Sequence record: NC_048178.1
Length of the DNA: 41,912 nt
Reading direction: 5' to 3' (one strand)
Source of the DNA: Escherichia phage Sortsne
This document shows, one piece after another, positions 1 to 41,912 of the stretch. The notes beneath the pieces are model-generated. The model worked only from the letters and a program-made list of their open reading frames with translations, had not been told where the DNA came from and ran no database searches. The translations under genes were made by a program, and so were the position numbers. How positions within the stretch are numbered: position 1 is the stretch's first letter; the number at the start of each line of letters is the position of its first letter.

Positions 1-72
1 TCGGTTACATTGGGAGATTTCACTTGATACCAATTTGAAACTTCGGAGGCTTCCGGTTACGGTATCATATAT

Positions 73-96
73 ATACCCCCCCTTTAGGGGGGGTAT
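73..96. repeat. perfect palindrome ATACCCCCCC-TTTA-GGGGGGGTAT amid GGTTAC/GTTACC iterons
   Basis: C7/G7 inverted repeat at 76-93; GGTTAC at 3-8 and 55-60, CCGTTACC at 113-120, more copies at 1826-1869 and 41594-41609. Confidence 0.5.
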
Positions 97-135
97 GATA
101 TGAAACGTGAAACCGTTACCGCGTAATGATACCTG

Positions 136-1806
136 TTAAAAGTCCTGTAGATCGTCGGTGTGGTCGTCGGTCGGTTGCCAGTCCGTCGGACGCGGATCGT
201 TATCGCGGATTCCGCCCAGTGGTCCCATAGATTCCATCATGGCCGTCAGCGTCTCGTCGCCTGCCATCTTTATCAGGATCTGCTTTTTGGTGGCATGTTC
301 GAACGCGCGATAAAAATCGACCTTGCTCATTGGCGGCTCGGCGGCGTTGCGCATCCATTCAGACAGCGCGCCTTTCGTCAGCTTAGGCCCCCGGTACTTG
401 TTGGCCTTGCGGCGCTCGTTGTACTCGTGGACGTACTGAGCGAGCCTGAGAGCGTTTTCCTGGGTCTTGCTAACCTTCTTCTCCGCCTGCTGCGCTTCGT
501 CCGCGCCTGCGGCCTCCTGTTTGACCATTTCGGGCTTATTGATAACGACCAGCGTCGTGTCGTTGTTGCCGATGTTCCACGCTGCCGGGTCGTCGCTGTT
601 CGTGACCTTGCTCATGCGGGCCATAGCCTCGCGCTTCGCCTGCACGAGCGCCGGAGGGAGTTTTACGGTCTTTGTACGGAACGCGCGACGGTCCAGCATG
701 GCGGAGCCTTTGGCCTTCGTGTGGTCGAAGATGAAAAGCTCCCGGTCCTTGTGCTTGGACAGCGTGATCTCGAATGCGGCGTTTGCCTTGAGCGCCGACG
801 CACCGCGCGCGCCCCTGGCGACGTCCTTCCCGGAGTGGTGGAGGATCACCACGCCACAGTTAAGCGCCTCGGCCAGCTTCTGCGCGTTGACCATCAGGAG
901 CGCGGCCTGGTCGTTGTTGTTCTCGCTGAATGGCTCGCCCCCGGTCCAGCGTCCGGCCTCGTCGCCCGTCGGCTCCCTCCAGACCTCGCCGATCTTCTGG
1001 CCTGCGGAGTTGGCGCTGTAGGTGTCAATTATGACCAGCGCCGGGGGATTGGCTTCGAAGAACGGGGAGGAGTTGATCGCCGCTGCGAACTTCATCAGGT
1101 CGCGCTCGCGGTTGAGTGGGACAGGTCGGCCCATGATAAACAGGTTATCCAGTGGCTTGTCGCCGTTCTGGCTGTAGCGCCAGCCCGCGTATCGCTCTTT
1201 CACGCCGTCGGCGTCCTCTGGTGCGAAGTACAACACGGAGCCTTTACGGACGGGCAAGCCGCCGAAGTGGTGGCCCTTCGCCACGCTGATCGCCATCTGT
1301 AGCGCGCAAAAGGTCTTTTTGGCCCCGGACTCGCCGACGATGAAGCCCACGGACCGCTCCGGGATCAGGTTCTGGATCACGTAGTTAACCACGCGGATCT
1401 CGGACTCCGCTCGCAGACGGTCCACGAGTTCGTCCGGCTGCTTCGCCAGCATTTCGGCGATCTTCGCCTTGTCACGTGCGCGGCGCTCCTCGGTGGTCAG
1501 GCTGCGCGGCATCATGGCGGGCTGGTTGTCCTCGTCCAGTACGACGTCCCACTGGTGATCCTCCTCCACGCTGGCGATCTGCCACAGGCTAAACTCCTCC
1601 ATGCTTACGCCGACCTGTTCGGCCTGTTCTTTGGCGAGCATTTCCTCCCGCTCCAGATCCTCCAGCGTAGGCTCCGGGGCCTGTTCCTGAATTGCTGCCA
1701 GGTCTGGGGGGATCTCGTGGTGCTCGATGGCTTCCGGTTCAAACATGGCGCGGAGTTCTTCTTCGCTCGGCTCCTGCTGCCCTTCGTCTCTGTCGTCTTG
1801 AATCAT
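136..1806 (-). CDS. RecA-fold replicative helicase/ATPase (RepA/DnaB-like, AAA_25-type) with acidic N-terminal extension
   Basis: 556-aa ORF; Walker A GESGAKKT followed by VVILHHSGKD motif typical of RepA/DnaB-like hexameric helicases; about 150-aa acidic N-terminus; GTTACC iterons on both sides. Confidence 0.6.
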   Translation of the reverse strand: MIQDDRDEGQQEPSEEELRAMFEPEAIEHHEIPPDLAAIQEQAPEPTLEDLEREEMLAKEQAEQVGVSMEEFSLWQIASVEEDHQWDVVLDEDNQPAMMPRSLTTEERRARDKAKIAEMLAKQPDELVDRLRAESEIRVVNYVIQNLIPERSVGFIVGESGAKKTFCALQMAISVAKGHHFGGLPVRKGSVLYFAPEDADGVKERYAGWRYSQNGDKPLDNLFIMGRPVPLNRERDLMKFAAAINSSPFFEANPPALVIIDTYSANSAGQKIGEVWREPTGDEAGRWTGGEPFSENNNDQAALLMVNAQKLAEALNCGVVILHHSGKDVARGARGASALKANAAFEITLSKHKDRELFIFDHTKAKGSAMLDRRAFRTKTVKLPPALVQAKREAMARMSKVTNSDDPAAWNIGNNDTTLVVINKPEMVKQEAAGADEAQQAEKKVSKTQENALRLAQYVHEYNERRKANKYRGPKLTKGALSEWMRNAAEPPMSKVDFYRAFEHATKKQILIKMAGDETLTAMMESMGPLGGIRDNDPRPTDWQPTDDHTDDLQDF

Positions 1807-1952
1807 AACGCTTTCCTTAAATCATGGTAACAGTGTGAGGTTTCATTGTAACCACGGCGTGTTACCGCGTCAACGTCCCACCGTTAAAGATAATTCTTTA
1901 CATCATGGTTTCGCTGTATTACCTTTAAGACTCCCCACTTCGGGAGGTATAG

Positions 1953-2393
1953 ATGGAAATTTTCGGGAGTAACGGCGTCGCCCCGGTGCGGCGCAAAACC
2001 AGCGCGGAGAAGCTGCTGGAGATACTGGAGAAGGTCACGCCCACGGATCTGTCCATTCAGGACGCTATCGATCGCGGGGTGCTGGATCGCTTCGGAGTGA
2101 CGCAAGAAGTCCGGGACGCTTTCGCCCGGCTGCGGCCATCGGAGCAAATCTTCGCGGCGTTCTTCGGTGTCGAGGGTGTGAACGACGAGGCAATGATGGC
2201 CCTATGTCGCCACACGGCAAACATGGAGCGCGCCGGACTGCTGCGCGATCTGAAAGTGGACAGGAGCCTTATCGAATGCGCTCCGGTCGAGTCGGACGGT
2301 CTGGACCACGTGATCCCCCCAGGGGTCGAGGTCGGACCGGAATTAGCCGCCGCCGTTCTGCGGTGTCGGGAACAGTTGAGGAGCAAACAGTGA
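1953..2393 (+). CDS. hypothetical protein
   Basis: 146-aa ORF with GGGAGG Shine-Dalgarno 8 nt upstream; first gene of plus-strand cluster divergent from helicase. Confidence 0.5.
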   Translation: MEIFGSNGVAPVRRKTSAEKLLEILEKVTPTDLSIQDAIDRGVLDRFGVTQEVRDAFARLRPSEQIFAAFFGVEGVNDEAMMALCRHTANMERAGLLRDLKVDRSLIECAPVESDGLDHVIPPGVEVGPELAAAVLRCREQLRSKQ

Positions 2394-2593
2394 AAAAGTT
2401 GTTAATGCGGATCGTTACTAACATAACCATCATGATCGCCGTCTACGTCGTCGTGATGTTCTTCGCTCCGGGGCATATCAAGCCGGGCGGACTGGAGGCC
2501 GTAGCCGCTGCGCTCACGCTGGCCGTTCTCGTTGCGCTGGACTACGTGCGCGACTTCATCGTGAAAGTTCTGGACCAGAAGGGGGAAGCGTAA
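2390..2593 (+). CDS. small hydrophobic (membrane) protein
   Basis: GTG start overlapping upstream stop (GTGA), GAGGAG RBS 8 nt upstream; sequence MRIVTNITIMIAVYVVVMFFAPG...LTLAVLVAL suggests two TM helices; alternative ATG start at 2405. Confidence 0.4.
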   Translation: MKKLLMRIVTNITIMIAVYVVVMFFAPGHIKPGGLEAVAAALTLAVLVALDYVRDFIVKVLDQKGEA

Positions 2594-3156
2594 TGTTTAT
2601 CAAGGTGAAGCGTTTTAACATGGAGTGCCTGCTGAATATCCACAAGATCGAGGCGGTGGTCCCGATGGACGACGGCAAGACGACCAGCGTTAAGGCTGAG
2701 GGCCATAGCTTCGACTGGGCGATCCCGTTCGACCAGGCTCAAGACGTCTTGATCGACTGCGCGGCCCAGGTGACGGCCCCGATCGCCTCCCGCGTGATGG
2801 CGCTGGACAATACGCTGGCACGTACCGCCCGGAGCGTGGAGGACCTGCTGGAGAAGCTGGACAGCGCCATGAATACGCCGATCATTAACTGCGACGGCAT
2901 GACGCCGGAGGAGGCGGAGCGATTCAAGTCCACCATGCGAGACACGCGCGCCACGCTGGACAGCATCCAGCCCCGGCTCGTTAGCCAGCCAGACGGGACG
3001 AAGGCGCGCCTAATGAGAGCGGAGGCTCTGCTGGCGGAGGTCCATCACGCATGGAACAACGACGCGGACGCGGCCAGCGCGATCGGCCACTACCTCGGAT
3101 CGAATATCGAAAACTTTTTGTACCCAGGCGAAAAAAAGGCTTGTGATAAAGAATAA
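2593..3156 (+). CDS. hypothetical protein
   Basis: 187-aa ORF; ATG overlaps upstream stop (TAATG), implying translational coupling. Confidence 0.5.
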   Translation: MFIKVKRFNMECLLNIHKIEAVVPMDDGKTTSVKAEGHSFDWAIPFDQAQDVLIDCAAQVTAPIASRVMALDNTLARTARSVEDLLEKLDSAMNTPIINCDGMTPEEAERFKSTMRDTRATLDSIQPRLVSQPDGTKARLMRAEALLAEVHHAWNNDADAASAIGHYLGSNIENFLYPGEKKACDKE

Positions 3157-3169
3157 ATCACGATAGTAT
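3141..3169 (+). promoter_or_regulatory. sigma70-like promoter TTGTGA-N17-TAGTAT with ATCACGA motif in spacer
   Basis: Read directly from sequence; followed by a 5' hairpin and gene 3217. Confidence 0.4.
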
Positions 3170-3178
3170 TAAGTTGTC

Positions 3179-3197
3179 GCCGGGGAATGGCCCCGGC
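3179..3197 (+). promoter_or_regulatory. 5'-UTR hairpin GCCGGGG-AAUGG-CCCCGGC (boxB-like candidate)
   Basis: Perfect 7-bp stem, pentaloop AAUGG, about 10 nt after predicted transcription start. Confidence 0.4.
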
Positions 3198-3216
3198 AAT
3201 AACGGAGATTGAGACG

Positions 3217-3456
3217 ATGGCAAAATTAACAGTACGCATCACAAACGGTCAGGAACGCGGTCGCCAGTGGAATCACCACTTTAAAGCCACATCGGGCCAC
3301 GCCACTGTTAAGCGTTACCTGGACTGGAAAGCGGCGGAACTCACAGGCGAGGAGCCGGAAGTCGAGGACTACGTGGACGAGTTCACCACACGCGGCGAAG
3401 TCGAAGCACGTCGCATTATCCATCGTAACAACCTGCGCGCCGCTGAATACTACTAA
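3217..3456 (+). CDS. hypothetical protein
   Basis: Start refined to ATG at 3217 (GGAG RBS 9 nt upstream); the track start at 3187 lies inside a perfect 5' hairpin. Confidence 0.5.
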   Translation: MAKLTVRITNGQERGRQWNHHFKATSGHATVKRYLDWKAAELTGEEPEVEDYVDEFTTRGEVEARRIIHRNNLRAAEYY

Positions 3457-3460
3457 CCAG

Positions 3461-3498
3461 CCCGGCCCCTTCGGGGGCCATCCACCCAGGAGTCGAAG
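3461..3498 (+). repeat. conserved intercistronic element, copy 1 (hairpin GGCCCC-UUCG-GGGGCC plus CCCAGGAGTCGAAG leader)
   Basis: Near-identical to 16206-16245. Confidence 0.6.
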
Positions 3499-3876
3499 AT
3501 GTCAAAAATGATCGTTGTTACCCGCTGGCCTACTGCCGCCGACGCACAGCAAGACGCGGAGCGCGTGGCCTCACTCATTCGCGCCCATTCCTGCGTCCAG
3601 TCCATGCCGATCCGCGTTAACACATACGAGCGCGAGGAGAAGCTGGGCGGCGGGTTCGGCTACGTGCTTACATGCGGCCCGGTGTCGATAGTCTGCCGGA
3701 GCCTTACACGTTACACGGCCTGCTATTCCCTGCCGGAAGGTCCACGCGGAAACCATCGGGACGAGTTCGAGGCGGTCACGGCTGAGGCGGCGATCGATGA
3801 AATGCGGGAATTTCTGGAAGCGCGGATCGAACATGCCCGGCTCGCGCTGGCCGTACTGGCCGGGCCGGACTCATGA
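3499..3876 (+). CDS. hypothetical protein
   Basis: 125-aa ORF preceded by conserved hairpin plus CCCAGGAGTCGAAG leader. Confidence 0.5.
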   Translation: MSKMIVVTRWPTAADAQQDAERVASLIRAHSCVQSMPIRVNTYEREEKLGGGFGYVLTCGPVSIVCRSLTRYTACYSLPEGPRGNHRDEFEAVTAEAAIDEMREFLEARIEHARLALAVLAGPDS

Positions 3877-4094
3877 TCCCGGCGAAGGTGCAACGGAAAG
3901 CGAAGGCGATCCTCCACCTGTACGCCCAGAAGGAGGTCCAGCCCCGCAAGCTGGCCGGAGGTCTGGGCCTCGCGCTGGAGGTCGGTTATCGCTGGCGTCT
4001 CCTGTCGCGTGACAAGGGCGCAACGTGGGATCTGGTATCACACGAGCGCTACAACAAACTAACCAGGGGCAAAAAGCCCCGCACAATGAGGTAA
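3873..4094 (+). CDS. hypothetical basic protein
   Basis: 73-aa ORF, ATGA start/stop overlap with upstream gene; Lys/Arg-rich. Confidence 0.4.
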   Translation: MIPAKVQRKAKAILHLYAQKEVQPRKLAGGLGLALEVGYRWRLLSRDKGATWDLVSHERYNKLTRGKKPRTMR

Positions 4095-4099
4095 CTACA

Positions 4100-4396
4100 A
4101 TGCAAAAATATTACTATCTGGTAGAGGCTCACGGTCGCCAGGTGCTGGTCCGCAAGGGCGAAAGCGAAGAAGATCTCCCGGCGATCCAGTTCGTGACGCA
4201 CACGGACGACGGCGCGGAAATGTCGTTCGGCCTGAATTTTGAGCCGAAGGAAGGCTCCACCGAAGAAGCCGCCGAAGCGGACCGCGATCGCGCCTTCGAG
4301 AAGGAGGAAGAACTCCGCACTATGGCCGAAGCCTACGCGGAGAAGCTGATCGGATGTGCTACCGGGTTCGACGCTTTGCGCGCTTTGCAAGGCTAA
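4100..4396 (+). CDS. hypothetical acidic protein
   Basis: ATG at 4100 with GAGGT RBS 7 nt upstream (track ORF 4025 trimmed to this start). Confidence 0.45.
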   Translation: MQKYYYLVEAHGRQVLVRKGESEEDLPAIQFVTHTDDGAEMSFGLNFEPKEGSTEEAAEADRDRAFEKEEELRTMAEAYAEKLIGCATGFDALRALQG

Positions 4397-4420
4397 TCAA
4401 AACGTTATTCCATTCCTACT

Positions 4421-4441
4421 AAGGGGCCTTTGCGGCCCCTT
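4421..4441 (+). terminator. GC hairpin (weak terminator/attenuator) upstream of holin
   Basis: AAGGGGCC-TTTGC-GGCCCCTT hairpin, short T tract. Confidence 0.3.
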
Positions 4442-4494
4442 GATTCTACGTGCTACCCTTTAGCGGTTATTTAATTGTTAAAAGGGATCAGGCA

Positions 4495-4851
4495 ATGTCC
4501 GAACATACGACGCTCTGGCAATTGTTCCAGTTGTACCGGGTGGAGTTGGGTTATTCATTCATCGCGGCGTCTGTCGCGGTATTCCGTCACTGGCAATTAC
4601 GCCACCCATTCCGCGATATCGTAAGCGGCGGGGCCATCTGCGCGGCGGTGGCGTTCGGGATGAATAACATCCTGTCATTCTTTGGGGTCGATCATGGTAC
4701 GTGGGGTTATCTGGCGTCCGTGTTCCTGGGTTACGTGGGCGTGGAGACGGCGCTCGACTGGGCCAGCGAAAAGATCCCTTTCCTGAAAAAAATCCGCGCC
4801 ACCCCGGCGCATACTTCACCAGCGGAGGATCAGACCGATGGCAAAATTTAA
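4495..4851 (+). CDS. putative holin
   Basis: 118-aa protein with hydrophobic segments and charged C-terminus, immediately upstream of and overlapping the endolysin gene; position in lysis cassette. Confidence 0.5.
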   Translation: MSEHTTLWQLFQLYRVELGYSFIAASVAVFRHWQLRHPFRDIVSGGAICAAVAFGMNNILSFFGVDHGTWGYLASVFLGYVGVETALDWASEKIPFLKKIRATPAHTSPAEDQTDGKI

Positions 4852-5311
4852 GCTAAACGAACAGCGCCGCGCCTTTCTGGACGCGATCGCCTACTGCGAG
4901 GGGACCGACAACGGACGCCAGCAAACGCGAAACCACGGTTACGACGTGGTGGTGGGCGGCTCCCTGTTCTCCGACTATTCGAAGCATCCCGATCGCCTGG
5001 TGCGCCTGCGTCCGGGCCTCTCCTCCACGGCTGCTGGCCGCTACCAGTTGTTAAGCCGTTATTACGACGTGTACAAAAAACAGCTTGGCCTCCCGGACTT
5101 CGGGCCGGACAGCCAGGACCAGATCGCGCTCCAGCAAATCAGCGAGCGTAAAGCGCTGGAGGATATCGACGCGGGCCGGATCGAGTCTGCCGTGGCGAAG
5201 TGTAACAAGACGTGGGCCAGCCTGCCCGGCTCCCCTTACGGTCAGCATACCTACAGCATGGCCGTATTTCTGGAGCAATTCCGCAAGGCGGGCGGGAAGG
5301 TGGCCGCATGA
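4838..5311 (+). CDS. endolysin, lambda R-type lytic transglycosylase
   Basis: 157 aa; strong resemblance to lambda R as recalled (FLDAIAYCEGTDNGRQQTRNHGYDVVVGG...AGRYQLLSRYYD...WASLPG). Confidence 0.9.
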   Translation: MAKFKLNEQRRAFLDAIAYCEGTDNGRQQTRNHGYDVVVGGSLFSDYSKHPDRLVRLRPGLSSTAAGRYQLLSRYYDVYKKQLGLPDFGPDSQDQIALQQISERKALEDIDAGRIESAVAKCNKTWASLPGSPYGQHTYSMAVFLEQFRKAGGKVAA

Positions 5312-5829
5312 TCGCCGCCCTCCGGCTGTTCCTCTCGACTCACTGGCGCTTAGTGCTGCTGGCCGTTGTCGTGCTGCTGGCGCTGGGGGGATCTTTCTGG
5401 GCGGGCCACGAGTGGAGCGATCGCGCGTGGTCCAAACGCTGGGCGCAACGGGACGCGAACGACTCCTCCCAGGAAGCGAACGCACAAGCCGCCGCCCGTA
5501 TCATTGAACAGGGGCGAAACATCGCCCGCGAGGAGTCCGTAAAATATGCGAACGAACAGGCCGCAAAAGCTCGCGCCGCTGCTGCTGCTTCTGGTGCTGC
5601 CCTTGATCGGTTGCTCGAACGAGCCAGCAAGGAAGCCGCCCGACGCGAAGCCGCTGATCAGACCGCTGCCCTCGGAAGGGCGTCAGGGGAACAGACCGCC
5701 CGAATGTATTCCGACTTGCTCCGACGGACTGGAGAAGCTGCTCGACGGTATGCTGATATAGCGGAGGGGGCGATCACCGCTGGGGAGGTATGCGAAAGGA
5801 ATTACGACGCCGTGGAGCGTCAGCAATGA
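5308..5829 (+). CDS. i-spanin (Rz-like)
   Basis: N-terminal TM anchor then Ala/Arg/Glu-rich coiled-coil-like periplasmic region; directly after endolysin; contains embedded lipoprotein ORF. Confidence 0.7.
   Translation: MIAALRLFLSTHWRLVLLAVVVLLALGGSFWAGHEWSDRAWSKRWAQRDANDSSQEANAQAAARIIEQGRNIAREESVKYANEQAAKARAAAAASGAALDRLLERASKEAARREAADQTAALGRASGEQTARMYSDLLRRTGEAARRYADIAEGAITAGEVCERNYDAVERQQ
5546..5761 (+). CDS. o-spanin (Rz1-like), embedded in Rz in alternate frame
   Basis: 71-aa ORF wholly inside Rz; signal peptide with lipobox LIGC; proline-rich mature part. Confidence 0.65.
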   Translation: MRTNRPQKLAPLLLLLVLPLIGCSNEPARKPPDAKPLIRPLPSEGRQGNRPPECIPTCSDGLEKLLDGMLI

Positions 5830-5858
5830 GAAAGGGGCCTTGCGGCCCCTTTTTTTAT
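5829..5858. terminator. bidirectional intrinsic terminator between lysis cassette and Ig-like gene
   Basis: AAAGGGGCC-TTGC-GGCCCCTTT stem-loop followed by T7, A-rich on the other side; convergent gene ends. Confidence 0.8.
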
Positions 5859-6625
5859 GCTGCCGGATTAACCGTAACAGTACAGTGAATGGATTCGACC
5901 GTTTTCGGGGGGTTGGTGTTGCTGCTGGTGGCTACGCACCAGTATTCCCCGGCATCACCAGCGACCGGGGACGCTTTGGTGTAGGTCGCGGAGGTCGCCC
6001 CGGAGATCGGCGCGCCGTCCTTGTACCACTGGTAAGAGTACGGAGCGAGGCCCGTCTGAGGGTTCGCGGCCACTACCAGGGAGGCGGAGGTCCCGACGGT
6101 CCACGTCGCGCTCGCGGACAGGTTGGTGGACAGCGAGATCGCGACCTTCGTCCTCACGCGCTGAGAGTCCAGCGTCTGCCCGATCGAGTCGGTGATGGTC
6201 ACGAAGTAGTCCGCGTTATGGGTCGCTGCGGTGTAGTTCGAGATCGTCAGCGTGTCAGTCGTTGCGCCGCTGTAGCCGTTGGCGTTGGTGACGTTGCTCG
6301 TCTGCCCGCCGGAGATTTTCTTCCACTGGTAGGAGTAAGGAGGAACGCCATCAGCGGCCACCACTTTAAAGTCCTTACTGGTGCTAACCGGGACGTAAGT
6401 CGCGCCAGCGTCGCCAGCGGCCACGCCGGGGAGATCGGTCGTGAACTTGAGCGGCTTCGCCAGGTTCGGGTCGTACTCCATGTAAAACATACCAGTGGGA
6501 TCAAGCCCGGTCGGCTCGTCAGCCAGCCAGATCACGTCCTGCTGAGGGACTTCCGACGGGTCGGAGATCCGGGTGACTTTCCAGCCCAGGAGATCCGGGC
6601 GGTAGTAGCGATGCCAATAACTCAT
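5855..6625 (-). CDS. Ig-like domain protein (two tandem Ig-like repeats)
   Basis: Start refined to ATG at 6625 (GAGGA RBS); repeated PPYSYQWKK / APYSYQWYKDG motifs typical of bacterial Ig-like domains. Confidence 0.55.
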   Translation of the reverse strand: MSYWHRYYRPDLLGWKVTRISDPSEVPQQDVIWLADEPTGLDPTGMFYMEYDPNLAKPLKFTTDLPGVAAGDAGATYVPVSTSKDFKVVAADGVPPYSYQWKKISGGQTSNVTNANGYSGATTDTLTISNYTAATHNADYFVTITDSIGQTLDSQRVRTKVAISLSTNLSASATWTVGTSASLVVAANPQTGLAPYSYQWYKDGAPISGATSATYTKASPVAGDAGEYWCVATSSNTNPPKTVESIHCTVTVNPAA

Positions 6626-6699
6626 AATTTTGTCCTCATGGTGCGCCGTGTTATAGTTCCCCGGCATTGTAGATCATCTTTGAGCCGTAAACGAAAGGA

Positions 6700-6726
6700 G
6701 CCGCATTTTAAGCGGCCCTTTTTTTT
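6700..6726 (+). terminator. plus-strand-oriented terminator-like hairpin with T8
   Basis: GCCGC-ATTTTAA-GCGGC then CCTTTTTTTT; lies between two minus-strand genes. Confidence 0.35.
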
Positions 6727-6827
6727 CATAGTAGGGTAGTAACCCCGAAGCCAATTAAACCCCATACGGCGGCACTGGCTGCGATTACGCCCCAAATTAC
6801 ATAGCGGTGTCCGCGTAAGTCTTTCAT
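6726..6827 (-). CDS. small single-TM peptide (33 aa)
   Basis: Below track cutoff; ATG overlaps upstream stop (TGATG), GAGGGG RBS; translates MKDLRGHRYVIWGVIAASAAVWGLIGFGVTTLL. Confidence 0.3.
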   Translation of the reverse strand: MKDLRGHRYVIWGVIAASAAVWGLIGFGVTTLL

Positions 6828-7216
6828 CAGAATTTCCCCTCTTTCTTGAATTTTGCGATCCGCCCACGGAGAGCGGCGACGGTTTTCCCCAGCCAGTTAG
6901 CGACGTGCTTATGGGTCAGCCCGTCCGGCACTATGACGCCATGAGGTACGACGGCCACCAGTTCGTCCTCGTCCTGCTCCGTCAGTAACCCCTCATACCA
7001 GCGGGCCAGCTTGCGGTCCTCCTCCGTGGTCCACAGGGTGTACGTTTTACTATACGCCAGCGAGACGCCCAGGTGGTGGGCGCGGACCTGCATCTGGCGG
7101 AAGTTGCGCCCGATCTTTTTGGCGAGGTCCTTCGGCGGCATGGTCCCGGCGAGGCGCTCCAGTTCGGCGTCCTGCTCGTCTGTCCATCCGATAATCTTTG
7201 CGGTGACTTGGCTCAT
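6827..7216 (-). CDS. putative DNA-binding protein with two W-T-x-E-E-D repeats (GcrA/SANT-like)
   Basis: 129 aa; IGWTDEQDAELERL and LWTTEEDRKLARW repeats; assignment from motif recollection only. Confidence 0.4.
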   Translation of the reverse strand: MSQVTAKIIGWTDEQDAELERLAGTMPPKDLAKKIGRNFRQMQVRAHHLGVSLAYSKTYTLWTTEEDRKLARWYEGLLTEQDEDELVAVVPHGVIVPDGLTHKHVANWLGKTVAALRGRIAKFKKEGKF

Positions 7217-7476
7217 TTACTCCCCTTAAGGTGTCTTTTGTTTTTGGTGGTGGCGATCATTTCTTTGAGCGATGGACCGCCGTCGCTCCCTGGTACTACC
7301 CGGACCAGGTGCGGGTCCGGCTGGTGGAGGAAGATCTCACCCTCCGGGGTGGTGATCGATATGTCGGCGATCGCGTCCTTCCCGAATACCTGGGACACTT
7401 TGGCGATCATCGTGTCCAGGTTGGCGGCTTGCGCCGCCTCCCATACTTCGCGCCGGGTCCCCTGTTTACGCGCCAT
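7213..7476 (-). CDS. hypothetical protein
   Basis: 87-aa ORF, start/stop overlaps with neighbours in a coupled minus-strand operon. Confidence 0.4.
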   Translation of the reverse strand: MARKQGTRREVWEAAQAANLDTMIAKVSQVFGKDAIADISITTPEGEIFLHQPDPHLVRVVPGSDGGPSLKEMIATTKNKRHLKGSK

Positions 7477-7756
7477 ATGCTTTCCGAAGGGCGTCGTTAG
7501 CGTGGGCCATTGTCTCGCGGATCTCGCGCTTGGTGGCCTTCACCGCTTCCGGGCCAGCGGCCCACATACGGAGGCGGTTCTGGAGGCACTGCGCGTTAAA
7601 GGCCAGTGTCTGGGCCTGCGCCAGCATCAGCCAGCTTACGACCTTCGCGCGGTTCGGACGGGAGAAGATGGTCCCCATCTGATCGCCCCAGTATTTCGCG
7701 CGGAGGTCTGCCAGTGTTTCGCCGTTCTTGTTGGTGCGGATAGTTGCTGTATTCAT
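7466..7756 (-). CDS. hypothetical protein
   Basis: Start set at ATG 7756 (MNTATIRTNKNG...) with GAGGAGAC leader; first gene after promoter at 7790-7818. Confidence 0.4.
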   Translation of the reverse strand: MNTATIRTNKNGETLADLRAKYWGDQMGTIFSRPNRAKVVSWLMLAQAQTLAFNAQCLQNRLRMWAAGPEAVKATKREIRETMAHANDALRKAYGA

Positions 7757-7789
7757 CTTTCTGTCTCCTCGTGTTGGTGTGATAAAGAA

Positions 7790-7818
7790 TATAACAAAGG
7801 ATAAGTTTACCCGCAAGA
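7790..7818 (-). promoter_or_regulatory. sigma70-like promoter TTGCGG-N17-TATATT, flanked by ATCACGAAA and TTATCACA motifs
   Basis: Minus-strand reading; immediately downstream of an intrinsic terminator. Confidence 0.45.
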
Positions 7819-7837
7819 GGTTTTTTAATTATTTCGT

Positions 7838-7864
7838 GATAAAAGAGAAAAGGCCCCGGAGGGC
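7838..7864 (-). terminator. intrinsic terminator within early minus operon
   Basis: GGCCCTCCGGGGCC hairpin followed by TTTTCTCTTTT on minus strand; promoter 7790-7818 follows. Confidence 0.5.
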
Positions 7865-7869
7865 CTCGA

Positions 7870-8610
7870 TCAGAATGGGACGTTTGCCTGGTACACGGCG
7901 AGGGCGAAGCCTTCGGGGGTGGCGCTGCGGATGTTCTTCGTGCGGGTTGATGATCCTCCCAGCTTGGCCCATCCCGGATTGTTGGCGACTGCCGGGACTG
8001 GCTTATGGTCGGGCATGTTGAAAGCGCCGCCGCACCAGATCCCCGTCTGCTTCGGGTAGCTGTCCCGCGCCGGGTAGATCTCCGGGTAGAGGCTATGCTG
8101 GTGATCCTCCGGCAAGTAGCCGCCGAAGTGGTACGGGTGGAACCAATGATCGCAAGGTCGCCACATCGTGGAGAGCCGGGAGATCTTCGGGTTCTCCAGC
8201 ATCCAGGGGATAGCCTCCTTGTCGTCATATCCGCCGCTCTCATACGCGGCAAAGATCGCCACCTGCTCGACCATCTTCGCCAGCGCCACAGCCTTCTCCT
8301 GGAAGCGCGGATCTTTCTTCCGCTTCGCTTCCCACCAGCGCGCCCCGGTACAGGTAAGATCGGTACACTCGGCGAACGACGCCACGAACATAACGCCGGG
8401 GCCGACCTCCTCCGCAATGCGGAGCGCTTCGGCTTCGGTGTTGTCGGCGTCGAACATGCGGCCCACGCGGACCAGGTTCGGCTCCTCCGGGTCGCGGTGG
8501 ATGCCGTCCGGGTGCTGGCCGTCATACATCCAGCATTCATAGCCGCCCTTAAGCCACGGATCAACCATGATCCGGGTAAGGTTGAATAAGAAAATCGCCT
8601 TACCCGCCAT
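7870..8610 (-). CDS. hypothetical protein (replication-module associated)
   Basis: Start refined to ATG at 8610 (MAGKAIF...) adjacent to upstream stop; no confident motif. Confidence 0.45.
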   Translation of the reverse strand: MAGKAIFLFNLTRIMVDPWLKGGYECWMYDGQHPDGIHRDPEEPNLVRVGRMFDADNTEAEALRIAEEVGPGVMFVASFAECTDLTCTGARWWEAKRKKDPRFQEKAVALAKMVEQVAIFAAYESGGYDDKEAIPWMLENPKISRLSTMWRPCDHWFHPYHFGGYLPEDHQHSLYPEIYPARDSYPKQTGIWCGGAFNMPDHKPVPAVANNPGWAKLGGSSTRTKNIRSATPEGFALAVYQANVPF

Positions 8611-8611
8611 A

Positions 8612-9211
8612 TTAACCTCTCGCTGGCATGATGATAAACGTAGCCGGACCGCAAGGCGTTTCGAACTCCACGCGGAGCGGCTGATCCTTCGCGGCGAAGT
8701 GGAGAGAAGCAAACGGCATCTTAGCGCCGAACTTTTTCCCCAGCTTCTCAATCAGGCCCAGATACTCGGAGGCCACCTTGATCTCCGTGATAGCCTTCGC
8801 GCCTGCCTTCTGCCCGGAGATCAGGCGATCCACGTCAGGATAGCGAGCGTCCACGACGTCCACCGTCCCGACCGCGCCGCGCATCTTGCGGAAGTCATAC
8901 TCCGCGAGGTCCTTCGGCTTATCGGCGATCGCGCTGGTCCAGTAGACGATCCCGGCTTCCGTATCAATGACCGCCGTCGAAAAGGCCCGGCCACTGGGGG
9001 GAGTCGAGATCTTGAGGATAACGCCCTCCTCCGGGGCGTTTACCAGGCCGTGGGCGCTGGAGAGCGCCACGTGACCGTTAGAGGACTGGATCGTGTTGCC
9101 TTTCAGGTGGACGGCGTTCAGATAATAGCGGACGTCGTTCTTTGCCTGGGTCAGCGCGTGGGCGCGTAATGCTTCTACGGGTGCATAAATAATCATCTTT
9201 GAGCCTTCCAT
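8612..9211 (-). CDS. truncated DnaN-like sliding-clamp protein
   Basis: DVRYYLNAVHL resembles the DVRYYLNG motif of DNA polymerase III beta clamp, and C-terminal FIIMPARG resembles the clamp C-terminus; about half the length of DnaN. Confidence 0.45.
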   Translation of the reverse strand: MEGSKMIIYAPVEALRAHALTQAKNDVRYYLNAVHLKGNTIQSSNGHVALSSAHGLVNAPEEGVILKISTPPSGRAFSTAVIDTEAGIVYWTSAIADKPKDLAEYDFRKMRGAVGTVDVVDARYPDVDRLISGQKAGAKAITEIKVASEYLGLIEKLGKKFGAKMPFASLHFAAKDQPLRVEFETPCGPATFIIMPARG

Positions 9212-9861
9212 TAAATCAGCGTCTTGCCATCAAAAATCATTTCCGCCTGCGTGACGTACTCCGTCTTGATCTCGCCACGTTTGCGCGGCTTGATAACGAA
9301 GATCACGGACGGCTTGCTGTTCTTCTTCCCGGCGATCTTCGTGTCGGCGCGCACAAAGGCCACACGGCCCGACGTCTCGCCGTCGCTGGTGATGTGAACG
9401 ACCAGACTCCCGGCGTCCAGCGCCTTCTTAAACCACGCCGTGGAGGCGTCGGAGTTCAGGAGGAGGACGGTCGTCACGCCGCGCGCCTTCGCCTGCTGGA
9501 CGGCCTTCTCCACCCAGGGAAGCGGGTCGGCGTATGGCGGGTTACACCATGCCAGCCCGTTCTCGGCTCCCCACTCCACGCCGTCGGCCAGCGCGTCCGT
9601 TGCTTCGTCCAGGTAGACGTCGCAAAGGGCGTTTTCCTTCTCCGCTGCCACGTCGATCCCGAACGCGCCGAAGCGCTTCACGCACCAGGCGAACAGCCAC
9701 GGCGGGGTCTGCCACTTCTGGCGGATGTTATCCGGCGTAACGCTGCCTTTGAAGCGACGCCCGGAAACCTTCACGGCGTCCTCCACCTGCGCCACCACTG
9801 CCGCCTCGCCGCCGATGGCTTCCACCGCGTCGATCGTTACTTTGTCGTTTTCGTCTTTCAT
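9211..9861 (-). CDS. dam: phage Dam-type DNA N6-adenine methyltransferase
   Basis: WQTPPWLF and NPPY (WCNPPYADP) motifs characteristic of phage N6A methyltransferases. Confidence 0.85.
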   Translation of the reverse strand: MKDENDKVTIDAVEAIGGEAAVVAQVEDAVKVSGRRFKGSVTPDNIRQKWQTPPWLFAWCVKRFGAFGIDVAAEKENALCDVYLDEATDALADGVEWGAENGLAWCNPPYADPLPWVEKAVQQAKARGVTTVLLLNSDASTAWFKKALDAGSLVVHITSDGETSGRVAFVRADTKIAGKKNSKPSVIFVIKPRKRGEIKTEYVTQAEMIFDGKTLI

Positions 9862-9869
9862 GTTGCGCC

Positions 9870-10307
9870 TTATTGTCCAGTTGATCCGAAGCCGCCGGAG
9901 CGGGTGCTGGTTGCTTCCGGGAGGGTGGTCACTTCGTCGAGTTCGACCTGTTCGATCGGGACGAGCATAAACTGGGCCACGCGGTCGCCCTTCTTGACCT
10001 GCGGCAAGCGGCCAGGGATATCACAATGTAACTTCACCATTACCTCGTCGCGGTAGTCGCTATCGATCACGCCGACGCAATTAGACAGGCGGGTGTTCTG
10101 GTTGAAACCCATCCCGGATCGGGAGTAGATCAGCATGGCCCAGCCTTCGGGGATAGCTACGGCCCAGCCAGTCCGGCACAGGATCGAGCCGTCGCCCTGC
10201 GCTTCTGCGGTCAGCGCGTAAACGTCCATACACGCGGAGCCGTCGGTGGCATAGGTGGGTAACTTAAAGTTTTCATCAGTGGTTAAGCGTTTGATCTTGA
10301 GTTCCAT
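9870..10307 (-). CDS. dut: dUTP diphosphatase
   Basis: Conserved dUTPase motifs (YSRSG, GVIDSDYRDEV, C-terminal RSGGFGSTG); GGAG RBS. Confidence 0.85.
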   Translation of the reverse strand: MELKIKRLTTDENFKLPTYATDGSACMDVYALTAEAQGDGSILCRTGWAVAIPEGWAMLIYSRSGMGFNQNTRLSNCVGVIDSDYRDEVMVKLHCDIPGRLPQVKKGDRVAQFMLVPIEQVELDEVTTLPEATSTRSGGFGSTGQ

Positions 10308-10456
10308 TTTGTACTCCAGTTGTTGTCTACGTGGTAAAGTTAACGGATTCGTGATTTTATTTCAAGTCAATTTGATGATAAATTATTAAATGTCTCTTTC
10401 GTCTGGTTCCCAGGCGTTACAAATTTAGCGCCGCTGGTATCTCGTGCGCTCCCATC

Positions 10457-10482
10457 GGCCCCACGTGCGGGGCCTTTTTTTT
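10457..10482 (+). terminator. plus-strand-oriented intrinsic terminator in primase-dUTPase intergenic region
   Basis: GGCCCCACGTGCGGGGCC hairpin followed by T8 on the plus strand; U-tract faces opposite to the flanking genes. Confidence 0.5.
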
Positions 10483-11293
10483 ACCCGAACGCCCCGCAAT
10501 AGTCCCCGCCCCATCTGGCGCGCCCGGTCTTGTCATAGGCATACATCCAGGCCTCGTCCGGGTCGGTGCATACCATGCGAAGCTCCCGATCGCCGTCGTA
10601 TTCGAGGGCCACCTGTACCGCGTTACGTGGCGTAAAGGTTAGCCATACCTCGGCCCCGGTGCGAGCGGCCACATTCACGGCATGGCCTGGATCGGCCACA
10701 AGATACGCCGTCTTGCCGTCGGGTACTGGGTGGATCAGGCCATAGGCTCCCCACGTCCGGCCACCAGCGGCGAACGCCACCGAACGGTCCGGCGCGATCT
10801 TCGCCACGTTGCAGGGCATCCCCCCAGACGCGCGGACGCATGGAACATACAGGAAGCCGTCGCGCATCGTGCCTTTAGCCATGACCTTCTCCACGTCCTC
10901 CGGCGTCAGGCTGTAGTCCTCGCCCGGCCTGTCCTGCATCCTGGCTAACTTCTTCGCCTCGCGGACGATCGTCTCCCGCTTCTCCGGGGTGAGTCCGCCT
11001 ATCCAGTCGCCCAGGTCGTTGATCGCCTCGTTGAATGGCTGGTTACGCGAGGCCATAAACCAAAACATGCCATCACGAGCGCCACCGCACGAGCCGGAGC
11101 AATAGGCGAAGCCCTCGCCCCGCTTATTGGCCTGCTTATGGCCCCATCGGAAACGGTCGGAGCCGCCACAGATCGGGCAAGCCTGGTGCTTCCCGTTGAA
11201 CGCCTTCCGGTCCCATCCGCACAGATCGAGGAGCGCCTGTTCCCACTTGCCGGGCATAGCGCCTAACACGTCCTCTTTTTTGTAAATTGCCAT
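10481..11293 (-). CDS. DNA primase (zinc-ribbon plus TOPRIM)
   Basis: N-terminal CPICGGSDRFRW...YCSGSCG primase-type zinc ribbon; C-terminal TOPRIM-like acidic motifs (YLVADPG...CTDPDEA). Confidence 0.7.
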   Translation of the reverse strand: MAIYKKEDVLGAMPGKWEQALLDLCGWDRKAFNGKHQACPICGGSDRFRWGHKQANKRGEGFAYCSGSCGGARDGMFWFMASRNQPFNEAINDLGDWIGGLTPEKRETIVREAKKLARMQDRPGEDYSLTPEDVEKVMAKGTMRDGFLYVPCVRASGGMPCNVAKIAPDRSVAFAAGGRTWGAYGLIHPVPDGKTAYLVADPGHAVNVAARTGAEVWLTFTPRNAVQVALEYDGDRELRMVCTDPDEAWMYAYDKTGRARWGGDYCGAFG

Positions 11294-11294
11294 C

Positions 11295-11323
11295 TTGCCC
11301 TCCGATAACTTCCCGTATACTAT
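11295..11323 (+). promoter_or_regulatory. sigma70-like promoter TTGCCC-N17-TACTAT for the plus-strand recombination operon
   Basis: In divergent primase/helicase intergenic region; TATCACGAAAGCG motif at start site. Confidence 0.45.
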
Positions 11324-11346
11324 ATCACGAAAGCGTTAAGAAACAA
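11319..11346 (-). promoter_or_regulatory. candidate divergent promoter TTGTTT-N16-TATAGT for primase operon
   Basis: Minus-strand reading; -10 overlaps the plus-strand -10 (TACTATA palindrome). Confidence 0.3.
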
Positions 11347-11360
11347 GAAAGGATAAAAGA

Positions 11361-13397
11361 ATGATTGAGACACTGGAGCGCCAGATCGAGGCGCTGGACC
11401 GGGACGCCATTCTCCGCACGTTGGGCGACCTCCCGGTGACTCCATACGATCACCAGTTCGTCGCCTATGAGGCTTGCCAGCAAGCGATCCGCAAGTACCC
11501 CGGCCCGGTTATCGTGGATGCCGCCGTTTCGGCGGGCAAGACCATCATGATCGCCATGCTGGCGCGCCGTATTCGTGATCTGGGCTTCCCGGCCATAATC
11601 CTGTCCCGTCAGGCGGAGATCATCGATCAGGACTTTGAGGAGTTGAAAAACTTCGGCGTCCCATCGTCGATCTACTGCGCCGGGCTTAACCGGAAGTCGG
11701 CCCACTTCCCGATCGTGGTCGGCTCGGAGGGTACGGTGATCGGTGGCCTCCAGCCCGGTAAACATCTGGCCGACTATGCCCCGCTGTTCCTGCTGATCGA
11801 TGAATGCCACCACGTGAACATAGAGGACCTGATCCGCTCTGAGACGCGAAAAGTCCCGGAGTATCTCATGGAGAACGGGGAGATCGTGCTGAATGGCTTC
11901 GGGGAGCCGGAGCAAATCGGCGAGCATATCGGCGAGACTTACGAGGAAATGATCGAGGCTGGCCGCGCCGCGTATACAGTCATTATCCGCACGTTACAAA
12001 AGCGTTGCCGGGAGCGGTACGGCAAAGAGCTACGCATTATCGGTTATACCGGGACGCCTTACCGTGGCGTGGAGTCCATCGTCCAGCCTAACCTAAAAGA
12101 GCCGGGCTTCTGGCGGAAGATCGTCACGAACATTTCAACGGAATATCTGGTAAGCGTTGGCGCGGTGGTCCCGACTCGCTTCGGCGTGTCCGATCTCCAT
12201 TACGACCTCGACCAGTGGCGATCGACGGGCGAGGATGGCATTAAGGAGTTCAGCGACGCGGATATGGCCGCGATGCAAGCCCAGATCCTCAAAGACAAAA
12301 AGCTCACGCAAAAGATCATGGCGGAGGTCTACGCCATCACCCAGGACCGCCTCGGCGTTCTGGTGACGTGCGCCGGGGTTCGCCACTGCAAGGAAGCCGC
12401 CGAAGCGCTGCCGCCCGGTACGCCTTACGCCATCATTACCGAAGATACCGGACCGAAGAAACGCCGCGATATCCTGCGCGACGCCAATACGGGCAAAATC
12501 AAATTTATCTTCCAGGTTAACGCGCTAACGACGGGCGTTAACGTGCCATTCTGGGACACGTCCGTGATCCTGCGGAAGATTGGCTCCCTCACCCTGTTAA
12601 CCCAGCTTTTGGGCCGTGGTATGCGCATCCTTAAGCCGTTCCACATCGCCGCCGGGTACACGAAGGAGGATCACCTGGTGCTCGACTATGCCGGGACGCT
12701 GGACGAGTTGGGATCGCTGTACTTCTCCCCGCTGCTGGAGGCTTACCAGCATAACGCCGACGAGGCAAAGGGCGCGCTCGTTGTACCGTGTCCGAAGTGT
12801 AAGGCCGCTGGGCGGAAAGTCCTTAACGGCGAACATGCTCGCCGCTGCCGCTACGTCGATCCCGATACTAAAATCCGGTGCGATCATTTCTTCCAGTTCA
12901 TCACCTGCGACGACTGGAAGGACGCCAACGGCAAGACCATCACACAAAAGGGGTGCGGGGCGAAAAATGATATCGTCGCGCGGATCTGCCGCTGCTGCGG
13001 TAACAGCCTGATCGATCCGAACGAAAAACTATCCCACACGGCATACAGCAAGGACGACTATTGCAACGTGCGCGGCTTCGCCATTGAGCCAGCGCGAGGG
13101 CGTGGCGGGCTGGCCTTCCGGTACGATCTGGAAAAGGACGGCGTGGAGTTCAGGGCGTGGCAAGTCTTTTGGCCGGGCAGCGAATCCCCCCAGGCGCGGA
13201 AGGAGTGGGAGTTCAACGGGATCGGTAAGCACGTTCTGGACGCTGGCAAGCGCCGCGAGATCAAGAAATGCCGCACCGTGGAGGCCGTACTGGCTTACGC
13301 TCCGTACTTCATGGCCCCGCTGAAAGTTACCCACCGCAAGATCGGCAAGGGTAAGGACGTAATCACCAACAAAATTTTCATTAACGAGGACTTTTAA
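11361..13397 (+). CDS. SF2 DEAD/DEAH-type DNA helicase with C-terminal zinc ribbon
   Basis: Walker A AAVSAGKT, DECH box (LLIDECHHV), helicase C-terminal motifs, CPKCKAAG...C Zn ribbon. Confidence 0.8.
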   Translation: MIETLERQIEALDRDAILRTLGDLPVTPYDHQFVAYEACQQAIRKYPGPVIVDAAVSAGKTIMIAMLARRIRDLGFPAIILSRQAEIIDQDFEELKNFGVPSSIYCAGLNRKSAHFPIVVGSEGTVIGGLQPGKHLADYAPLFLLIDECHHVNIEDLIRSETRKVPEYLMENGEIVLNGFGEPEQIGEHIGETYEEMIEAGRAAYTVIIRTLQKRCRERYGKELRIIGYTGTPYRGVESIVQPNLKEPGFWRKIVTNISTEYLVSVGAVVPTRFGVSDLHYDLDQWRSTGEDGIKEFSDADMAAMQAQILKDKKLTQKIMAEVYAITQDRLGVLVTCAGVRHCKEAAEALPPGTPYAIITEDTGPKKRRDILRDANTGKIKFIFQVNALTTGVNVPFWDTSVILRKIGSLTLLTQLLGRGMRILKPFHIAAGYTKEDHLVLDYAGTLDELGSLYFSPLLEAYQHNADEAKGALVVPCPKCKAAGRKVLNGEHARRCRYVDPDTKIRCDHFFQFITCDDWKDANGKTITQKGCGAKNDIVARICRCCGNSLIDPNEKLSHTAYSKDDYCNVRGFAIEPARGRGGLAFRYDLEKDGVEFRAWQVFWPGSESPQARKEWEFNGIGKHVLDAGKRREIKKCRTVEAVLAYAPYFMAPLKVTHRKIGKGKDVITNKIFINEDF

Positions 13398-13399
13398 GC

Positions 13400-13846
13400 A
13401 TGGGAACGATTAACAAAAAAGTGGAGTTCTGGCGCGAGTTTTACCCGGAGCATAAGGCGACCTACAGCCCGAAAGAGGAGGTAGAACAGAAGATCACGGC
13501 GTCCCACATCCAGTACAATTACCCGGACCTTCTGGCCTTCCATCCGGTCAATGAGTCCGGCGGGTCCGGTGATGCCGCCTACGGGGCGAAGTTAAAGGCG
13601 CTGGGCCGACTGGCCGGGATCTCTGACTGGGTGATCCTGGAGCCGCGCGGCGGGTATGGCTTCGCGCTGATCGAGTTGAAACGGAACGACCGGAGCAAAT
13701 CGCGCCTTAACCCGGAGCAAAAGGAGATCCTGGAGAAAGCGCGGGCGCGTGGTGGCTGGACGGCGGTCGCATGGGGTGCGGACGCCTTCGAGGTCGCGCT
13801 GGATTATTATCTCTCTCTACCGCTTGCAAATATCACGAAAGCGTGA
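13400..13846 (+). CDS. VRR-NUC domain nuclease
   Basis: ISDWVILEPRGGYGFALIELKRND matches the PD-(D/E)XK core of VRR-NUC proteins. Confidence 0.7.
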   Translation: MGTINKKVEFWREFYPEHKATYSPKEEVEQKITASHIQYNYPDLLAFHPVNESGGSGDAAYGAKLKALGRLAGISDWVILEPRGGYGFALIELKRNDRSKSRLNPEQKEILEKARARGGWTAVAWGADAFEVALDYYLSLPLANITKA

Positions 13847-13852
13847 TTTAAT
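13824..13852 (+). promoter_or_regulatory. promoter TTGCAA-N17-TTTAAT with perfect 16-bp palindrome ATCACGAAAGCGTGAT in the spacer
   Basis: Palindrome at 13832-13847 overlaps the VRR-NUC stop codon; precedes exonuclease gene. Confidence 0.45.
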
Positions 13853-13887
13853 TACTCTCACGTTATCCACACGAGAGAGACAAAATT

Positions 13888-14928
13888 ATGTTAGCCAATG
13901 GCCTGATCCCGGCGCTGCCATCTTACGAGGTGGCCGCGTCAATCTTCGTAGACGCCAGATCGTCGGAAGAACTCACAAACGAACAGTACCACGAGGACGA
14001 GGTATATATTACCGGGTCCAGCCTTTGGACCATTTACAGCAAATGCCCGGCGGCGTGGCGCTTCCAGAAGGTGCAAGAGGCGAAAGCGAAAAAGCTCAAT
14101 TCCGCCCAGAAGCCGCTCACCTTCGGGACCACTTCCCACACGATGTTACTTGAGCCGGACCGCTTCGAGCGCGAGTTTTTCCGCCTGCCTAACCCGGAGG
14201 ACTTCAAAGACCTGATCACCTCGATCAAGGGGATGGAGTCATGGCTTAAGGCGCGCGGCCAGAAAGGCTACAGCAACAAAAAGCCGGAGGAGTTGATCGC
14301 CATGTGTCGCGCGATCCAGCAACCGGACGAAGTGCTTAACATCTGGCACGAGATCGAGGCCGAAGCGGTGAAGGAAGCCAACGGGCGCGAGATCGTCCCG
14401 GCGAAGGACTGGGACCGCGTTCACTCCATGCGCGACGTTCTGCTGGTAAACCACAATTACCGCCGGATCATTGAGACGGGCGTCCCGGAGTTGTCGCTGT
14501 TCTGCATTATCGACGGCGTTCCCGTTAAGGTCCGCCTGGACCGTGTGACCGATATCGGCGAGATCATCGACTACAAGACCACGCAAAGCGCGGAGCCGGA
14601 GAAGTTCGGGCGACTGGCTCATGACCTCGGCTACTGGTGCAAGATGGCGCTACAACATGATTGTTTTAAGCTGGCATACGAGCGCGATCCGGCGGGGACT
14701 AAGTTACTCGTCCAGGAAAAGGACGAGCCGTGGCTGGCGCTCATGAATCGCCTTACCCCGGAGCAAATCATGATCGGGCGCGCCCAGTACAAGACCGCGC
14801 TCCAGCTTTACAAGCATTGCCGCGAGGCCGACGTGTGGCCCGCTTACGCAAACGGCCAGGAGGAGATCCCCCTCGCCACTCCGATGTATTTACAGCAACG
14901 TTACAAAGAATATTTTAAAGAGGTGTAA
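13888..14928 (+). CDS. PD-(D/E)XK family exonuclease (recombination exonuclease partner of Erf)
   Basis: LDRVTD...EIIDYKTTQS motif of RecB/YqaJ-type nucleases; immediately upstream of Erf. Confidence 0.6.
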   Translation: MLANGLIPALPSYEVAASIFVDARSSEELTNEQYHEDEVYITGSSLWTIYSKCPAAWRFQKVQEAKAKKLNSAQKPLTFGTTSHTMLLEPDRFEREFFRLPNPEDFKDLITSIKGMESWLKARGQKGYSNKKPEELIAMCRAIQQPDEVLNIWHEIEAEAVKEANGREIVPAKDWDRVHSMRDVLLVNHNYRRIIETGVPELSLFCIIDGVPVKVRLDRVTDIGEIIDYKTTQSAEPEKFGRLAHDLGYWCKMALQHDCFKLAYERDPAGTKLLVQEKDEPWLALMNRLTPEQIMIGRAQYKTALQLYKHCREADVWPAYANGQEEIPLATPMYLQQRYKEYFKEV

Positions 14929-14930
14929 TC

Positions 14931-15650
14931 ATGGAATTTTCAACGGATAAAGGTCAGATCGTCCCGGCAATGGTTAAGGCTCGCCTGGCGATGAAAAGCG
15001 AAGTTAAAAAGAATACCGAAAACCGCCATCTGGGTAACTGGTACGCGAATTTAGAGAGTTTCCTGGACACTATCCGCCCGGCGCTGGAAGCCAACGGCCT
15101 GATCGTTATCCAGTCGCCGCTCGCCACGGTAGAAAAAGCGAATATGCTCGTCCTGCCGCTGGAGACGATGATCCTCCATGAGTCCGGCGAATACATGACC
15201 GCCGTTATGGAAATGCCGATCAGCTTCGGCAAGGGCGCACAGGCCCACAGCGTCGGATCGGCTATCACGTATGCCCGCCGTTACCACATTTCCGCGCTGT
15301 TCGGTGTGGCCCAGTCCGACGACGACGGTAACGCCACCAGAAAATCCGCCCGCCAGTGGATCGGGGATCTGGAGTTGATCGAGGACCTCGACAAGCTCAA
15401 AGAAGCCGTGGCCCACGTGGTCCACACGCTGGCCGATGATAGCGCGAGCGTGAAGGTCGTCCGCGAGTGGCACATTACGCGCCAGGCCCAGCTTAAGGCC
15501 GCGACCGCCAACGGCTTTAATCCCGCTTCTGTTGTGAAGAAGAAAAAAGCCGCCGATAATGCTCCGGCACAAGAACAGCCCGCCGTCGTAACGGAGCCGG
15601 AAGTGGACGCCCCGGCGGTGGAACAAAAACCGAATATTGAGGACTTCTAA
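14931..15650 (+). CDS. erf: Erf-family single-strand annealing protein
   Basis: [18 protein letters not shown] motif typical of the Erf family; followed by SSB. Confidence 0.8.
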
Positions 15651-15652
15651 GC

Positions 15653-16198
15653 ATGGCATCACGCGGCGTAAACAAGGTGATTCTGGTCGGCAACCTGGGA
15701 CAAGATCCCGAAGTGCGTTATATGCCGTCCGGCGGAGCGGTGGCGAACATCACGATCGCCACGTCCGAAAGCTGGCGCGATAAGCAAACGGGCGAACAAA
15801 AGGAGGTCACGGAGTGGCATCGGGTCGTATTGTTCGGGAAGCTGGCCGAAGTCGCCGGGGAGTACCTGCGCAAAGGGTCACAGGTTTACATCGAGGGCCA
15901 GCTTAAGACGCGCAAGTGGACGGACCAGCAAGGCGTCGAGAAGTACACGACGGAGGTCGTCGTGAACGTCGGCGGTACGATGCAAATGCTCGGCGGGAAA
16001 CGTGAAGGCGGTCAGTCTGGGGGGAATGGTGGCCCGACTCACTCCGGCGGTGGCAATTCTCGCCAATCTCCGGGCCGTAGCGCGCCGCAAAACCAAAATA
16101 CGGGCAAGGGTAGCGGGTCAGGGTCTGCGCCTCGTGGTGGCGCTTCTGGGGCGTCTAACGAGCCGCCGCAAGATTTCGACGATGATATCCCGTTTTAA
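15653..16198 (+). CDS. ssb: single-stranded DNA-binding protein
   Basis: N-terminal OB-fold ([35 protein letters not shown]), Gly-rich linker and C-terminal acidic tail DDDIPF. Confidence 0.9.
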
Positions 16199-16205
16199 TT
16201 AACTA

Positions 16206-16245
16206 ACAGGCCCCTCCGGGGGCCAGATCCTCCCAGGGGTCGAAG
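16206..16245 (+). repeat. conserved intercistronic element, copy 2 (hairpin GGCCCC-UCCG-GGGGCC plus CCCAGGGGTCGAAG leader)
   Basis: Near-identical to 3461-3498. Confidence 0.6.
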
Positions 16246-16686
16246 ATGAAACAATGCTCAATCTGTCGAACCATGAAGCCGTTAGAGGACTTCCACAGGA
16301 ACAAGCGCCAGAAGGACGGAAGGGATCGGCGCTGCCGGACGTGTAAGAGCGCCTATTGCAAGGAGCGCTATCACGGAGATCCAGACCATAAGGAGAAGAT
16401 CATCGCCCAGGTGAAGGAGTACCAGGCGGGGCCGGGGCGGGAGAAGTCGAACGCCACAAAGTCGGCCTATCATTCGAAGCATCCGAAGAAGCGACACGCC
16501 CACAATCTGGTCCGTAACGCTCTGAGGCGCGGAGAGCTAACGAGGGGGCCGTGTGAGGTCTGCGGCGTCGAGAAGGTAGTGGGCCACCATGACGACTACG
16601 ATCGACCGTTAGACGTGCGCTGGCTCTGCGAGAAGCATCACAAAGCCTGGCATCTGGTCCACGGTGAAGCGCTTAATCCCGATTGA
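16246..16686 (+). CDS. Cys/His-rich zinc-binding protein (possibly HNH-like)
   Basis: CSICR...CRTCK and CEVCG...HHDDY...WLCEKHH clusters; preceded by conserved hairpin plus leader. Confidence 0.45.
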   Translation: MKQCSICRTMKPLEDFHRNKRQKDGRDRRCRTCKSAYCKERYHGDPDHKEKIIAQVKEYQAGPGREKSNATKSAYHSKHPKKRHAHNLVRNALRRGELTRGPCEVCGVEKVVGHHDDYDRPLDVRWLCEKHHKAWHLVHGEALNPD

Positions 16687-16711
16687 CGTATATCACTAAT
16701 TAATTAATAAT
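16683..16711 (+). promoter_or_regulatory. promoter TTGACG-N17-AATAAT upstream of Cro-like HTH gene, with TATCAC motifs
   Basis: TATCACTAATTAATTAATAATCACGG spans spacer and start region. Confidence 0.45.
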
Positions 16712-16729
16712 CACGGAGACGTTAACAAA

Positions 16730-16957
16730 ATGATGGAGCCTATGATGGCGCAAAAATTAAAGCCTGTTTGCCTCGTGAAAGAAGTCCGCGAAGCGAAGGG
16801 CGTCAAACAGAAAGACCTCGCGGAAGCGACTGGCATCCTCCAGCAACGTTTAAGCTGCTATGAGAACGGCCACGATCTCCCGTCTGTAACTAACCTCTGC
16901 CGCCTTGCTGTAGCGCTGGAGGTTTCCATTAACGATCTGATCGAGTACGGAGTGTAA
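16730..16957 (+). CDS. XRE-family helix-turn-helix regulator (Cro-like)
   Basis: 75 aa; GVKQKDLAEATGILQQRLSCYENG is a classic XRE HTH; own promoter carries TATCAC motifs. Confidence 0.7.
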   Translation: MMEPMMAQKLKPVCLVKEVREAKGVKQKDLAEATGILQQRLSCYENGHDLPSVTNLCRLAVALEVSINDLIEYGV

Positions 16958-16958
16958 T

Positions 16959-17204
16959 GTGGAGAATAAAGCCCAGCCTATGACCGGGGCCGATATCAAA
17001 GGCTATCGAACATTGAACGAAGCCGAAAAAAAGGCAATGAATGACCTGAAAGAGACGAGCCGCTATTTTATCGCCACGCTCGATCAGTTCCCGGACATTC
17101 TGCCGGACGTCGATCGCCGCTGGTTAGCTCGCGCCCGTACTGCAATGCAAGACGCTTGCATGTTTGGCTGTCGCGCGGTAGCAAGACCGGACGATGATTG
17201 TTAA
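16959..17204 (+). CDS. hypothetical protein
   Basis: GTG start with GGAG RBS 8 nt upstream; ends just before bidirectional terminator. Confidence 0.4.
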   Translation: MENKAQPMTGADIKGYRTLNEAEKKAMNDLKETSRYFIATLDQFPDILPDVDRRWLARARTAMQDACMFGCRAVARPDDDC

Positions 17205-17221
17205 ACCGGAATCGAGAGACG

Positions 17222-17252
17222 AGAAAGGGGCCAATTAAGGCCCCTTTTTTTA
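17222..17252. terminator. bidirectional intrinsic terminator between recombination operon and tailspike
   Basis: AAAGGGGCC-AATTAA-GGCCCCTTT plus T-run; convergent gene ends. Confidence 0.8.
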
Positions 17253-19625
17253 TGGTCCGCCAGTGATAGGCGGGCGGGTCTGGATCTGCTTATACATCCT
17301 GATCTGAGTCTCCGCCGGGATCGCCGTCTGGATGGCGTCCGCGATATCGACCACGATCGGCGCGCCGGAGTCACTCGGCGGCGTCTGGTACGGAGGGCGG
17401 ACGACCGTCGTCACGAGGTCAGCGCCACCAGCGCCAGCTTTCGGAATGACGATCCGCGTCCCAGGGGACAGCATGGTGGTATAGAGCCACGGCGATCCGG
17501 TAGAGGTCCCGTTAGGCGTTAACCACTGCGTGATCGACTTCTGGCCCACGCTCGCGGCCATGATCTTCGCCTGGTTCCCGGTCGGGAAGTACGCGCCAGC
17601 CTCCACGACGAGGTAAGGCTTAAGCCCCACGATCCCGTTAGGTCCGTTAGCCGGATCGTTGCCGCCGTAGTCGTAAGTCCAGACCAGATCGCCGCGGTCG
17701 AACTCGCGGCCACAGGGGAAGAAGTTGCCATATCCGCCGTGGGCCGTGATATCCGGGAAAAACTGTTTAGACACGTTTCCCAGCATAGCGCCCAGCGAGC
17801 CGTCGATGTTGACATACATCCGGGCCTCAATATTGGAATTGACAATATTGATATTGCTGTAACGGCACTTGCTCCACGCCTGCGTCGTCGGGTTCCGGCT
17901 GTTAACGTTGACCATGTTCAGGACGGATTTAGTCCTGATATATTCCCCGTTCGAGGTGGTCCCGCCGCTGGAGTCGTCGCCCACCGCGTCCAGTTCCCAG
18001 CATTGAACGTTAAACATATCAAGCTGAGTCGCCACGCCGAAGATCGTCAGTTTGTAACAGTCGATATTCTCCAGTTTTACCCGGTTATCGTGGGGGGATC
18101 GGTTAACGCCCGGCGTCGGGTCGCCACGGTCAGCGGCCACAGGGCAGTAAACACGGCCCGTTTTCGTGCGGACGTTGCGGATCGTATAGTTGCGCGGAGA
18201 GGACAGACGCGGCGGCCCCCATTCCATATGGATAATGCGGAGATCGTGGACGTCGGTCGAGGCGTTGGTGACAGGCTCCCCGTCCACGCCGTCGATCACG
18301 AAGTCTTTACAGCCCGACGTGTAGATCCCGGCGGTGGTGATGCCAGTCCCCACGGACATATTCACATCCGGGTTAACGGTCACATTCTGGATCGTGAAGT
18401 CGCGCCCCATTTCAACGTGAATACACTGTTTACACTGGTTAACGAGAACGTTACGGATCGTGAAGTTGCGCGCGTAGTTCTCGTCAGGCAGATCCCAGCC
18501 ATAAGGGCCTTTACCCGCGATACCGATCCCCAGGCCCCAGTTAGAAGCGAAGTTGCCGGGGTTAATGCCGTTGATGTTGTCGAGGAGGATATTTTCGATA
18601 ACGCAACCATTTTCAAAGCATTGATGGACCACGTTTAGCTCGATCCCGTCGCCCTGCATGTTAACAAATGCGAGGTTGCGGAAGATGCCGCGAGACATAA
18701 ACGCATTGCCGCCCTGGTGAATGATCCCGTTATAGCCGTTCGTAAACAGGCATCCGTCCATCTCGATCGTTCCCCAGATCTGAGGACCGCCGGACTGTAC
18801 GCCCTGGATGTTGACATGAGAGTTATTGCTCCCCCCAGGGATGCCGTCATACCAACAATCAAACATCCGCACGTCGCCGCCGTCATGGCGCATACGGTGG
18901 CCGTTACGGCCTAACACGTTTCGTAAGGTCGTATTCTGACACCACATCGAACGACCGCGCCACGTACCGCCGATCACCTCGCAGTTAACAAAGCGGGGAT
19001 CGTTGCCCGTCAGCGTCCAGTCGCCACCACGGATCACGATGTTACTCGCGGTAAGGATGCCGTTAGTCGTGCCTTTCCAGCCATGCGCCCAGACTTCGAG
19101 GCCGTTCGCGCTGGCGTAGTCAAACATCGCCTGTAAAGCCTGCGTTACGCTGGTGTATTCCGGCTTGCCGACGAAGTTCCACGGCGTCACGTAGCCGTTT
19201 AGCTGCTCCTGCACGTTGCCGACTGGCGTCCCGACATAGCTCGCGCCCTTCCCGGAGATCAGGAGGCTCCACATCTGCGCCGGGTCGTATTCGAACAGGT
19301 TCCCGAAATAGTATTGTTGGACGTCGTTACGGTCGTAAACGGCCATAGACGCCTCGATCTTCGTGACCAGCTTCACCACTTGACCATTCCAGATCGGGAA
19401 GCCGACGACGTTCGTCCGTACAGGCTGCGGGATAGGGGTCAGGGTTAGATCCTCGTTCTCGACGTAGATCTGGACCTGGTTCTCCGGGTTCGTCGGGTCG
19501 GTGTCGGCCTTTCCTGCGTAGATCTTCCCGTCCACCAGCGAGGCGAATCGGTCCTTACGAAAGAACGGTTGCGACGGCATCCCTAACGTGCTGAATACCT
19601 CAAGTTGTGCCATGAATCGCTCCAT
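17250..19625 (-). CDS. tailspike protein (P22-type N-terminal head-binding domain plus beta-helix receptor-binding/depolymerase domain)
   Basis: N-terminus GKIYAGKADTDPTNPENQVQIYVENED...NGQVVKLVT...SMAVYD closely parallels the P22 tailspike N-domain as recalled; the rest has beta-helix-like repeats. Confidence 0.85.
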   Translation of the reverse strand: MERFMAQLEVFSTLGMPSQPFFRKDRFASLVDGKIYAGKADTDPTNPENQVQIYVENEDLTLTPIPQPVRTNVVGFPIWNGQVVKLVTKIEASMAVYDRNDVQQYYFGNLFEYDPAQMWSLLISGKGASYVGTPVGNVQEQLNGYVTPWNFVGKPEYTSVTQALQAMFDYASANGLEVWAHGWKGTTNGILTASNIVIRGGDWTLTGNDPRFVNCEVIGGTWRGRSMWCQNTTLRNVLGRNGHRMRHDGGDVRMFDCWYDGIPGGSNNSHVNIQGVQSGGPQIWGTIEMDGCLFTNGYNGIIHQGGNAFMSRGIFRNLAFVNMQGDGIELNVVHQCFENGCVIENILLDNINGINPGNFASNWGLGIGIAGKGPYGWDLPDENYARNFTIRNVLVNQCKQCIHVEMGRDFTIQNVTVNPDVNMSVGTGITTAGIYTSGCKDFVIDGVDGEPVTNASTDVHDLRIIHMEWGPPRLSSPRNYTIRNVRTKTGRVYCPVAADRGDPTPGVNRSPHDNRVKLENIDCYKLTIFGVATQLDMFNVQCWELDAVGDDSSGGTTSNGEYIRTKSVLNMVNVNSRNPTTQAWSKCRYSNINIVNSNIEARMYVNIDGSLGAMLGNVSKQFFPDITAHGGYGNFFPCGREFDRGDLVWTYDYGGNDPANGPNGIVGLKPYLVVEAGAYFPTGNQAKIMAASVGQKSITQWLTPNGTSTGSPWLYTTMLSPGTRIVIPKAGAGGADLVTTVVRPPYQTPPSDSGAPIVVDIADAIQTAIPAETQIRMYKQIQTRPPITGGP

Positions 19626-19651
19626 TAAAAAGGGGGCCTAAGCCCCCGTTA

Positions 19652-22600
19652 TTATTGCTGCTCGTCGGCTGCTGCTGCCCTGCCTGCTCCGCCACCTCCG
19701 CCAGCAAGGAAGCCCACGATCCCGGCCCGGCTGATCGCGGCCTGCTCGTCCGGCGTCATGGAGGCGATCAGCGCCTTCCACTCCGGGGAGTTAGCGGCGG
19801 CTTGTTCAGCCTCATTGACGAAGGTCCGGCCCGCCGGGGTTAGCTTGCCGGAACTCTGCGCCGCTGCCGCCTGGAGAAGTTTATTAAAGTTTCCCCCAGA
19901 AAGCACGTTATCCGCCAGCACAGATCGAGGGACGCGGGTCGCCCGGCTTGCTGCCTGCGCTGCGGACAATGCGGCGTTACCTGCCGGGCCTAACGTGTAC
20001 AGCGCGGCGGCATGTTTCCCCAGGAAGCCAGCGGCCCCGTACAGCTTGGACATTACGCCACCAGCGCCGGGATCGTTAAATCGCTTCATAAACTCACTGA
20101 TCGATCCGGTCGAGGTGGTGAATCGCTGGGCGCGATCGATGCCCTGAGCCACGCGGTAAATCTGCATAAAGCGGCGTTGTTGCTCGCGGGGTAAATGCTT
20201 CATTACGGAGCCTAACGTCCCGTTAGCCTGGGCGGTGCGATACCAGTCCACAAAGCCCGGAATGGCGAAGTTATTCCGCGCGCTACGTGCGCCCAGGGTA
20301 CGCTCCAGCGCGTTAGCCACTACGTCGGACTTGAGGCTGTCCGGGGTTGCGGCCATCAGCTTGTCCCAGTCCCTCGCGCTGCCGCCCTTCTTGCCCAGGT
20401 TCAGGATCGCACTCTGCACTTTCCCGGTGATCGAGTTGTCGAGGTTTTTCCCCAGGACTTCGAGGGCCTGAGTCTCCAGGTCCTTACGGCGTTTAACAAG
20501 CTGTTTCCCCACATTCCAGTCGTCCGCCGCGCCATACTGGGCCGCGACTCGCTCCTGGTCGTCAGTCAGGCGGGCATAAAGCTGTTTAAGCTGCGCCGGG
20601 ACTTCATCCTTAAACGGGCCGTTTTTCTTGTTCAGCGCCTCGCCGACCTGCTTCCGAAGGGTGTCCAGTCGGGCGTAAGTCGGGATCGTCGAAACACTCT
20701 GATCAGGGAGTCCCGTCACTGGGTCCACCTTCCCAGGCTTCGGAGCCATCCAGTCGAGCGCCTTTTTCTCTGCTGCGGAAAGGTACTCGTCCCCGCCTAA
20801 CTCGTCAGCCTTCGCCGTCAGATAATCCACGGTGCTGTCCGGCCTTACTTCGGCGTTGCGGGGGATCTTGGCGCTCACGGCGTTATAAGCCTTTTCCGCC
20901 TCGTCGCCCAGTCCGTCGATAATGGCGCGGGTGCGGGCGGCAAACGCCTGATCGATGGTCTGCGCGTTCATGCTGGTCATGCTGTCGATCAGATCGTCGG
21001 CCTTCTCGCTTAAACGCGCGATCCCGTTTAACTGCTGCGTTTCCAGGTTGGAGCCTTTGGCGCTAACAAGCTGCTGGATCGTGCTGCGGAAATTGGTATC
21101 ACGAGCATAAGCCGCCGGGGTCAGTTGGTCCTCAATCCCCAGATCGCGGGCGGTTTTCATCAGCTTTTTATCGACGTCGGCCATGTTCGCCAGATCGATC
21201 GCCTCGTCAGACGCGCGGAGCGTCTCACCGTTCGCGCCCTGTACGTTACGATCGGGGGTGAGTCGGAACTTGCTCGCATCACGCGCCACAGCGTCGGAAA
21301 TGCCCGCCTCGGACGCCTGGGTGGATCGTGCTGCATCTGCCGCCGCGTCTGCACCAGCCCCACCAGCGGCCCCAGCGCCTTCACCAGCGCCCCGGACGGC
21401 CTGCCACAGCTTACCAGCCCCGCCGATGATAGCTCGGCCCACAGCCTCGCCAGCGGGCGCTAGTGCGATGTTGGTCAGCGTCTCCTCCGGGTCCCCACGG
21501 CCAGCGGCCACCGCACCAGGAACGGCGCGAGCCGCCGGAGCGGCTACCCAGCGTTGGACGGCATCGGCGACGCGGGTCCCGAATTGAGCGACGTCCGGCG
21601 CGTCACGCACGATCCCCATAAGCTCCTCGGCTGCTGCGGCCTTACGCGGCCCCGGCAACGGCGCGAGCATATCGCCGATCAGGGTCCCGATCTGCGCGTA
21701 TTTGTCCGTCGGCCCCTCAAATCCGGGAATCCCCCCAGGGGTGATAGTCGGCGCTTGGGTGCTCTCGTCCACAATCCCCAGCCCCTTCCCGGCATCGGTC
21801 ACGGCGTTGGAGATCATGTTCGCCAGCGAGATCGGCGTGTTCAGGAGGTCGATCCCGGTCTGGGCCACGCCTCGCGCTGCCTGTTCGACGCTGCCGCCTA
21901 ACTTCCGCCAGTTTTCGGCGGCTTCGGCGTTAGGGTCGGTTTGTCCGGGGAGATTAGCTCCGCCCGGCTCTCCGTTACCGTTCGGCGCTGCCGCCCCTTG
22001 TGCGCCATCAGATCCCGCTTGATTAGGTGCATTGCCAGCGGCGACGGCTGCGACTTGTTGATCGGCCCCTCCGGCTCCGGCGGCTGCTCCATCTCCTCCA
22101 GTTCGGGGGGAATATTCCCCGAATTGATCGAATACATTACCAGACTGAGACGAGCCGCCAGCGCGGGCGCTGGTTGCACGTTGAACAGGTTCAGCGCTAC
22201 CGCCAGGCCCTCGGCCAGTCCACTCATTAAAACGTTCATCCACATATTGACGCCCCTCCGGGCCAGGTTGTGCCTGTCCCGCGATCTGTTTATCTACATT
22301 GCCGGGGCCGTCGTGGTAAGCCTGGAGCGCGAGGCCCCAGTCTCCGTAACGCTGGTACATCTGGGAAAGGTACTGCGCCCCGGCGTCAGCCTGGAGCGCG
22401 GGATCGCGCTGTAGCTCGTTCCAGTTGTACCCCATACCCTCCGCCGTTGGCCTCATGACCTGAGTCAAGCCATAAGCGCCAGCGGAAGAACGCGCGGAGG
22501 TCGGATCAGCTTCGCCGCCCGTCTCCTTGCTCGCCAATGCCTGCATGATGCCAGCGGGTAGTCCCCATTTAGCCCCGGCGCTCTCAAGTAGATCAGCATA

Positions 22601-22699
22601 GCCGTCGCCCGTCGATCCCGGTTGCGTAGGAATCTGATTAGGGAGCGCCGTCGCAGATTTCGGCATGTTCTGATCGAATTGGTCGAATACGTTAGCCAT
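19652..22699 (-). CDS. ejection/internal virion protein with N-terminal lytic transglycosylase (SLT) domain
   Basis: 1015 aa; SLT motifs ALASKETGG, GAYGLTQVM, AYHDGPGNV; long Gly/Ala-rich helical remainder. Confidence 0.8.
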   Translation of the reverse strand: MANVFDQFDQNMPKSATALPNQIPTQPGSTGDGYADLLESAGAKWGLPAGIMQALASKETGGEADPTSARSSAGAYGLTQVMRPTAEGMGYNWNELQRDPALQADAGAQYLSQMYQRYGDWGLALQAYHDGPGNVDKQIAGQAQPGPEGRQYVDERFNEWTGRGPGGSAEPVQRATSARAGGSSQSGNVFDQFGEYSPRTGGDGAAAGAGGADQQVAAVAAGNAPNQAGSDGAQGAAAPNGNGEPGGANLPGQTDPNAEAAENWRKLGGSVEQAARGVAQTGIDLLNTPISLANMISNAVTDAGKGLGIVDESTQAPTITPGGIPGFEGPTDKYAQIGTLIGDMLAPLPGPRKAAAAEELMGIVRDAPDVAQFGTRVADAVQRWVAAPAARAVPGAVAAGRGDPEETLTNIALAPAGEAVGRAIIGGAGKLWQAVRGAGEGAGAAGGAGADAAADAARSTQASEAGISDAVARDASKFRLTPDRNVQGANGETLRASDEAIDLANMADVDKKLMKTARDLGIEDQLTPAAYARDTNFRSTIQQLVSAKGSNLETQQLNGIARLSEKADDLIDSMTSMNAQTIDQAFAARTRAIIDGLGDEAEKAYNAVSAKIPRNAEVRPDSTVDYLTAKADELGGDEYLSAAEKKALDWMAPKPGKVDPVTGLPDQSVSTIPTYARLDTLRKQVGEALNKKNGPFKDEVPAQLKQLYARLTDDQERVAAQYGAADDWNVGKQLVKRRKDLETQALEVLGKNLDNSITGKVQSAILNLGKKGGSARDWDKLMAATPDSLKSDVVANALERTLGARSARNNFAIPGFVDWYRTAQANGTLGSVMKHLPREQQRRFMQIYRVAQGIDRAQRFTTSTGSISEFMKRFNDPGAGGVMSKLYGAAGFLGKHAAALYTLGPAGNAALSAAQAASRATRVPRSVLADNVLSGGNFNKLLQAAAAQSSGKLTPAGRTFVNEAEQAAANSPEWKALIASMTPDEQAAISRAGIVGFLAGGGGGAGRAAAADEQQ

Positions 22700-24018
22700 T
22701 AAAGCCCCTCCGGTAAGAATCCGTATTTTTCCTTAAACTGCTGCTTAACGCTAGGGGTCGGGTTCGAATACAGATAATTAATGGCCGCGCTCGCGTTGGT
22801 CGGGTCCATCCCCCCAGACGAAAGCTGTCCGATTGCCGATTGTTTGGCGTCGTCCTGCTGGATATCCCGGCGGTAGGACTCCACGCGCCCGCCCTGCGAC
22901 TTCTCGATCGCGTCCTTGCCCTTGCTGAGTGCGGTCACGTAGCGCGTCATAACGTCCTTAAGCTGCTGCTCGTTCATGGTGCGCGGGTCTGCGTTGATCA
23001 GCGCCTGAGCGGCTGCGCGGCCCTCCTGCTCGGTAACGGGACCAGTACCGCGTAAAGACTGAATACCCGCGACGCGGGCCTGATCTTTAAGCTGGTTAAA
23101 CTGATTCATGATCTCCGCCGTGGCATCGCCGCCGCCAGTCACGAAAGAGGCCCCACGGTTCAGCGCGCCCAGGTTGCCCGTCACGTAGGCCAGATCCTTA
23201 CGCTGGAGGAGTCGCTGGGCCTGGTCGATCGCCGTGGTGATCGGGGCGAGTTGCGTCTCGTAGGTCTGCAAAAAGTCGCGCTTCGTGTTCAGGCTGTCCT
23301 GTTGCATTTTTTGCTGCTGCTGCGCGTACTTCTGGCGCTCAATATCGTTCCTTTCCTGCGAGATCCGCGTGTTGAGGCGCTCGGTCTGGAGGCCGATATA
23401 TTTCAGGTTACGATCCGCCGCTTTCGCTGAGGCGTCCAGGTCCTGCCCCCGGATCGTGGTCTGGTTCTTCATCGTCTCTTTGGCGTAGTCCAGTTGATCC
23501 TTACTGGTATTGCTCGCCAGGTGGAGAGCCTGCACCGAACGACGGAAGCCCTCCGGGTCAGACGTGGCCGACTGGAGCGCGCGCTGAGGATCGATCCCCA
23601 TCGCCTGGAGTGCCTGCGCGTTCTGCTGCACAAATGCCGCCGCCTGCTCCGGTCCCTGCGAGAGAGCGACGTCCGCCTGGCTGGCAAGGCTTGCGCCCTG
23701 CTGCTGGCGCATCGTGTCCAGAAGGCCCAGGCGCTTCTGTAACGCCTCGATCTGGTTCGGGTACTTGTACGCCAGATCCTGGAGTTTCGACGGGTCCCCG
23801 GCTGCGGCCTGCCAGTCAGCATTAAATTGCTTCATCTGCTCGGCCTGGAGTCCTGCCTGTTTCATGGCCTGGCCCCGGATCTGGTTCTCCTGAAATTGCG
23901 CCGTGTTCTGCTGGATCTTGCCGTAGTTGTTCAGCGTGTCTTGTGCGCCCTGTTGAATGATCCCGATATTCTGCGCAAAAGATCCGATGTTGGGATCTGC
24001 TCCGAAGATAGCCGCCAT
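22699..24018 (-). CDS. ejection protein (gp20-like by position)
   Basis: 439-aa Gln-rich coiled-coil protein in the P22-like ejection cluster; 1-nt start/stop overlaps. Confidence 0.55.
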   Translation of the reverse strand: MAAIFGADPNIGSFAQNIGIIQQGAQDTLNNYGKIQQNTAQFQENQIRGQAMKQAGLQAEQMKQFNADWQAAAGDPSKLQDLAYKYPNQIEALQKRLGLLDTMRQQQGASLASQADVALSQGPEQAAAFVQQNAQALQAMGIDPQRALQSATSDPEGFRRSVQALHLASNTSKDQLDYAKETMKNQTTIRGQDLDASAKAADRNLKYIGLQTERLNTRISQERNDIERQKYAQQQQKMQQDSLNTKRDFLQTYETQLAPITTAIDQAQRLLQRKDLAYVTGNLGALNRGASFVTGGGDATAEIMNQFNQLKDQARVAGIQSLRGTGPVTEQEGRAAAQALINADPRTMNEQQLKDVMTRYVTALSKGKDAIEKSQGGRVESYRRDIQQDDAKQSAIGQLSSGGMDPTNASAAINYLYSNPTPSVKQQFKEKYGFLPEGL

Positions 24019-24668
24019 TAGATAAAGCTCCCGAACATGTTACCGAAAGAGTTAACGTCTTGCGCTGCCCCCTGAGAGAGCGCGTTCTGGCTGTACCCGG
24101 CCACCTGCCACGGCAAGGCCGCTTTAGCCGCGTTAACGTTGCCTTTCTGAGACTGGAGGCCCAGAAGGGTGTTAGTGCCTTGTGCTGCGGTCGCAGACTG
24201 CGCGCCAGCGCCGGACAGGCCCACGTTAACAAGCCCCATAAGCTGGTTATACATATCCTGCTGCTGGGCCGTCTGCTGCGCGAGATAGTTCTGGCCTAAC
24301 GTCGGCGCGATCGATGCCAGCGCGTTATTAGTGGCCGAACTCCCCAGCCCGCCCGTCGCTTCCGCTGCGGCCAGTTGCGATCGTCGTGCTGCCTCCTCCG
24401 ACTGCGCGAACTCCTGCCCGCCGTAATACTGGGAGAGCGACTTCTCTCGATCGATCGGCTGGCCCGCCAGCGCCACAAGGTCGGGTAGTGCATTGGTCCC
24501 GGCTTCACGGAATGGAGACAGCCAGGCGTCCTGTCGCTCCATTAGATCGCGCTGCCAGTCCATCTGTTTGTCGAGGCTTTTCTGTTGCTGCTTCGCCGCC
24601 TTGTTCGCGCCGATGCCGCCTAAGATACCCCCGACGGCGTTACCGATCCCACTGATAGCTCCGCCCAT
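24018..24668 (-). CDS. ejection protein (gp7-like by position)
   Basis: 216 aa, Gly-rich N-terminus and Gln/Ala-rich body; assigned by position. Confidence 0.5.
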   Translation of the reverse strand: MGGAISGIGNAVGGILGGIGANKAAKQQQKSLDKQMDWQRDLMERQDAWLSPFREAGTNALPDLVALAGQPIDREKSLSQYYGGQEFAQSEEAARRSQLAAAEATGGLGSSATNNALASIAPTLGQNYLAQQTAQQQDMYNQLMGLVNVGLSGAGAQSATAAQGTNTLLGLQSQKGNVNAAKAALPWQVAGYSQNALSQGAAQDVNSFGNMFGSFI

Positions 24669-25050
24669 TTGGTCCTCTCCTCAAGAAAATAATTTCGGCC
24701 TTTTGACCGCCCACTAATTCTACCTGCTCCGGCGGATATTCAACAAATCCGACTTTCTTCACGACGTTGCGCGCGTGTCGGTGGCTCGCCAGTACCGGGA
24801 CGCGGATCTGGTACTCGCCCCAGTGCTCCAGGAAGGCCAGACACGCCTCGCGGGACCGTCTGCGGCTGGGGGGAGTCATTGCCATATGACCGTCGATCCC
24901 GCCTTCATCGTTCGCCATGATGGCAAATACGCAACAACGATCCCACAGGAAATATTTTGCGACCGCCTCGCGCGGCCACTCCGGGAGGCCCCAGGCGTGG
25001 AGTAATGCCACGCCGGAGTCCGGGATTAGCTCGATCATTTCTCCACTCAT
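24640..25050 (-). CDS. hypothetical protein (gp14-like position)
   Basis: 136-aa ORF, ATGA coupling with tail-needle gene. Confidence 0.4.
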   Translation of the reverse strand: MSGEMIELIPDSGVALLHAWGLPEWPREAVAKYFLWDRCCVFAIMANDEGGIDGHMAMTPPSRRRSREACLAFLEHWGEYQIRVPVLASHRHARNVVKKVGFVEYPPEQVELVGGQKAEIIFLRRGPNGRSYQWDR

Positions 25051-25634
25051 GGCGTCGGGTTCACTCCTGCCAGTCCGTGGGACATAACGAGGGCCACCAG
25101 CGCGGCGATCGTCTGTCGCGCCTCCACCAGCCCGTCCGCCAGTGCCTGGATCTCCGCCTGCGAGTAGGTCGCCCCGGCGGTATATGCGGCGCTTCCGTTA
25201 ATGCCGCCCTTCTTGAGCGTACCGCTCGCCGCCGTCCAGCCTAATTGACGCCCGCCCATCACTTTGACGTTATTCACGCGGATCTCGGTCCCGATGGACA
25301 GCGGCCCGTCCATCACCTGGAGCGTGGTCTTGTTCAGTTTGACGCTGTTCACGTCCAGCGACACGATCGATCCGCTCAAGCCTTCGACCTCGGCGCTCAA
25401 TTGCGAGATCTGCCCGGCCTGCTGGTTCAGGGTGGTGTCCTGTTGGTCGTTGCGGGTCTTTTGCTCGTTCGCCACCTTTAAGGCGTCGCTGGCGTTCTCC
25501 GTCGCCTCGCCAGCATTGCGTCCAGCCTGCGCCGAAAGTTGGTTAAGTCTCACCAGCCAGTCGCGGAAGGCGACCGGAGTCCCTGGCGGTAAGCTGTTCG
25601 GGTTTAGCTGCTGCGGGGTGTAGTTTGCGGCCAT
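25047..25634 (-). CDS. tail needle protein (P22 gp26-like)
   Basis: GWTAASGTLKKG...YSQAEIQALADGLVEARQTIAALVALVMSHGL parallels the P22 gp26 C-terminal region as recalled; heptad-rich middle. Confidence 0.75.
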   Translation of the reverse strand: MAANYTPQQLNPNSLPPGTPVAFRDWLVRLNQLSAQAGRNAGEATENASDALKVANEQKTRNDQQDTTLNQQAGQISQLSAEVEGLSGSIVSLDVNSVKLNKTTLQVMDGPLSIGTEIRVNNVKVMGGRQLGWTAASGTLKKGGINGSAAYTAGATYSQAEIQALADGLVEARQTIAALVALVMSHGLAGVNPTP

Positions 25635-25649
25635 AAGATCCTCCCAGGG

Positions 25650-27107
25650 TTAGCTCACACGGACACGAGCGCGCGAGAGAGTCGCCGGGGTTGCGCCGAC
25701 GGTGCGGATTTTGAACGCGAGAGCCGTCCGGCATCGCCCGATCTTCTTGAGGATAACGCGCTTTAGCCACTGCTGCGGCGTGTTGTAGTCGATCAGGATC
25801 TCCTGTCCGAACGCGCTCCCGTCCTCGGTGGCGGATAGCCACATCCGGCTCGTAACGCTGTCGCCGCCCACGCTCGCGTCGATCTCGAAGTCGGACAGGA
25901 TCATGTTCTCAAACGGCATAAGCGGCGTATAGAGGACGATCTCCTGGTCGGCCCCGTACTGGGAGCAAGTGGTCATATCGAACTCGCCCAGAATGGCCTC
26001 GCGCTTGTCGCCTACGGTGATCTTGCTGCCTTCGTTGCAGTAGTCGATCGCGCGGTGCGGGCCGCTGGCGTTCTGTACGCCCGTTTTAATAATCGACCAT
26101 ACCGGGACGCCTTGCGCCTGGCTAACGGGGTGATCGTAGACGAGCGTCTGGTCCGGTAAGTGGACAATAAGAAGTTTATGGCTTTCAAAGCTCACAGCCT
26201 CCAGTCGGGCGTCCTGTAATTGGGCCACGGAGTACGCGGAGAGGATCTTCTTAATCTGGATCGAGGCCAGATCAGACCAGTCGCCGCCGCCGGGGTTCAT
26301 CAGCGCGATCGTGTATTCGCCCACGAAAGGCGACGTGATAAAGGCGAAGCTGTTCAGGTACTGCGCCACCGTTTCACGGCCCAGCGTCCCGGCTTCGACC
26401 GTATAGGACGGCTGGCTGGCGTAGACGTTCTGATCGTCCCCGGTCAGGCCGAAGAACTCGATCGAGGCGGTCCCGAAGCACAGGACATAATCGCGCCACG
26501 CCCTGATCGCCACGATGCCGTCCGGCATGGACTCCGCACGATACGCCGGGGCCGTCTTGTCCGGGTGGCTCTCGTCGGTAAGGTCGGAGATCCAGAAGGT
26601 GTCCGATCCCTTCACGCTGAAAATGTAGCGCTGTCGGAGGTGGCACACGTCGTTAATATCGCCCCACGTGTATTGTGGGTTATCGACGTCCGTCCCGGAG
26701 TCGCGCGGCCAGTTGGCGAAGGTTTTACGGGTCCCGTCATAGCCGATCAGGATAAGCTGATTTTGGGAGACGATCCCCTGGCTGGTGCGGCTATGCGCCA
26801 TCGGGGTTCGATCTTCGGCTGAGATATCCGCGATCGGGTTGCCGTTGTTGTACAGCTTGCCGCCCATCACGCGGTAGGCCGTGTTTGAGACGGTGTTCCA
26901 GTGGACGCCACGAGAGATCCCCGCAACGTCCAGCGACTTACGGAGGCCGGGCATCATGCGCATGTAGCCGTTGCCGCCCTTAATCTGGCGCGCGATCGCC
27001 AGCATGTTCTCCGGTAAGCGGGTGATCCAGTCGAAGTCCGTCCGGCTGCGGCCATCACCGAAAACAATCGGCAAATTCACGACCTGTCCGCGTTCTGGTT
27101 GTTTCAT
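25650..27107 (-). CDS. tail accessory / head-completion protein (P22 gp10-like by size and position)
   Basis: 485 aa between gp4-like and needle genes. Confidence 0.55.
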   Translation of the reverse strand: MKQPERGQVVNLPIVFGDGRSRTDFDWITRLPENMLAIARQIKGGNGYMRMMPGLRKSLDVAGISRGVHWNTVSNTAYRVMGGKLYNNGNPIADISAEDRTPMAHSRTSQGIVSQNQLILIGYDGTRKTFANWPRDSGTDVDNPQYTWGDINDVCHLRQRYIFSVKGSDTFWISDLTDESHPDKTAPAYRAESMPDGIVAIRAWRDYVLCFGTASIEFFGLTGDDQNVYASQPSYTVEAGTLGRETVAQYLNSFAFITSPFVGEYTIALMNPGGGDWSDLASIQIKKILSAYSVAQLQDARLEAVSFESHKLLIVHLPDQTLVYDHPVSQAQGVPVWSIIKTGVQNASGPHRAIDYCNEGSKITVGDKREAILGEFDMTTCSQYGADQEIVLYTPLMPFENMILSDFEIDASVGGDSVTSRMWLSATEDGSAFGQEILIDYNTPQQWLKRVILKKIGRCRTALAFKIRTVGATPATLSRARVRVS

Positions 27108-27116
27108 CCTGCCCCC

Positions 27117-27572
27117 TTATTCCGCGCTGCCGTCGTCGTAAAATCGGCTATGCGCCCACGTTGATTGATTGCCCGCCCCGGTCGGCATATCGTTACGACG
27201 CTTGAGCGGCGGGACCTTGTAAAACTGGATCTTGATATCGTCCCATTTCTCCTTAAGGAGCGCCCGGACGTCTGGGGGGAGATCGCGCTGGTTGTCGATA
27301 AGCATCCGCTGGCCCAGCTTGAGCGCCAGGGCCTCCAGCGTCCACAGGTCCAGCCCGGAGTCCTCGTTCCCGTCCGGTACGCCGTCGGAGTTGGTGGTGA
27401 AGATATAGGGGAAGTCTAAGCCGTCGCGGATCTGCTCCGCCATGAGAGCCTCCAGATCAAACAGCCCATCCGTGATGGACTGTTGATCGGCTACCATTAG
27501 CGTTGCAGTCGAGGACAGACCAGCCCGGCGTAATGCCTGGTTTACGATCTGGATCTTCTGCAAGGTCGCCAT
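27117..27572 (-). CDS. tail accessory factor (P22 gp4-like)
   Basis: 151 aa; MPTGAGNQS and DLEALMAEQ segments resemble P22 gp4 as recalled. Confidence 0.65.
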   Translation of the reverse strand: MATLQKIQIVNQALRRAGLSSTATLMVADQQSITDGLFDLEALMAEQIRDGLDFPYIFTTNSDGVPDGNEDSGLDLWTLEALALKLGQRMLIDNQRDLPPDVRALLKEKWDDIKIQFYKVPPLKRRNDMPTGAGNQSTWAHSRFYDDGSAE

Positions 27573-28144
27573 TATTTTTTAGCCTTCGCTTTAGTGTCCA
27601 CTTTCTGGCCTTCGACTTTCTGGCCTTCTTTGGTGTCCGCCTTCTTGTCGTCAGCCTTCACCACTGCCGGGTCGTTCTTCTGCTCCGGCTCTTTGGTTTC
27701 CGGCTTAACGTCCACGTGGTCCGGCTGGTGCTCGCCCGCGATCACGGTTTCGCCTTCGTGGTGCTCCTTCTGGCCGTTCAGGCCCGCCTCGTCCGGGTTC
27801 GGGACGTCGGTCGCGTGTACCAGCTTACGCTCGCTCTCTGCCACTTCTACGGCGTCGATCTTCGCCTGCTGTTCGCGCTTGTCGATCTCGGCCTGAGTCT
27901 CGTCCTGTTCGCGCTTCTCGCGCTGCGCTTCCTTCTCTGCCGCTTCGGCGATCAGCTTGTCGAGTTCGGTCAGCTTTTCAGGATGATCCACCCAGAAGCC
28001 GGACGCAATTCGCTCTTGCGCTTCGTCCTCGTCGAAGATCGCATAGTGGGCCAGGAACGGGCCGCAACGGACAGCGGTCAGTCGGATCGCCTCGGTGATG
28101 ATGTTCGGGCGGGTATAAATCATTTGTTTGGTTTTACGGGACAT
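27572..28144 (-). CDS. hypothetical protein with Lys/Glu-rich low-complexity C-terminus
   Basis: 190 aa, GGAGAA RBS; lies between coat-gene terminator and gp4-like gene. Confidence 0.45.
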   Translation of the reverse strand: MSRKTKQMIYTRPNIITEAIRLTAVRCGPFLAHYAIFDEDEAQERIASGFWVDHPEKLTELDKLIAEAAEKEAQREKREQDETQAEIDKREQQAKIDAVEVAESERKLVHATDVPNPDEAGLNGQKEHHEGETVIAGEHQPDHVDVKPETKEPEQKNDPAVVKADDKKADTKEGQKVEGQKVDTKAKAKK

Positions 28145-28189
28145 TGTGACTTCTCCGGGTCGGTTGTTAACGGGTCAAGTATAAGCCAA

Positions 28190-28217
28190 AAAAAAGAGGC
28201 CACAAAGGCCCCTTTTC
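28190..28217 (-). terminator. intrinsic terminator after major capsid gene
   Basis: GC hairpin followed by U8 on minus strand directly downstream of coat stop codon. Confidence 0.6.
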
Positions 28218-28235
28218 TCATAGTGCGCGGCTCGC

Positions 28236-29498
28236 TTACGCGGGCTGCTTCGGTAATACCAGGCCCACATATTCCGGGACCAGTACAGTAGTACCGTACA
28301 GCGTGGTAAAACGAGCGGTACACGCGCCGCTGATATGGTTGAAGTCGTAGGACATGATCAGAGTCGCGCCCTGTTTGGTGGTGCTGCGCATCACCTTCGG
28401 CCCCATATCGGACGGGAACGCCAGATTACCCCACATCAATTCCACGGAGCCGTCGGCCCATGCCAGGTTAGCGTTAGCCGCGACTTTGTTGATCACGGTC
28501 AGCGCTGCGCCGGAGGCTGCGTTCGCGTCCACGTTGGAGTAAGGACGGGAAGCCAGATCCGCGTTATCCGGCGGGAGGATCTGCGGGGTGATCGTGATGT
28601 TGTTGCCGGACACTTCCAGGACGCGGAACGTCTGGAGGTAGTCGGTCGTGTCTTTGCTGATCTGGTGTACAGAGTGAACGCCCGCGATAGTGAAGGCGTC
28701 GCCCGCTTCCAGACCGTGACCAGCGGAGACAGCGATCACGCCCTGGCGGTTATCCACCGGGATATCGTTCGCGTTCTTCGATACGACCTTATGCGCCGGG
28801 GCGGCGGTAAGGGTGATCGCACCAGTCGGACCAGCGCCCAGACGCGGGGAGATATCGGTCTTGTAAGCGTCGAAGCTCGCAATATCCGGGATCTTCGCTT
28901 TTTCAAAGGCGGATTGGTTGATGCCGGAGCTATACGCGCGGCCAGCCAGTTCTCCCGCGATATCCTTATAGGAGAAGGCGTTCAGGAACGCGCGACGGCT
29001 AACGCCCGCCGGGATGCCGATCGAGGTCATGAGGGCGTCCAGTTCTGCGAAGCTGTTCCACAGATCTTTACCCAGCGTACCAGTCGAGTTATCGCCGACG
29101 GTCACGACGTTAGTCGCGTAACGGCCTGCGGTGTTGATCAGGTCGGAGTCGATCTTCGCTGCGATACGCTGCGCGGCTGCGCGGCCCATTTCTTTCATGT
29201 ACTCCGGGTTACGCATTTCGCGCGCGTCCAGAGTCCACAGGACGTTCTGAGGCTCTTTATAAGCGGACGGGACCAGACGCTCGACGATATCGGTCGGACG
29301 CTTACCAGTCAGATCCAGACCTTCCAGGAGGTCGGCGTGGTAACGCTGCGGGCGGTAAATTACATCGCCTGCGCGCTGCATGGTCTTATCTTCCGGGCGG
29401 AACTTCGCCGCGTTCTGGGAGACTACGCAAGAGGCGTCGAAGCTCTCCACGTACTCCTCGAACATGATTTCAATCGTTTTTACATGCTGGTTAGCCAT
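28236..29498 (-). CDS. major capsid (coat) protein
   Basis: 420 aa, position after scaffold as in P22, followed by an intrinsic terminator; size matches P22 coat. Confidence 0.75.
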   Translation of the reverse strand: MANQHVKTIEIMFEEYVESFDASCVVSQNAAKFRPEDKTMQRAGDVIYRPQRYHADLLEGLDLTGKRPTDIVERLVPSAYKEPQNVLWTLDAREMRNPEYMKEMGRAAAQRIAAKIDSDLINTAGRYATNVVTVGDNSTGTLGKDLWNSFAELDALMTSIGIPAGVSRRAFLNAFSYKDIAGELAGRAYSSGINQSAFEKAKIPDIASFDAYKTDISPRLGAGPTGAITLTAAPAHKVVSKNANDIPVDNRQGVIAVSAGHGLEAGDAFTIAGVHSVHQISKDTTDYLQTFRVLEVSGNNITITPQILPPDNADLASRPYSNVDANAASGAALTVINKVAANANLAWADGSVELMWGNLAFPSDMGPKVMRSTTKQGATLIMSYDFNHISGACTARFTTLYGTTVLVPEYVGLVLPKQPA

Positions 29499-29529
29499 GC
29501 TCTTTTCTCCACCGATGGATTAAAAATGG

Positions 29530-30477
29530 TTAGTCTTTTTTCAGCTTTTCTTTCATGGCGAAATAATCCGTCCAGTCCCCGGACTGCTGCGCCTTAGCGC
29601 GCGCTGCCTCAAGTTGGCCGATATTTTTCGCCCCGCCGCTTCCCTTAACTTTGGGCGCGCCGTTAACGTCCCGTTTCACCTTCGGCGCGGTCCCTGCTCG
29701 GCGATCGATATCGGCGATTAGGTAGCCCAGGCGAATATGGTCGCTAGTATAGGCTTCTTCGATCTCCTGTCGCAATTTTTCATTGCGGGCCAGTGCCATA
29801 ACGGTAAGCGTCGGTTTCTGGCTGTTCAGGAGTAAAGCGGCCTGTAACGGCTCCGGCAATTCTGCCACGATCTCCTCGGCTCGTTCATAGCCTGCGATCT
29901 TCTTGATCGCGGTCGCGCGTTCTTCCCGGTAGACCTTGCCCTTTTCTTCGAGTTTGGTCTGGAATACCTGCGCGCGCTGCTGCTGTTCCTGCTGGCGGGC
30001 TTCGATCTTGCCTTTCTGCTCGTGCCATTCGTCCAGCTTCTCCGCGAGTTTCTCCGGGTCCCAGTCGATCCCCTCGTCGCCTAACTGCGGCTTAGGAGGT
30101 ACTTCGAGCGGGAGCGGGCCGGATTGCTGCGGCTGCTGCTGGGTGGATTGCTTAAGAGCGCGTTTTTGCTCGCGGATCGTCGCGCGTAGGCGCTTCACCG
30201 TTTCGCTGTCTTGTTCCTGATCATCGTCGTCGGTGGCTGGAGCGGCCAGGGCCTCGCCGTCGAAGGTAAACTCCTCCTCGTCGTCCTCGCCTTCGTTACC
30301 TTCGCCGCCTTCGCTGCCTTCGCTGCCTTCGCCGTCGTTGTCGTCGGTGTCGGTGTCGGTGCTGCGGTCGGTGTCGGTGTCGTTGTCGCGGTCGTCGTCG
30401 TGGTTCTGGTTGTCCAGATCCGCGTCGGTGGTGGTTACTTCTTCGTTGTCGTTGCCTACGTCCTGATTTCCGAACAT
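29530..30477 (-). CDS. scaffolding protein
   Basis: 315 aa, highly acidic repetitive N-terminus (TDTDTD, EGSEGSEG), coiled-coil body, basic C-terminus; directly upstream of coat. Confidence 0.65.
   Translation of the reverse strand: MFGNQDVGNDNEEVTTTDADLDNQNHDDDRDNDTDTDRSTDTDTDDNDGEGSEGSEGGEGNEGEDDEEEFTFDGEALAAPATDDDDQEQDSETVKRLRATIREQKRALKQSTQQQPQQSGPLPLEVPPKPQLGDEGIDWDPEKLAEKLDEWHEQKGKIEARQQEQQQRAQVFQTKLEEKGKVYREERATAIKKIAGYERAEEIVAELPEPLQAALLLNSQKPTLTVMALARNEKLRQEIEEAYTSDHIRLGYLIADIDRRAGTAPKVKRDVNGAPKVKGSGGAKNIGQLEAARAKAQQSGDWTDYFAMKEKLKKD
30290..30420. repeat. intragenic short tandem repeats (CCTTCGCYG and GTCGGT units) in the scaffold gene
   Basis: Encodes the acidic EGSEGSEG / TDTDTD low-complexity tract. 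Confidence 0.5.
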
Positions 30478-30600
30478 GTATAGATCCTCTCTCGTTACGC
30501 GATGTATTCGCCCATCGGTGGCGCGAGTAAGTGTAAGCGAGGATCGGGGGGAATTGCAAACAGGGGAGATCGCGGTTAACGATCCCCCAGAGGTGGCGGG

Positions 30601-30990
30601 CTATTTCTTGTCTAACTGGTGTCTTAAGCGGGCGACTTCACCATACAAAATCCGAATGTGATCGGCGAAGAACTTCGACTCCTCTCCCGGCGTCACGTGG
30701 ATCGGGATCATGTAGTACGTCGCCCGGCCCTTCGCTGGCTCGTCCGGCGTCGGCTCCGTCACTTCCGCCTCGGAGTAGGCGATCCGGTACTCCGCGCCCT
30801 GCGGCGGGTTAGGCTTCCGGTCGCCCGGCTTCATTTCCTTGAGGTAGGCCAGATACTGCTCCATCTGCTCGTCCGTCGGGGCAAACTCCACAAAGCCATC
30901 GAGCGGATCGTGGAGCGGCTCGCCTTCGACCTCCCGGATCTGGCGGGCCATGACGCCGCCTAAAAAGTGGTAACGGTGGGTCATTTTCAT
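30601..30990 (-). CDS. hypothetical protein (portal-scaffold insertion, gene 3 of 3)
   Basis: Start refined to ATG at 30990 (ATGA overlap with upstream stop). Confidence 0.4.
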   Translation of the reverse strand: MKMTHRYHFLGGVMARQIREVEGEPLHDPLDGFVEFAPTDEQMEQYLAYLKEMKPGDRKPNPPQGAEYRIAYSEAEVTEPTPDEPAKGRATYYMIPIHVTPGEESKFFADHIRILYGEVARLRHQLDKK

Positions 30991-31403
30991 TTGTTGCGCG
31001 CTCCGATCATGGCTTGCCAGGTAAACACGACCGTATCGGAAAGAAGCTCGTCCACTCCCTCCTCCTCCATCTGCTCGTAAAGTCCATCGAGAGCGCCGGG
31101 GATCTGCTCCCATAGGGCTTTACGTCCGGCCTCGATCTGCTCCGCCGTCGGCTGGAGTTCCACCTCGATCGGGGCCGGAGCGACTTCGCCCGCCTTCACC
31201 TGCGGCTCCGCGTTGGTCATGAGGGCCTCGACCTGCATCGCCACGATAGCGATCGCCATGCCATACGCCGCCAGATCCTGCTCGGTCGGCTGCTGAATGA
31301 AACGGCCAGCCAGTCGGGCCTCGTGCTGCTTCACCAGCGCCTCGATCCCCATTTCTTCGGCCTGGGCCAGCATGATCGCGCGCATTGCTTTTGCTTCGTT
31401 CAT
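30987..31403 (-). CDS. hypothetical acidic protein (portal-scaffold insertion, gene 2 of 3)
   Basis: 138-aa ORF preceded by GGCCCC-CACA-GGGGCC hairpin and CCAACCAACGAGAGAGAC leader. Confidence 0.45.
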   Translation of the reverse strand: MNEAKAMRAIMLAQAEEMGIEALVKQHEARLAGRFIQQPTEQDLAAYGMAIAIVAMQVEALMTNAEPQVKAGEVAPAPIEVELQPTAEQIEAGRKALWEQIPGALDGLYEQMEEEGVDELLSDTVVFTWQAMIGARNK

Positions 31404-31453
31404 CGTTTTGTCTCTCTCGTTGGTTGGTTAGGCCCCCACAGGGGCCGGGTTAG

Positions 31454-31897
31454 TTATGCGTGGCCTTGCGGCTGCGCGCCCAGAAGGTCGAGCGTCGGCT
31501 GGATATCTTCCTCCGCTGCCGGGTGCGGGATATGGAGGCCGGGGGACTGTTTGCCCGCCTTGAGGTGGGTCATAACGGCGTCCCAGATTGCCACGACGTC
31601 GGCCAGCGCGTAGTCCGCCAGGATCTTCTCGTGGATGGCCTGAGCGCCGTCCTCGTTGTTGAACTCCAGGACCTGCTCGACGGTCGGCATGGTGTTGTTA
31701 AAGCGCTGCATCACGCGGGCCATTACAACCGTCCCCACGCCGCGAGATAAAAACACGTTGCCGTCGTCGTGGGACAGCATCACCGCGATCTCCGGCTCGT
31801 CTGTCTCCGGGTGGTGCGCCAGGGCCAGCGTCAGGAGGCCACCGCGTGGGCCGTGTTCGAATACGCGGGCGGATTTGGTGGTGGTGATCTCTTTCAT
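31454..31897 (-). CDS. hypothetical protein (portal-scaffold insertion, gene 1 of 3)
   Basis: 147-aa ORF with ACGGAG RBS. Confidence 0.45.
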   Translation of the reverse strand: MKEITTTKSARVFEHGPRGGLLTLALAHHPETDEPEIAVMLSHDDGNVFLSRGVGTVVMARVMQRFNNTMPTVEQVLEFNNEDGAQAIHEKILADYALADVVAIWDAVMTHLKAGKQSPGLHIPHPAAEEDIQPTLDLLGAQPQGHA

Positions 31898-31937
31898 CTT
31901 GTGCTCCGTTGTTTATCACTGTTTCGTTGTTTCTTGT

Positions 31938-31956
31938 GACAAAGAATAGCCCGGAC
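31938..31956 (-). terminator. hairpin after portal gene (attenuator or processing site)
   Basis: AGCCCGG-CAAGT-CCGGGCT followed by AUUCUUU on minus strand. Confidence 0.3.
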
Positions 31957-31997
31957 TTGCCGGGCTGTAAAGTGGTTTTTTAACGAAAGTGATATTT

Positions 31998-34232
31998 TTA
32001 TTGGGCGGCGTTGTCCAGCGTCCGATCGGCCTGCTGCTGCGCCTGGCGTTCTGCCAGTTCGCGGGCGGCGTTGTCGTTCTGCTGCTGGTGTCCCTGGCCC
32101 ACGGAGCGGAGGAACAGGTCCGCCTGTTTGTGGGCGTCGTCCTTCTCCGCCGTGACGTACTTTTGCAGGATGGCGATCGCGGACAATAGCTGTTCCTGCG
32201 GGATCGCTGCGGCTTCGGCCATCGTTTTGACGGTCTGGGCCTGCTTAAGCTGCGCGCCGCTGCTGGAGTCCTGCGCCTTGAGTTGCAGTTCTGCGCGCTT
32301 GTTCTCCTGCTCCATCACTGCCGCCTGCCCCTGGGCCGCTACGCCCTGCGCTGCGATCATCTGCGGGTCCGGCTGCTGCTGTTGCGCCTGCTGGGCCTGC
32401 TCGACCATCGCCTTTTCCTCGTCCGTCTGAGGCTGCACGATGCCAGAGAGGAGCATCTGTTTACGGCTGTACTCTTTGAAGTCCTGCAAGCCTTCGCCGT
32501 CCATGTTCGCAATGATCAGCGACATGACGATCGCCGCGTTCGGGTCGTTCGGGGCCATCGTGGCGAGGAGGTTCGTCAGACTGCGGACCGTTGCCTGGCG
32601 CTTCGTCTGGGAGGACTCGCCAACGTCGGCGACAACCTCATATTTTCCGCGCTTGAGGTCGTTAATCGCGATCGCCTCTTTGGTGGTGCGGTCGATCACT
32701 TTCCCGGTCATTAACACGAGGTCGTCGGTCCCGTCCTCGTTCTCGATCCTCACGTAGTTCTCGGAGCCGTAGACCTTGCGGGCGGCGGAGAGGTAGACGC
32801 GGCCACAGTGGCGGAGGGTTTTCGCCAGGTTGTCCATATAGAGCGCGCCCTGGCCGTCCATGCGGGCGAAAATTGCCTCCACGGTTTCGGTCGCCAGGTT
32901 CGACGGGAGCGCCTCAAGCTGGGAGGAGCCGACGATCTGCTGGATGGTCCCGCCCGTGTACTGTAGGACCGCTGCCAGCGCCGGAGAAAGCGGCGTTGAT
33001 GGCGTGTACCCTAACGGGCCAGCCTGCGCCACGACCTCACCAGAAGCGTTACGGAGCGATTTAGCGGGCAAGTATGCCGGGCGGTTCGTGTTACGTTCCC
33101 CCCAGGCGTCCGCCAGCTTGCCGGGAATCATATCAATATCCATGATCGGGATATTGTCGCCGCCTGCCTGCGCTGCCTGGTCGGCCATCATGGACACGAT
33201 CAGGTTTTCCAGTCGCTGGGCGTCCATTGCGAGGGTGGCGTGGCCCATTACGCGCTCCTGGTTGTCGATAAACGAGCGGCGCGCGTTGAAGATAAAGACC
33301 GGAATCCAGTCGAACGGGATCAGCTTCGGCTCCTCGATCCACTCTCCGCCGGAGAACAGCCCGCAATAAACCTTACGGCGCTTAACCTTACGGCTCTTGA
33401 GTTTCTTCCAGCCTGCGGCCTTTAGCTCGTCCTCGATCAGATCGATATCGTCCTCGTCGTAGACCTCCGTCTCCCCGGTGAGTGGGTTCTTATAGGAGAT
33501 CACGGTGGTGTCCTCGATCTTCACCTCGTACCAGCGGGCGATATAGATCGCGTCCTTCGTGGCCCAGTCGAAATTTTTCCCGGTGTTGAGTTCCATCAGG
33601 TCCTCCGGGAGCATCGCGTCCGGGTACTCCTCCTCGTACTTGTCCGGGGTCATGCTGAATAGCTCGGCCATCCACATGGCATCCGAACGATCGTACATTT
33701 TGGAGTCGGGATCGACGAACAGGCACGAGGCCGGATCATAGATCGGGTAAAACGTGATATGCCGCTCCTCGTTGTCCGGGTCGAATTGGTCCTCCAGTTC
33801 GGTGTCCATGCGAAACGCGCCCATCCCGCCGTCGATCCCGTCGCCGTAGGTGTTATCGACGGACTCCGGCCCGTTGCTCTCGTTGTAGTCGGCGCGGAAT
33901 TTGCCGTTTAGCTTGTCGGCTAACTCCTCGCTGGCCTTGTCGTCCTTCGGACGGAATACCACGGAGACACGGTTCAGACGGTAGTCGGCGATCAGGCGGT
34001 CACACTCTCGCGCTACTTTGTTAAGCTCGAATCGAGGGTATTTCTCAAAGCGATCATCATCCATGCGAAAGCCGCTGTTAGTGCTGCCTTCCCACTGCGC
34101 GCCCGGTACGCGGACAAAGCGCTGGGTTTCGATAATCTTCTTGCGGCTCTGCTCCTCGCTGCTGATCGACTGGCTGAGGCGCTTACGTGCGCTCTCGTGC
34201 CAGTTCTGGGCCGACTTCGTTACTCGTGCCAT
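31998..34232 (-). CDS. portal protein (P22 gp1-like) with Gln-rich C-terminal barrel
   Basis: 744 aa, size and position as in P22-like phages; long Q/A-rich helical C-terminus. Confidence 0.85.
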   Translation of the reverse strand: MARVTKSAQNWHESARKRLSQSISSEEQSRKKIIETQRFVRVPGAQWEGSTNSGFRMDDDRFEKYPRFELNKVARECDRLIADYRLNRVSVVFRPKDDKASEELADKLNGKFRADYNESNGPESVDNTYGDGIDGGMGAFRMDTELEDQFDPDNEERHITFYPIYDPASCLFVDPDSKMYDRSDAMWMAELFSMTPDKYEEEYPDAMLPEDLMELNTGKNFDWATKDAIYIARWYEVKIEDTTVISYKNPLTGETEVYDEDDIDLIEDELKAAGWKKLKSRKVKRRKVYCGLFSGGEWIEEPKLIPFDWIPVFIFNARRSFIDNQERVMGHATLAMDAQRLENLIVSMMADQAAQAGGDNIPIMDIDMIPGKLADAWGERNTNRPAYLPAKSLRNASGEVVAQAGPLGYTPSTPLSPALAAVLQYTGGTIQQIVGSSQLEALPSNLATETVEAIFARMDGQGALYMDNLAKTLRHCGRVYLSAARKVYGSENYVRIENEDGTDDLVLMTGKVIDRTTKEAIAINDLKRGKYEVVADVGESSQTKRQATVRSLTNLLATMAPNDPNAAIVMSLIIANMDGEGLQDFKEYSRKQMLLSGIVQPQTDEEKAMVEQAQQAQQQQPDPQMIAAQGVAAQGQAAVMEQENKRAELQLKAQDSSSGAQLKQAQTVKTMAEAAAIPQEQLLSAIAILQKYVTAEKDDAHKQADLFLRSVGQGHQQQNDNAARELAERQAQQQADRTLDNAAQ

Positions 34233-34247
34233 GTTCTTCTCCGTGGG

Positions 34248-35870
34248 TTAGCGGTTGCTCGGCACATTATAGCCGTTGTAATCGTCATTTTTCACGCGCT
34301 CCGGCGGCTGCATCAACATGCAAAGCACGTCGGCCATGCCAGGCGATTTCATTTTTAACTTGGTGCGCATCTGCGGCTTAGGCATACGCTGGAATTTCCC
34401 CTCCGTGTTGTAAACGCGGGGAATACGGCATACCTCGGCGCGTAGCTTCTGCATATGCTCCCCGATCCCCTCGCTGGAGAGGCTGATCAGCTCGTCCGGG
34501 TTCACGTACTCGCCGTGGACCACGGCCCGGTAAGTCTTTTCAAAGCGGCGGCGTAACAGGTAGATATCCTGGGAGCCTCGGTTCTTAAAAGCGTTCTGAT
34601 TTTTCAGAAGGTTGTCGCCTTCGGTCTTGTTATTTAGCCACGTATCAAGCTCCACCAGCCCGTCCGGCTGGTTCACGCCATCCCCGGCGTTATACCCCGA
34701 CACGAGGGTGTTAGTCGAGGCGTAAGCGTCGGTGATCTGGCGGCGGAGGCCAGCGCCCAGCCCTGCCCGGTCCCAGATAAACGCCTCCACGCCGTGATCC
34801 TTCGCCGTGTTCACGGCCTTGTCCGCTGCGTCGTTGGCGTCGCCTTCGAACCACTCCTCCATCCACGTGACCACGGAGCCGTAACGCTCGCCGTATGCCT
34901 TGTTATCCGCCCCGACGTCCGCCGGGTCGAGTGCGCCGATCCTCATGCCGGACGGCTTAAAGCCTAATTTCACATGAGCGTCGATCGCCGCGTCGAACCA
35001 CTCCGCCGGGATAATGGCATCCGGTACGCTGTCGTTAAAATGCCCTTCCCACACGTGATCGAACAGCGCGCGGGAGAGGGTTTTCCGGTCGAACTCCATT
35101 TCCGCCCGGAGTTCTGGGGGAAACCACGGATTATCCGACCAGTTAACGCGGATCACGAGGTGGAGATCGTCCTCGTAGATGCCGTCACGAAGGAGATCCT
35201 CCCAGAATGGATTGATAAATCGCTTCGAAAACGCATCCTCTGAGGAGCCGGGGTTCGCGGTGAATAGCATCATGCCGCCGGATTCGCGCATGGTCGGCGT
35301 TAGCTGGCGGATCGACTCCTCGGAAAAGGTCTGCGCCTCCTCACCCCAGAATCGACGATAACCGAACGCGGATTTAACCCCGGCGGGGTCGCGGGCCATC
35401 CCTTTAAAGCGGATGATCGCGCCGTTCTCGTGTCGGATCTCCTTCTCCAGTACCTCGAAGCCGTCCAGGTTCGACGCCTCGATCCGGTTGACGAGTAGCG
35501 GGTGTACGGAGTCCTTGATCGATGCCTGGTACTCACGAAGGCACAGGGCGCTCGTCGCCTCGTCGTGGGCGTCCGCGTCGATGATTGCGCCGACGGTGAG
35601 CGACTTCCCGGAGCCTCGGCCACCGACCAGGATCACAAAGCGCTTAGGCCGTAACAGGATCGGGGTCAGGACCTCCGCGATCGTCAGGTCGTGCGGGTCG
35701 CTGGTGTATACCCACTCGCCGTTAACCTTCTTCATGTTGTAGCAGTGGGCCGCACTGGTCCCATCCGGGCGGTAGACGCCGTAAACCAGCCCGCCCTCCT
35801 TCGCCTTATAGCGGAGTTGCGCCTCCAGTCGTGCGAGGCGCTCCAGCGCCTCCTTACGATTTCTTGCCAT
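34248..35870 (-). CDS. terminase large subunit
   Basis: Walker A VGGRGSGKS near N-terminus; C-terminal acidic RNase H-like nuclease region; upstream of portal. Confidence 0.85.
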   Translation of the reverse strand: MARNRKEALERLARLEAQLRYKAKEGGLVYGVYRPDGTSAAHCYNMKKVNGEWVYTSDPHDLTIAEVLTPILLRPKRFVILVGGRGSGKSLTVGAIIDADAHDEATSALCLREYQASIKDSVHPLLVNRIEASNLDGFEVLEKEIRHENGAIIRFKGMARDPAGVKSAFGYRRFWGEEAQTFSEESIRQLTPTMRESGGMMLFTANPGSSEDAFSKRFINPFWEDLLRDGIYEDDLHLVIRVNWSDNPWFPPELRAEMEFDRKTLSRALFDHVWEGHFNDSVPDAIIPAEWFDAAIDAHVKLGFKPSGMRIGALDPADVGADNKAYGERYGSVVTWMEEWFEGDANDAADKAVNTAKDHGVEAFIWDRAGLGAGLRRQITDAYASTNTLVSGYNAGDGVNQPDGLVELDTWLNNKTEGDNLLKNQNAFKNRGSQDIYLLRRRFEKTYRAVVHGEYVNPDELISLSSEGIGEHMQKLRAEVCRIPRVYNTEGKFQRMPKPQMRTKLKMKSPGMADVLCMLMQPPERVKNDDYNGYNVPSNR

Positions 35871-36276
35871 AGCCCAGATCCTTAAACGTCGCCTCGCACA
35901 AGTTGAACAGGGAGCCGACCAGATACGCCTCCGGCTCGTCGTTGTTCGGGTCCCACTCGATCCCCAGCGTGTCGCCGATGTAGTTCTTTGCGTGGATCAC
36001 CTCGTGGGCGATGGTCGTCCGCCAGTACGGCCCGCGACGGATGCCGATAAATACCAGTTTAACGTCGGCGGCGTGGTACTCGATCGCCGCGCCCTGCTGG
36101 ACAGGCTTCTCCCTGTTCCAATCCGGGAAGCATTCGCCCAGCTTCCCCACCATAGCCTCGTCTGCCGGGTCAAAGCACACGATAAAGTAAGGGTAAGGGG
36201 ACGCCGTGAACCATTTCAGGCCCAGCGCCTCCAGTCGTCCGTAAGTGTCCGGCGGTAACTTATTTTTTCGAGTCAT
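35854..36276 (-). CDS. small HExxH-motif protein (putative zinc metallopeptidase-like) between terminase genes
   Basis: 140 aa; TIAHEVIHAKNY contains HEVIH with acidic residues downstream; overlaps both neighbours by 17 nt. Confidence 0.45.
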   Translation of the reverse strand: MTRKNKLPPDTYGRLEALGLKWFTASPYPYFIVCFDPADEAMVGKLGECFPDWNREKPVQQGAAIEYHAADVKLVFIGIRRGPYWRTTIAHEVIHAKNYIGDTLGIEWDPNNDEPEAYLVGSLFNLCEATFKDLGYGKKS

Positions 36277-36805
36277 GGAGGAGTTGCTCCAGCGTTGCGA
36301 TACGTTCCAGGAGGTCGGACAGTTCGGCCACTTCTGCGCCGTGTCGGATCATCTTCACGAGGACCTCGGCGGCGTCGAACGGGATCACCCCGTCGGCCAC
36401 GTGCTGGGTTAGCTCGTCGATACGGTCGGCGGCGGTCGTGCCTTTGAGTTCGAATTGATAGATCGGCGCGGTCGGCTTCACGTAGGGGATAAGACGGCCC
36501 AGGATATCGCGCATCATGGCCGGGTCATAGAGGGACATTTCGATCGCGCGCTGGATGTATAGCTCCTCGGTAAGCGGGATCTCCACCATTTCGTCCTCCA
36601 TGATCGGGCGGTCGTTCTCGTCCAGCATGACCTCGCCCGTCTTGGGGTTGACCTTTTCGATCTTCTCCCCGGTGCGCTCCTTCATTTTCACCTTGCGGAG
36701 AGCCTCCAGCAAGATCGTGCGGAATTGCTTCTCCCTGCCACGGCGGGCGGGCTGGTTCTCCGCGCTAAACTTCTTGCCCTTCTTAAGATTCTGCTCGTTC
36801 GCCAT
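36260..36805 (-). CDS. putative terminase small subunit
   Basis: 181 aa with basic N-terminus (NLKKGKKFSAENQPARRGREK) and helical remainder; by position; identity uncertain. Confidence 0.4.
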   Translation of the reverse strand: MANEQNLKKGKKFSAENQPARRGREKQFRTILLEALRKVKMKERTGEKIEKVNPKTGEVMLDENDRPIMEDEMVEIPLTEELYIQRAIEMSLYDPAMMRDILGRLIPYVKPTAPIYQFELKGTTAADRIDELTQHVADGVIPFDAAEVLVKMIRHGAEVAELSDLLERIATLEQLLHDSKK

Positions 36806-36806
36806 G

Positions 36807-36858
36807 ATAAAAAAAATCCTCCGGTTGGCCTGAATTGTTCCAGGTGTTGCGGAGGATT
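36807..36858 (-). terminator. intrinsic terminator-like hairpin plus U8 tract immediately upstream of terS start
   Basis: 9-bp stem AATCCTCCG/CGGAGGATT, 26-nt loop, then TTTTTTTT on the minus strand, overlapping the terS RBS. Confidence 0.4.
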
Positions 36859-36862
36859 GTCG

Positions 36863-36891
36863 TTTATACCGGGGCCGTGATCAAGTCCACG
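36863..36891 (-). promoter_or_regulatory. candidate late promoter (-10 TATAAA, weak -35) just upstream of terminator and terS
   Basis: Minus-strand TGGACT-N15-TATAAA; would give a short hairpin-plus-U8 transcript unless antiterminated. Confidence 0.25.
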
Positions 36892-37186
36892 GCGATCCCT
36901 TGCCGGGGGAGAGGTCCGGGCATAGGTGCATATTCTCCGGGGTGATAGGCCAGGGGCTAACCGGGTGACGGTACGCCAGGGAGTCGGCCTTCTTGGCGAT
37001 GTACCCCCGGACCTTCCCGCCGCCGCGCTGGCTGCTGTATGCCGCACAGATCACGCACGAGCCGTTAGTGGTGTATCGAGTGAAGTTGCCGGGGTGCTCC
37101 TTGCACTCCCCGCCGTGGTACGTCTTGCGCTTGAGGAGAAGGGCCTCCGCCCTGCTCCGCGCCACTGAGCGCTCTTTCGTCTCCAT
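36881..37186 (-). CDS. hypothetical Cys/His-containing protein (candidate late regulator)
   Basis: 101-aa ORF coupled to upstream gene (TGATG); 3' end overlaps a promoter-like -10 and precedes a terminator; coding status uncertain. Confidence 0.3.
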   Translation of the reverse strand: METKERSVARSRAEALLLKRKTYHGGECKEHPGNFTRYTTNGSCVICAAYSSQRGGGKVRGYIAKKADSLAYRHPVSPWPITPENMHLCPDLSPGKGSPWT

Positions 37187-37689
37187 CAGTCACAGCCCCC
37201 GGAGGAGGACGATCCGCTGTCGCTGCTGCCGGAGTCGTAGCTCCCGCCGTCGTCGTGGCTGGAGTGGTGGCGGCTGCTGCTGTCGTCGTGGCTGCTGGAG
37301 TGGCTGCGGTGGCTGCTGCTGTCCCAGTCCGCCCGGTCGCTGGTGTGGCAGATCGGATTGAGTGGCGAGGTCAGGGAAAGCGGGTTCAGCGGGTCGAGGT
37401 CGTCGCCCTGGTTGCGGAGTGCGCGCCGGGTCGGGTCGCTGCGGAGGGCGTTCGCCTCACGTGCTGCGGACTTGTCGGCCATGCTGCGGGGAGCCTGCAC
37501 GACCTTAGCCTGGGGACGGTTCGCCATCGTCTCGATCATGCGCTCCATACGCGCCTTACCGCTTAGGACGTCCTGGACGCTGCGCTGGTTGCAGTCGTCA
37601 CAGATCCAGAATACGTCCGCGCTCTCGGTCCATTTGCGCGGGGCCTGCTTGCCGCACGTGCGGCACTCTTTGAAACGTTTAAGGGACAT
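37186..37689 (-). CDS. zinc-ribbon protein with His/Ser/Asp-rich low-complexity tail
   Basis: Start refined to ATG 37689 with conserved CACGAGAGAGA leader; CRTCG...(17)...CDDC ribbon; C-terminal SSSHRSHSSSHDDSSSRHHSSHDD. Confidence 0.45.
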   Translation of the reverse strand: MSLKRFKECRTCGKQAPRKWTESADVFWICDDCNQRSVQDVLSGKARMERMIETMANRPQAKVVQAPRSMADKSAAREANALRSDPTRRALRNQGDDLDPLNPLSLTSPLNPICHTSDRADWDSSSHRSHSSSHDDSSSRHHSSHDDGGSYDSGSSDSGSSSSGGCD

Positions 37690-37757
37690 TGTGATCTCTC
37701 TCGTGGGTGGAAACGGCCCCAGCATAGCGCCGGGGCAAACATCATGCAAGCGTTAAA

Positions 37758-38039
37758 TTATGCGGACAATACCCACCAGCCCATAGCCACGATAAGCGCG
37801 CCGAAGCCGATCCACTTCCACGGCAACGGCTTAACGTCTGCGAGCGCCGCCATCAGTCCGGGAGGGCCGGAGATCTCGACGCCGTTCGAGGTGGTCATAG
37901 TCCCGAATACGCCCTCCGCCTGTAGCCTGCGCTTTACCGCGTCAAGGTCTACGGGCGGGCGGTTGATCCAGTCGCGGACCTCTCGATCCGGGATGTACCC
38001 CGGAGGGAATGCTCGATCCCCCCAGGTCCCGGCGGTCAC
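37758..38039 (-). CDS. hypothetical protein with C-terminal TM anchor
   Basis: 93 aa, C-terminal WKWIGFGALIVAMGWWVLSA hydrophobic helix. Confidence 0.4.
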   Translation of the reverse strand: MTAGTWGDRAFPPGYIPDREVRDWINRPPVDLDAVKRRLQAEGVFGTMTTSNGVEISGPPGLMAALADVKPLPWKWIGFGALIVAMGWWVLSA

Positions 38040-38986
38040 TTTACGCGGCGGAAGCGCTTAACCTGTTCCCACGCGACGACGCTCACCTGGAGCGTGTTAT
38101 GGCGTCCGCCTACCGTCTCGATCTCCACCATATCGTCGTCGTTCAGGAGGGGCGGGCGGCGGTCCTTGTCGAAGCGCTGCCACACGATCCAGTCCTCGCC
38201 CTGTTCGCCAGTCTGCGGACGGTCCAGCAAGGCGTCCAGCAATGCCTCCGCCGTACCGATAGTGATCCGCCCGCCTCGGTACTGCTCGATCAGTTGGCGG
38301 GTCTGGTCGGAGCGCTGGATGTGCCAGCGGAGGCTCTGCTCCGTCTCCTGGTGGACGCGCTCGGCGAAGTGGGCCACGCGCTCCGGGTCGGTGTCGCAAC
38401 GGGTCAGGCGCTCGCGGGCTTCGTGCTCGTTAACAAGCTGCTGGAGGCCGCGCGTCGGCATCTTGAAAACGTTCCAGTTATACGGGACGCGCTTCTCGTC
38501 GCAAGCCTTCACGTAACGCTCCAGAAGGTCCACGCGGCGCTCGGCGTCCTTCGCTGCCTCGGCGTGTTTCTCGCTGGCTTCGGCCATTGCCACCAGTTCG
38601 CGGGCCTTCTGCTCGGTCCATGCGATGGTCTGCGGCTTGCCGTCGATCGGGCGGAAGGTTGGCGGGACGTGTAGCGCGCCGACGATCTCGCGGATGTTCA
38701 CGTAATACCCGCTCATCCGGTGCTCCGCCTCGGTCATGGTCTGGAGTTGGCGCTCCAGTGCGCGCTCGTGGGACTTGTCGCGCCACTTCTCCGACTCCTT
38801 GAATACACGCTCCAGCGCGTCGAGGGACAGGAGGGGGAGGTGGTGCGGGGCCAGGTCCGGCTCGGCCTTAAAGCCGTGTTGCATGGCGTCGGTAACGTCG
38901 GCGATCCAGTTGGCGCGCTGCTGTACCTGGGTGCGGGCTACATGGTCCATCAGGGCGTAAGCCACGCCGCTGTCGTGTGAGTTCAT
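38036..38986 (-). CDS. hypothetical protein
   Basis: 316-aa ORF preceded by hairpin plus CCAACCAACGAGAGAGAC leader. Confidence 0.5.
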   Translation of the reverse strand: MNSHDSGVAYALMDHVARTQVQQRANWIADVTDAMQHGFKAEPDLAPHHLPLLSLDALERVFKESEKWRDKSHERALERQLQTMTEAEHRMSGYYVNIREIVGALHVPPTFRPIDGKPQTIAWTEQKARELVAMAEASEKHAEAAKDAERRVDLLERYVKACDEKRVPYNWNVFKMPTRGLQQLVNEHEARERLTRCDTDPERVAHFAERVHQETEQSLRWHIQRSDQTRQLIEQYRGGRITIGTAEALLDALLDRPQTGEQGEDWIVWQRFDKDRRPPLLNDDDMVEIETVGGRHNTLQVSVVAWEQVKRFRRVK

Positions 38987-39032
38987 AGTCTTGTCTCTCT
39001 CGTTGGTTGGCCCCGTTGCCGGGGCGGTTGGA

Positions 39033-39257
39033 TTAAAAGCCGTCGTAGTAGCCAGGGAGGGCGCGGAGTTGCGCTTCGTCGTCCACCAGGTCCCACTCTG
39101 TCGGCTCCAGGTCGATCGTTACGCCAGCCAGCCCGTCGCGGTCCGCGAGTGCTGCGTGGATCATCATGCCAGCCACCAGCGGGGAAGGGTTGCCGCTTGC
39201 CATCTGGCGGGCGATCTCTGCCTGAATCTCTGCGAGTGTCTCGGCTAATGTTTTCAT
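39033..39257 (-). CDS. hypothetical protein
   Basis: Start refined to ATG 39257 (AGAGGA RBS) downstream of promoter 39304-39332 and its 5' hairpin. Confidence 0.4.
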   Translation of the reverse strand: MKTLAETLAEIQAEIARQMASGNPSPLVAGMMIHAALADRDGLAGVTIDLEPTEWDLVDDEAQLRALPGYYDGF

Positions 39258-39275
39258 GCTGCGGTCCTCTGGTTG

Positions 39276-39294
39276 GGCGGGACCATTTCCCGCC
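39276..39294 (-). promoter_or_regulatory. 5'-UTR hairpin GGCGGGA-AAUGG-UCCCGCC (boxB-like candidate)
   Basis: Perfect 7-bp stem with the same AAUGG pentaloop as the hairpin at 3179-3197. Confidence 0.4.
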
Positions 39295-39303
39295 GTCCAG
39301 ATA

Positions 39304-39332
39304 AATATAACGCTATCGTGATAATCATGCAA
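39304..39332 (-). promoter_or_regulatory. promoter TTGCAT-N17-TATATT with ATCACGATAGCG in spacer
   Basis: Minus-strand reading; followed by 5' hairpin with AAUGG loop. Confidence 0.45.
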
Positions 39333-39340
39333 GCATTATT

Positions 39341-39613
39341 TTATTCTTTATCATCCCATCGATCGCGGTCGAATAGTACGCCCTTTCGGAAGTCGTCCCA
39401 CGCGAAGTACGGCCACACGACCAGGGACAGCGACGCGAACAGGACCACGATCAGCGCCACGAGGAAGCCCAGAAGGGGGAGGAGGGCCGGAGGGACTGCC
39501 CGCGCCTCACGTGCCAGGCTGCGGCCCAGGAACGCGCCCGCGCCCTGGTATGCCTGCATTACGATGTAAGTCACGCCCAGCGCGACGTAAGAGAGTATCA
39601 GTTCGATAAGCAT
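39341..39613 (-). CDS. small membrane protein
   Basis: 90 aa, two predicted TM segments. Confidence 0.45.
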   Translation of the reverse strand: MLIELILSYVALGVTYIVMQAYQGAGAFLGRSLAREARAVPPALLPLLGFLVALIVVLFASLSLVVWPYFAWDDFRKGVLFDRDRWDDKE

Positions 39614-39840
39614 CAGTAGATCCCATTGGTGAGTAAGAACAGCCGCCCGTTTTGCATCAGGCGGATCATGTCGCTGGTCCCGCGCCCCATCGGGACCGGG
39701 TAGAGTTTGCCGTCCTCTGCGCGCATATACAGGCGGTTACGGACGCGCCAGCCCTGGAGGGTGTGGCCCCGGCGTCCGTACTGGTCGCGCTTCACGTCCA
39801 CGATCCGGCAATAGATCGCGCGCTCCTCGATCTGCATCAT
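39613..39840 (-). CDS. hypothetical protein
   Basis: 75-aa ORF with start/stop overlaps on both sides. Confidence 0.4.
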   Translation of the reverse strand: MMQIEERAIYCRIVDVKRDQYGRRGHTLQGWRVRNRLYMRAEDGKLYPVPMGRGTSDMIRLMQNGRLFLLTNGIY

Positions 39841-40217
39841 GCGAACCTCCGCGCGTGTCGTGGGAGGGTGTCCAGGTCGTGGTCCCAGCGGACCGCCTCG
39901 CGTGGCTTGCGGTAGCCCTCGTAAAGCATCTGGATCGCCGCCATCGGGTCGGACGGGAGCGACTCGTGGACGTACAGGAGGAACTCGCCCCGGCGTCCGT
40001 TGTGCTGCATACCGAAGCCGCTCCGGTGGTAGTGCTCGACGTTCAGCGTCGGCTCCGCTGGTGGCATGGAGGGGAACGGGTCGATCGCCACTGGTGAGGG
40101 CATGGCGAGGACGGGCTGGCCGTCCATGACGCTGACGCGCTGGCCGTCGTGCGGGCCGCCAATGAGTAGCGCCTGGACGTAGGTCGCTGGTGTGGTGTTG
40201 GTCATTCGAAGCTCCAT
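39837..40217 (-). CDS. hypothetical protein
   Basis: 126-aa ORF; alternative ATG at 40205 gives ATGA coupling to the small ORF upstream. Confidence 0.4.
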   Translation of the reverse strand: MELRMTNTTPATYVQALLIGGPHDGQRVSVMDGQPVLAMPSPVAIDPFPSMPPAEPTLNVEHYHRSGFGMQHNGRRGEFLLYVHESLPSDPMAAIQMLYEGYRKPREAVRWDHDLDTLPRHARRFA

Positions 40218-40336
40218 TCCGCGAAAGCGCGGCGTAAGCCCATGCGGGCGTTAGTGATGGCTACCCACTGATCCAGCGCGTCGGGCTGGCGGTGGTAGTG
40301 GTTCGTTATGGCGATGGCGATCGCGCTGCGGTCCAT
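40202..40336 (-). CDS. small ORF (44 aa)
   Basis: Below track cutoff; GGGAGG RBS 5 nt upstream of ATG; stop overlaps downstream ATG (ATGA). Confidence 0.3.
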   Translation of the reverse strand: MDRSAIAIAITNHYHRQPDALDQWVAITNARMGLRRAFAEWSFE

Positions 40337-40379
40337 CAGATCCTCCCAGGATGCCCGGCTCTCGACCGGGCGGTGGTGT

Positions 40380-40694
40380 TTACAGTGCTGGCAAACTGCC
40401 GACGTCGCGGGATGCCTTGAGCGCGTTCCAGTGGTCGAACGGTGACGGCTCGCGCCACGAGTGATCGCACTGGCCGAAAGAGAGGTGTCCGCACTCCAGA
40501 AGCGGGCCAGTGTAGCCGATGCGGGTTAGCTCGCTGTTCGGGACTTCCATCAGCGTGTCGAGGGTCCAGCGGTTGTCCTCGCCGTAGCGGTACGGCTCGG
40601 CCTGGACACGGACCGGGAAGCGGACGGACTCGAAGCCGCTCGGAAAGTAGCCGCGCCCGTAGCTGTCGGCGTTCAGAAGGATGATTGTTTTCAT
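40380..40694 (-). CDS. hypothetical protein
   Basis: 104 aa, preceded by GGCCCC-TTGC-GGGGCC hairpin plus CCAGCGAGAGAC leader. Confidence 0.4.
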   Translation of the reverse strand: MKTIILLNADSYGRGYFPSGFESVRFPVRVQAEPYRYGEDNRWTLDTLMEVPNSELTRIGYTGPLLECGHLSFGQCDHSWREPSPFDHWNALKASRDVGSLPAL

Positions 40695-40739
40695 GGTGTC
40701 GTCTCTCGCTGGTGGTGGCCCCTTGCGGGGCCGTGTGGG

Positions 40740-41024
40740 TTATGCTGCGGCCAGTTCGCCGCCGATGAATGCCAGGACTTCGCGGAGGTGCTTCTCGTCG
40801 CGGATGGTGGCCGGGAGTTCTTCCTTGATGGCGCGATCCAGGTAGATATTGCCATTCCATGTATAGGAGCCGTTAGGGTTGACCAGATAGGAGAACATCC
40901 ATTCGCAATCGTTATCCGCTTCCCACACGCACAGGATGATCTTGCCGTCGTTGTCGATATCTTCCAGGGTCACGTCGAGGTTACGTTTTGCTGCGAAGGT
41001 TTTTGTAGTTTTGGACAGGTTCAT
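40740..41024 (-). CDS. hypothetical protein
   Basis: Start refined to ATG 41024 (MNLSKTTKTF...) with conserved CCAGCGAGAGAGAC leader. Confidence 0.4.
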   Translation of the reverse strand: MNLSKTTKTFAAKRNLDVTLEDIDNDGKIILCVWEADNDCEWMFSYLVNPNGSYTWNGNIYLDRAIKEELPATIRDEKHLREVLAFIGGELAAA

Positions 41025-41136
41025 GGCTTCGTCTCTCTCGCTGGTGGGCTGCACCGTTGCCGCCCTTGATGTGATAAAGAATATCTCAGAGGCGGCAAGG
41101 TGTCCAGCAAAATATCACGAAAAGATTAAATTATTT

Positions 41137-41325
41137 TCAGGCCAGATCGTCGTCCACCTTCCGGCCCAGTGCTGCCACGTCGTCCTCGGTCGCCGGACGG
41201 TAGCCGAAGCTATGCCCGATCCGCTTCGCTATGGCCTGCGCCTGCTTCTTGTGGAGGGTGACGCAAATCAGCGCCCCGGTAACATCGACCACGGCGTGGG
41301 CCGCGTTCAGCGCTTCGTCTTTCAC
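41137..41325 (-). CDS. hypothetical protein
   Basis: 62-aa ORF, ATGA-type overlap with upstream gene. Confidence 0.35.
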   Translation of the reverse strand: MKDEALNAAHAVVDVTGALICVTLHKKQAQAIAKRIGHSFGYRPATEDDVAALGRKVDDDLA

Positions 41326-41567
41326 AGGTCGGCCTCCTTGTCCTGCCGCTTGCTCTCCTCCACTGCCTCCCGGCGCTTCTGGTCCATCTGCGCCACGAAT
41401 CCCTCCACGGCCTGGGTGGCGAGTCCGGTCGCCTGGTTGTGGCTGAATCCCTTTTTCCGGTAGCGGTCGTAAGCCGACTGGAAAAGCGTCGCCCGTTGCT
41501 GCGGGCCTACATACATATGCGAGAGGTCCACGACGTCCGCCGCCTTCTTCTCCTGCTGCTCTTTCAT
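41322..41567 (-). CDS. hypothetical protein
   Basis: 81 aa, strong GAGGAG RBS 6 nt upstream of ATG. Confidence 0.45.
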   Translation of the reverse strand: MKEQQEKKAADVVDLSHMYVGPQQRATLFQSAYDRYRKKGFSHNQATGLATQAVEGFVAQMDQKRREAVEESKRQDKEADL

Positions 41568-41605
41568 CTCGTTCTCCTCGTTTGCTCGTCGCCGTAACGA
41601 ATCCG

Positions 41606-41806
41606 TTACAGTCCCAGAATGTTAAACACGATCGCCGCTAACAGTACGATGCCAGCGCCGTAAACCGTGAAGCACATCAGCAATAAATTCCACTGGCCGA
41701 CCTCCTTCCGGTACTCGCTGATCGTCTCCGGTTCGGTCCGTCCCCTTGCCTTCCGGTCGGGGAATTTAATCACGTTAATATTAACCTCTCTTTCATCACG
41801 AATCAA
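41606..41806 (-). CDS. questionable small membrane-protein ORF
   Basis: Track ORF begins with TTG and has no RBS; region is dense in operator-like motifs; an AAGGAGG RBS sits further in, in another frame. Confidence 0.2.
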   Translation of the reverse strand: MIRDEREVNINVIKFPDRKARGRTEPETISEYRKEVGQWNLLLMCFTVYGAGIVLLAAIVFNILGL

Positions 41807-41912
41807 TGATAATTATGTGTGGTATTTGTCGGGGGTTTACCCGGCCCATTTCCTCAATGTTTGCCCCTTCGGGCTACCCGTTACCGAAAGTAATGTAAGT
41901 TATTGATTACTG

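Follow-up and report, generated by a model that had tools for sequence, protein, structure and literature searches.

[quoted passage not shown] The analysed window is the complete, circularly permuted genome (41,912 bp) of this P22/Sf6-like podophage. The helicase gene sits between the two repeat clusters, and the features are listed in Table 1. The first-pass annotation had proposed that iterons next to a RepA-like helicase mark a replication origin. This idea is strengthened by the conservation of position and orientation in 17 related genomes, by the covariation of the repeats with the winged-helix domain, and by the match in layout with the Rep/ori system of SaPI; however, the upstream cluster is better read in another way, as described below.

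Repeat unit and enrichment

The repeat unit had been taken as GTTACC. The listed copies do exist (GGTTAC at 3-8 and 55-60, CCGTTACC at 113-120, and on the other side of the helicase gene GGTAAC at 1826, GTAACC at 1848 and GTTACC at 1861); whereas comparison with the relatives showed that the true repeat is a degenerate heptamer, GGTWWC(A), of which GTTAC is only a part. The helicase gene is bordered by two intergenic regions, 387 nt in total, which hold 13 of the 62 genomic copies of GGTWWC where 0.46 would be expected (P ~4e-15); in 20,000 shuffles of the local sequence, this count was never reached. The full GGTWWCA has 9 of its 17 copies in the same 387 nt (expected 0.07). The flanking copies are of the GGTWAC type in 7 of 7 cases, which are 7 of the 38 genome-wide (P 3e-8).

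The Sortsne cluster is the weakest among all the relatives, and its iterons are degenerate. The repeats might be considered functionless, a common pentamer having clustered by chance where intergenic DNA is richer in AT, as GTWAC by itself occurs often (81 copies, 1.9 per kb) and its enrichment in the window is modest: the densest two 250-300-nt GTWAC windows of the genome are the helicase flanks, with four copies each (P = 0.0016 and 0.0036 against shuffles of the local sequence). This explanation has a negligible probability; it is refuted by the refined motif (P ~1e-15) and by the position and orientation kept in 17 genomes despite eight motif sequences.

Table 1. Features of the Sortsne window related to the helicase and its repeats.
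Feature	Position	Strand	Remarks
Helicase gene	136-1806	-	556 aa
Predicted C-terminal winged-helix domain, coding region	241-468	-	aa 447-522
Central hairpin	73-96	.	symmetry centre of downstream iteron cluster
Three iterons, helicase side of hairpin	TGAAACC 108-114, GTTACC 115-120, TGATACC 127-133	-	facing the hairpin
Two tandem iterons, far side	GGTTAC 55-60, GGTATCA 61-67	+	pointing back to the hairpin
Outer iterons	GGTTACA 3-9, TGATACC 25-31	+, -
Outermost iteron	GTTACC 41880-41885	-	across the arbitrary window end, continuous with position 1
Candidate operator	1826-1866	.	41 bp, quasi-palindromic; four iterons, > > < < on the helicase-sense strand
Operator iterons	TGTTACC 1860-1866, TGTAACC 1847-1853, GGTTTCA 1839-1845, GGTAACA 1826-1832
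Putative sigma-70 helicase promoter	TTGACG 1873-1868, TACAAT 1850-1845	-	17-nt spacer; scan score 10/12
Inferred divergent rightward promoter	TTTACA 1897-1902, TACCTT 1920-1925	+	17-nt spacer; conservation in relatives
Iteron in divergent-promoter spacer	GGTTTC 1907-1912
g2, neighbouring gene of the helicase	1953-2393
Primase, DnaG-type, separate gene	10481-11293		270 aa
XRE regulator	16730-16957

The downstream cluster and its hairpin

Eight copies of GGTWWC(A) extend from 3 nt to ~165 nt past the helicase stop (span 41880-133). They surround a perfect palindrome, ATACCCCCCC-TTTA-GGGGGGGTAT, which the first-pass annotation had described correctly. The palindrome widens to an imperfect one at 65-103 with AT-rich shoulders. 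Folded as DNA, the hairpin has an energy of ~-21 kcal/mol (z = -4.3), and 0 of 200 shuffles fold as well. The iterons at 108, 115 and 127 face those at 55 and 61 across the hairpin, and this pattern is repeated in all 18 loci. The far-side tandem iterons lie at +7/+13 relative to the stem, as in IME279, Kc237, L009 and P0009. The positions of the outer iterons (+42 and +65) are conserved in the Sortsnevirus relatives, and that of the outermost iteron (+100) is also conserved in relatives.

In the 18 loci, the hairpin has a perfect stem of 7-10 bp and lies 27-40 nt after the helicase stop. The stems have at least 10 different sequences and are complementary every time, which is compensatory change. 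On the helicase-sense strand, pyrimidines dominate the 5' arm and purines the 3' arm in every case; the stems have evolved by C-to-T and G-to-A transitions via G:T or G:U intermediates. The stems were taken from a direct palindrome search; the MAFFT alignment of the hairpins was out of structural register because the loop lengths vary. At its centre the cluster has a G/C-stem hairpin, with AT-rich shoulders in Sortsne, IME279 and Kc237; whereas the KMB41-like phages are AT-rich in the loop only. An Rfam search of the whole window gave no match. A DnaA-dependent origin was rejected, as no DnaA box (TTATCCACA, up to one mismatch) was found near either cluster.

Upstream operator and transcription control

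The TTGACC/TTGACG and TACATT/TACAAT elements of the putative helicase promoter are conserved in the relatives, and the same upstream positions hold each relative's own motif. The divergent promoter appears in the relatives as TTTACA, 16-17 nt and TAATGT/TAATAT/TATGCT; the promoter scan passed over the -10 element of the window, which is weak. The operator iterons overlap the -35 and -10 of the putative helicase promoter, and thus the cluster at 1826-1866 fits an autoregulatory operator better than it fits a component of the origin itself. The four iterons over the -35/-10, together with the one in the divergent promoter, would allow the helicase to control its own expression.

All the repeats might instead be operators only, bound by the winged-helix domain or by another factor. 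The upstream set would then repress the divergent promoters; the downstream set would flank a hairpin at an RNA 3' end, acting as a terminator or stabilising the mRNA, and would modulate read-through to the leftward genes; and the origin would be located elsewhere. The overlap of the upstream iterons with a good promoter is consistent with this explanation, and so is the hairpin, which lies in the usual place of a terminator in all the relatives. The G:T/G:U intermediates of the stem also fit a single-stranded RNA (or DNA) hairpin, and the genes downstream of the helicase are all on the same strand. However, neither strand shows a consistent U-run after the stem (among the tails are ATGTAACC, ATAAACGC and TTAACGCG), and no consistent T-run follows it in the 18 loci. 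The terminator scan was silent at 73-96 on both strands; whereas the real terminators of this phage carry T7 runs (families D5 and I15). The hairpin resembles a Rho-independent terminator in being a G/C-rich stem-loop soon after the stop, but the defining U-run is absent in the window and in most relatives; an intrinsic terminator was rejected on the scan and the tails. Moreover, 8-10 convergent sites at a terminator have no obvious regulatory logic, whereas the layout is exactly that of a SaPI origin, and the fusion of a predicted DNA-binding domain to a replicative helicase is a hallmark of initiator-helicases. Transcription control alone is considered a rather unlikely explanation.

Architecture of the helicase

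The helicase begins with an acidic N-terminus of low model confidence, followed by an SF4 core of the RecA fold, a disordered linker (aa ~406-444), the predicted winged helix, and an acidic tail ending in DDLQDF. The motor belongs to AAA_25, with a RecA fold and a Walker A motif. The best structural matches of the core are RepA (1g8y), DnaB, gp41, Twinkle and T7 gp4, and the RSF1010 RepA is the closest solved structure. The C-terminal domain is modelled as a winged helix, a fold of the DNA-binding type, with moderate confidence (mean pLDDT 70.6); a Foldseek search with this model gave no significant match. A word-index protein search with the C-terminal domain alone returned zero matches, its profile found nothing significant among the PDB sequences, and NCBIfam gave no match. 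When the same profile was run in an exhaustive HMM search against 1.84 billion representatives, it recovered nothing beyond the cluster of its own clade and two long repetitive proteins, which look spurious; therefore, the C-terminal domain is an orphan by sequence.

Repeat class follows the C-terminal domain

The same layout was found directly 3' of the helicase stop in 17 related genomes, with a hairpin between short repeats that face it; the IMG/VR scan contributed 2 loci only. The relatives carry 7-14 repeat copies, and the helicase promoter of each has the same repeat as the downstream cluster. Unbiased k-mer scans of the relatives also found enrichment at the same two places (P 1e-9 to <1e-15). 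The repeat sequence varies between phages and falls into at least eight classes, in all of which the iterons converge on the hairpin. The phages of this group are mosaic, and the Murrayviruses have two further hypervariable proteins, which are orthologues of window 38036-38986 and 37186-37749.

Across 136 genome pairs, the final ~90 structured residues are the only part of the helicase that the repeat class follows. Pairs with a C-terminal-domain identity of at least 75% always have a common motif; whereas pairs with differing motifs have at most 74%. In three independent cases the core stays the same while both the C-terminal domain and the motif differ. The helicases of sortsyn and ST231 are 98% identical at aa 1-100 and 96% at aa 101-430, but only 50-55% in the C-terminal domain, and their repeats are AACGTTA and ATAACAT, respectively. 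The identities of the N-terminus, core and C-terminal domain show the same pattern for P0009 versus P0005 (94/92/54%) and for KMB41 versus P0012 (88/92/61%). The upstream and downstream clusters switch together despite up to 98%-identical coding sequence between them, and therefore simple linkage is no explanation. Signatures at the start of the third helix (H3) of the C-terminal domain follow the motif across genera; a column-wise search for specificity-determining positions was confounded by phylogeny, and the H3 signatures are used as support only. To judge from this covariation, the specificities of the C-terminal domain and the iteron appear to be matched, and the winged-helix domain would decide which iteron gets recognised.

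Other determinants were rejected. The helicase N-terminus diverges in sortsyn, ST231 and IME_EC2, and hence was suspected first; it is 98% identical between sortsyn and ST231, the motifs of which differ. The helicase core is 92-96% identical in pairs with different motifs. Within the 4-kb loci in which candidate binders were compared, IME279 and P0013 share a 99% identical g2 protein, and P0009 and P0005 a 95% identical one, yet the motifs differ within each pair. KMB41 has the same XRE regulator as ST231 (100% identical) and nearly the same as Lumpael (99%), and their motifs also differ.

It is improbable that another protein binds the repeats and that the C-terminal domain covaries only through adjacency, co-travelling in recombination. 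The coding region of the domain does end ~100 nt from the downstream cluster, and mosaicism and the two other hypervariable proteins would suit such a scenario; that the helicase itself binds the repeats is also what we infer from sequence. However, the upstream cluster and the C-terminal domain vary together although 1.3 kb of 92-98% identical sequence lies between them, both the neighbouring g2 and the XRE regulator are excluded, the recognition-helix signatures recur with the same motif in different genera, and the fold of the domain is predicted to be of the DNA-binding type. These observations argue for recognition by the helicase's own C-terminal domain.

Genome ends and packaging

The first-pass annotation had also noted a palindrome at 41594-41609 as related to the repeats. 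The palindrome (GTAACGAATCCGTTAC) exists; however, it carries CGTTAC, not GGTWWC, and the Murrayviruses of different repeat classes have a common, different small inverted repeat at the equivalent position. It is therefore outside the repeat system.

A further suggestion, that the junction of the window ends holds pac, was not borne out, and a pac site or physical genome end here is very improbable. The GenBank records of Sortsne, IME279 and Kc237 do start within ~400 nt of each other at this place. However, the window has no terminal repeat, IME279, sortkaff and Kc237 are colinear across the junction, which is internal in sortkaff, and the IME279 record begins inside a gene. In 10 metagenomic contigs (~40-42 kb) the helicase is found anywhere from ~15 to 39 kb, as circular permutation predicts. 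The large terminase matches Sf6 gp2 (E 2e-85). Sf6 and P22 use headful packaging with pac in or near the small-terminase gene; whereas this gene is ~5.5 kb away from the junction, the small-terminase genes of the window lying at ~35.8-36.8 kb. Counting against the origin reading, the GC skew has no origin signal. Its extremes were computed and follow the strand switches in gene orientation, so the skew is uninformative on the origin.

Comparison with known replication systems

The closest parallel in layout is the Rep/ori system of SaPI in Staphylococcus aureus. Experiments showed that the C-terminal winged helix of SaPI Rep binds penta- or hexanucleotide iterons, with the origin directly downstream of rep and at least two opposed iterons per side (PMC9371898). 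Sortsne is predicted to be similar in that a C-terminal winged helix reads 5-7 bp iterons immediately downstream of its own gene (PMC9371898). Systems of this type have six to twelve such iterons, and the eight downstream copies of Sortsne fall in this range. Both also have at least two oppositely pointing iterons on each side of a central region, a Rep-origin specificity (predicted for the Sortsne group) that differs between otherwise related elements, and no evident separate loader or initiator. However, the SaPI origins contain an AT-rich tract of ~80 bp, whereas Sortsne has a G/C-stem hairpin with short AT-rich shoulders only. The SaPI Rep motor is AAA+ (SF3/MCM-clade), whereas the Sortsne helicase is a RecA-fold SF4 enzyme; this suggests a similar way of working, not membership by descent.

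The satellite phage P4 has ori and crr. As in Sortsne, where this is predicted, its replication protein ends in a winged helix; both also have two separate clusters of one short repeat, and a primase in the same replication module. The P4 alpha protein is a DnaG-type primase fused to an SF3 helicase; whereas Sortsne has a separate primase and an SF4 helicase. A similar build, with a winged-helix origin-binding domain at the end, has been described for P4 alpha (PMC2777425), and ORF904 of pRN1 is reportedly also similarly built (PMC4234260). The distant relative MED16 has a primase-helicase fusion of the Sortsne helicase family, and a repeat of its own, GGATTAT, surrounds a palindrome there.

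The oriV of the IncQ plasmid RSF1010 has iterons as well as a palindrome with hairpins for single-strand initiation. Its 20-bp iterons are bound by a separate RepC, and RepA is not known to have a DNA-recognition domain; in contrast, the predicted recognition domain is fused to the helicase in Sortsne, and the iterons are 6-7 bp. Recognition delegated to a RepC-type protein does not fit, as the specificity tracks the helicase's own C-terminal domain and, among the candidates compared, the neighbouring genes are excluded. The large T antigen of SV40/polyomavirus reads > > < < pentanucleotides that neighbour an AT tract and a palindrome, and it uses the same sites to repress its own promoter. 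It is an SF3 helicase of a eukaryotic virus with an unrelated origin-binding fold, and therefore only an analogy.

Proposed mechanism and significance

The protein would consist of an RSF1010 RepA-like (SF4) motor, a flexible linker, and a C-terminal winged helix that reads the 6-7 bp GGTWWC(A). The downstream cluster, with its eight convergent iterons around the hairpin, is most likely the phage origin. The helicase subunits might be gathered on both sides of the palindrome, which would open or extrude together with its AT-rich flanks. Helicase rings could then be loaded and replication could proceed in both directions, with the DnaG-type primase, a separate protein, supplying the primers.

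Loaders usually assist SF4 helicases in getting onto single-stranded DNA; therefore, self-loading at double-stranded DNA is an extrapolation from the SF3/AAA+ systems. Only tentatively do we suggest that this is the first SF4 (RepA/DnaB-type, 5'-3') helicase to find and load at its own double-stranded origin without an initiator or loader. The winged helices would clamp the convergent iterons around an extruding, pyrimidine/purine-polarised palindrome, where two rings assemble, and the origin/domain pair would be under diversifying selection. The phages would have at least eight specificities on helicase cores that are 92-98% identical.

If this is true, the winged-helix initiator-helicase with gene-adjacent iterons would extend from the AAA+/SF3 proteins (SaPI Rep, P4 alpha and pRN1) to the RecA-fold SF4 proteins, and loader-free loading of an SF4 ring would raise a mechanistic question. 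The eight or more matched domain/iteron pairs on near-identical cores would be a natural system for winged-helix DNA recognition and the diversification of origin specificity. Such diversified specificity may mean ‘private’ replication, a guard, for instance, against relatives or satellites in the same cell or against defences that target the origin. The Sortsnevirus and Murrayvirus phages, which are currently isolated for therapy and biocontrol, would also gain a mapped origin and an initiator, none of which has been described so far.

Repeat unit and enrichment around the helicase gene

The first-pass annotation had listed GTTACC-type repeats and palindromes flanking the replicative helicase gene, and every element was found where it had been placed. 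The gene encodes a 556-aa AAA_25 protein. The GTWAC pentamer is common in the window (81 copies), and nowhere in the genome is it denser than in the two windows that flank the helicase gene (shuffle P 0.0016 and 0.0036). At orthologous sites in the relatives often the central base alone was changed (GTTAC versus GTAAC), so that the apparent orientation of the pentamer flips. Comparison with the 96%-identical relative P0001 gave a wider, degenerate unit, GGTWWC(A), which takes in GGTATCA and GGTTTCA copies beyond the reach of the earlier annotation. The 387 intergenic nucleotides that flank the helicase contain 13 of the 62 GGTWWC copies where 0.46 would be expected (P 4e-15), a count never attained in 20,000 local shuffles; for GGTWWCA the flanks hold 9 of 17 copies versus 0.07 expected. 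With these figures the probability that a common word clustered here by chance is negligible, and the earlier observation is confirmed and considerably strengthened.

Features of the helicase region and other elements in the Sortsne genome
Feature	Position	Strand	Remark
Helicase gene	136-1806	minus	
Helicase acidic tail	139-162	minus	aa 549-556
Three forward-pointing iterons	127-133, 115-120, 108-114		after helicase stop, in order on helicase-sense strand
Imperfect palindrome	65-103		core, perfect C7/G7 hairpin at 73-96
Two tandem iterons pointing back	61-67, 55-60		past the palindrome
Three further iterons	25-31, 3-9, 41880-41885		at conserved distances
Conserved box TTTGAAACTTCGGAG	33-55		stem CGGA-GGCT-TCCG at 44-55
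IHF consensus match AATCAATAACTTA	41896-41908	minus	between iterons 41880 and 3
Second G/C hairpin GTCGGGGGTTTACCCGGC	41826-41846		
Palindrome GTAACGAATCCGTTAC	41594-41609		
66-aa membrane ORF	41606-41806	minus	
Four-iteron quasi-palindrome, > > < <, 41 bp	1826-1866		upstream of helicase
Putative sigma-70 promoter, TTGACG-17 nt-TACAAT	1873-1845	minus	scan score 10/12; under the four iterons
Divergent promoter, -35 TTTACA	1897-1902		inferred from conservation
Fifth upstream iteron	1907-1912		in spacer of divergent promoter
Gene g2	1953-2393		adjoins helicase
Primase gene	10481-11293		
Canonical terminators AAAGGGGCC-loop-GGCCCCTTTTTTT	5829-5865, 17224-17260, 28187-28228		near-identical
30-nt leaders	31398-31427, 38981-39010, 41019-41048		CCAACCAACGAGAGAGACAAGACTATGAAC on minus strand
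Hypervariable genes	38036-38986, 37186-37749	minus	function unknown

Conserved layout in the relatives

The relatives comprised GenBank phages (8), an IMG/VR contig (1) and Logan/ENA contigs (10), the last found via helicase homologues; a further 17 genomes or contigs show the downstream layout immediately 3' of the stop codon of the helicase. Unbiased k-mer scans were run for each phage, with copies counted in the helicase flanks versus the rest of the genome, and revealed a single short motif per phage that is enriched at both flanks. The motif is GGTAAC in IME279 and sortkaff (9 versus 16-19) and Lumpael (7 versus 9), GGTTACA in KMB41 (7 versus 1), AACGTTA in sortsyn and IME_EC2 (5 versus 4-5), and ATAACAT in ST231 (7 versus 4). 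Other motifs are CGTTACA (P0012, P0014), GCGTTAA (P0010, P0013; 10-11 copies), AGTAACA (P0005) and GGTTAC (P0009). In the distant Pantoea phage MED16 the helicase is part of a fusion with a primase, and the corresponding site holds a long palindrome surrounded by GGATTAT repeats. Two helicase orthologues look like annotation errors in GenBank: that of KMB41 (L016, 38983-40638) is named a 'cobalt-zinc-cadmium resistance protein', and that of IME_EC2 is split into a 'DNA primase' and a small ORF, probably by a frameshift.

The orientation pattern is constant over all motif classes: the helicase-side sites face the hairpin, and beyond it a tandem set, usually of two or three sites at 6-7 nt spacing, faces back, while the promoter iterons are arranged > > < < in every class. 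The hairpin is present 27-40 nt past the helicase stop in every relative. Its stems vary (C7/G7, TACCCCC/GGGGGTA, CTCTCTCT/AGAGAGAG, CCCTCTCT/AGAGAGGG, CTCCCTGT/ACAGGGAG, ACTCCCTT/AAGGGAGT and others) with perfect complementarity in all variants, and the 5' arm on the helicase-sense strand is pyrimidine-rich throughout. Hairpin sequence is independent of motif class; KMB41 and P0012 have one hairpin and two motifs. No consistent T-run follows it in the window terminator scan or in the relatives. The repeats and hairpin might serve only as operator and terminator, and the upstream iterons do lie over the helicase promoter; this is rather unlikely, as a U-run is missing and the geometry of the iterons resembles that of SaPI.

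Several other elements were observed. The conserved box inside the iteron cluster is common to IME279, Kc237, sortkaff and the related locus L009. The IHF consensus WATCAANNNNTTR has only two matches in the genome, and the AATAACTTA core of the one among the iterons is partly kept in relatives. The second G/C hairpin separates the iteron cluster from the next leftward gene; its counterpart in Lumpael and IME_EC2 is a cleaner CGGGGGTGACCCCCG with a T-run after it, which in the Murrayviruses looks like a plus-strand terminator. The three canonical terminators are located where gene orientation switches; the C7/G7 hairpin differs from them in being without a T-run. The GenBank records of Kc237 (L005, 1-100) and Kc166B (L015, 2860-2983) open with a common segment of ~100 nt, which contains a second C8/G8 hairpin between direct repeats GATATTATAT; in Kc166B it comes after a more distant helicase (35% identical).

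The probable reader of the repeats

The helicase is the most divergent Murrayvirus replication protein (~60% identity versus 85-98% for the others), and a split alignment placed the relevant divergence in its final part. The sortsyn and ST231 helicases, with motifs AACGTTA and ATAACAT, are 98% (aa 1-100) and 96% (aa 101-430) identical, with 50-55% in the C-terminal domain. The same three parts gave 94/92/54% for P0009 and P0005, 88/92/61% for KMB41 and P0012, and 67/97/49% for P0020 and P0021. Among 136 genome pairs, every pair with a C-terminal domain at least 75% identical had a common motif, and pairs with different motifs had at most 74%. Signatures at the start of helix 3 in this domain track the motif across genera: the two GGTAACA groups share K-x-Q-F, the two CGTTAA-type groups R-T-D-F-F-H and the two TAACA-type groups M-K-[LM]-T-R. 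Moreover, the upstream cluster and the C-terminal domain change together across nearly identical intervening coding sequence, and therefore linkage alone is insufficient for the covariation. These comparisons suggest that the C-terminal domain is very probably what binds the repeats.

Two other proteins were considered as readers. The product of g2 was excluded because near-identical pairs (IME279 and P0013, 99%; P0009 and P0005, 95%) have different motifs, and the XRE regulator because that of KMB41 is 100% identical to that of ST231 and 99% to that of Lumpael, despite different motifs. Binding by a protein other than the helicase appears very unlikely.

Besides the helicase, the orthologues of two leftward genes are hypervariable, being the only other families of 88 below 80% in every pair of four Murrayvirus genomes. 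Neither protein has a Pfam match, and they may be the products of rapidly evolving genes for host interaction or anti-defence. The acidic C-terminal tail of the helicase (...DDLxDF) is also conserved; D552, L553 and F556 are nearly invariant in 24 homologues, and in the structure model the tail is part of a disordered segment. It resembles the acidic tails ending in F of SSB, T7 gp4 and T7 gp2.5, and by analogy could be a partner-recruiting peptide.

Genome ends and the distal palindrome

Escherichia phage Sortsne (MK651787) is the type species of Sortsnevirus, with 60% G+C (PMC7552041); the window, of 41,912 bp, has 59.97%. Among BLAST records, Klebsiella phage IME279, Escherichia phage sortkaff and Kosakonia phage Kc237 come closest, at ~80% nucleotide identity, followed by the Murrayviruses IME_EC2, sortsyn, Lumpael, KMB41 and ST231. 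The window carries virion genes of the P22/Sf6 kind, and its large terminase matches Sf6 gp2 (PDB 4idh, E 2e-85). The two ends of the window run on into each other in relatives, with the junction internal in sortkaff; the window has no terminal repeat, and the helicase position varies from ~15 to 39 kb across ten related metagenomic contigs of ~40-42 kb. Judged from these sequences, the genome is circularly permuted and the window begins at an arbitrary point in it. The suggestion that the junction holds a packaging site was not borne out by these data or by the Sf6-like terminase, and a pac site or genome end there is highly improbable.

The distal, intercistronic palindrome that had been related to the repeats is present, overlapping the 66-aa membrane ORF at the stop codon, 26 nt ahead of the next start codon. 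Its counterpart in IME279 is GTAACGAAACCGTTAC. It was not counted in the iteron system, since it contains CGTTAC and not GGTWWC, and in the Murrayviruses another small inverted repeat (GTGACGGGCCTCAC) takes its place, regardless of iteron class. A repeated 30-nt leader also precedes three leftward genes as a common 5' region that includes the ribosome-binding site and the start codon.

Proposed replication mechanism

No published description of an origin in Sortsnevirus or Murrayvirus was found in the literature search. In the staphylococcal island initiator-helicase SaPI Rep, experiments showed that the C-terminal winged helix reads penta- or hexanucleotide iterons; this helicase is self-loading, and the origin is immediately downstream of rep, with at least two iterons per side in opposite directions (PMC9371898). 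The Sortsne layout matches it in the predicted winged helix, the iterons downstream of the gene and their opposed orientations. P4 alpha (PMC2777425) and pRN1 ORF904 also share the helicase-plus-winged-helix plan, and the origin region of pRN1 is located 3' of that gene (PMC4234260). The motors of these three proteins are AAA+/SF3, whereas that of Sortsne is SF4, so that membership of the group by descent fails, but the proposed working logic is the same. The closest structural relative of the Sortsne helicase is that of RSF1010, whose 20-bp iterons are read by a separate protein, RepC.

The most economical reading is that the helicase is a self-recognising initiator-helicase with the downstream cluster as its origin, which we infer to be likely. 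The winged-helix domains would collect helicase subunits on either side of the palindrome, which would open together with its AT shoulders, and the helicase rings would then load; the promoter cluster would give autorepression. An origin beside the helicase, as first proposed, is supported by the conserved iteron layout and by the covariation of the motif with the C-terminal domain. The separate primase has a zinc ribbon, and among phage families DNA primase comes closest to it. The relatives have no annotated DNA polymerase, which suggests that the host DNA polymerase is used for replication.

Follow-up and report, generated by a model that had tools for sequence, protein, structure and literature searches.

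In phages λ and P22, the lysis genes precede the terminase genes; in P22 they lie immediately upstream of them and on the same strand. The window, i.e. the whole stretch of DNA that was analysed, comprises 41,912 bp (~60% GC) of Escherichia phage Sortsne (sequence record NC_048178.1). It shares with the S-R-Rz/Rz1 cassette of λ the S-family holin, the R transglycosylase and Rz with a +1-frame Rz1, as well as the gene order and the overlapping stop/start junctions. However, the cassette does not head a late operon just ahead of the terminase genes, as that of λ does. It is located on the plus strand beside the replication helicase gene (136-1806, minus strand), distant from the packaging genes, whose large terminase gene (TerL; 34248-35870; PF04466, E = 3e-30) and portal gene (31998-34232; PF16510, E = 3e-156) are both on the minus strand. 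The portal is of the P22 type and collinear relatives are annotated with P22-type coat, ejection-protein and tail-needle genes, but the lysis genes stand in a separate plus-strand block, which differs from P22. The opposite strands and the position unlike that in λ and P22 had already been recognised in a sequence-only reading of this DNA.

Between positions 1953 and 5829, seven small plus-strand ORFs (g1 to g7) are followed by the genes for holin, endolysin and Rz with embedded Rz1, all at essentially the coordinates reported by that reading. The run from g1-g7 to the holin gene is broken by a conserved terminator-like hairpin. With a probability of about 0.75, the region represents the 'left arm' that is standard for podophages of the Sortsnevirus/Murrayvirus type, with an ancestral layout, in which g1-g7 form an accessory operon, probably early, next to a separately led lysis cassette.

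The holin gene (4495-4851; 118 aa) is located directly upstream of the endolysin gene (4838-5311; 157 aa) and overlaps it. Its product is a class I holin of the λ S family (PF05106, E = 5.4e-9; phrog_126 holin/anti-holin, E = 3e-17), with a score of 29.3 bits against TIGR01594 (under the cutoff of 55). Only the central transmembrane segment was clearly resolved by simple hydropathy. The N-terminus (MSEHTT...) has a single Met and thus lacks the Met-Lys-Met motif of dual-start holin/antiholin genes, which differs from the S107/S105-type dual start of λ. A start at GTG 4450 was rejected in favour of ATG 4495, as the additional in-frame sequence would belong to the conserved leader and related records do not annotate it as part of the gene. 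The endolysin matched λ lysozyme (1AM7 and 3D3D, E = 7e-60; 7.4e-60 for 1AM7) over residues 5-155 and phrog_90, and the catalytic motif EGTDNG with the catalytic Glu of the λ R lytic transglycosylase is aligned and conserved. Rz (5308-5829; 173 aa) was assigned to PF10721 (DUF2514, E = 7.7e-31) and phrog_312 (Rz-like spanin, E = 1e-43) and has an N-terminal transmembrane segment at residues 15-33. Within its gene, the +1 frame encodes Rz1 (5546-5761; 71 aa), a lipoprotein with the lipobox LIGC at residues 20-23, 12 prolines and a Pro-rich mature part, so that both form a two-component spanin. The embedded ORF is kept in relatives with 62-92% amino acid identity. The Pfam, PHROG and 1AM7 matches and the lipobox bear out the gene identities first proposed, namely S-type holin, λ R-type endolysin and Rz/Rz1.

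Upstream of the holin gene, a leader of ~45 nt (4450..4494, plus strand) is near-invariant across Sortsnevirus, Murrayvirus and Kc237 and occurs once in the window. It is a candidate promoter or regulatory/translational-control region; the promoter scan found no recognisable sigma-70 promoter in it. In five genera, a pyrimidine tract of the leader pairs with the purine tract that precedes the start codon of the holin gene. This hairpin, which would sequester the Shine-Dalgarno sequence, was not statistically exceptional in a crude accessibility test.

Among the upstream genes, g1 (1953-2393; 146 aa, acidic) matched phrog_30497 (unknown function, E = 9e-67) but nothing in Pfam, NCBIfam, PADLOC or PDB, and has homologues in Sortsnevirus, Kc237 and Murrayvirus with 52-70% amino acid identity. 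g2 (2390-2593; 67 aa, GTG start) overlaps the end of g1 by 4 nt and encodes a small membrane protein with two transmembrane segments predicted from hydropathy (residues 8-26 and 35-53); Kc237, IME279 and sortkaff are the only ones among the relatives compared that have a homologue. Within the operon, g3 (2593-3156; 187 aa) diverges most, with 33-39% amino acid identity to Kc237/IME279 at differing lengths and 24% to Murrayvirus, and without a family match in Pfam, PHROG, NCBIfam or PADLOC. For g4 (3217-3456; 79 aa), an alternative ATG upstream at 3187 would yield 89 aa. The start at 3217 is most likely correct, since phrog_33147 aligns from residue 11 of the longer version onwards and relatives are annotated with 78-83 aa. 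Homologues of g4 extend to Skarpretter and C130_2, and neither g4 nor g7 had a PDB match. g7 (4100-4396; 98 aa; phrog_19244) is strongly acidic (pI 4.5, charge -11). It is found in Sortsnevirus, Murrayvirus, Kc237, KMB41 and Skarpretter and is the final gene ahead of the terminator in each relative carrying it. Five of the seven accessory proteins had no detectable relatives of known function in Pfam, PHROG, NCBIfam, PADLOC or PDB. Related records give no functional name for any g1-g7 homologue, apart from the g6 homologue of KMB41, which is labelled 'putative toxin antitoxin system protein'; in this respect, the earlier description of the seven genes as lacking assigned functions applies here and in related phages. 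Genera differ in how many small genes they carry (about 4 to 9), and the presence of any one of g2, g5 and g6 in a relative does not depend on that of the other two.

A sigma-70-like promoter with 10/12 matches in the promoter scan (1845..1873, minus strand; TTGACG-17-TACAAT) faces the helicase gene and lies in a sequence block that is conserved in aligned relatives. Divergent from it and back-to-back, a second sigma-70-like element (1897..1925, plus strand; TTTACA-17-TACCTT) is the candidate promoter for g1-g7. Its -35 hexamer and spacer are conserved in an alignment of five phages, and relatives have TTTACA-17-TAATGT or TAATAT; the -10 hexamer of the window, TACCTT, is weak (3/6). Behind g7, a terminator-like hairpin (4420-4442; -16.8 kcal/mol in RNA folding, z -3.75) is followed by a T-rich tail up to 4449 on the plus strand. 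The hairpin shows compensatory changes in 3/8 pairs across six phages. Its T-tract is an uninterrupted T8 in relatives and TTGATTCT in the window. With the weak -10 hexamer and the interrupted T-tract, read-through from g7 into the holin gene is therefore possible. The promoter, terminator and timing assignments were made exclusively from consensus matches and conservation.

The cluster would probably consist of two units. The first, g1-g7 (1953-4396), would be an accessory operon of small, fast-evolving genes, probably early, that is probably transcribed by host RNA polymerase from the promoter opposite that of the helicase gene and ends at the conserved hairpin terminator (4420-4449). The second (4495-5829) would be a self-contained λ-type lysis cassette with its own conserved 45-nt leader and a bidirectional terminator at its end. 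In lysis, the holin would permeabilise the inner membrane, the transglycosylase would cleave the murein and the spanin pair would disrupt the outer membrane. Single genes within the block would have been exchanged between genera via recombination. Gene identities, synteny, conserved hairpin and promoter blocks and the fold of g6 are direct results of the analysis. We infer an early timing of g1-g7, a separate control of the cassette and, if there is one, a function of g1-g7 directed at the host; 'accessory or host-directed' is used for these genes as a class description of a putative function.

In blastn, collinearity with Murrayvirus sortregn extends over the entire window. The block of helicase gene (minus strand), four to nine small plus-strand genes, lysis cassette and Hoc-like gene (minus strand; in the window at 5855-6667, convergent with the cassette) is annotated in nine relatives, namely Kc237, IME279, sortkaff, Lumpael, sortregn, KMB41, Kc166B, Skarpretter and C130_2. 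It recurs in Sortsnevirus, Murrayvirus, Skarprettervirus, Hungariovirus and Kc166B, hence in at least five genera, and can therefore be considered as an old clade-wide architecture and not as a recent displacement. The helicase has only 25% amino acid identity to that of Skarpretter, a phage which shares only 38% nucleotide similarity with its nearest relative C130_2 (PMC7552041). C130_2 kept Rz/Rz1 in the same locus, while tblastn (E ≤ 0.01) found no match in it for the holin and endolysin of the window. Within Sortsnevirus (Sortsne, Klebsiella phage IME279, sortkaff and Kosakonia phage Kc237), the gene order around the region is identical, and this genus provides the nearest matches for the helicase and for g1-g4 and g6; the holin and Rz/Rz1 are instead nearer to Murrayvirus (Salmonella phage Lumpael, IME_EC2, sortregn, sortsyn and KMB41). 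The latter has the same block and genome-wide collinearity, with 90% (g5), 97% (holin) and 85% (Rz) amino acid identity. It differs in a helicase of only 51% identity, in g1-g3, which are diverged or differently fused, and in the absence of a g2 homologue.

It had been proposed that the arrangement indicates mosaic rearrangement and that the seven upstream genes are candidates for host-takeover or anti-defence functions. On such a view, the cassette would have been displaced from the packaging genes in this very genome, and the upstream genes would have been co-acquired with it. The position unlike that of λ and P22 despite a P22-like morphogenesis module would fit, as would upstream genes that are small, variable and unannotated. 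So would the gene-by-gene relationships inside the block: g5, holin and Rz have 86-88% nucleotide identity to Murrayvirus versus 71-80% to Sortsnevirus and Kc237. For helicase, g1 and g6 it is the other way round, with Sortsnevirus as the nearest. As judged from these identities, mosaicism is real, but it concerns single genes within the block. The layout is common to five or more genera, some of them very distant (Skarpretter), so that any displacement would be ancient and no feature of this genome. PADLOC and known anti-defence genes yielded no match. Displacement with co-acquisition is thus very unlikely, and its rearrangement part is already largely refuted by the genome comparison, according to which the distant, opposite-strand position is ancestral to the group. 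Comparison with related genomes, suggested along with that proposal, revealed the same arrangement in relatives, but the upstream genes are uncharacterised in all of them. It is likewise improbable that 1953-5829 is one late operon, in which g1-g7 would be putative lysis-timing or envelope accessory proteins (e.g. antiholin-like or for superinfection exclusion) co-expressed with the holin. In favour are the common strand and tight spacing of all genes, the membrane protein g2 with its two transmembrane segments, a holin without a dual-start antiholin, the constant position of g6 or g7 beside the cassette and the weak T-tract of the terminator in the window. However, the covarying hairpin followed by T8 in relatives argues for true termination, and the g1-g7 promoter forms a pair with the promoter of the replication helicase gene. 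Furthermore, Murrayvirus does without g2, and g6 homologues of temperate phages are found in early-left operons distant from lysis genes.

A putative host-takeover or anti-defence role of g1-g7 is plausible given the conserved sigma-70-like promoter, the gene content varying between relatives and one protein of RelE/ParE fold, whose homologues in temperate phages belong to the accessory genes of the early-left region, close to kil, xis and int. This protein, g6 (3873-4094; 73 aa), is very basic (pI 11.1). It is preceded by g5 (3499-3876; 125 aa), an α-β5-α sandwich protein confined to this phage group. Both could be read as a type II toxin-antitoxin module, with g6 as putative ParE/RelE-like toxin and g5 as putative antitoxin, for killing or arresting the host or for neutralising host abortive-infection toxins. 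The order of antitoxin and toxin, the ATGA overlap of the two genes and the lack of an own Shine-Dalgarno sequence in g6 agree with this, as do a mildly acidic g5 next to a strongly basic g6, the resemblance of the g5 fold to immunity proteins and chaperones, the KMB41 label and the HigB-like annotation in Serratia phages. The two genes are, however, not co-inherited: IME279, sortkaff and Kc166B carry g6 with unrelated upstream genes (IME279 and sortkaff have no g5 homologue), Skarpretter has g5 without g6, and the identities to Murrayvirus are discordant (90% vs 56%). No DNA-binding fold of the RHH, HTH, AbrB or Phd/YefM type with a toxin-wrapping tail was found in g5, the partner upstream in ICEs is DUF2857/BisC, a transcription activator subunit, and Foldseek support was not significant. 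The module is therefore unlikely. Canonical RelE/ParE toxins have two N-terminal helices; compared with RelE, HigB, YoeB and ParE, g6 is shorter, has one N-terminal helix and lacks both a sequence-level match to any solved toxin and a co-inherited antitoxin. Any toxin activity of g6 is putative.

Two further hairpins were detected on RNA folding. A GC-rich hairpin between g3 and g4 (3173..3203, plus strand; -20.3 kcal/mol, z -3.7) has no U-tract. At the end of the lysis cassette, a hairpin at 5828-5855 (-19.5 kcal/mol, z -3.15) with a T7 run behind it forms a predicted bidirectional intrinsic terminator (5828..5858) that is shared with the convergent Hoc-like gene. Terminators of a similar kind, which make up repeat family D5, also occur at 17224 and 28192.

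The cluster between 1953 and 5829 contains eleven genes, all on the plus strand. It opens with seven small ORFs, g1 (1953-2393), g2 (2390-2593; 67 aa with two transmembrane segments), g3 (2593-3156), g4 (3217-3456; an alternative ATG upstream at 3187 is less likely), g5 (3499-3876), g6 (3873-4094; 73 residues) and g7 (4100-4396), and ends with the lysis cassette. The holin (4495-4851) belongs to the lambda S family (PF05106, E=5.4e-9; phrog_126). The endolysin (4838-5311) matched the lambda lysozyme structure 1AM7 with E=7.4e-60, and the catalytic EGT motif was aligned. Rz (5308-5829; DUF2514, phrog_312) has a single N-terminal transmembrane segment and entirely encloses Rz1 (5546-5761) in the +1 frame; Rz1 carries the lipobox LIGC, and its mature part is rich in proline. 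The block is closed by a strong terminator hairpin with a T7 run at 5828-5858 that also serves the convergent Hoc-like gene with its Ig-domain (5855-6667). Large terminase (34248-35870) and P22-type portal (31998-34232) are encoded on the minus strand. The gene layout as first described, with seven ORFs, lysis genes and packaging genes on the opposite strand, is borne out by the ORF and family matches; the genes of the cluster are real and their identities had been given correctly.

In lambda and P22, the lysis genes lie directly before the terminase genes. By that standard the layout of the window is unusual, but it is normal among its own relatives. The closest phages by megablast of the region were those of Sortsnevirus and Murrayvirus and Kosakonia phage Kc237 with 77-85% identity, and the Murrayvirus sortregn is collinear with the entire window. 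The same block order, with a minus-strand helicase gene (136-1806 in the window), small plus-strand genes, the lysis cassette and a minus-strand Hoc-like gene, is annotated in Kc237, Lumpael, sortregn, IME279 and sortkaff and also in KMB41, Kc166B, Skarpretter (Skarprettervirus) and C130_2 (Hungariovirus). The layout is old and clade-wide, as the order was kept even though the helicase is just 25% identical in amino acids to that of Skarpretter and, in C130_2, went unmatched by tblastn with a cutoff of E<=0.01. No further syntenic genera were added by tblastn with the helicase. Escherichia phage Sortsne (MK651787) is the type species of Sortsnevirus, and an earlier paper on these genera pointed out that their gene organisation is conserved (PMC7552041).

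For this group of podophage genera, such an architecture is the norm and had been published before. The sequence-only reading had seen a mosaic rearrangement in the separation of lysis and packaging genes; a rearrangement peculiar to this genome found no support, since relatives across genera share the layout. The chief value of the analysis is thus negative, as the 'displaced' lysis cassette is no sign of unusual recombination here. The related phages had also been looked to for characterised functions of the upstream genes. Such functions were not found, because these genes are all 'hypothetical' in the related records; the sole labelled one is a 'putative toxin antitoxin system protein' in KMB41.

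Mosaicism does apply to single genes inside the block, and not to the arrangement of the genome. Helicase, g1-g4 and g6 are nearest to Sortsnevirus and Kc237, with 71% amino acid identity for the helicase compared to 51% to Murrayvirus. Nearest to Murrayvirus are g5 (90%), holin (97%), Rz (85%) and Rz1 (92%), and the endolysin is nearest to Kc166B (87%). C130_2 retained homologues of Rz/Rz1 at the same locus, and the holin and endolysin of the window had no match in this phage. Ahead of the cassette, the number of small genes ranges from about four (Kc166B) to nine (Skarpretter). Given that relationships switch gene by gene and that the gene number varies, the block can be regarded as a hot spot of recombination and gene turnover in a fixed frame, in which helicase and lysis genes keep their flanking positions and the small accessory genes between them change from genus to genus. 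Screens for host interaction could therefore reasonably start from g1-g7. As to the record of Kc166B, the minus-strand CDS deposited at 2508-3119 is probably a mis-call; on the plus strand, a 104-aa ORF, a small membrane-protein ORF and a g6 homologue lie within 2500-4320. No Rz/Rz1 follows the Kc166B endolysin.

Sigma-70-like promoters stand back-to-back between helicase and g1, namely, TTGACG-17-TACAAT facing the helicase and TTTACA-17-TAATGT facing g1 (window variant TACCTT). Sortsnevirus, Kc237 and Murrayvirus all share the promoter facing g1 in conserved form. A GC-rich hairpin (4420-4449 in the window) is found between g7 and holin in all relatives, and its pairing is preserved by compensatory changes with stems of GGGGCC/GGCCCC, GGAGCC/GGCTCC and GCGCC/GGCGC and covariation in 3/8 pairs. 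It is followed by an unbroken T8 run in IME279 and Kc237 and by an interrupted T-run in the window, where the hairpin fold reached -16.8 kcal/mol (z -3.75). The 45-nt holin leader behind it (4450-4494) is near-invariant in three lineages. Based on the conservation of promoter, hairpin and leader, the cluster was read as an accessory operon and a separately led lysis cassette; g1-g7 would form a variable accessory operon that is probably early. A role of the leader as late-promoter motif common to other operons was rejected, as it occurs as a single copy in the window.

Within the leader, a pyrimidine tract can pair, in five genera, with a purine tract that lies 11-17 nt before the holin ATG. 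The pairing is kept by different sequences, such as CCCC/GGGG in Kc166B and CCCUC/GAGGG in Skarpretter, and this hairpin might set the level of holin translation. An unusual sequestration of the holin Shine-Dalgarno sequence by the hairpin was unsupported, with an accessibility of 0.45 compared to a genome median of 0.51 in a crude, genome-wide comparison of ribosome-binding sites.

When g1-g7 were scanned against Pfam, PHROGs, NCBIfam and PADLOC, an informative match was obtained for g6 alone; for g1, g3, g4 and g7, any PHROGs matches were to families of unknown function. PDB sequence searches with g1, g4, g5, g6 and g7, carried out with single sequences and profiles, yielded nothing informative; the matches of g6 were to Asp-box (BNR) sequences only and were discarded as spurious. 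Homologues of g2 are confined to the Sortsnevirus/Kc237 lineage, and g7 is strongly acidic (pI 4.5). Of the seven genes, g6 alone offers a lead that merits experimental work.

The start of g6 overlaps the stop of g5 in an ATGA, and g6 has no Shine-Dalgarno sequence or ribosome-binding site of its own, an arrangement that resembles an antitoxin-toxin operon. The 10 nt upstream of the g6 start are predicted to be fully paired, with an accessibility of 0.00, the lowest among the tested starts. Taken together, these features indicate that translation of g6 is probably coupled to the upstream gene. The 4-nt overlap is also kept in relatives whose upstream gene is unrelated. In IME279 and sortkaff, g6 is preceded by an unrelated 115-aa ORF; the idea that the ORF of IME279 is a diverged copy of g5 was rejected, as BLASTP showed no similarity. 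In Kc166B, an unannotated g6 homologue (3048-3269, 46% identical) follows the small membrane-protein ORF and lies directly before terminator and holin. Skarpretter, on the other hand, has g5 and lacks g6; two ORFs at the g6 position were rejected as remote homologues with an hhalign probability <1%. The identity to Murrayvirus is also discordant, with 90% for g5 and just 56% for g6. The two genes are thus not inherited together, which argues against an obligate cognate pair, and across the phages and integrative and conjugative elements (ICEs) that carry the g6 family the partner gene is different in every context.

The model of the g5 protein itself (pLDDT 87.6) is an alpha-beta5-alpha sandwich without any antitoxin-type DNA-binding domain. 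Its best structural neighbours, actin-capping protein, the TriTu immunity protein, type III secretion chaperones, AcrIIA11 and PsiB, are generic protein-binding folds. The family is tiny, with 7 clusters among 1.84 billion representative proteins. Given their separate inheritance, g5 and g6 are probably not an antitoxin-toxin pair.

The g6 protein matched the Pfam family PF24732 'ParE-like toxin domain' with E=7e-19 and carries the RelE/ParE fold. Its AlphaFold model from 27 homologues is confident (pLDDT 85.8) and consists of a helix, three strands and a short helix, and Foldseek found no significant match for it. The protein is extremely basic, with a pI of 11.1 and a charge of +12.7 over 73 residues, which suggests RNA or ribosome binding. 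Across the aligned homologues, R42 and D47 never vary, and at least 90% have H57, E58 and Y60; these five residues could form a candidate RNase site. A motif S-x-D-x-G-x-T-W resembles an Asp-box hairpin.

By tblastn, the family was detected in 54 phage records, and it occurs in three kinds of elements, namely, virulent Sortsne/Murray-type podophages, temperate enterobacterial phages and ICEclc/PAPI-type elements. In the temperate phages, the homologues have accessory genes of the early-left region as neighbours, close to kil, xis and int. Bacterial homologues from E. coli, Providencia, Salmonella and Morganella are longer with 94-97 aa, and the examined E. coli and Providencia copies form part of the conserved regulatory core of conjugative elements of the ICEclc/PAPI type, in the order ParA, DnaB, a 549-aa protein, DUF2857, ParE_like, a 425-431-aa protein, AcaB and, further on, topoisomerase III. 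The ParE_like gene (6001-6285/6294 of the examined loci) overlaps the 3' end of the DUF2857 gene and is translationally coupled to it. BisC, which together with its partner makes up the ICEclc transfer-competence activator BisDC, is the subunit that has the DUF2857 domain (PMC7423338). A published function for the small ParE_like gene of these elements was not found in the literature.

PF24732 can be considered as a little-studied RelE/ParE-fold family with no consistent antitoxin partner. That g6 is a stand-alone, minimal RelE-like effector of phages and ICEs directed at RNA or the ribosome, and not a TA toxin, is an unlikely proposal which we rate at roughly 15%. With such a protein, mobile elements might alter translation or the stability of mRNA in the host soon after they enter or become activated. 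T4 RegB is a phage endoribonuclease with a RelE-like fold and would be the functional counterpart if g6 were a stand-alone RNase effector.

The GC content of the window is about 60%. Scans of the whole window with Rfam and for tRNAs gave no matches, and no terminal repeat was found at its ends. A perfect G/C-rich hairpin, ATACCCCCCC-TTTA-GGGGGGGTAT, lies at 74-97 just downstream of the minus-strand helicase gene (ending at 136) and has no obvious U-tract. Similar terminator-like hairpins with GGGGCC...GGCCCC and a subsequent T-run (repeat family D5) occur at 5829-5865, where Rz and the Hoc-like gene converge, at 17224-17260 and at 28192-28228, which suggests that terminators of one design recur along the genome. 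The ribosome-binding region and start of g5 (3480-3501) are 91% identical over 22 nt to 16227-16248 (ATCC.CCCAGG.GTCGAAGATG), which belongs to an unrelated ORF without Pfam match (16246-16686); a third, weaker copy is located at 2313-2334. Finally, a 30-nt repeat (families D6 and D11; CCAACCAACGAGAGAGACAAGACTATGAAC on the minus strand) is present at 31398-31427, 38981-39010 and 41019-41048 with 83-93% identity. It comprises the leader and start codon shared by three genes on the minus strand, two of which are the ORFs with their ends at 31403 and 38986, and may serve as an element that these genes have in common for translation initiation or regulation.

Follow-up and report, generated by a model that had tools for sequence, protein, structure and literature searches.

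Dispersed ATCACG dyads at predicted promoters of Escherichia phage Sortsne: candidate operators of a small XRE-family protein

In the Cro/CI circuits of phages lambda, 434, and P22, small HTH proteins act on dyad operators of 14–18 bp, which lie over sigma70 promoters, are paired at key promoters, and mediate autoregulation. The lambda half-site is TATCACCGC, and the arms of the lambda consensus are N5 apart. In phage P1, the operators of one repressor, C1, are numerous, stand singly or in pairs, and are scattered among the promoters of many separate transcription units; C1 is a large protein whose 17-bp site is asymmetric, and it maintains the prophage as a plasmid. CylR2 of Enterococcus faecalis and the controller (C) proteins of restriction-modification systems, such as C.BclI, C.AhdI, and C.Esp1396I, are dimers of 66–80 aa whose targets are inverted repeats within the promoters of their own genes (C-boxes are of the GACT/AGTC type). 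Anti-CRISPR-associated (Aca) autorepressors also act on inverted repeats on their own promoter, and their small HTH genes lie beside, and downstream of, a variable anti-defence gene. The lytic Caulobacter phage phiCbK encodes TgrL, the early-gene product and XRE-family repressor whose motif consists of a strong and a weak half-site, which represses mainly host genes and has host paralogues (PMC10688885).

The window that we analysed is the complete genome of Escherichia phage Sortsne (41,912 bp), in which dispersed sites with a common dyad-like motif are candidate operators of one XRE-family HTH protein (Table 1). With the lambdoid circuits this arrangement would share the small HTH protein, the dyad operators over sigma70-like promoters, the pairing of sites, and autoregulation, and P22 c2 and the 434 repressor domain are both among the fold matches of the XRE protein. 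It differs from them in having about 12 dispersed sites rather than two tripartite operators (OL/OR), in the place of the XRE gene, which ends a recombination operon instead of adjoining a PR-like promoter, and in lacking a CI partner, a divergent cI/cro switch, and an integrase; as the first-pass annotation had noted, neither an integrase nor a CI-type repressor is present among the scanned proteins or in the annotations of relatives. That annotation had also equated a TATCAC half-site with the operator half-site of lambda CI/Cro. The (T)ATCAC letters do coincide with the lambda half-site in its outer part, but the leading T is shared by just 6 of the 12 sites, the others having A or C, the arms are spaced as ATCAC-N6-GTGAT, and neither lambda CI nor Cro came up among the sequence or fold matches of the XRE protein; the likeness to lambda is limited to half-site letters. 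P1 C1 is resembled in the apparent use of one regulator with many dispersed single or paired operators, but the Sortsne protein has about 70–75 aa, its site is dyadic, and searches of 5,426 complete E. coli genomes and of PLSDB found no copy as prophage or plasmid. CylR2 and the three C proteins are the closest solved structures, although theirs are one or two host-operon promoters and their operator sequences differ from those of Sortsne. Like an aca gene, the XRE gene lies beside an anti-defence gene (of the Acb2/Tad1 family, in a slot that is variable among relatives) and has inverted repeats on its promoter, but it precedes that gene, and the sites reach about nine further promoters. Sortsne and phiCbK (PMC10688885) are alike as lytic phages with an XRE-family protein and a motif of one strong and one weak half-site, whereas the Sortsne sites are on the phage's own promoters and homologues of its XRE protein are few.

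The sites share a core of ATCACG-N6 followed by TTAA, TTAT, or TGAT. This core is part of a 16-bp pseudo-dyad, ATCACG-N4-CGTGAT, whose half-site centres are 11 bp apart, placing the arms one helical turn from each other. In Sortsne the right half is often weak (CGTTAA or CGTTAT), and most window sites have a single good half-site, but right-half positions 13 and 15, the mirror images of A4 and T2 in the left half, are invariant. The recurring TTAA could be an element separate from ATCACG; Kc166B has AGTTAAC and no ATCACG sites.

The motif is real and lies far above chance expectation. Genome-wide, ATCACGA occurs 17 times (5.3 expected), and the intergenic DNA (3,243 nt, 49 per cent GC) contains 8 copies of ATCACGA (0.34 expected) and 11 of ATCACG-N6-T[GT]A[AT] (0.03 expected), counts that were reached in none of 2,000 simulations of composition-matched intergenic DNA; in coding DNA the excess is weak. 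An unsupervised EM search of the intergenic DNA, the kind of motif discovery that the first-pass annotation had called for, returned the ATCACG motif as the best non-hairpin motif. A weight matrix trained on the sites of relatives, with window sites left out, found 16 window matches of at least 14 bits (0.35 expected). All of the nine or more sites listed originally carry an ATCAC(G/T)-type site, but the literal string ATCACGA(A/T)AGCG given for them is present just three times (11324 on the plus strand, 13832 on the plus strand, and 39311 on the minus strand), and TTAA directly follows it at 11324 alone. The supposedly perfect 16-bp palindrome at 13832–13847 has 6-bp inverted arms around a 4-bp non-palindromic centre. 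Nor are the sites always in gene orientation, since those at 41114, 41769, and 41795 are on the plus strand amid minus-strand genes; because the motif is a pseudo-dyad, orientation means little. Three sites are additional to the original list: 39324–39339, the weaker 37741–37756, and the decayed 31915–31930.

Table 1. Candidate sites, predicted promoters, and candidate DNA-binding proteins in the window.
Feature	Position	Strand	Remarks
Predicted promoter P3141, TTGTGA-17-TAGTAT	3141..3169	+	Read from sequence; gene starting near 3217 downstream; under promoter-scan threshold (8/12 matches); IME279 counterpart -10 is TATAGT
Site ATCACGATAGTATTAA	3157..3172	+	Spacer end and -10 of P3141, centre about -11.5; 18.5 bits; kept in IME279 and sortkaff
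p6827, 129-aa helical protein, alternative DNA-binding candidate	6827..7216	-	phrog_323 'D5-like regulator', 1e-16
Predicted promoter P7816, TTGCGG-17-TATATT	7788..7816	-	Operon 7750 to 6827; conserved
Site ATCACGAAATAATTAA	7825..7840	-	Centre about -51.5 from P7816; 25.4 bits; directly follows terminator hairpin; 16/16 columns invariant (4 Sortsnevirus genomes)
Predicted promoter P10365, TTGAAA-17-TAACTT	10337..10365	-	dUTPase/methylase/RusA operon; -10 of relatives is TATGTT; promoter scan gave alternative register
Site ATCACGAATCCGTTAA	10340..10355	-	P10365 spacer, centre about -17.5; 22 bits; in every Sortsnevirus genome examined
Predicted primase promoter, TTGTTT-16-(TGa)TATAGT	11319..11346	-	TATAGT conserved among relatives
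Site ATCACGAAAGCGTTAA	11324..11339	+	Divergent primase/helicase region, primase promoter spacer; 21.5 bits
Predicted promoter P13824, TTGCAA-17-(TGa)TTTAAT	13824..13852	+	exoVIII/Erf/SSB genes
Best dyad, ATCACG-AAAG-CGTGAT	13832..13847		P13824 spacer, centre about -16.5; 23 and 20.7 bits (two strands)
Promoter-like P16683, TTGACG-17-AATAAT	16683..16711	+	Adjoins XRE gene on 5' side; scan, 10/12 matches
Weaker site ATCACTAATTAATTAA	16692..16707	+	XRE promoter spacer; 23.4 bits
Site ATCACGGAGACGTTAA	16710..16725	+	XRE promoter -10 and start region, centre about -0.5; 15.1 bits; 15/16 columns invariant (7 genomes)
XRE-family HTH protein, 75 aa, proposed binder	16730..16957	+	Pfam HTH_3, 1e-13
Decayed site ATCACTGTTTCGTTGT	31915..31930	+	Shortly 3' of P31971; 12 bits; perfect dyad at IME279 counterpart
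Candidate weak site ATCATGCAAGCGTTAA	37741..37756	+	Start-codon overlap; 13 bits; 16-mer conserved in Murrayvirus except last base (T for A)
Predicted promoter P39332, TTGCAT-17-TATATT	39304..39332	-	Heads long minus-strand gene block
Site ATCACGATAGCGTTAT	39307..39322	-	P39332 spacer and -10, centre about -17.5; 22.4 bits; kept in IME279 and sortkaff
Second site ATCATGCAAGCATTAT, abutting 39307–39322	39324..39339	+	Over P39332 -35; 16.9 bits; EM and matrix
Promoter-like P41106, TGGACA-17-TATTCT	41078..41106	-	Promoter scan
Site ATCACGAAAAGATTAA	41114..41129	+	About -50.5 from P41106; 20.6 bits; directly follows terminator; kept in IME279 and sortkaff
Site ATCACGTTAATATTAA	41769..41784	+	Leftward promoter -10 and start, centre about -5.5; 15.9 bits; kept in IME279 and sortkaff; equivalent ATCACGTT half-site at corresponding position in IME_EC2 and KMB41
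Predicted leftward promoter, TTGATT-17-TAATAT	41778..41806	-	Block of small genes
Dyad ATCACGAATCAATGAT	41795..41810		Leftward promoter -35, centre about -31.5; 26.3 bits; conserved in six relatives

In agreement with the original placement of the sites in or beside sigma70-like promoters, the motif overlaps seven predicted core promoters, that of the XRE gene included, and at two others it stands upstream, some 51 bp away. Within the core promoters, site centres are at -0.5, -5.5, -11.5, -16.5, -17.5 (twice), -18.5, -19.5, and -31.5, and three promoters have paired sites. The -35 and -10 hexamers of these predicted promoters are ordinary, with 16–18 bp spacing; several of the promoters were called by eye and score under the promoter-scan threshold.

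Orthologous promoters of Sortsnevirus and Murrayvirus retain the motif sites while their flanks diverge: at the best dyad, 11 of 16 columns are invariant across seven genomes, compared with 22 of 91 flanking columns. The position between the primase and helicase genes has a dyad in all Sortsnevirus and Murrayvirus genomes examined, with the strong half on the side opposite to that in Sortsne, a pattern resembling turnover of the site under selection. The Murrayvirus dyad is clean (ATCAYK-N4-MRTGAT). Skarpretter, of a genus with only 40–50 per cent protein identity, is enriched in a related dialect, TTCAC-N6-GTGAA (9 matches; 0.37 expected), and the recognition helix of its XRE protein differs (IAERQLSRYENQ vs ILQQRLSCYENG). 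Because the helices of Murrayvirus and Sortsnevirus also differ while their half-sites are very similar, the co-variation of helix and operator is only qualitative. At five of the motif-bearing promoters, sister genera carry another dyad, TAGCA-N5-TGCTA, with its centre near -42, which points to regulatory rewiring.

The 75-aa XRE protein, already singled out as an HTH candidate, is the best candidate binder, being the sole Pfam-recognizable sequence-specific HTH protein among the small ORFs scanned; translation may actually begin at Met5 or Met6. Its AF2 model (pLDDT 86) matches the dimeric repressor CylR2 over the full length, terminal beta-strands included (TM 0.80/0.91), and in the core C.BclI, C.AhdI, DdrO, SinR, and P22 c2; the HTH core is 30–31 per cent identical to those of C proteins. 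An orthologue is found in nine of nine relatives, and a 21-nt block of the XRE promoter, AATAATCACGGAGACGTTAAC, is invariant in six of seven aligned genomes (Kc237 has one substitution). Homologues form only five clusters in a database of 5.8 billion proteins, all on contigs of approximately 23–42 kb, and one of them is named as the XRE protein of IME_EC2.

One sequence-specific regulator acting at many sites, as initially suggested, is the best reading of the motif. We put the probability at roughly 0.6 that a single phage regulator uses the motif as its operator, most likely the XRE protein, acting as an autoregulated, CylR2/Cro-like dimeric repressor. An XRE dimer would bind the pseudo-dyad at the dispersed operators, most of which cover the -35, spacer, -10, or start of putative sigma70 promoters, and would there block RNA polymerase. 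The two sites on the XRE promoter would provide negative autoregulation, and as the protein builds up, it would turn down the leftward operon of small genes, the primase and helicase genes, the recombination and dUTPase/methylase operons, the promoter P39332, and the unit that starts near 3217. Late expression is not accounted for if nearly all promoters, including P39332 upstream of structural genes, are repressed, and the two sites near -51 fall beyond the core promoter.

The latter two sites, immediately past terminators, would suit an XRE protein that acts both ways, repressing at core promoters and activating or insulating near -51, and the neighbouring Acb2/Tad1-family gene in its variable slot would suit a mainly Aca-like autorepressor of the XRE/acb2 unit. 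We regard either variant as quite improbable: a centre near -51 is an unusual activating position (CRP class I spacing), and with so many sites lying away from the XRE/acb2 unit, the regulon is wider than an Aca-type loop. That the sites serve another binder (p6827, a different small phage protein with no recognizable domain, or a host transcription factor) is unlikely. The protein p6827 falls in phrog_323 ('transcriptional regulator, D5-like') and is retained by most relatives, a domain could be detected in none of many small early ORFs, and a non-dimeric protein would suit sites as strongly asymmetric as most of those in the window. However, Pfam, a PDB sequence search, and Foldseek lend no support to the GcrA likeness attributed to p6827, its model has no significant structural match, and tblastn found no homologue of it in Skarpretter despite the nine dyad sites there; the clean, 11-bp-spaced Murrayvirus dyads suit a small HTH dimer. 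As for host factors, no E. coli factor is known to have a TCAC-N6-GTGA consensus; CRP sites have the opposite arrangement (TGTGA-N6-TCACA), and the spacing of IHF is incompatible with the motif. A literature search on the dyad gave nothing relevant.

The motif could alternatively be a promoter-specificity element, in which ATCACG and TTAA are read by host RNA polymerase with a phage factor (cf. T4 MotA/AsiA) and mark a temporal class of promoters. It does occur at nearly every predicted phage promoter, the distance from ATCACG to TTAA is constant in 8–9 sites, TTAA at times begins a -10-like TAnnnT, and the sister-genus dyad is activator-like in its fixed position. Yet the position relative to the -10 varies from about -51 to -0.5, both orientations to transcription are used (41114, 41769, and 41795 against the others), the promoters have ordinary hexamers, TAnnnT stands at a fixed offset in just 5–6 of 11 sites (about 3 expected by our estimate), and the clean Murrayvirus palindromes favour a dimeric binder, all of which makes such an element very unlikely. 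Repeats with no regulatory role, whether left over from promoter cassettes that were duplicated or produced by chance composition in AT-rich intergenic DNA, are highly implausible. Several promoters do share further sequence (TATTCTTTATCAC and a CACACCAAC leader), and some of the promoter similarity is inherited, but the simulations, the conservation of sites above that of flanks, the persistence of the primase/helicase site despite sequence turnover, and the dialect in a distant genus argue against this explanation.

Under the preferred reading, with the XRE protein as a repressor at dispersed operators, the small-HTH operators of the lytic coliphage Sortsne would belong to an ordinary type of control circuit, one not previously described in its phage group.

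Within the 3,243 nt of intergenic DNA in the window (49 per cent GC), the heptamer ATCACGA occurs eight times against an expectation of 0.34, and the extended pattern ATCACG-N6-T[GT]A[AT] eleven times against 0.03. None of 2,000 composition-matched simulations attained either count. Genome-wide, ATCACGA is found 17 times (5.3 expected), and the excess of the motif in coding DNA is two-fold at most. When unsupervised motif discovery (EM) was run on the intergenic DNA, terminator hairpins ranked first and a palindromic matrix of the motif second, and a matrix built from the relatives' sites alone matched the window 16 times at 14 bits or more (0.35 expected). These results bear out the motif reported in the first-pass annotation, and an ATCAC(G/T)-type site is present everywhere that annotation had placed one. 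Its 12-mer, ATCACGAWAGCG, pointed to a real motif but has only three literal copies in the window; with two mismatches allowed it is weakly enriched (15 copies, 7.3 expected). Because exact copies are so few, the literal 12-mer was dropped as a description, and ATCACG-N6-T[GT]A[AT] and the matrix were used instead.

The motif is a 16-bp unit in which a nearly invariant left half, ATCACG, is followed by a variable 4-bp centre and a right half that reads CGTGAT in the best sites (such as 13832), AATGAT at 41795, and otherwise CGTTAA, CGTTAT, or nATTAA. Positions T13 and A15 are invariant in the window and mirror A4 and T2 of the left half, and the two arms lie 11 bp apart centre to centre, approximately one helical turn. 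The site at 13832–13847, previously read as a perfect 16-bp palindrome, is ATCACG-AAAG-CGTGAT, that is, a 6+4+6 arrangement. Nor do the sites always follow gene orientation, as had been claimed: those at 41114, 41769, and 41795 are on the plus strand amid minus-strand genes. Sites that the first-pass annotation lacked are included in the table. A perfect-dyad k-mer scan of the window did not flag ATCAC-N6-GTGAT, because most right halves are degenerate; a GTAA-N8-TTAC signal from the same scan consisted of scattered copies and was judged meaningless. We also rejected TTAA as a fixed −10 element, since TAnnnT is present in only five or six of 11 sites, three of them wrongly oriented.

The sites are conserved among relatives. 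Across seven genomes, the dyad at the promoter of the exoVIII/Erf/SSB genes is invariant in 11 of 16 columns, compared with 22 of 91 flanking columns; for the site over the XRE promoter the figure is 15 of 16, and for the 7825 site, compared in four genomes, 16 of 16. Murrayvirus carries the motif as a clean dyad, ATCAYK-N4-MRTGAT, and IME279 has a perfect dyad immediately downstream of its head-gene promoter. A dyad is found in the primase/helicase region of every Sortsnevirus and Murrayvirus genome examined; in Sortsne its strong half is on the opposite side, with a 1-nt shift in register, a pattern suggestive of turnover of the site under selection. The dyad enriched in Skarpretter, a more distant relative, is TTCAC-N6-GTGAA (nine matches, 0.37 expected), again located at the primase and exoVIII promoters. 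The EM motif finder was uninformative on Skarpretter, Kc166B, and IME_EC2, where it ended in low-complexity and hairpin motifs. Kc166B is without ATCACG sites; nine of the 11 genome-wide copies of AGTTAAC in it (both strands counted) are intergenic, one of them orthologous in position to the CGTTAAG upstream of the helicase gene in the window. Overall, the motif is genuine: it is not random, it is conserved, and it goes with promoters.

Promoters were sought with a consensus scan for −35 and −10 hexamers separated by a 16–18 bp spacer, and others were read by eye; the predicted promoters have sigma70-type hexamers at this spacing, and each of the seven read by eye is conserved in relatives. 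Relative to predicted promoters, operator centres lie at approximately −0.5 and −18.5 (XRE promoter), −5.5 and −31.5 (a leftward promoter), and −11.5, −16.5, −17.5 (twice), and −19.5 (others), with upstream centres at approximately −50.5 (the 41114 site) and −51.5 (the 7825 site). A second site covers the −35 element of P39332. A placement that varies, takes either orientation, and overlaps the core promoter is typical of repressor operators and is at odds with a promoter element or the fixed-position site of an activator. From its form, conservation, and placement, the motif is very probably an operator for a protein of some kind.

Predicted promoters and other features in the Sortsne genome (window) and in its relatives
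Feature	Genome	Position (strand)	Elements or remarks	Basis
P16683, XRE promoter	Sortsne	16683–16711	TTGACG-17-AATAAT	consensus scan
P41106	Sortsne	41106–41078	TGGACA-17-TATTCT	consensus scan
P31971	Sortsne	31971–31943 (−)	TTTACA-17-TATTCT	consensus scan
One register	Sortsne	10381		consensus scan
P3141	Sortsne	3141	TTGTGA-17-TAGTAT (TATAGT in IME279)	by eye
P7816	Sortsne	7816 (−)	TTGCGG-17-TATATT	by eye
P10365, dUTPase operon	Sortsne	10365 (−)	TTGAAA-17-TAACTT	by eye
P11346, primase	Sortsne	11346 (−)	TTGTTT-16-TGaTATAGT	by eye
P13824, exoVIII/Erf/SSB	Sortsne	13824	TTGCAA-17-TGaTTTAAT	by eye
P39332	Sortsne	39332 (−)	TTGCAT-17-TATATT	by eye
P41806	Sortsne	41806 (−)	TTGATT-17-TAATAT	by eye
Added operator site	Sortsne	39324–39339	abuts site at 39307–39322	
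Added weaker candidate sites	Sortsne	37741; 31915		
acb2	Sortsne	16959–17204 (+)	PF24729, E = 5.8e-16	
ParE-like gene	Sortsne	3873–4094 (+)	73 aa; PF24732, E = 7e-19	
ORF upstream of ParE-like gene	Sortsne	3499–3876	125 aa	
GTGA(T/C)AAAGAATA repeat	Sortsne	3143–3155, 7779–7791, 31936–31948, 41071–41083 (+); 39342–39353 (−)		
Intercistronic unit	Sortsne	3457–3498, 16199–16245 (+); 31404–31453, 38987–39032 (−)		
DnaA-box consensus	Sortsne	~13866–13874 (+)	TTATCCACA	
C7-TAAA-G7 hairpin	Sortsne	65–95	flanking TATGATA repeats	
C7-TAAA-G7 hairpin	Kc166B (L007)	~45–75		
AGTTAAC copies	Kc166B (L007)	11324, 11336, 12444, 14846, 17159, 40347		
Unannotated XRE orthologue	C130_2 (L008)	20475–20663 (+)	46 per cent identity over 63 aa	
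TAGCA dyad	IME_EC2 (L004)	60, 4743, 7053, 28252, 36215, 37523		perfect-dyad scan
TAGCA dyad	Skarpretter (L006)	1, 3967, 24176, 26480, 35076, 35712, 36885		perfect-dyad scan
TAGCA dyad	C130_2 (L008), further relatives L005 and L009			
77–82-aa ORF	Skarpretter (L006)	989–1237 (−)		
77–82-aa ORF	IME_EC2 (L004)	5518–5751 (−)		

Other features of the window were noted as well. The spacer of P31971 doubles as the stem-loop (AGCCCGGCAAGTCCGGGCT) of the terminator that follows the portal gene, so that terminator and promoter are superimposed. A second repeat, GTGA(T/C)AAAGAATA, has a 12-mer core with four exact copies (approximately 0 expected); its opposite strand reads as a −10 element TATTCT and then TTATCAC, where a stereotyped leader (..CACACCAAC..GAGG..ATG) begins, and Skarpretter has a related counterpart, TATAGTTATCTCACACCAAC. 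A repeated intercistronic unit, possibly involved in mRNA processing or stability, runs from a GGCCCC-loop-GGGGCC hairpin with no T-run through a conserved stretch for ribosome binding, either CCCAGGrGTCGAAG or AACCAACGAGAGAGACAArAC, to ATG. The exoVIII leader contains a perfect DnaA-box consensus flanked by the inverted repeats CTCTCACG and CGAGAGAG. The C7-TAAA-G7 hairpin just 3′ of repA, at the 'ends' of the genome, is kept in Kc166B and might act as a terminator, in packaging, or at an origin. The 73-aa protein with a ParE-like toxin domain could have the product of the ORF upstream of its gene as a partner. Rfam and tRNA scans were both empty.

The strongest candidate binder is the 75-aa XRE protein (16730–16957, plus strand), already named as a helix-turn-helix (HTH) candidate in the first pass and the sole recognizable sequence-specific HTH protein among the small ORFs scanned. 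It matches Pfam HTH_3 (PF01381; E = 1e-13 and 51.5 bits, the cutoff being 23) as well as PHROG repressor and regulator families. Its AF2 model (pLDDT 85.7) has four helices and paired terminal strands, and matches CylR2, C.BclI, C.AhdI, DdrO, SinR, and P22 c2 with a Foldseek probability of 1.00; the dimeric repressor CylR2 is the best full-length match, and the HTH core also resembles the other five. The gene was found by tblastn in nine of nine relatives. In C130_2, the orthologue is unannotated and lies between annotated genes. A database of 5.8 billion proteins yielded only five clusters of homologues, all on contigs of approximately 23–42 kb and one of them named as the IME_EC2 XRE protein; a search of IMG/VR for more diverse XRE loci returned the same genera only. 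The recognition helix is ILQQRLSCYENG in Sortsnevirus, MI(A/P)HQLSRYENG in Murrayvirus, and IAERQLSRYENQ in Skarpretter and C130_2, where it accompanies the TTCAC dialect of the operator. The XRE promoter contains a 21-nt block, AATAATCACGGAGACGTTAAC, that is invariant in six of seven aligned genomes and has one substitution in Kc237. Another GGAG with an ATG after it follows shortly downstream, and one homologue begins at Met6, so this block is probably promoter and operator rather than ribosome-binding site. Directly after the XRE gene lies acb2, encoding a member of the Acb2/Tad1-hairpin family, a sponge of anti-CBASS/Thoeris signalling nucleotides; in relatives, this slot holds a RyR-domain protein or DUF2829, or is empty.

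Other binders and other systems account less well for these sites. In the first-pass annotation, the TATCAC half-site was likened to the lambda half-site TATCACCGC. The two do share ATCAC, but the leading T is present in only six of 12 sites, and from position 6 on the motif reads G-A-A/T, not C-G-C. The lambda consensus operator is 17 bp long with ATCAC-N5-GTGAT spacing, whereas all dyad sites of the present motif have the spacing ATCAC-N6-GTGAT; lambda has tripartite OL/OR flanking divergent cI and cro, whereas Sortsne sites are single or paired and spread over approximately nine separate promoters. No cI-like gene was found among the scanned proteins of the window, as the first pass had noted, nor in the relatives' annotations, and neither lambda CI nor Cro is among the 16 PDB sequence matches and the top 50 fold matches of the XRE protein. 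For these reasons, the Sortsne system does not belong to the lambda operator family. Its mode of action would be like that of Cro/CI-type, C-protein, or CylR2-type repressors, and its many dispersed sites recall P1 C1, which likewise has many dispersed operator sites. The 129-aa protein p6827 (6827–7216, minus strand) had been proposed as GcrA-like and as the other HTH candidate. The GcrA likeness is unsupported: the protein has no GcrA match in Pfam (E ≤ 0.01) and no PDB sequence match (E ≤ 5), its top Foldseek match is an unrelated FNR (E 0.31), and its sole family match is phrog_323, 'D5-like regulator'. No homologue was found by tblastn in Skarpretter, although the dyads are present there. 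Host factors were rejected on arm order, spacing, or partial matching: a CRP site has its arms in the opposite order, the IHF site (WATCAANNNNTTR) is spaced differently, and the DnaA and Fur boxes give only partial local matches. A literature search for the dyad returned nothing relevant.

Dispersed operators, RepA, and the ParE-like gene together suggested a phage-plasmid or carrier state. A search of 5,426 complete E. coli genomes gave no match, PLSDB contributed nothing beyond an SSB fragment, RepA shares at most 28 per cent identity with plasmid helicases, and an integrase turned up neither among the scanned proteins nor in relatives' annotations. A temperate or plasmid-prophage state, which integrated or plasmid copies and integrase or partition genes would mark, is not supported, and the idea was rejected, no plasmid or prophage relatives having been found. 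The window is a whole phage genome, and the nearest deposited genomes, approximately 79–81 per cent identical, are those of Klebsiella phage IME279, E. coli phage sortkaff, Kosakonia phage Kc237, and the Murrayvirus phages IME_EC2, Lumpael, and KMB41. The relatives are high-GC podophages with a P22-like virion module, and published descriptions of them are of lytic phages (literature on the group, including PMC7552041); no promoter or operator analysis and no transcript data were found in that literature.

The best-supported reading is a single HTH regulon with the XRE protein as its candidate regulator. We put the probability that this protein acts as an occluding repressor at these sites at roughly 0.6. 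An autoregulated XRE dimer would sit on approximately 12 dispersed predicted operators and occlude host RNA polymerase at most phage promoters, so that small-gene, replication, and recombination units would be turned down as the XRE level rises.

A perfect-dyad k-mer scan of the other genera revealed a different element, TAGCA-N5-TGCTA, which is present as a perfect dyad three to seven times per genome in Murrayvirus, Skarpretter, and C130_2 (approximately 0.01 expected) and was not found in the window or in other Sortsnevirus genomes. The cleanest copies end 22–23 nt upstream of a TATAGT-like −10 element, with their centre near −42 and no proper −35 at 17 bp; judged by sequence, this is an activator-type layout. 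Four of the promoters carrying the dyad are orthologous to P3141, P7816, P39332, and P41106 of the window (genes 3217, 7466, 39033, and 40740), and a fifth, which precedes the dUTPase operon, is probably the counterpart of P10365. The Sortsne-group versions of these promoters have a canonical −35 and an ATCACG-N6-TTAA site. An ORF of 77–82 aa, gp13 in IME_EC2 and gp03 in Skarpretter, is present in exactly the genomes with the TAGCA dyad and in Kc166B, which has a variant of the dyad; it has no Pfam match, is absent from all four Sortsnevirus genomes compared, and is a candidate binder of the dyad. Because both dyad and ORF are absent from the Sortsne group, where a −35 and a predicted XRE site are in place, the comparison suggests that positive control gave way to negative control and that the XRE regulon expanded. 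A fuller version, in which Sortsnevirus rewired its transcription by enlarging the regulon from approximately five ancestral to approximately 12 operators and made it the genome-wide negative governor, acb2 included, of a strictly lytic phage, is tentative and rather unlikely.

Neither promoters nor operators nor a temporal programme had been described for the high-GC P22-like lytic podophages (Sortsnevirus, Murrayvirus, Skarprettervirus, and Hungariovirus), some of which are under consideration for phage therapy. A 16-bp operator, a 75-aa candidate binder, and approximately ten promoters make a compact, directly testable system, which could supply an orthogonal repressor/operator pair for phage engineering. 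An HTH repressor acting over sigma70 promoters is a textbook mechanism; the value of the finding lies mainly in a first regulatory map for this phage group and in the possible rewiring, the different dyad at the same promoters in sister genera offering a natural case of regulatory turnover.

Follow-up and report, generated by a model that had tools for sequence, protein, structure and literature searches.

The window, that is, the whole stretch of 41,912 nucleotides analysed here (Escherichia phage Sortsne, NC_048178.1), contains two operons on opposite strands in which a promoter is followed by a short hairpin with an AAUGG loop and, further downstream, by a terminator-like hairpin ahead of the holin gene or of a putative terS gene. 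Gene ends sit just upstream of both promoter-proximal inverted repeats. The features are:

3141..3169, plus strand: promoter P_A, TTGTGA (3141-3146), 17-bp spacer, TAGTAT (3164-3169)
3179..3197, plus strand: leader hairpin A, GCCGGGG-AAUGG-CCCCGGC, approximately +3 to +21 of the P_A transcript (predicted start)
4421..4450, plus strand: terminator-like hairpin tA, AAGGGGCC-uuugc-GGCCCCUU, then gauucuacg
36809..36858, minus strand: strong intrinsic terminator tB, AAUCCUCCG...CGGAGGAUU, then U8
39276..39294, minus strand: leader hairpin B, GGCGGGA-AAUGG-UCCCGCC, upstream of the gpB1 ATG at 39257
39304..39332, minus strand: promoter P_B, TTGCAT (39332-39327), 17-bp spacer, TATATT (39309-39304)
41046..41065, minus strand: site D, a diverged relative of the hairpin, GGGC-G-GC-AACGGU-GC-A-GCCC

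Both hairpins, with their common AAUGG loop, and both pairs of promoter hexamers, each with a 17-bp spacer, lie where the initial annotation had placed them, and ViennaRNA gave a 7-bp stem and a 5-nt loop at both sites (−16.1 kcal/mol for hairpin A and −13.8 kcal/mol for hairpin B), in agreement with the fold it had proposed. The hairpins start 9 nt past a σ70-type −10 hexamer and end 6 nt 5′ of a Shine-Dalgarno (SD) sequence, which is GGAG at 3204-3207 for hairpin A, where the gpA1 ATG follows at 3217, 19 nt past the hairpin, and GAGG for hairpin B; the 3′ neighbours of the hairpins are AAUAAC and CAACCA. Perfect hairpins of 7 bp and 5 nt were observed 6 times in the window, compared to 3.6 ± 2.0 times in shuffles, and any two such hairpins with a common loop were present in only 4 of 300 shuffles. 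When every position of the window was searched with a covariance model, with filters off, only sites A (52.4 bits) and B (50.9 bits) were found at E ≤ 10. Across the whole window, no Rfam family reached the gathering threshold, and around the hairpins there were only sub-threshold chance matches (E ≤ 10).

P_A and P_B each match the consensus at 8 of 12 positions and are therefore absent from the list of a simple promoter scan. The hexamers and 17-bp spacing of P_A are kept in IME279, Kc237, sortkaff, L012, L040 and L042, and P_B is kept in IME279, sortkaff, L016, L029, L040 and L042; among relatives, the hexamers are conserved and the spacer sequences variable. At both sites, a purine occupies position 7 after the −10 hexamer (for P_A, the predicted start is near G3176), so that the hairpin would begin at approximately +3 of the predicted transcript. 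A σ54 reading of the AGCAC-N5-GCTAA element of Murrayviruses was rejected (spacing of 8 nt, not 10).

The hairpin is found in 1-3 copies per genome in relatives from Sortsnevirus and Murrayvirus. At the orthologue of site A, it was found in 9 of 9 isolate relatives and in further contigs; hairpin B is identical at site B of IME_EC2, sortsyn, KMB41, L016, L029, L030 and L042, and ST231 has a stem variant there (GGCGGGG/CCCCGCC). The 12 distinct hairpin sequences are 100% paired, with compensatory double changes in 4 of the 7 pairs; the observed score was reached in 0 of 500 shuffles, and slid registers fall to 39-58% paired. The site-A stem of Murrayviruses includes a G·U pair that would be an A·C mismatch on the opposite strand. 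All 5 loop columns are invariant vs. 0 of 15 columns in the flanks (9-nt spacer and 6 nt downstream), the loop variants AACGG and A-AUGG-U being confined to extra copies, and the ordinary intercistronic hairpins of the phage have UUCG, GCAA and UGUG tetraloops. Every canonical copy of the hairpin begins 9 nt (in one case 10) past the −10 hexamer, with diverged spacers, and the distance from hairpin to SD is 5-8 nt across all copies. At the level of the alignments, these comparisons show selection on the hairpin structure as RNA, on the sense strand, and on the loop sequence itself, as well as a fixed distance between the hairpin and the −10 hexamer. Conservation and covariation in relatives are the decisive reason for judging the hairpin to be real, and they exclude a chance palindrome.

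Skarpretter, contig L039 and site C of the window have the same promoter and UTR minus the 19-nt insert, an alignment that shows the hairpin to be an optional addition to a promoter and UTR that are otherwise generic. Given this presence and absence, and copy numbers of 1-3 in close relatives, a modulator fits better than an essential switch. A search with the exact-type hairpin pattern returned only group members and unrelated G+C-rich matches, and a metagenome scan returned one locus, a duplicate of a viral contig. In close relatives, the hairpin is replaced, at the same promoter offset, by an unannotated leader RNA of ~150 nt that is present in 172 phage records, is highly conserved and structured, and has no Rfam family; tRNA and tmRNA matches were found neither to the hairpins nor to this large RNA. 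Close relatives differ in a mosaic fashion in the genes directly downstream of site B, and the breakpoint coincides exactly with the −10 hexamer. Site D lies 12 nt past the −10 of the promoter TGGACA-17-TATTCT (41106-41078, minus strand); its equivalent in L016 (5007-5049) shows compensatory changes, and the copy in the window was not reached at the covariance model threshold of E ≤ 10. There is also a resemblance between site D and the first of the hairpins in the large leader RNA.

The terminator-like hairpins that had been proposed ahead of the holin and terS genes are real, as judged from sequence, folding and relatives. tA separates the holin gene, whose ATG is at 4495, from the fourth small gene of operon A; relatives have a stronger U tract here, which in IME279 is U8, and the hairpin-less Skarpretter has the terminator as well. 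tB, which has a folding z of −3.1 (0 of 200 shuffles fold as well), ends 4 nt before the ATG at 36805 of the first gene of the packaging module (putative terS), the SD of which sits within the 3′ arm of the tB stem. tB is kept in IME279, IME_EC2, ST231, sortsyn, KMB41 and sortregn and is missing from Skarpretter and L039. Pairing of the hairpin loop with CCAUU near the terminators was rejected (CCATT is found at 4410-4414 in the window and is not conserved in relatives). Within the window, the hairpins mark exactly two operons, both of which run into terminators before lysis or packaging genes; Murrayviruses have a third copy in front of the block of head genes, and the DNA-metabolism operons have the same promoter class and no hairpin. 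Comparison of the operons shows that the hairpin marks those leading toward lysis, packaging and, in Murrayviruses, head genes.

These lytic P22-like podoviruses have no recognisable N, Q, σ or anti-σ factor and rely on host RNA polymerase throughout; we found no published work on gene regulation in them. Pfam and PHROG scans of ~30 small or unknown phage proteins identified no N, Q or other antiterminator family, in keeping with the earlier remark that no N-like protein was recognisable, and none of the proteins examined is a nameable RNA-binding protein. The ORF at 3873-4094, previously suggested as an Arg-rich candidate, is instead a ParE-like toxin-fold protein (PF24732, E = 7e-19), with no PDB relative found by sequence. 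gpA1, encoded by the conserved gene that comes first after hairpin A, carries an N-terminal ERGRxW motif that is invariant and holds just 2-3 Arg; its AF2 model on a 16-sequence alignment is unusable (pLDDT 55, pTM 0.27), and the Skarpretter homologue has kept G15, R16 and W18 and lost QER, which decides nothing on binding. Four proteins (1953-2393, 2593-3156, 3873-4094 and 6827-7216) are present in 9 of 9 hairpin-bearing relatives and absent from Skarpretter; as the contrast consists of the Skarpretter lineage alone (one complete genome, and contig L039 for the hairpin and the ParE-like gene only), this apparent co-occurrence with the hairpin is suggestive only.

The location of the inverted repeats just past two gene ends could be taken to indicate an element acting as DNA (an operator of a dimeric protein, or a cruciform) or an intrinsic terminator of the upstream genes, explanations that, together with chance, we consider highly improbable. 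The arms differ between sites of one genome and the conserved part is the asymmetric centre, where an operator would show the reverse, and the G·T position breaks the symmetry of the DNA; the terminator is rejected because no U tract follows either hairpin and the terminator scan lists neither. A translational operator or enhancer, at which a factor bound to the loop, 6 nt ahead of the SD, turns translation of the first gene up or down, or a ribosome standby site or insulator, would fit the constant hairpin-to-SD distance, the placement of the hairpin at approximately −38 to −20 from the AUG, which is the edge of the 30S footprint, and the AUG inside the loop of most copies. Such a role is unlikely, given that the first genes vary by site and genome (gpA1, gpB1 and others), leaving no common regulated product, and that the loop lacks a conserved AUG, its place being taken by ACG in the AACGG variants. 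We rejected the idea that the AUG in the loop serves as a start codon or opens a uORF (inconsistent frames across copies, ACG variants and no SD upstream). We give a similarly low probability to a recombinational cassette resembling T4 PeSL, in which promoter and hairpin serve as short homologies for module shuffling and the RNA is secondary. Near-identical promoter-plus-leader units of 60-70 nt, 2-4 per genome, and the mosaic genes right after site B, with their breakpoint at the −10 hexamer, agree with this proposal, which, however, leaves the compensatory stem changes, the sense-strand G·U pair and the invariance of the loop unexplained; it is also compatible with models of RNA function and thus not a true alternative to them.

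A processive antitermination site, where the nascent hairpin modifies RNA polymerase, either alone in the manner of put or via a loop-bound factor, is a possibility that we entertain tentatively. By this route, transcription from P_A would read through tA to the lysis genes, and transcription from P_B would likewise continue past tB and later terminators along the 22-kb morphogenesis array. One loop marks exactly the two operons that meet terminators before late genes; tB abuts the terS start codon, leaving no room for a promoter, and the promoter scan found no minus-strand promoter between P_B and tB; at least 3 strong terminators lie inside the late array, and the P22-like late module has no Q/gp23 homologue. 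Furthermore, tB is present wherever the hairpin or the large RNA is and is missing in two hairpin-less Skarpretter-type genomes, HK022 putL likewise starts at +3 (PMC9378689), and the swap between hairpin and large RNA recalls the exchange between lambda nut-N and HK022 put. Antitermination is weakened, however, because hairpin-less relatives retain similar late-operon terminators (pre-holin, pre-scaffold, post-capsid and pre-tailspike, all strong, in Skarpretter), and Kc237 has two terminators ahead of terS, yet no site-B hairpin. In addition, N-type sites do not need a fixed +3 position, and the put RNA, with its 70 nt and two stems, is much more elaborate than one 19-nt hairpin. Of the lambdoid N/nut parallel drawn in the initial annotation, the promoter-proximal RNA hairpins ahead of terminators stand, whereas membership among nut sites does not: with no boxA, a loop unlike the GNRA type and neither an N- nor a Q-like protein among the ~30 examined, the hairpins are, by their sequence, not lambda-type nut sites. 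A search for boxA (CGCUCUUA-like; YGCTCTTWA, ≤1 mismatch) yielded 19 matches vs. 20.7 expected, with 0 in 3100-3300 and 39200-39400, and an upstream boxA is not possible because a hairpin at +3 leaves only ~2 nt of transcript. It is doubtful, if conceivable, that the AAUGG hairpin and the ~150-nt RNA form one new class of promoter-proximal RNA that makes polymerase resist the intrinsic terminators gating lysis and packaging; this class would be put-like and protein-independent, or factor-mediated, and, if real, would constitute a new processive-antitermination RNA family across Sortsne- and Murrayvirus, Dhillonvirus and T1-like coliphages.

The reading that we place narrowly ahead of antitermination, with a probability of roughly 0.4, is that the hairpin is a loop-recognised 5′-end protection or marking element. 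We infer 5′-end control as its job because the constraint is on the extreme 5′ position. The copies would represent a lineage-specific, cis-acting, 5′-terminal leader RNA hairpin: host σ70 RNA polymerase would initiate ~2 nt 5′ of it, and the first ~21 nt of the transcript would form a 7-bp G+C-rich stem presenting an AAYGG loop, with the ribosome-binding site 6 nt on. The base-paired 5′ terminus would block RppH and 5′-end-dependent attack by RNase E, the conserved loop may be recognised by a candidate factor, of the phage or of the host, that strengthens this protection or sets its timing, and the outcome would be a higher output of long late-leading transcripts. The predicted start leaves ~2 unpaired 5′ nt before stems of −14 to −16 kcal/mol, which is the geometry that 5′-terminal stabilisers require according to Emory 1992 and Bouvet & Belasco 1992 (cited in PMC3997798). 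Against 5′-end protection, the exchangeable 150-nt structured RNA exceeds what protection needs, and readthrough transcripts from upstream genes would carry the hairpin internally. The hairpins probably control the fate of transcripts toward the lysis and packaging genes.

A loop-specific RNA tag on lysis, packaging and head operons would provide an easily mutated handle on the timing or boosting of late expression, and its exchangeability with a widespread, uncatalogued leader RNA suggests that operons of enterobacterial phages have a general 5′ leader slot. RNA-mediated antitermination, if this is the mechanism, would extend one known mainly from HK022; factor-assisted 5′-end protection would amount to a new mode of phage mRNA stabilisation and supply compact parts for synthetic biology.

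Lambdoid boxB has a 5-bp stem and a GNRA-like pentaloop (GAAAA/GAAGA or GACAA), with boxA a few nt upstream. The Sortsne hairpins share with the N-nut system of lambda and P22 a short hairpin, with a loop of 5 nt, near the start of two divergent operons, upstream of terminators, exactly two copies per genome, and conservation of the loop rather than the stem; they differ in the AAUGG loop, in a stem of 7 rather than 5 bp, in lacking boxA, in their predicted position at +3 rather than tens to hundreds of nt downstream, and in belonging to a non-lambdoid lytic podovirus without an Arg-rich N protein. As to lambdoid Q/qut, the proteins examined gave no match to a Pfam family of Q or other antiterminators. 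HK022 put is ~70 nt long, and its two stem-loops and triplex contact the β′ zinc-binding domain (PMC9378689). Similarities to putL are the predicted position of the nascent RNA at +3 of a σ70 transcript, a different device at the same position in relatives and, for put, no need of a dedicated protein, whereas here there is a single 19-nt hairpin, and the next 20 nt are the SD and start codon; the 150-nt replacement RNA is a better match to put in size, with no demonstrated similarity. T4-type PeSL also consist of repeated short promoter-plus-stem-loop units bordering mosaic modules of small genes, but their stem-loop is terminator-like and upstream of the promoter, whereas the hairpin here is inside the transcript and under selection at the RNA level. 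In the ompA, papA and T7 φ10 leaders, a paired 5′ end shields the mRNA from RppH and RNase E. These stabilisers have, as predicted for the hairpins here, a stable G+C-rich stem at most ~2 nt from the 5′ end, with the SD close behind, on abundant or long transcripts; the known ones have no loop-sequence requirement, however, whereas no part of the hairpin here is as conserved as its loop, and as a plain stabiliser would be indifferent to its loop, the invariant AAYGG would require an extra partner.

The initial annotation described two hairpins at the heads of operons A and B. Their sequences and coordinates were borne out by a sequence check, and RNA folding confirmed that both sequences form the claimed structures, each following a promoter (P_A or P_B):

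3179-3197, plus strand: hairpin A, GCCGGGG-AATGG-CCCCGGC
39294-39276, minus strand: hairpin B, GGCGGGA-AATGG-TCCCGCC
3164-3169, plus strand: -10-like hexamer TAGTAT of P_A, 17 bp from -35-like TTGTGA
39309-39304, minus strand: -10-like hexamer TATATT of P_B, 17 bp from -35-like TTGCAT

At both sites, 9 nt separate the -10-like hexamer from the hairpin start and, because a purine occupies position 7 after the hexamer, the hairpin would span approximately +3 to +21 of the transcript. Its 3' end is followed after 6 nt by the first gene's Shine-Dalgarno sequence (gpA1, ATG 3217, at A; gpB1, ATG 39257, at B). Perfect hairpins with a 7-bp stem and a 5-nt loop are not rare in this window of 60% G+C (6 observed vs. 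3.6 ± 2.0 expected); a pair with a common loop is rare (4 of 300 shuffles). When every position of the window was scored with a covariance model, only sites A and B matched. At site A the loop AUG and the gpA1 start, 10 codons further on, share a reading frame (3187-3219, plus strand), and the loop AUG of site B opens a 10-codon uORF, the stop codon of which overlaps the gpB1 start (AUGA; 39286-39254, minus strand). These reading frames are probably incidental because they are not kept across hairpin copies.

Escherichia phage Sortsne (MK651787; 41,912 bp) is the type species of Sortsnevirus (PMC7552041). The group comprises lytic podoviruses whose morphogenesis module is P22-like and whose replication/recombination module is T1-like; a literature search found no discussion of their transcription. 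Collinear with the window, at approximately 80% identity, are Klebsiella phage IME279, Kosakonia phage Kc237 and Escherichia phage sortkaff (Sortsnevirus), and Lumpael, IME_EC2, ST231, sortsyn, KMB41 and sortregn (Murrayvirus). The dUTPase gene at 9870-10307, minus strand (PF00692), is a mosaic insertion within the DNA-metabolism operon, found also in Skarpretter, Kc166B and contig L040 and missing from the nine close isolate relatives. The 81-aa product of 16959-17204, plus strand, contains an Acb2/Tad1 hairpin domain (PF24729, E = 6e-16) and is likely an anti-CBASS/Thoeris nucleotide sponge, with a homologue in IME279 alone among the compared genomes.

The hairpin is present at site A, 5' of gpA1, in 9 of 9 isolate relatives and several metagenomic or Logan contigs, and at site B in IME_EC2, sortsyn, KMB41, ST231 and four contigs. 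Its stem occurs in four versions (GCCGGGG/CCCCGGC, GGGCGGC/GUCGCCC, GGCGGGA/UCCCGCC and GGCGGGG/CCCCGCC). Across 12 distinct sequences all stem cells pair, with two-sided changes at 4 of the 7 pairs; the observed covariation score was reached by none of 500 shuffles, and sliding the alignment registers lowers pairing to 39-58%. The selected structure is that of the sense transcript, because the G.U pair in GGGCGGC/GUCGCCC would become A.C, a mismatch, on the other strand. All 5 loop columns are invariant, compared to 0 of 15 columns in the flanking spacer and downstream sequence (Fisher's exact test, p ~ 6e-5). Loop variants were found solely in extra Murrayvirus copies, detected with the covariance model between the portal and scaffold genes (AACGG in KMB41; GGCGGGGA-AUGG-UCCCCGCC in IME_EC2 and sortsyn); the Kc166B variant reads CGGCA-AUGG-UGCCG. 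The AAYGG loop is not simply this phage's way of closing hairpins, given that UUCG, GCAA and UGUG tetraloops cap its ordinary intercistronic hairpins. These ordinary hairpins are G+C-rich, lack a U tract and probably serve in mRNA processing or stability; an identical UTR (aaccaaccaacgagagagac) follows two of the three:

3464-3479, plus strand: intercistronic hairpin
39010-39025, minus strand: intercistronic hairpin
31431-31446, minus strand: intercistronic hairpin

A diverged hairpin with an interrupted stem follows another minus-strand promoter, starting 12 nt after its -10 hexamer, and has a counterpart with compensatory changes in contig L016 (5007-5049):

41065-41046, minus strand: site D, GGGC-G-GC-AACGGU-GC-A-GCCC
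41078-41106, minus strand: site D promoter

We conclude, with a probability of roughly 0.85-0.9, that these elements constitute a selected, cis-acting, promoter-proximal family of RNA hairpins with a sequence-specific loop.

The hairpin behaves as an optional insert. In Skarpretter and in L039, a contig of Skarpretter type, the promoter and 5' UTR before orthologous genes are the same except that the hairpin is absent (TATAGTtctttcacaccaacacgaggag), and the same hairpin-less arrangement occurs in the window at site C, 5' of the gene starting at 7756 (minus strand); the Murrayvirus site A sequence reads TATAGTtctttcacc-(19-nt hairpin)-actaccggagag. At least 7 Murrayvirus operons are driven by promoters of one class, AGCAC-N5-GCTAA followed after 22 nt by a -10 hexamer, and AAUGG-type hairpins mark only the three that lead toward lysis, packaging and head genes. 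After a fourth promoter lies a 5' hairpin of another kind (GGGCG-ACGAGA-CGCCC), and the DNA-metabolism operons lack one altogether. The element, common to Murrayvirus and Skarpretter operons, is palindrome-like and centred near -42, often with TG at -15/-14:

L005 (compared genome) 61, 37536, 36228, 28983, 28265, 7066, 4756: AGCAC-N5-GCTAA promoters
L019 (compared genome), at least 6 sites: AGCAC-N5-GCTAA promoters
L017 (compared genome) 403-420: AGCAC-N5-GCTAA promoter

This motif (ATAGCACGAATTGCTAAA) also turns up between genes in T1-like phages, e.g., Sfin-1. The element is missing from the window, where ordinary -35 hexamers are used instead. The window also contains 4 occurrences of the 13-mer GATAAAGAATAAA (0-2 mismatches; 0.29 expected):

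3145-3157, plus strand: sense orientation, within the P_A spacer
39340-39352, minus strand: sense orientation, approximately -45 to -35 of P_B
7781-7793, plus strand: reverse complement is the -10 hexamer and initial transcribed sequence of a minus-strand promoter
41073-41085, plus strand: reverse complement, likewise

At P_B the 13-mer overlaps the upstream stop codon, and the ORFs 5' of both A and B end in ...DKE*. Judged by sequence, it could represent either a site bound by a regulator or what is left of a cassette duplication.

Site B of IME279, sortkaff, Lumpael and L040 retains the promoter, and L040 shares P_B with the window base for base up to and including the -10 hexamer; where the hairpin would begin, a structured RNA of ~150 nt takes its place. 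The core of this leader RNA (GGAGAGGRGYAACGCAGGGGC...GGAUUCCCAACCGUGA...ACCGACGAAG) is nearly invariant, its closing stem covaries, and five versions of an internal helix differ by compensatory changes; no Rfam family matched the RNA. We identified it in 172 phage records, in one copy per genome and almost always unannotated, including Sortsne- and Murrayviruses, Dhillonvirus, Warwickvirus and others; none of 5,426 E. coli genomes contained it. It always starts ~9-11 nt 3' of a -10 hexamer and, in Dhillonvirus bob and Warwickvirus tunus, stands at the front of operons made up of small early-type genes. Copies in compared genomes and contigs (further carriers: L020-L023, L026, L044-L052, L054, L056-L058) include:

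L001 40006-40169, minus strand
L003 2050-2213, minus strand
L004 2822-2985, minus strand
L040 3971-4140, minus strand
L037 3489-3658, plus strand
L038 3494-3663, plus strand

Its first hairpin (CGGCGGCA-GGA-UGCAGCCG) resembles site D and the Kc166B variant, a likeness that suggests common ancestry of the large RNA and the small hairpins. This interchangeable family is a more novel lead than the hairpin itself.

The initial annotation interpreted the hairpins as candidate nut/boxB-like antitermination sites. A regulatory RNA is indeed present, and membership in the lambdoid N/nut class is rejected: boxA-like sequences occur at chance frequency in the window with none near either hairpin, the loop is not GNRA-like, and ~30 proteins yielded no match to N, Q or any other antiterminator family, in agreement with the earlier remark that no N-like protein is recognisable. 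The ORF at 3873-4094 (plus strand), suggested as a place to look for an Arg-rich small protein, instead encodes a 73-aa protein of pI 11.1 with a ParE-like toxin fold (PF24732, E = 7e-19). It overlaps by 4 nt an acidic ORF (3499-3876, plus strand) that is non-homologous in IME279 and sortkaff, a layout within operon A that looks toxin-antitoxin-like. The ParE-like gene is found in all hairpin-bearing genomes and Kc166B, and is missing from Skarpretter and L039; four proteins, the ParE-like one included, are present in 9 of 9 hairpin-bearing relatives and not in Skarpretter, a contrast that represents one lineage. The gpA1 protein has an invariant N-terminal ERGRxW motif, but AF2 gave no usable model of it. 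The 129-aa product of 6827-7216, minus strand, carries two Myb/SANT-like repeats, WT(D/T)E(Q/E)D, and matches phrog_323 ('transcriptional regulator, D5-like', E = 1e-16); it is a candidate phage transcription regulator and occurs in all hairpin-bearing relatives and not in Skarpretter.

The terminators on which the antitermination argument drew are present, which supports its logic:

4421-4450, plus strand: terminator-like hairpin after the four small genes of operon A, followed by the holin gene
36858-36809, minus strand: strong terminator (U8) after 2.4 kb of operon B, ending 4 nt short of the start codon (ATG) of terS, the first packaging gene

No promoter was found between the operon B start and the latter terminator, which Sortsne- and Murrayviruses retain and Skarpretter-type genomes lack. 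Its 3' arm holds the terS Shine-Dalgarno sequence and, with U8 only 4 nt from the ATG, terS translation initiation is structurally coupled to transcription termination. Other strong terminators lie after the capsid gene and before the tailspike gene.

That both operons run into terminators before late genes, and that the terS-adjacent terminator occurs wherever a 5' leader element (hairpin or large RNA) does and is missing in the two hairpin-less Skarpretter-type genomes, speaks for a processive antitermination site. However, hairpin-less Skarpretter retains strong pre-holin, pre-scaffold, post-capsid and pre-tailspike terminators, and Kc237 lacks the site-B hairpin, yet two terminators precede its terS; readthrough of late terminators in this lineage thus does not generally depend on the hairpin, and we rank antitermination second, close behind the reading preferred below. 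Invariance of the loop points to a specific partner, favouring an N-like or operator-like role over that of a plain stabiliser, and the association with operons leading to late genes fits partner-dependent and 5'-end roles alike; a translational operator, acting on the adjacent first gene, seems unlikely. Equally improbable is a recombination cassette, which is compatible with the other models, and a DNA-level element or chance occurrence is very hard to credit beside the covariation and the sense-strand G.U pair. The 5'-terminal position, fixed despite diverged spacers, together with the dispensability of the element in relatives, favours a modulatory role tied to the 5' end, and our tentative preference is for a loop-recognised element that protects or marks that end. 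That a large conserved RNA can take the place of the hairpin is in keeping with an interaction with the host machinery, as is the case for put.

Follow-up and report, generated by a model that had tools for sequence, protein, structure and literature searches.

Two near-identical intercistronic junctions of Escherichia phage Sortsne are composites of a hairpin, a copy of a genome-wide DNA motif and a ribosome site

Why are two unrelated genes of one phage preceded by almost the same 40 bp? The question is raised by the genome of Escherichia phage Sortsne (NC_048178.1; the whole stretch of 41,912 nucleotides that was analysed is called the window). A near-identical duplicated element had been predicted there upstream of two plus-strand genes and regarded as a mobile or selected regulatory cassette. 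Alignment of the two sites, designated A and B, bears out the near-identity: 35 of 38 aligned bases agree between 3464-3501 and 16209-16248, with a 2-nt indel. The string originally given for copy A is located precisely at 3461-3498 and is followed by ATG at 3499-3501. Copy B starts at 16209 and not at 16206 (a 3-nt slip) and ends at 16245, with ATG at 16246-16248.

Composite structure and flanking genes

The predicted order of a UUCG- or UCCG-loop hairpin, a tail and ATG was found in both copies by direct reading. Three separable modules make up each copy: the hairpin, a copy of the motif RATCCNCCCAG, and a Shine-Dalgarno sequence with a TCGAAG spacer and ATG (Table 1). The hairpins align over 16 nt with a single difference, in the loop (UUCG vs UCCG). 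The linker between hairpin and tail is A at site A and AGA at site B. The tail together with the start codon reads ATCC[A/T]CCCAGG[A/G]GTCGAAG-ATG and is identical at 20 of 22 positions. The likeness is thus not limited to a generic hairpin, and weak further likeness (ACTAAC) is seen upstream of the hairpins.

With up to three mismatches allowed, the tail pattern has three matches against 0.23 expected, two of them exact. The hairpin pattern has two exact matches, and with up to three mismatches seven against 2.8 expected. The whole composite pattern matches twice in the window and never in 100 dinucleotide-preserving shuffles.

The downstream genes show no relationship (pairwise BLASTP E 6.5), as had been claimed, and they do lie in different operons: the plus-strand gene blocks 1953-5829 and 11361-17204 have a minus-strand block between them. 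The gene after site B encodes a Cys-rich endonuclease VII/HNH-like protein (phrog_2340, E 3e-40). The end of the 125-aa gene after site A overlaps by 4 nt a gene with a ParE-like toxin domain (3873-4094, E 7e-19).

Table 1 Positions of junction features and motif copies in the window
Feature	Position	Strand	Basis
TAA stop of upstream 89-aa gene (3187-3456, phrog_33147)	3454..3456	+	
Hairpin A, GGCCCC-UUCG-GGGGCC; 6-bp stem, UNCG tetraloop, no U-tract behind	3464..3479	+	folding
Motif copy, site A, ATCCACCCAG; core TCCNCCCAG at 3481-3489	3480..3489	+	
Shine-Dalgarno AGGAG, overlapping motif 3' end, 6 nt upstream of ATG	3488..3492	+	direct reading
Spacer TCGAAG, same at both sites	3493..3498	+	
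125-aa gene, no known family	3499..3876	+	
TAA stop of ssb (15653-16198)	16196..16198	+	
Hairpin B, GGCCCC-UCCG-GGGGCC	16209..16224	+	folding
Motif copy, site B, GATCCTCCCAG; core at 16228-16236	16226..16236	+	
Weak second hairpin GAUCCU-CCCA-GGGGUC covering Shine-Dalgarno, -6.7 kcal/mol	16226..16241	+	
Shine-Dalgarno AGGGG	16235..16239	+	direct reading
Spacer TCGAAG, site B	16240..16245	+	
Cys-rich endonuclease VII/HNH-like gene, 146 aa	16246..16686	+	
Motif copy TCCGCCCAG	211..219	+	
Motif copy, pairs with 2314 copy	1704..1712	-	
Motif copy within gene	2314..2322	+	
Motif copy in spanin gene; 81-bp pair with 5464 copy, kept as far as Skarpretter, C130_2, STP9	5383..5391	-	
Motif copy, partner of 5383 copy	5464..5472	+	
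Motif copy	7954..7962	+	
Motif copy, window-specific	8994..9002	-	
Motif copy	9509..9517	+	
Motif copy in primase gene; 93-bp pair with 10819 copy	10726..10734	-	
Motif copy in primase gene	10819..10827	+	
Motif copy in helicase gene	12808..12816	-	
Motif copy in helicase gene	13185..13193	+	
Motif copy	14101..14109	+	
Motif copy within ssb; divergent partner of site B copy, 211 bp apart	16017..16025	-	
Motif copy	18830..18838	+	
Motif copy	21317..21325	-	
Motif copy	21730..21738	+	
Motif copy	22809..22817	+	
Motif copy	24866..24874	-	
Intergenic motif copy; reverse complement CUGGGAGGA is Shine-Dalgarno of minus-strand gene starting at 25634	25639..25647	+	
Motif copy	27272..27280	-	
Motif copy, orthologous position conserved in relatives	27987..27995	+	
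Motif copy	30139..30147	-	
Motif copy in portal gene	32607..32615	-	
Motif copy in portal gene; 178-bp pair with 33097 copy	32919..32927	-	
Motif copy in portal gene	33097..33105	+	
Motif copy in large terminase gene	35197..35205	+	
Motif copy	38017..38025	+	
Motif copy; minus strand reads CCUGGGAGGAUCUG-AUG, directly behind hairpin	40341..40349	+	

The junctions and their hairpin in related phages

A search of relatives revealed the composite at both sites, between orthologous genes, in the window and in IME279, sortkaff, Kc237, IME_EC2, Lumpael, sortsyn, L011 and Skarpretter. Because both junctions are found at orthologous positions in each of four genus-level lineages (Sortsnevirus, Murrayvirus, Kc237 and Skarpretter), they are old and not recently mobile. 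Thus, of the "mobile or selected regulatory cassette" of the original prediction, the selected element stands, its likeness not being that of the hairpin only, and recent mobility of these two copies does not.

Mobility finds some footing in the phage group as a whole, where hairpin-leader cassettes mark gene-replacement boundaries, in what is a small sample. Identity between IME279 and L011 is 96% through a cassette, about 55% right past its ATG and 98% from the next gene; one gene has been swapped for another, and the swap begins precisely at the cassette ATG and stops where the next gene starts. Kc237 has an extra gene between two copies of CCCGGCCCCTGCGGGGGCCAT. A second cassette, 90% identical in Kc237 and Skarpretter, precedes unrelated genes amid unrelated flanks, and an unrelated contig (L109) carries two hairpin-leader copies ahead of different genes.

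The cassette had been supposed to be a single unit, which it is not. The hairpin is found without the tail: C130_2 and Kc166B retain it after ssb with no motif, and these two phages keep the motif genome-wide with no composite anywhere. In Kc237 and Skarpretter the same hairpin also carries another leader. The Shine-Dalgarno of Skarpretter is separate from the motif, yet at both sites the motif lies next to the hairpin. The N of the motif is A at every site A and T at every site B in every genus, and it drifts elsewhere. The spacer after the motif is alike within a genome (TCGAAG at both sites in Sortsne, CACGAGG at both in Skarpretter). The site-fixed N and this spacer likeness would be unexplained if the motif merely filled free space.

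By folding, the hairpin is the dominant structure at both sites (A, -14.4 kcal/mol, ensemble frequency 0.99; B, -15.4 kcal/mol, 0.89). The weak second hairpin of site B has no counterpart at site A, and Murrayvirus does not conserve it. Across relatives the loop takes all four UNCG variants (UUCG, UCCG, UACG and UGCG) on a constant stem; in 5-bp stem variants one C and its partner G are missing together. The invariance of the stem means that covariation gives the hairpin no support.

Site A has C(UUCG)G and site B C(UCCG)G, both UNCG tetraloops of the C(UNCG)G form that are present on the transcribed strand only. Among intercistronic G+C hairpins with 4-nt loops in five clade genomes, the loop is UNCG or GNRA in 25 of 38 when read in sense and in 2 of 38 when read in antisense, i.e., the bias is that of the RNA strand. 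The module itself is generic: between stop and start codons the same hairpin occurs in more than 100 unrelated viral contigs. In particular, at least 119 viral contig stretches have CCGGCCCC-N4-GGGGCCAU placed after a stop codon and before SD-ATG, with loops mostly UUCG or GCAA, and UNCG or GNRA loops make up 41 of 71 IMG/VR contexts by our own tally.

The hairpins are G+C-rich at both sites, as in rho-independent terminators. The 8 nt that follow the stem contain one T (A) or two (B), compared with 5-7 T at canonical terminators of the same genomes. A hairpin without a U-tract is a poor intrinsic terminator, which speaks against an attenuator. In C130_2 the orthologue after ssb has AUUUUGU behind it, which makes it terminator-like. 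No sigma-70-like -35/-10 elements were found at 3440-3500 or 16190-16246 by a promoter scan of 1-18000 and direct reading. Rfam gave no match at the gathering score, and at E up to 1 nothing at either site.

The motif across the genome

An unbiased scan ranks TCCNCCCAG as the top 9-mer of the window, with 31 copies against about 2.4 expected. The tail core ATCCNCCCAG had been taken for an intercistronic signal. This does not hold: 28 of the 31 copies lie entirely within genes, without regard to strand or frame (all six frames are used), and only two to four are at gene starts. The strands carry 19 (plus) and 12 (minus) copies, and the intragenic ones have no orientation bias relative to transcription (13 sense, 15 antisense). 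Synonymous-codon shuffles keep 7.25 +/- 1.8 copies, with a maximum of 12 in 200 shuffles. Where copies are orthologous, conservation is 90% over the eight fixed positions vs 77% in the flanks, and N is free to vary. Eleven related genomes of about 40 kb have 16-37 copies each; no enrichment was seen in P22, a T1-like phage or E. coli.

RATCCNCCCAG is therefore held by selection at the DNA level, genome-wide and via synonymous sites, and is not specific to gene starts. It is a clade-wide DNA word, kept about 30 times per genome with paired orientation. The copies form divergent pairs 50-800 bp apart that recur about every 2-3 kb, a significant architecture; for a Chi-like polar signal, however, correctly facing copies enclose only 43% of the genome (our own sum of "+-" gaps). 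Intergenic copies are about twice as common as the non-coding fraction predicts, which hints that some may have a regulatory use.

What is the word for? The tail copy might belong to a previously undescribed, clade-specific polar signal for a DNA translocase or helicase-nuclease (a "private Chi", a self-mark); we put this forward as a tentative proposal, itself rather doubtful. If it were true, the two hairpin-adjacent copies would link that system to how the nuclease gene and a gene of the toxin module are expressed. Defined nick sites or priming sites are other possibilities.

Competing explanations and comparison with known systems

The explanation that we prefer, and to which we give about an even chance, is that each junction combines a ribosome site with a hairpin that attenuates or stabilises the mRNA, the spacer holding a copy of the DNA-level motif. 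Both copies would be intercistronic junctions within a polycistronic plus-strand operon, assembled from three separable modules. The 6-bp G+C stem with its UNCG tetraloop would fold in the mRNA right after the upstream stop codon and, by analogy, may act as a leaky attenuator and/or a structure protecting the 3' end. Expression may in this way step down from an abundantly needed upstream gene (ssb; a gp05-like gene) to a potentially harmful downstream one, namely the endonuclease VII/HNH-like nuclease or the gene pair ending in the ParE-like toxin. The motif copy would fill the sole non-coding room, the spacer between hairpin and ribosome site, and partly double as the 5' flank of the Shine-Dalgarno, while AGGRG, a 6-nt spacer and ATG would make an ordinary, well-spaced translation start. 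Shared modules account for how alike the two junctions look in this genome; moreover, site A belongs, along with the gene behind it, to the Murrayvirus type, and site B to the Sortsnevirus type.

The modules could instead work together. A putative protein or complex that reads RATCCNCCCAG may bind the copy 1-3 nt past the hairpin and gate the nuclease and toxin-module genes, either as a DNA roadblock making the U-less hairpin a conditional terminator or by binding mRNA and occluding the adjacent Shine-Dalgarno. Such control is suggested by the hairpin-motif adjacency at both sites in the four lineages, Skarpretter with its separate Shine-Dalgarno included, by the N that is fixed by site, by the U-tract that the C130_2 hairpin has in place of the motif of other genomes, and by the twofold intergenic enrichment. 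We nevertheless consider it unlikely: the bulk of the copies are intragenic and have no orientation bias relative to transcription, a 20-nt spacer almost forces the adjacency, and Kc166B and C130_2 carry the motif genome-wide without the composite. Quite unlikely, in turn, is the view that short hairpin-leader sequences persist at gene borders mainly as homology patches for gene swaps or insertions. The replacement bounded by the cassette ATG, the extra gene of Kc237, the second cassette amid unrelated flanks and the L109 copies all point to it, and it has a precedent proposed for PeSL cassettes of T4-type phages (PMC2839356). However, the junction role may be a consequence of conservation rather than a selected function, the two sites of the window are positionally stable over long divergence, and patches of 20-40 nt offer little homology for efficient exchange.

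A hairpin that ends upstream transcription, followed by a tail with the promoter of the downstream gene, would suit the intergenic position, the G+C-rich stem and the antisense reading of hairpin B, which was flagged as terminator-like. It is very improbable given that neither site has a sigma-70-like pair or a sense-strand U-tract, and that the tail of just 19-21 nt is occupied by motif and Shine-Dalgarno. Chance resemblance of two generic terminator-like hairpins with ribosome sites has in its favour that the hairpin itself is generic, but it is almost certainly wrong: the tail statistics (two exact matches where 0.23 are expected even at three mismatches), the shuffles and the conservation in relatives refute it.

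Among known systems, the junctions resemble PeSL (promoter-early stem-loop) cassettes of T4-type phages, which have a strong sigma-70 promoter and a stem-loop that is an effective terminator (Arbiol et al. 2010, PMC2839356; PMC4122927). Both are short repeated intergenic cassettes with the order stop codon, stable G/C-rich stem-loop, Shine-Dalgarno and ATG (present at both sites here), and both stand before unrelated genes and at borders of gene insertions or replacements (here the swapped gene and the extra gene of Kc237, a small sample). In contrast to PeSLs, the cassettes studied here lack the promoter and the U-tract, and no genome-wide intragenic motif is known in PeSLs. The C(UUCG)G hairpins of T4 described by Tuerk and co-authors are reportedly intercistronic. 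Hairpins with C(UUCG)G or other UNCG tetraloops are found in T4 transcripts (Tuerk et al. 1988, PMC279771, as cited and re-analysed in PMC7165471). As far as they are described in that re-analysis, they share with ours the extra-stable, sense-strand-specific UNCG-capped G+C stem; they differ in consisting of the hairpin alone, with no conserved tail, and their function is also loosely defined.

In cluster K mycobacteriophages, almost every copy of the start-associated sequences (SAS) and extended SAS stands at a gene start, in a single orientation (PMC3203893). Like the tails, they are asymmetric repeats that hold or abut the Shine-Dalgarno a few bases before ATG, sometimes after an inverted repeat, and are conserved ahead of unrelated genes with a role not known in either case; in contrast, most RATCCNCCCAG copies are intragenic, on one strand or the other. 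Stoperators, found in cluster A mycobacteriophages, follow the direction of transcription, and the immunity repressor of a temperate phage binds them (PMC6550527, PMC9283540). They are likewise asymmetric sites, about 30 per genome, scattered along the whole genome, whereas our motif has no such orientation, forms divergent pairs and belongs to phages that appear lytic. The one candidate for such a repressor is an XRE-family protein (75 aa, 16730-16957).

In lambdoid phages, the borders between genes carry short conserved boundary sequences, and mosaic exchange has its junctions there. These resemble our cassettes in being short, conserved and placed at gene borders with exchange junctions, and differ in not being defined by a hairpin or a genome-wide motif. 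Over-represented polar DNA words include Chi (GCTGGTGG, recognised by enterobacterial RecBCD), KOPS and DNA uptake sequences. We know of no divergent-pair arrangement described for any of them, and TCCNCCCAG differs in sequence from Chi, of which the same genome has 16 copies, separately enriched and in a different, domain-like arrangement. RATCCNCCCAG is like these words in being asymmetric, over-represented in all frames via synonymous sites, non-random in orientation and spacing, and absent from unrelated genomes.

The duplicated junction at sites A and B

Escherichia phage Sortsne has a published genome size of 41,912 bp and a G+C content of 60% (table in PMC7552041). Genes of the window are arranged in long blocks on the plus and on the minus strand. 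The two near-identical strings of the original prediction were both found by direct reading of the window; its coordinates hold for the first copy (site A), while the second (site B) starts at 16209 and not at 16206. The sites have in common a hairpin, GGCCCC-U[U/C]CG-GGGGCC, a linker of 1 or 3 nt, and a tail, ATCC[A/T]CCCAGG[A/G]GTCGAAG-ATG, which includes a copy of the motif RATCCNCCCAG, a Shine-Dalgarno (SD) sequence and a TCGAAG spacer. The SD sequence and its spacing are plain at both sites. As had been proposed, the likeness goes beyond a generic hairpin: the tail alone has 2 exact matches in the window versus 0.23 expected even at up to 3 mismatches, and the full composite occurred 0 times in 100 shuffles. 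Comparison of the encoded proteins also confirmed that the two downstream genes are unrelated. The duplicated junction is real and, on its own, of modest weight.

Features of the window discussed in the text
Feature	Position	Strand	Remarks
Site A	3464-3501	plus	hairpin 3464-3479, ATG 3499-3501; upstream gene encodes an 89-aa protein of unknown function
Site B	16209-16248	plus	hairpin 16209-16224, ATG 16246-16248; upstream gene is ssb
Gene after site A	3499-3876		125-aa protein, no known family; 4-nt overlap with the ParE-like gene
ParE-like toxin-domain gene	3873-4094		73 aa, PF24732, E 7e-19
Gene after site B	16246-16686		Cys-rich endonuclease VII/HNH-like protein
CCAACCAACGAGAGAGACAARAC-ATG leader family	31398-31427, 38981-39010, 41019-41048, 37695-37720	minus	before unrelated genes; often after a GGCCCC-GCAA/UGUG-GGGGCC hairpin
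CCAACCAACGAGAGAGACAARAC-ATG leader family	13868-13887	plus
AAAGGGGCC-loop-GGCCCCUUUUUUU terminators	5829-5865, 17224-17260		at convergent block junctions
AAAGGGGCC-loop-GGCCCCUUUUUUU terminator	28192-28228		between two minus-strand genes
GGCCCC-ACGUGC-GGGGCC and eight T	10457-10474	opposite to surrounding genes	reads as a strong terminator
ATACCCCCCC-TTTA-GGGGGGGTAT	73-96		10-bp perfect hairpin in TATATA context at the window start
116-aa protein	7466-7816	minus	no Pfam or PHROG family
Dam methylase	9211-9861		encoded by the phage itself

Folding shows that each hairpin dominates its ensemble (-14.4 kcal/mol at site A, -15.4 kcal/mol at site B). The stem is invariant in relatives or shorter by the joint loss of one C and its G, and the loop is UUCG, UCCG, UACG or UGCG, plus CACG and one 6-nt loop. 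Such variation is what conservation of the UNCG tetraloop would produce; no covariation support for the stem could be obtained, the stem being invariant. Among intercistronic G+C hairpins with 4-nt loops in five genomes of the clade, i.e., of the related podophages, UNCG or GNRA loops appear in 25 of 38 on the sense strand and in 2 of 38 in the opposite reading. Canonical terminators with U-tracts are among these hairpins; both junction sites fall into the U-less class. The hairpin with the same flanks, CCGGCCCC-N4-GGGGCCAU, was found in at least 119 stretches of IMG/VR, usually between a stop codon and the next SD-ATG and mostly with UUCG or GCAA loops. The hairpin together with the motif was found in IMG/VR only in clade members, apart from chance matches lacking motif enrichment.

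The hairpin is a generic RNA-level module, a member of a class of UNCG-capped intercistronic hairpins. According to a passage of PMC7165471 that cites Tuerk 1988, sense-strand C(UUCG)G hairpins have long been known in T4, and the likeness to the present phages is this sense-strand occurrence. No Rfam family matched either site at the gathering score or at E up to 1, and neither a sigma-70 promoter nor an intrinsic terminator was found on the sense strand of the two sites. A conserved second hairpin sequestering the SD sequence was rejected: it is confined to site B of the Sortsne-type sequence and is absent from site A and from Murrayvirus. Elsewhere in the window, a weak Rfam match to STnc50 (E 0.1, 5821-5890, minus strand) is probably just the AAAGGGGCC-loop-GGCCCCUUUUUUU terminator.

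Age of the junctions and exchange of genes

The podophage relatives IME279 and sortkaff (Sortsnevirus), IME_EC2, Lumpael and sortsyn (Murrayvirus) and Kc237 are about 80% identical to the window in nucleotide sequence. The composite lies at the same two positions in all of them, in contig L011 of IMG/VR and in the more distant Skarpretter, where gp50 and gp51, the orthologues of 3187 and 3499, flank it. In C130_2 and Kc166B the hairpin follows ssb without the tail, and AUUUUGU comes after the C130_2 hairpin. C130_2 also has a hairpin and a motif copy within its 284-bp terminal repeat. The same hairpin precedes another leader, AUAACCGGAGUAA, in Kc237 and Skarpretter, where it is 90% identical over 40 nt between unrelated flanks and before unrelated genes. 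This cassette, CCCGGCCCCUGCGGGGGCCAUAACC(C)GGAGUAA, lies at 3704-3743 in Kc237 and 36107-36147 in Skarpretter, which belong to two genera, and its flanks are at background identity (53-57%). These comparisons indicate that the modules of the junction are separable and that the junctions are old.

The original prediction suggested a mobile or selected regulatory cassette. Sites A and B keep the same positions in relatives and are stable residents, not recent insertions. The gene downstream of site A, though, has been exchanged: between IME279 and L011, identity at this site is 96% through the cassette, about 55% from the ATG and 98% from the start of the ParE-like gene, and Kc237 has an additional gene between two copies of CCCGGCCCCTGCGGGGGCCAT. 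Cassettes of this kind therefore mark exchange borders. Promoter-early stem-loop cassettes (PeSLs) do so in T4-type phages (PMC2839356). Murrayvirus and the window share the TCGAAG spacer at site A, the Sortsnevirus group has it at site B, and the 125-aa protein is 90% identical to its IME_EC2 counterpart; the near-identity within the genome thus comes partly from mosaic ancestry.

In this lytic phage the 125-aa gene and the ParE-like gene may form a toxin-antitoxin-like pair. An unrelated gene stands in place of the partner upstream of the ParE-like gene in IME279, sortkaff and C130_2. An unrelated viral contig (IMGVR_UViG_3300037963_003942) has two copies of the hairpin 373 nt apart (10066-10085 and 10439-10458), both followed by an identical leader, CACGUCCGGGAGGACAAC-AUG, and each preceding a different gene. 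Therefore, duplicated hairpin-leader cassettes are not peculiar to this clade.

The genome-wide motif

The lasting interest of the junction is that it exposes a genome-wide motif, which matters more than the duplication. The sequence GATCCWCCCAGGRG has 11 matches in the window at up to 2 mismatches versus 1.1 expected; ATCCNCCCAG has 18 copies, and the motif core TCCNCCCAG has 31 versus 2.4 expected from base composition, an approximately 13-fold excess. An unbiased scan of the window gave TCCCCCCAG as the most over-represented 9-mer (14 copies versus 0.46), and sequences one base away from the core are all rare (0-2 copies each). The logo reads R-A-TCC-N-CCCAG, with no information outside these positions. 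When orthologous positions in relatives are compared, identity is 90% over the eight fixed bases versus about 77% in the flanks, N changes freely, and certain copies are gained or lost.

We rejected a peptide or codon artefact, since the 28 intragenic copies (13 sense, 15 antisense) use all six frames and encode unrelated peptides, and since shuffling removes most of them: 7.25 +/- 1.8 copies, at most 12, were left by 200 synonymous-codon shuffles within genes, and 5.7 by codon-order shuffles. Nor is the motif a general trait of enterobacterial phages or of the host, as P22 and the T1-like phage vojen have no copy and a 50-kb stretch of E. coli K-12 has 2, versus 1.7 expected. Each of the nine genomes first compared has 18-37 copies versus about 2 expected, C130_2 has 16 versus about 2, and STP9 has 17 versus 1.8. 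Sortsnevirus, Murrayvirus, Skarprettervirus and Hungariovirus belong to the podophage group with the motif. Neither a literature search by motif strings nor the papers on these phages gave a description of it.

The copies are organised in pairs: a minus-strand copy is almost always soon followed by a plus-strand copy (gaps of 81-773 bp in the window), the median gaps from plus to minus are about 1.9-2.2 kb (3.3-3.5 kb in Skarpretter and C130_2), and minus-minus neighbours are rare. Divergent pairs recur about every 2 kb in the window. The reference for this pairing was the set of 6- and 7-mers that occur about as often in the respective genome; the empirical P was 0.019 for C130_2 and no more than 0.002 for the window, IME_EC2, Kc166B and Skarpretter. 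In STP9 five minus-to-plus gaps span 81-248 bp and no other gap is shorter than 1,328 bp. With a coefficient of variation of 0.64-0.81, the copies are overall spaced more evenly than at random. At site B the motif copy forms a pair, as its plus member, with a copy inside ssb (16017-16025); the site A copy is single, in what is otherwise a 3-kb gap. The motif is strongly selected, organised in pairs, previously undescribed and specific to this phage clade.

GATC stands at the start of about half of the copies. This tetranucleotide itself has 475 copies in the window versus about 151 expected, and 407-524 in every clade genome versus 62 in P22 and 293 in vojen. The STP9 record (OR754315.1, UNVERIFIED_ORG), labelled "Stutzerimonas phage STP9", also shows the GATC excess and has most of its genes in common with the enterobacterial phage clade; its host assignment looks doubtful.

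Possible roles and likeness to known systems

The excess of this 9-11-bp word, its protection at synonymous sites, its lack of enrichment in the host sample and in unrelated phages and its divergent pairs together imply some machine that reads the sequence all along the phage chromosome. With divergent pairs, a DNA end arriving from a long interval meets the nearest TCCNCCCAG from its 3' side, and this is the geometry of active Chi. We offer an active-Chi-like geometry as a hypothesis only, with just 43% of the genome between correctly facing copies (sum of plus-to-minus gaps). The copies may also be nick sites, priming sites or binding sites of a looping protein. The motif is not Chi, KOPS or a DnaA box, as the sequences differ and Chi is enriched separately with another layout. 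True Chi, GCTGGTGG, has 16 copies in the window versus 2.4 expected, on the plus strand at 5924, 7320, 40057, 40708 and 41040 and on the minus strand from 8332 through 39173. These long same-orientation domains switch near 7.3-8.3 kb and 39.2-40.1 kb, a pattern that may stem from the direction in which the DNA is replicated or packaged or from the physical ends of the genome.

Presence and absence of proteins did not discriminate among candidate partners of the motif; STP9, an apparent outlier in this comparison, ceases to be one as a clade member with the motif. The 116-aa protein is a candidate clade-specific factor, a confinement that other proteins share. It occurs only in this clade (13 records among 50,697 phage records). 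Other phage proteins that may be considered for binding to the motif are an XRE protein (16730-16957), a D5-like regulator (6827-7216) and a helicase with a VRR-NUC protein (11361-13846).

At the junction, the hairpin would serve as transcript punctuation, attenuating read-through and/or protecting the upstream 3' end. Its position, loop chemistry, the U-tract of the orthologous hairpin in C130_2 and general knowledge of intercistronic hairpins point to this role. Expression of the nuclease gene and of the toxin-module gene pair would then be lower than that of ssb and the gp05-like gene. The motif copy would owe its presence to the genome-wide function and take up the sole non-coding spacer. 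At the minus-strand junctions 25639 and 40341 its reverse complement CUGGGAGGA is the SD sequence, which shows how intergenic copies can serve two purposes. The main rival explanation is a factor-dependent checkpoint at the junction, for which speak the site-specific N of the motif, the resemblance of spacers within a genome and a 2-fold excess of intergenic copies.

The junction is a further case in which phages use a cassette of hairpin and ribosome site again at the edges of genes. It is of use in annotating genomes, in understanding mosaic exchange and as a compact part for insulating expression. The motif is directly testable because these are lytic coliphages growing on E. coli K-12, and codon-optimising or recoding their genomes could erase its signal. 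Earlier signals of this kind, such as Chi, KOPS, uptake sequences and stoperators, each gave access to a new part of DNA biology. In its statistics the motif is similar to Chi, KOPS and uptake sequences but differs from all three in sequence and layout, and it departs from stoperators in its orientation with respect to transcription. Sites A and B differ from intrinsic terminators in having no U-tract. The junction is similar in layout to the start-associated sequences (SAS/ESAS) of mycobacteriophages, without their start association and single orientation, and it works like a PeSL minus the promoter.

Follow-up and report, generated by a model that had tools for sequence, protein, structure and literature searches.

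We found that two overlapping genes in the window (the whole 41,912-nucleotide stretch of Escherichia phage Sortsne, NC_048178.1, that was analysed) very probably encode the two subunits of an RzpQ/RzoQ-type two-component spanin, which would act at the last step of lysis; we put the probability of this reading at about 0.93. Two-component spanins break the host outer membrane, the final step of Gram-negative phage lysis. The outer gene encodes a membrane-anchored i-spanin, and the inner gene, nested within it in another frame, a predicted o-spanin lipoprotein. Such a pair is already known biology, a correct but ordinary annotation that opens no new biological question. Its main value lies in annotation quality; with the pair recognised, the holin–endolysin–spanin cassette is complete. 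The features of the two genes are as follows.

5308..5829, plus strand: i-spanin (Rz equivalent), DUF2514/RzpQ family, 173 aa, with Pfam and PHROG matches
5350..5406, plus strand: codons of the N-terminal transmembrane anchor of the i-spanin, residues ~15-33 (LVLLAVVVLLALGGSFWAG), from the Kyte-Doolittle profile
5530..5535, plus strand: Shine-Dalgarno sequence GAGGAG of the o-spanin, 10 nt before its ATG, by direct reading
5546..5761, plus strand: o-spanin (Rz1 equivalent), RzoQ family, predicted lipoprotein precursor, 71 aa, +1 frame
5603..5614, plus strand: lipobox L20-I21-G22-C23 of the o-spanin, with Cys23 (TGC) at 5612-5614
5705..5719, plus strand: CxxxC motif of the mature o-spanin, with Cys54 (TGT) at 5705-5707 and Cys58 (TGC) at 5717-5719
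5791..5793, plus strand: Cys162, the single periplasmic cysteine of the i-spanin, near the C-terminus and outside the overlap

The i-spanin reading frame runs from an ATG at 5308 to a TGA at 5827-5829, exactly the coordinates given in the original prediction. Its product matched PF10721 (DUF2514) over profile positions 4-160 of 161 (E = 7.7e-31, 107.7 bits against a cutoff of 26) and phrog_312, 'Rz-like spanin' (E = 1.2e-43), and a tblastn search with it returned matches in 35 phage records, N15 gp55 among them. The 19-residue Kyte-Doolittle maximum (2.36) lies at residue 15, and the LGGS..AG core of this anchor is invariant among homologues. No second hydrophobic segment was detected by Kyte-Doolittle over the whole 173 aa, and a lipobox is absent from this membrane-anchored protein, whose orientation would be N-in/C-out. 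AlphaFold2 modelled it as one straight, continuous helix (residues 2-172, mean pLDDT 82.9, pTM 0.33); a coiled-coil hairpin or linker is not seen at that quality, and the model cannot discriminate whether a two-coiled-coil hairpin like that of lambda Rz is present. Cys162 is invariant in 13 homologues and was also found in N15, Qin, phiNP, and Skarpretter.

The inner reading frame opens with an ATG at 5546, 238 nt past the start of the i-spanin gene and therefore in the +1 frame, and closes with a TAG at 5759-5761, so that the embedded +1-frame lipoprotein that had been proposed from the letters lies wholly within the outer gene, between 0.46 and 0.87 of the i-spanin length. The GAGGAG upstream of it is the same in all nine close relatives: IME_EC2, Lumpael, sortsyn, sortregn, vB-Eco-KMB41, ST231, IME279, and sortkaff (Murrayvirus/Sortsnevirus), and Kosakonia phage Kc237. 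Since the same bases also serve as the codons of the invariant i-spanin residues R74-E75-E76, this conservation is not independent evidence. The 10 nt that separate GAGGAG from the ATG are near the upper limit of what is usual.

The N-terminus of the o-spanin reads as a lipoprotein signal: a basic stretch, MRTNRPQK (net charge +3), then an 11-residue h-region, LAPLLLLLVLP, then LIGC, the lipobox already named in the original prediction, and finally Ser-Asn. Cys23 is the predicted acylated first residue of a mature o-spanin of 49 aa, and Ser-Asn at +2/+3 means that there is no Asp retention signal. Cys23 is invariant, falling at residue 23 in every RzpQ/RzoQ-type family member tested, and its counterpart in the outgroup lambda Rz1 is residue 20. 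By rule-based matching, the core lipobox and a G+LPPv2-type pattern were recognised in the window o-spanin and in all relatives tested. A strict PROSITE PS00013-type pattern, applied as a regular expression, passed seven of nine relatives' sequences tested and failed on the window o-spanin because of a Pro at position -4. We judged this failure to be a limit of the pattern, as core lipobox, spacing, and a family-wide Cys23 all hold. None of the rule-based tests yielded the refuting outcome named in the original prediction, the lack of a lipoprotein signal.

The predicted mature o-spanin is 18% proline. Its Cys54 and Cys58 are each retained by no fewer than 90% of the aligned sequences and by every family member, lambda Rz1 being the only sequence that has neither. 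No C-terminal hydrophobic segment is present. The AlphaFold2 model, mostly coil with a short C-terminal helix, is of low confidence (pLDDT 56) and offers a weak hint only. The o-spanin matched phrog_11621, again 'Rz-like spanin' (E = 2.1e-12), and the two PHROG matches together with the nesting bear out the embedded two-component architecture first proposed for this locus. Database proteins 86-97% identical to the o-spanin carry a precomputed PF28595 (RzoQ) assignment. Our own Pfam scan of the o-spanin gave no match; because K-12 RzoQ was likewise unmatched, PF28595 not being in the Pfam set used, this blank reflects a gap in the model set rather than evidence of absence. NCBIfam gave no useful match for either spanin. 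We also considered a unimolecular spanin of the T1 gp11 type and rejected it, as there are two separate products that carry the lipoprotein signal and the membrane anchor on different chains.

Might the inner frame be open merely by chance, in GC-rich DNA that spells L-I-G-C by coincidence, leaving only the outer gene real? The region does have a high GC content and abounds in spurious ORFs in alternative frames (4 kb contain 60 ORFs of 25 aa or more), and the inner gene is annotated in no related GenBank or RefSeq phage record examined. When the i-spanin gene was shuffled among synonymous codons, however, only 1 of 5000 shuffles gave an embedded lipoprotein-like ORF in either alternative frame, and a six-frame scan of the 41.9-kb window for lipoprotein-like ORFs returned 5546..5761 alone, hence no other o-spanin candidate anywhere in the window. 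A +1-frame lipoprotein ORF with its Cys at 23 and no Asp at +2 was present in all 14 relatives examined, down to i-spanin identities of 36-45%. The nine close relatives keep the ORF, start, stop, and Cys23, and an equivalent ORF, homologous to that of the window, occurs in five distant ones (N15, Skarpretter, phiNP, Fraca, and ST846-OXA48phi9.1); their i-spanins share no more than 36-51% identity with that of the window. Significant profile and pairwise matches to annotated o-spanins also speak against chance. Moreover, third-codon-position diversity of the i-spanin gene is reduced within the overlap (0.181, compared with 0.244 outside it; one-sided Mann-Whitney P = 0.036), a dual-coding signal that is only modestly significant, and nucleotide identity to the closest relatives is, for example, 0.90-0.95 inside the overlap and 0.83-0.84 outside. 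Conservation thus effectively refutes a chance origin, to which we attach almost no credence.

The two spanin genes follow two other lysis genes, which lie directly upstream and support the lysis-cassette assignment made earlier, and are followed by a terminator.

4495..4851, plus strand: holin of the lambda S type (class I), 118 aa, opening the lysis cassette
4838..5311, plus strand: endolysin, 157 aa, lambda R-type lytic transglycosylase, from BLAST to lambda R and PHROG
5828..5856, both strands: intrinsic terminator hairpin GGGGCC-TTGC-GGCCCC with A/T-run flanks, directly after the i-spanin stop

The holin matched PF05106 (Phage_holin_3_1; E = 5.4e-9, 36.8 bits against a cutoff of 23.8 bits) and the holin/anti-holin family phrog_126 (E = 3.2e-17), and records of relatives annotate a holin at the equivalent position. 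An in-frame GTG at 4450 was considered as the start of a longer holin (possibly an antiholin) and rejected: it lacks a Shine-Dalgarno sequence and is immediately preceded by a hairpin, and in relatives the annotated start is the ATG that corresponds to 4495. The endolysin shares 61% identity with lambda R (E = 3e-72) and matched phrog_90 (E = 1.5e-50). Its 19-residue Kyte-Doolittle maximum is 0.25, and the lack of a hydrophobic segment points to a soluble, holin-dependent enzyme. The endolysin gene shares 14 nt with the holin gene and, through ATGA (5308-5311), overlaps the i-spanin start. The terminator hairpin is common to the i-spanin gene and a convergent minus-strand gene (5855..6667), folding at -19.5 kcal/mol on the plus strand (z = -3.9) and -17.4 kcal/mol on the minus strand (z = -3.3). 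A hairpin and T-run follow the i-spanin stop in nine of nine close relatives, with a variable loop; a consensus terminator scan did not list the window's hairpin after the i-spanin gene, although it is clear by direct folding. Judged by homology, the cassette is a mosaic of a lambda-type holin and endolysin with Qin/N15-type spanins.

This setting also bears on whether the inner gene, though a real lipoprotein gene, could encode something other than a spanin subunit, namely a moron-type outer-membrane lipoprotein with a role such as superinfection exclusion or serum resistance. Phage lipoproteins with such roles exist (lambda Bor, T5 Llp), and the spanin function of the RzoQ-type family is itself a putative one. 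Yet the gene is always nested in a DUF2514 gene, and its relative position stays the same in phages that differ in the rest of their genomes and in endolysin type; no separate promoter was found for it within the late lysis operon; and its small, proline-rich product with conserved cysteines resembles catalogued o-spanins (PMC6139136). A moron lipoprotein would, in addition, leave the i-spanin without a partner, as the window offers no other o-spanin candidate. We therefore consider this explanation scarcely credible and retain the two-subunit spanin.

Next, we asked to which spanin family the pair belongs. The original prediction had labelled the genes Rz and Rz1 and compared them with lambda, and if the labels were taken literally the pair would be true orthologues of the lambda families. 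Gene order, +1 embedding, and similar sizes agree with this, as do the neighbouring endolysin, with its identity to lambda R, and a holin in the lambda S family. Neither protein, however, matched PF03245 (Phage_lysis) or PF06085 at E ≤ 1, whereas the positive controls did (lambda Rz to PF03245, E = 2.6e-54; lambda Rz1 to PF06085, E = 2.9e-20). The window pair falls into PHROGs 312 and 11621, and the lambda pair into 13 and 3198. BLASTP to the lambda proteins aligned hydrophobic membrane and signal segments only, at single-pair E-values of 0.002 and 0.039 that are insignificant. The cysteine patterns differ as well: the window i-spanin has one and the o-spanin two, arranged as CxxxC, as against C99 and C152 in lambda Rz and C29 in lambda Rz1 (PMC6139136). 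By contrast, the i-spanin is 42% identical to RzpQ of the E. coli K-12 Qin prophage (E = 3e-34) and the o-spanin 39% identical to RzoQ over 70 residues (BLASTP, E = 8e-12), and K-12 RzpQ and RzoQ match the same families as the window pair, phrog_11621 being common to both o-spanins. By these homologies, the pair is a member of the RzpQ/RzoQ family (DUF2514 plus PF28595; N15 gp55 type) and not of lambda Rz/Rz1; orthology to the lambda proteins is highly improbable. The comparison with lambda thus stands for the architecture and fails for homology, and the names 'Rz/Rz1' would apply by analogy, the likeness consisting of architecture and presumed mechanism only. The literature found on DUF2514 or rzoQ amounted to incidental or irrelevant papers only.

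How the pair would work can be proposed by carrying the spanin mechanism over from the non-homologous proteins of lambda and T4. The 173-aa product would be an inner-membrane protein with one N-terminal transmembrane helix and a ~140-residue alpha-helical rod in the periplasm. Translation of the 71-aa product would start in the +1 frame at an ATG served by a Shine-Dalgarno sequence of its own. The signal features of this precursor suggest export, acylation at Cys23, and cleavage by signal peptidase II, and the Ser at +2 would direct it through the Lol system into the outer membrane, on the inner leaflet. The C-terminal parts of both subunits may then bind each other to form a periplasm-crossing bridge threaded through the peptidoglycan, by analogy with lambda Rz/Rz1 and T4 PseT.3/PseT.2 (PMC6139136). 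After the lambda-R-like transglycosylase, enabled by the holin, has broken down the peptidoglycan, the spanin complexes thus freed would collapse, fusing the inner membrane with the outer one and setting the virions free. Of the embedded o-spanins, about 70% begin at 0.4-0.5 of the i-spanin length and finish at 0.9-1.0 (PMC6139136); that of the window starts at 0.46 and ends at 0.87. In SpaninDB, one or more periplasmic cysteines available for intermolecular disulfides are found in 507 of 528 systems (PMC6139136), and the window pair has conserved ones in Cys162 of the i-spanin and Cys54 and Cys58 of the o-spanin. We regard it as rather unlikely that RzpQ/RzoQ-type spanins differ from those of lambda in covalent architecture. 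The invariant CxxxC of the o-spanin could be closed at first by a disulfide within the subunit, which is exchanged for intermolecular bonds when the complex forms, as has reportedly been proposed for T4 PseT.2. Alternatively, it could engage in a heterotypic bond with the invariant C-terminal cysteine of the i-spanin. Either scheme, if true, would make the RzpQ/RzoQ family a distinct mechanistic sub-type of spanin.

The lysis cassettes of the nine close relatives are collinear with that of the window at 76-84% nucleotide identity; their i-spanins are 61-86% and their o-spanins 62-92% identical to those of the window, with identical lengths and gene-relative coordinates. The o-spanin gene is annotated in none of the 14 related phage records examined, and in several relatives the i-spanin is misnamed as a 'tail assembly-like protein' or 'putative murein endopeptidase', so that the locus is as useful an annotation check as had been suggested.

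Among the closest known systems is the Qin pair, RzpQ (b1553, DUF2514) with a nested RzoQ (b4689, putative lipoprotein, PF28595), which are homologous to both window subunits; the NC_000913 record shows rzoQ as a gene for a lipoprotein within rzpQ. The two pairs share the nested arrangement (in Qin, directly after a lysozyme gene), the lipobox Cys at 23, LPLPSE, CxPTC, and the C-terminal cysteine of the i-spanin. The window o-spanin (71 aa) is 13 residues shorter at the C-terminus than RzoQ (84 aa), and the window i-spanin has 8 additional N-terminal residues relative to RzpQ. Qin, a cryptic prophage, has an endolysin that resembles T4 lysozyme and a holin of the essQ type, whereas the window has homologues of lambda-type R and S. 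N15 gp55, 46% identical to the window i-spanin by tblastn, is listed in SpaninDB (Kongari et al. 2018) as an embedded i-spanin in a singleton family, with an o-spanin of 84 aa in the +1 frame at 0.42-0.89 of the i-spanin length (PMC6139136). The N15 and window o-spanins align, with Cys23, LPLPSE, and CxPTC conserved; the N15 lipobox is LVSC where that of the window is LIGC, the holin and lysozyme of the N15 cassette differ, and the GenBank record of N15 leaves the o-spanin unannotated.

Lambda Rz/Rz1 is the experimentally characterised prototype of embedded two-component spanins. As in lambda, the window genes run S-R-Rz and the Rz1 equivalent is embedded in the +1 frame; the i-spanin would be a type II membrane protein whose periplasmic domain is helical, the o-spanin is a small, proline-rich predicted outer-membrane lipoprotein, both systems have periplasmic cysteines, and the presumed mechanism is the same, fusion of the inner to the outer membrane after peptidoglycan degradation. 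The periplasmic domains, by contrast, have no detectable sequence homology and the cysteines are laid out differently; and while lambda Rz1 is described as unstructured (PMC6139136), a short C-terminal helix is predicted, at low confidence, for the window o-spanin.

The gene at 5308..5829 had originally been predicted to carry an embedded lipoprotein ORF with an LIGC lipobox in its +1 frame. We found such an ORF at 5546..5761, with all of the named features present.

5308..5829, + strand: outer ORF (i-spanin, the Rz equivalent), 173 codons
5546..5761, + strand: inner ORF (o-spanin, the Rz1 equivalent), ATG start, 71 aa, +1 frame of the outer gene
5603-5614, + strand: codons of the L-I-G-C lipobox, inner frame

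The outer ATG and the stop of the gene before it share an ATGA junction. The inner ORF is fully embedded (0.46-0.87 of the outer gene): its ATG, with a Shine-Dalgarno sequence (GAGGAG) 10 nt 5', lies 238 nt 3' of the outer start, and it ends 68 nt 5' of the outer stop codon. Its product (MRTNRPQKLAPLLLLLVLPLIGCSNEPARKPPDAKPLIRPLPSEGRQGNRPPECIPTCSDGLEKLLDGMLI) has a basic n-region (R2, R5, K8), followed by an uncharged hydrophobic core of 11 residues; Ser-Asn directly follows the lipobox, and the absence of Asp at +2 means that there is no retention signal. The mature protein (49 residues, 18% proline) was modeled, with low confidence, as mostly coil with a short C-terminal helix. The outer protein has a single strongly hydrophobic segment (residues 15-33) and was predicted by AlphaFold2 to be a continuous helix (mean pLDDT 82.9); by our own estimate, its ~140 helical periplasmic residues would extend ~20 nm and could cross most of the periplasm. 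Conserved cysteines are C162 in the i-spanin and C54 and C58, as a CxxxC motif, in the o-spanin. By sequence, one product looks like a helical protein anchored in a membrane and the other like an SPase II-type lipoprotein that lacks a retention signal.

An open frame by itself is no proof of a gene here because the locus is GC-rich and meaningless alternative-frame ORFs are abundant. A chance origin was nevertheless excluded by null models and by conservation among relatives. We permuted the outer-gene codons among synonymous positions, leaving protein and codon usage unchanged, and scored ORFs that began with a start codon, had a basic n-region and an uncharged hydrophobic core, carried a lipobox and encoded 20 or more mature residues; an embedded lipoprotein-like ORF arose in 1 of 5000 permutations. 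Applied to six frames of all 41,912 bases, the same detector matched the 5546..5761 ORF alone, and no second o-spanin candidate was found elsewhere in the window. The inner frame is open, with start and stop unchanged, in all nine relatives whose outer gene is of equal length (IME_EC2, vB-Eco-KMB41, sortregn, Lumpael, ST231, sortsyn, Kc237, sortkaff and IME279). Five distant relatives (N15, Skarpretter, phiNP, ST846-OXA48phi9.1 and Fraca), whose outer proteins are just 36-51% identical to that of the window, also carry a homologous +1-frame lipoprotein ORF, and the predicted acylated Cys is residue 23 in all family members tested. In the outer gene, nucleotide identity is greater inside the overlap than outside, and third codon positions differ less (mean pairwise difference 0.181 versus 0.244, P=0.036), as would be expected under selection on a second frame. 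The inner product could instead be a "moron" lipoprotein unrelated to spanins, but this is unlikely given that its gene invariably sits at one relative position in DUF2514 genes, across differing lysis cassettes, and that the window offers no other o-spanin. Nor does a unimolecular spanin fit, since there are two products.

The reading as a two-component spanin is supported, as is its architecture; the lambda kinship implied by the labels Rz and Rz1 is not, and we corrected the family to RzpQ/RzoQ (N15 gp55 type). The outer protein matched DUF2514 (PF10721; 107.7 bits, cutoff 26) and phrog_312 "Rz-like spanin" (E=1.2e-43), and the inner protein matched phrog_11621 "Rz-like spanin" (E=2.1e-12). 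RzpQ of the E. coli K-12 Qin prophage, 42% identical to the outer protein (3e-34), and the rzoQ product, 39% identical to the inner one (8e-12), are homologues of the pair. A local Pfam scan of the inner protein was empty because that copy lacked the PF28595 (RzoQ) model; precomputed PF28595 matches exist for four database proteins, each 86-97% identical to the inner product. SpaninDB (Kongari et al., 2018, PMC6139136) lists N15 gp55, a tblastn match to the i-spanin (46% identity), among the embedded i-spanins, in a singleton family, and gives it an 84-aa, +1-frame embedded o-spanin at 0.42-0.89 of the gene. As controls, lambda Rz matched PF03245 (2.6e-54) and phrog_13, and Rz1 matched PF06085 (2.9e-20) and phrog_3198, whereas the window's pair matched none of these four; by BLASTP against lambda Rz/Rz1, hydrophobic segments alone aligned. 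True membership of the lambda family therefore fails on the defining features tested, and the names Rz and Rz1 are correct for function and architecture only.

The surroundings bear out the assignment to a lysis cassette.

3499..3876, + strand: ORF, 125 aa, no Pfam match
3873..4094, + strand: ParE-like toxin domain protein, 73 aa (PF24732, E=7.3e-19)
4423..4439: hairpin motif
4495..4851, + strand: holin, lambda-S family (PF05106, phrog_126)
4838..5311, + strand: soluble endolysin, 61% identical to lambda R transglycosylase
5834..5849: hairpin motif
5855..6667, - strand: convergent Ig-like-domain gene, 270 aa (Ig_3, E=1.2e-8)
17227..17244: hairpin motif

With the holin and lambda-R-like endolysin immediately upstream, and a strong hairpin and T-run directly 3' of the outer stop codon, the spanin pair completes a holin–endolysin–spanin cassette. 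This cassette (4495..5829) is mosaic, its holin and endolysin being lambda-type and its spanins Qin/N15-type. The spanin and Ig-like-domain genes end at one common bidirectional terminator; relatives label the latter Hoc-like head decoration, "major tail subunit" or tail protein. The GGGGCC-N(3-6)-GGCCCC hairpin motif occurs three times in the window (0.02 expected). Its 4423-4439 copy (-16.8 kcal/mol, z=-4.0), just 5' of the holin gene, has nearly the stem of the post-Rz terminator without a T-run, and may terminate an upstream operon, stabilize RNA or serve in processing. Further upstream, the ORFs at 3499..4094, which overlap by 4 nt, could be a toxin–antitoxin pair; KMB41 labels its equivalent gene "putative toxin antitoxin system protein".

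Overall, the window is similar to phages of Murrayvirus and Sortsnevirus and to Kc237 of Kosakonia. Among the matches listed (n=12), identity is only ~79-81%, across 36-81% of its first 25 kb, so that the window is probably a distinct species; its length is similar to that of related genomes (roughly 38-42.5 kb) and it looks like a near-complete genome of this group. The i-spanin shares 99% identity with a protein of a metagenome-assembled NCBI "MAG: Bacteriophage sp.". None of 14 related GenBank/RefSeq phage records annotates the embedded o-spanin, and the i-spanin appears as "tail assembly-like protein", "putative murein endopeptidase", "endopeptidase Rz" or hypothetical. With the inner gene missing from these records and the outer one under a wrong name in several, the embedded gene is a correct and, as first proposed, useful annotation. 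In phage Eeyore the spanin region is broken into three short CDSs. In two Logan metagenome contigs (L017, 2763..3284, and L018) the reverse of the usual omission was seen: the gene caller kept the 71-aa o-spanin (PF28595 RzoQ) and lost the enclosing i-spanin.

We know of no experimental test of any RzpQ/RzoQ-type family member. Lambda Rz/Rz1 and T4 PseT.3/PseT.2 (reviewed in PMC6139136) suggest, by analogy, that the i-spanin would reside in the inner membrane and that the inner leaflet of the outer membrane would hold the o-spanin. Binding between the C-terminal regions of the two would give disulfide-stabilized complexes across the periplasm, and these would fuse both membranes after peptidoglycan removal by the endolysin. 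Architecture, family and presumed mechanism are already catalogued. The o-spanin CxxxC and the single C-terminal i-spanin Cys make up a cysteine layout unlike that of lambda. In the Qin prophage, rzoQ is an annotated lipoprotein gene nested in rzpQ, an arrangement like that of the window's pair; both Qin and N15 share this spanin family but have other lysozymes and holins.
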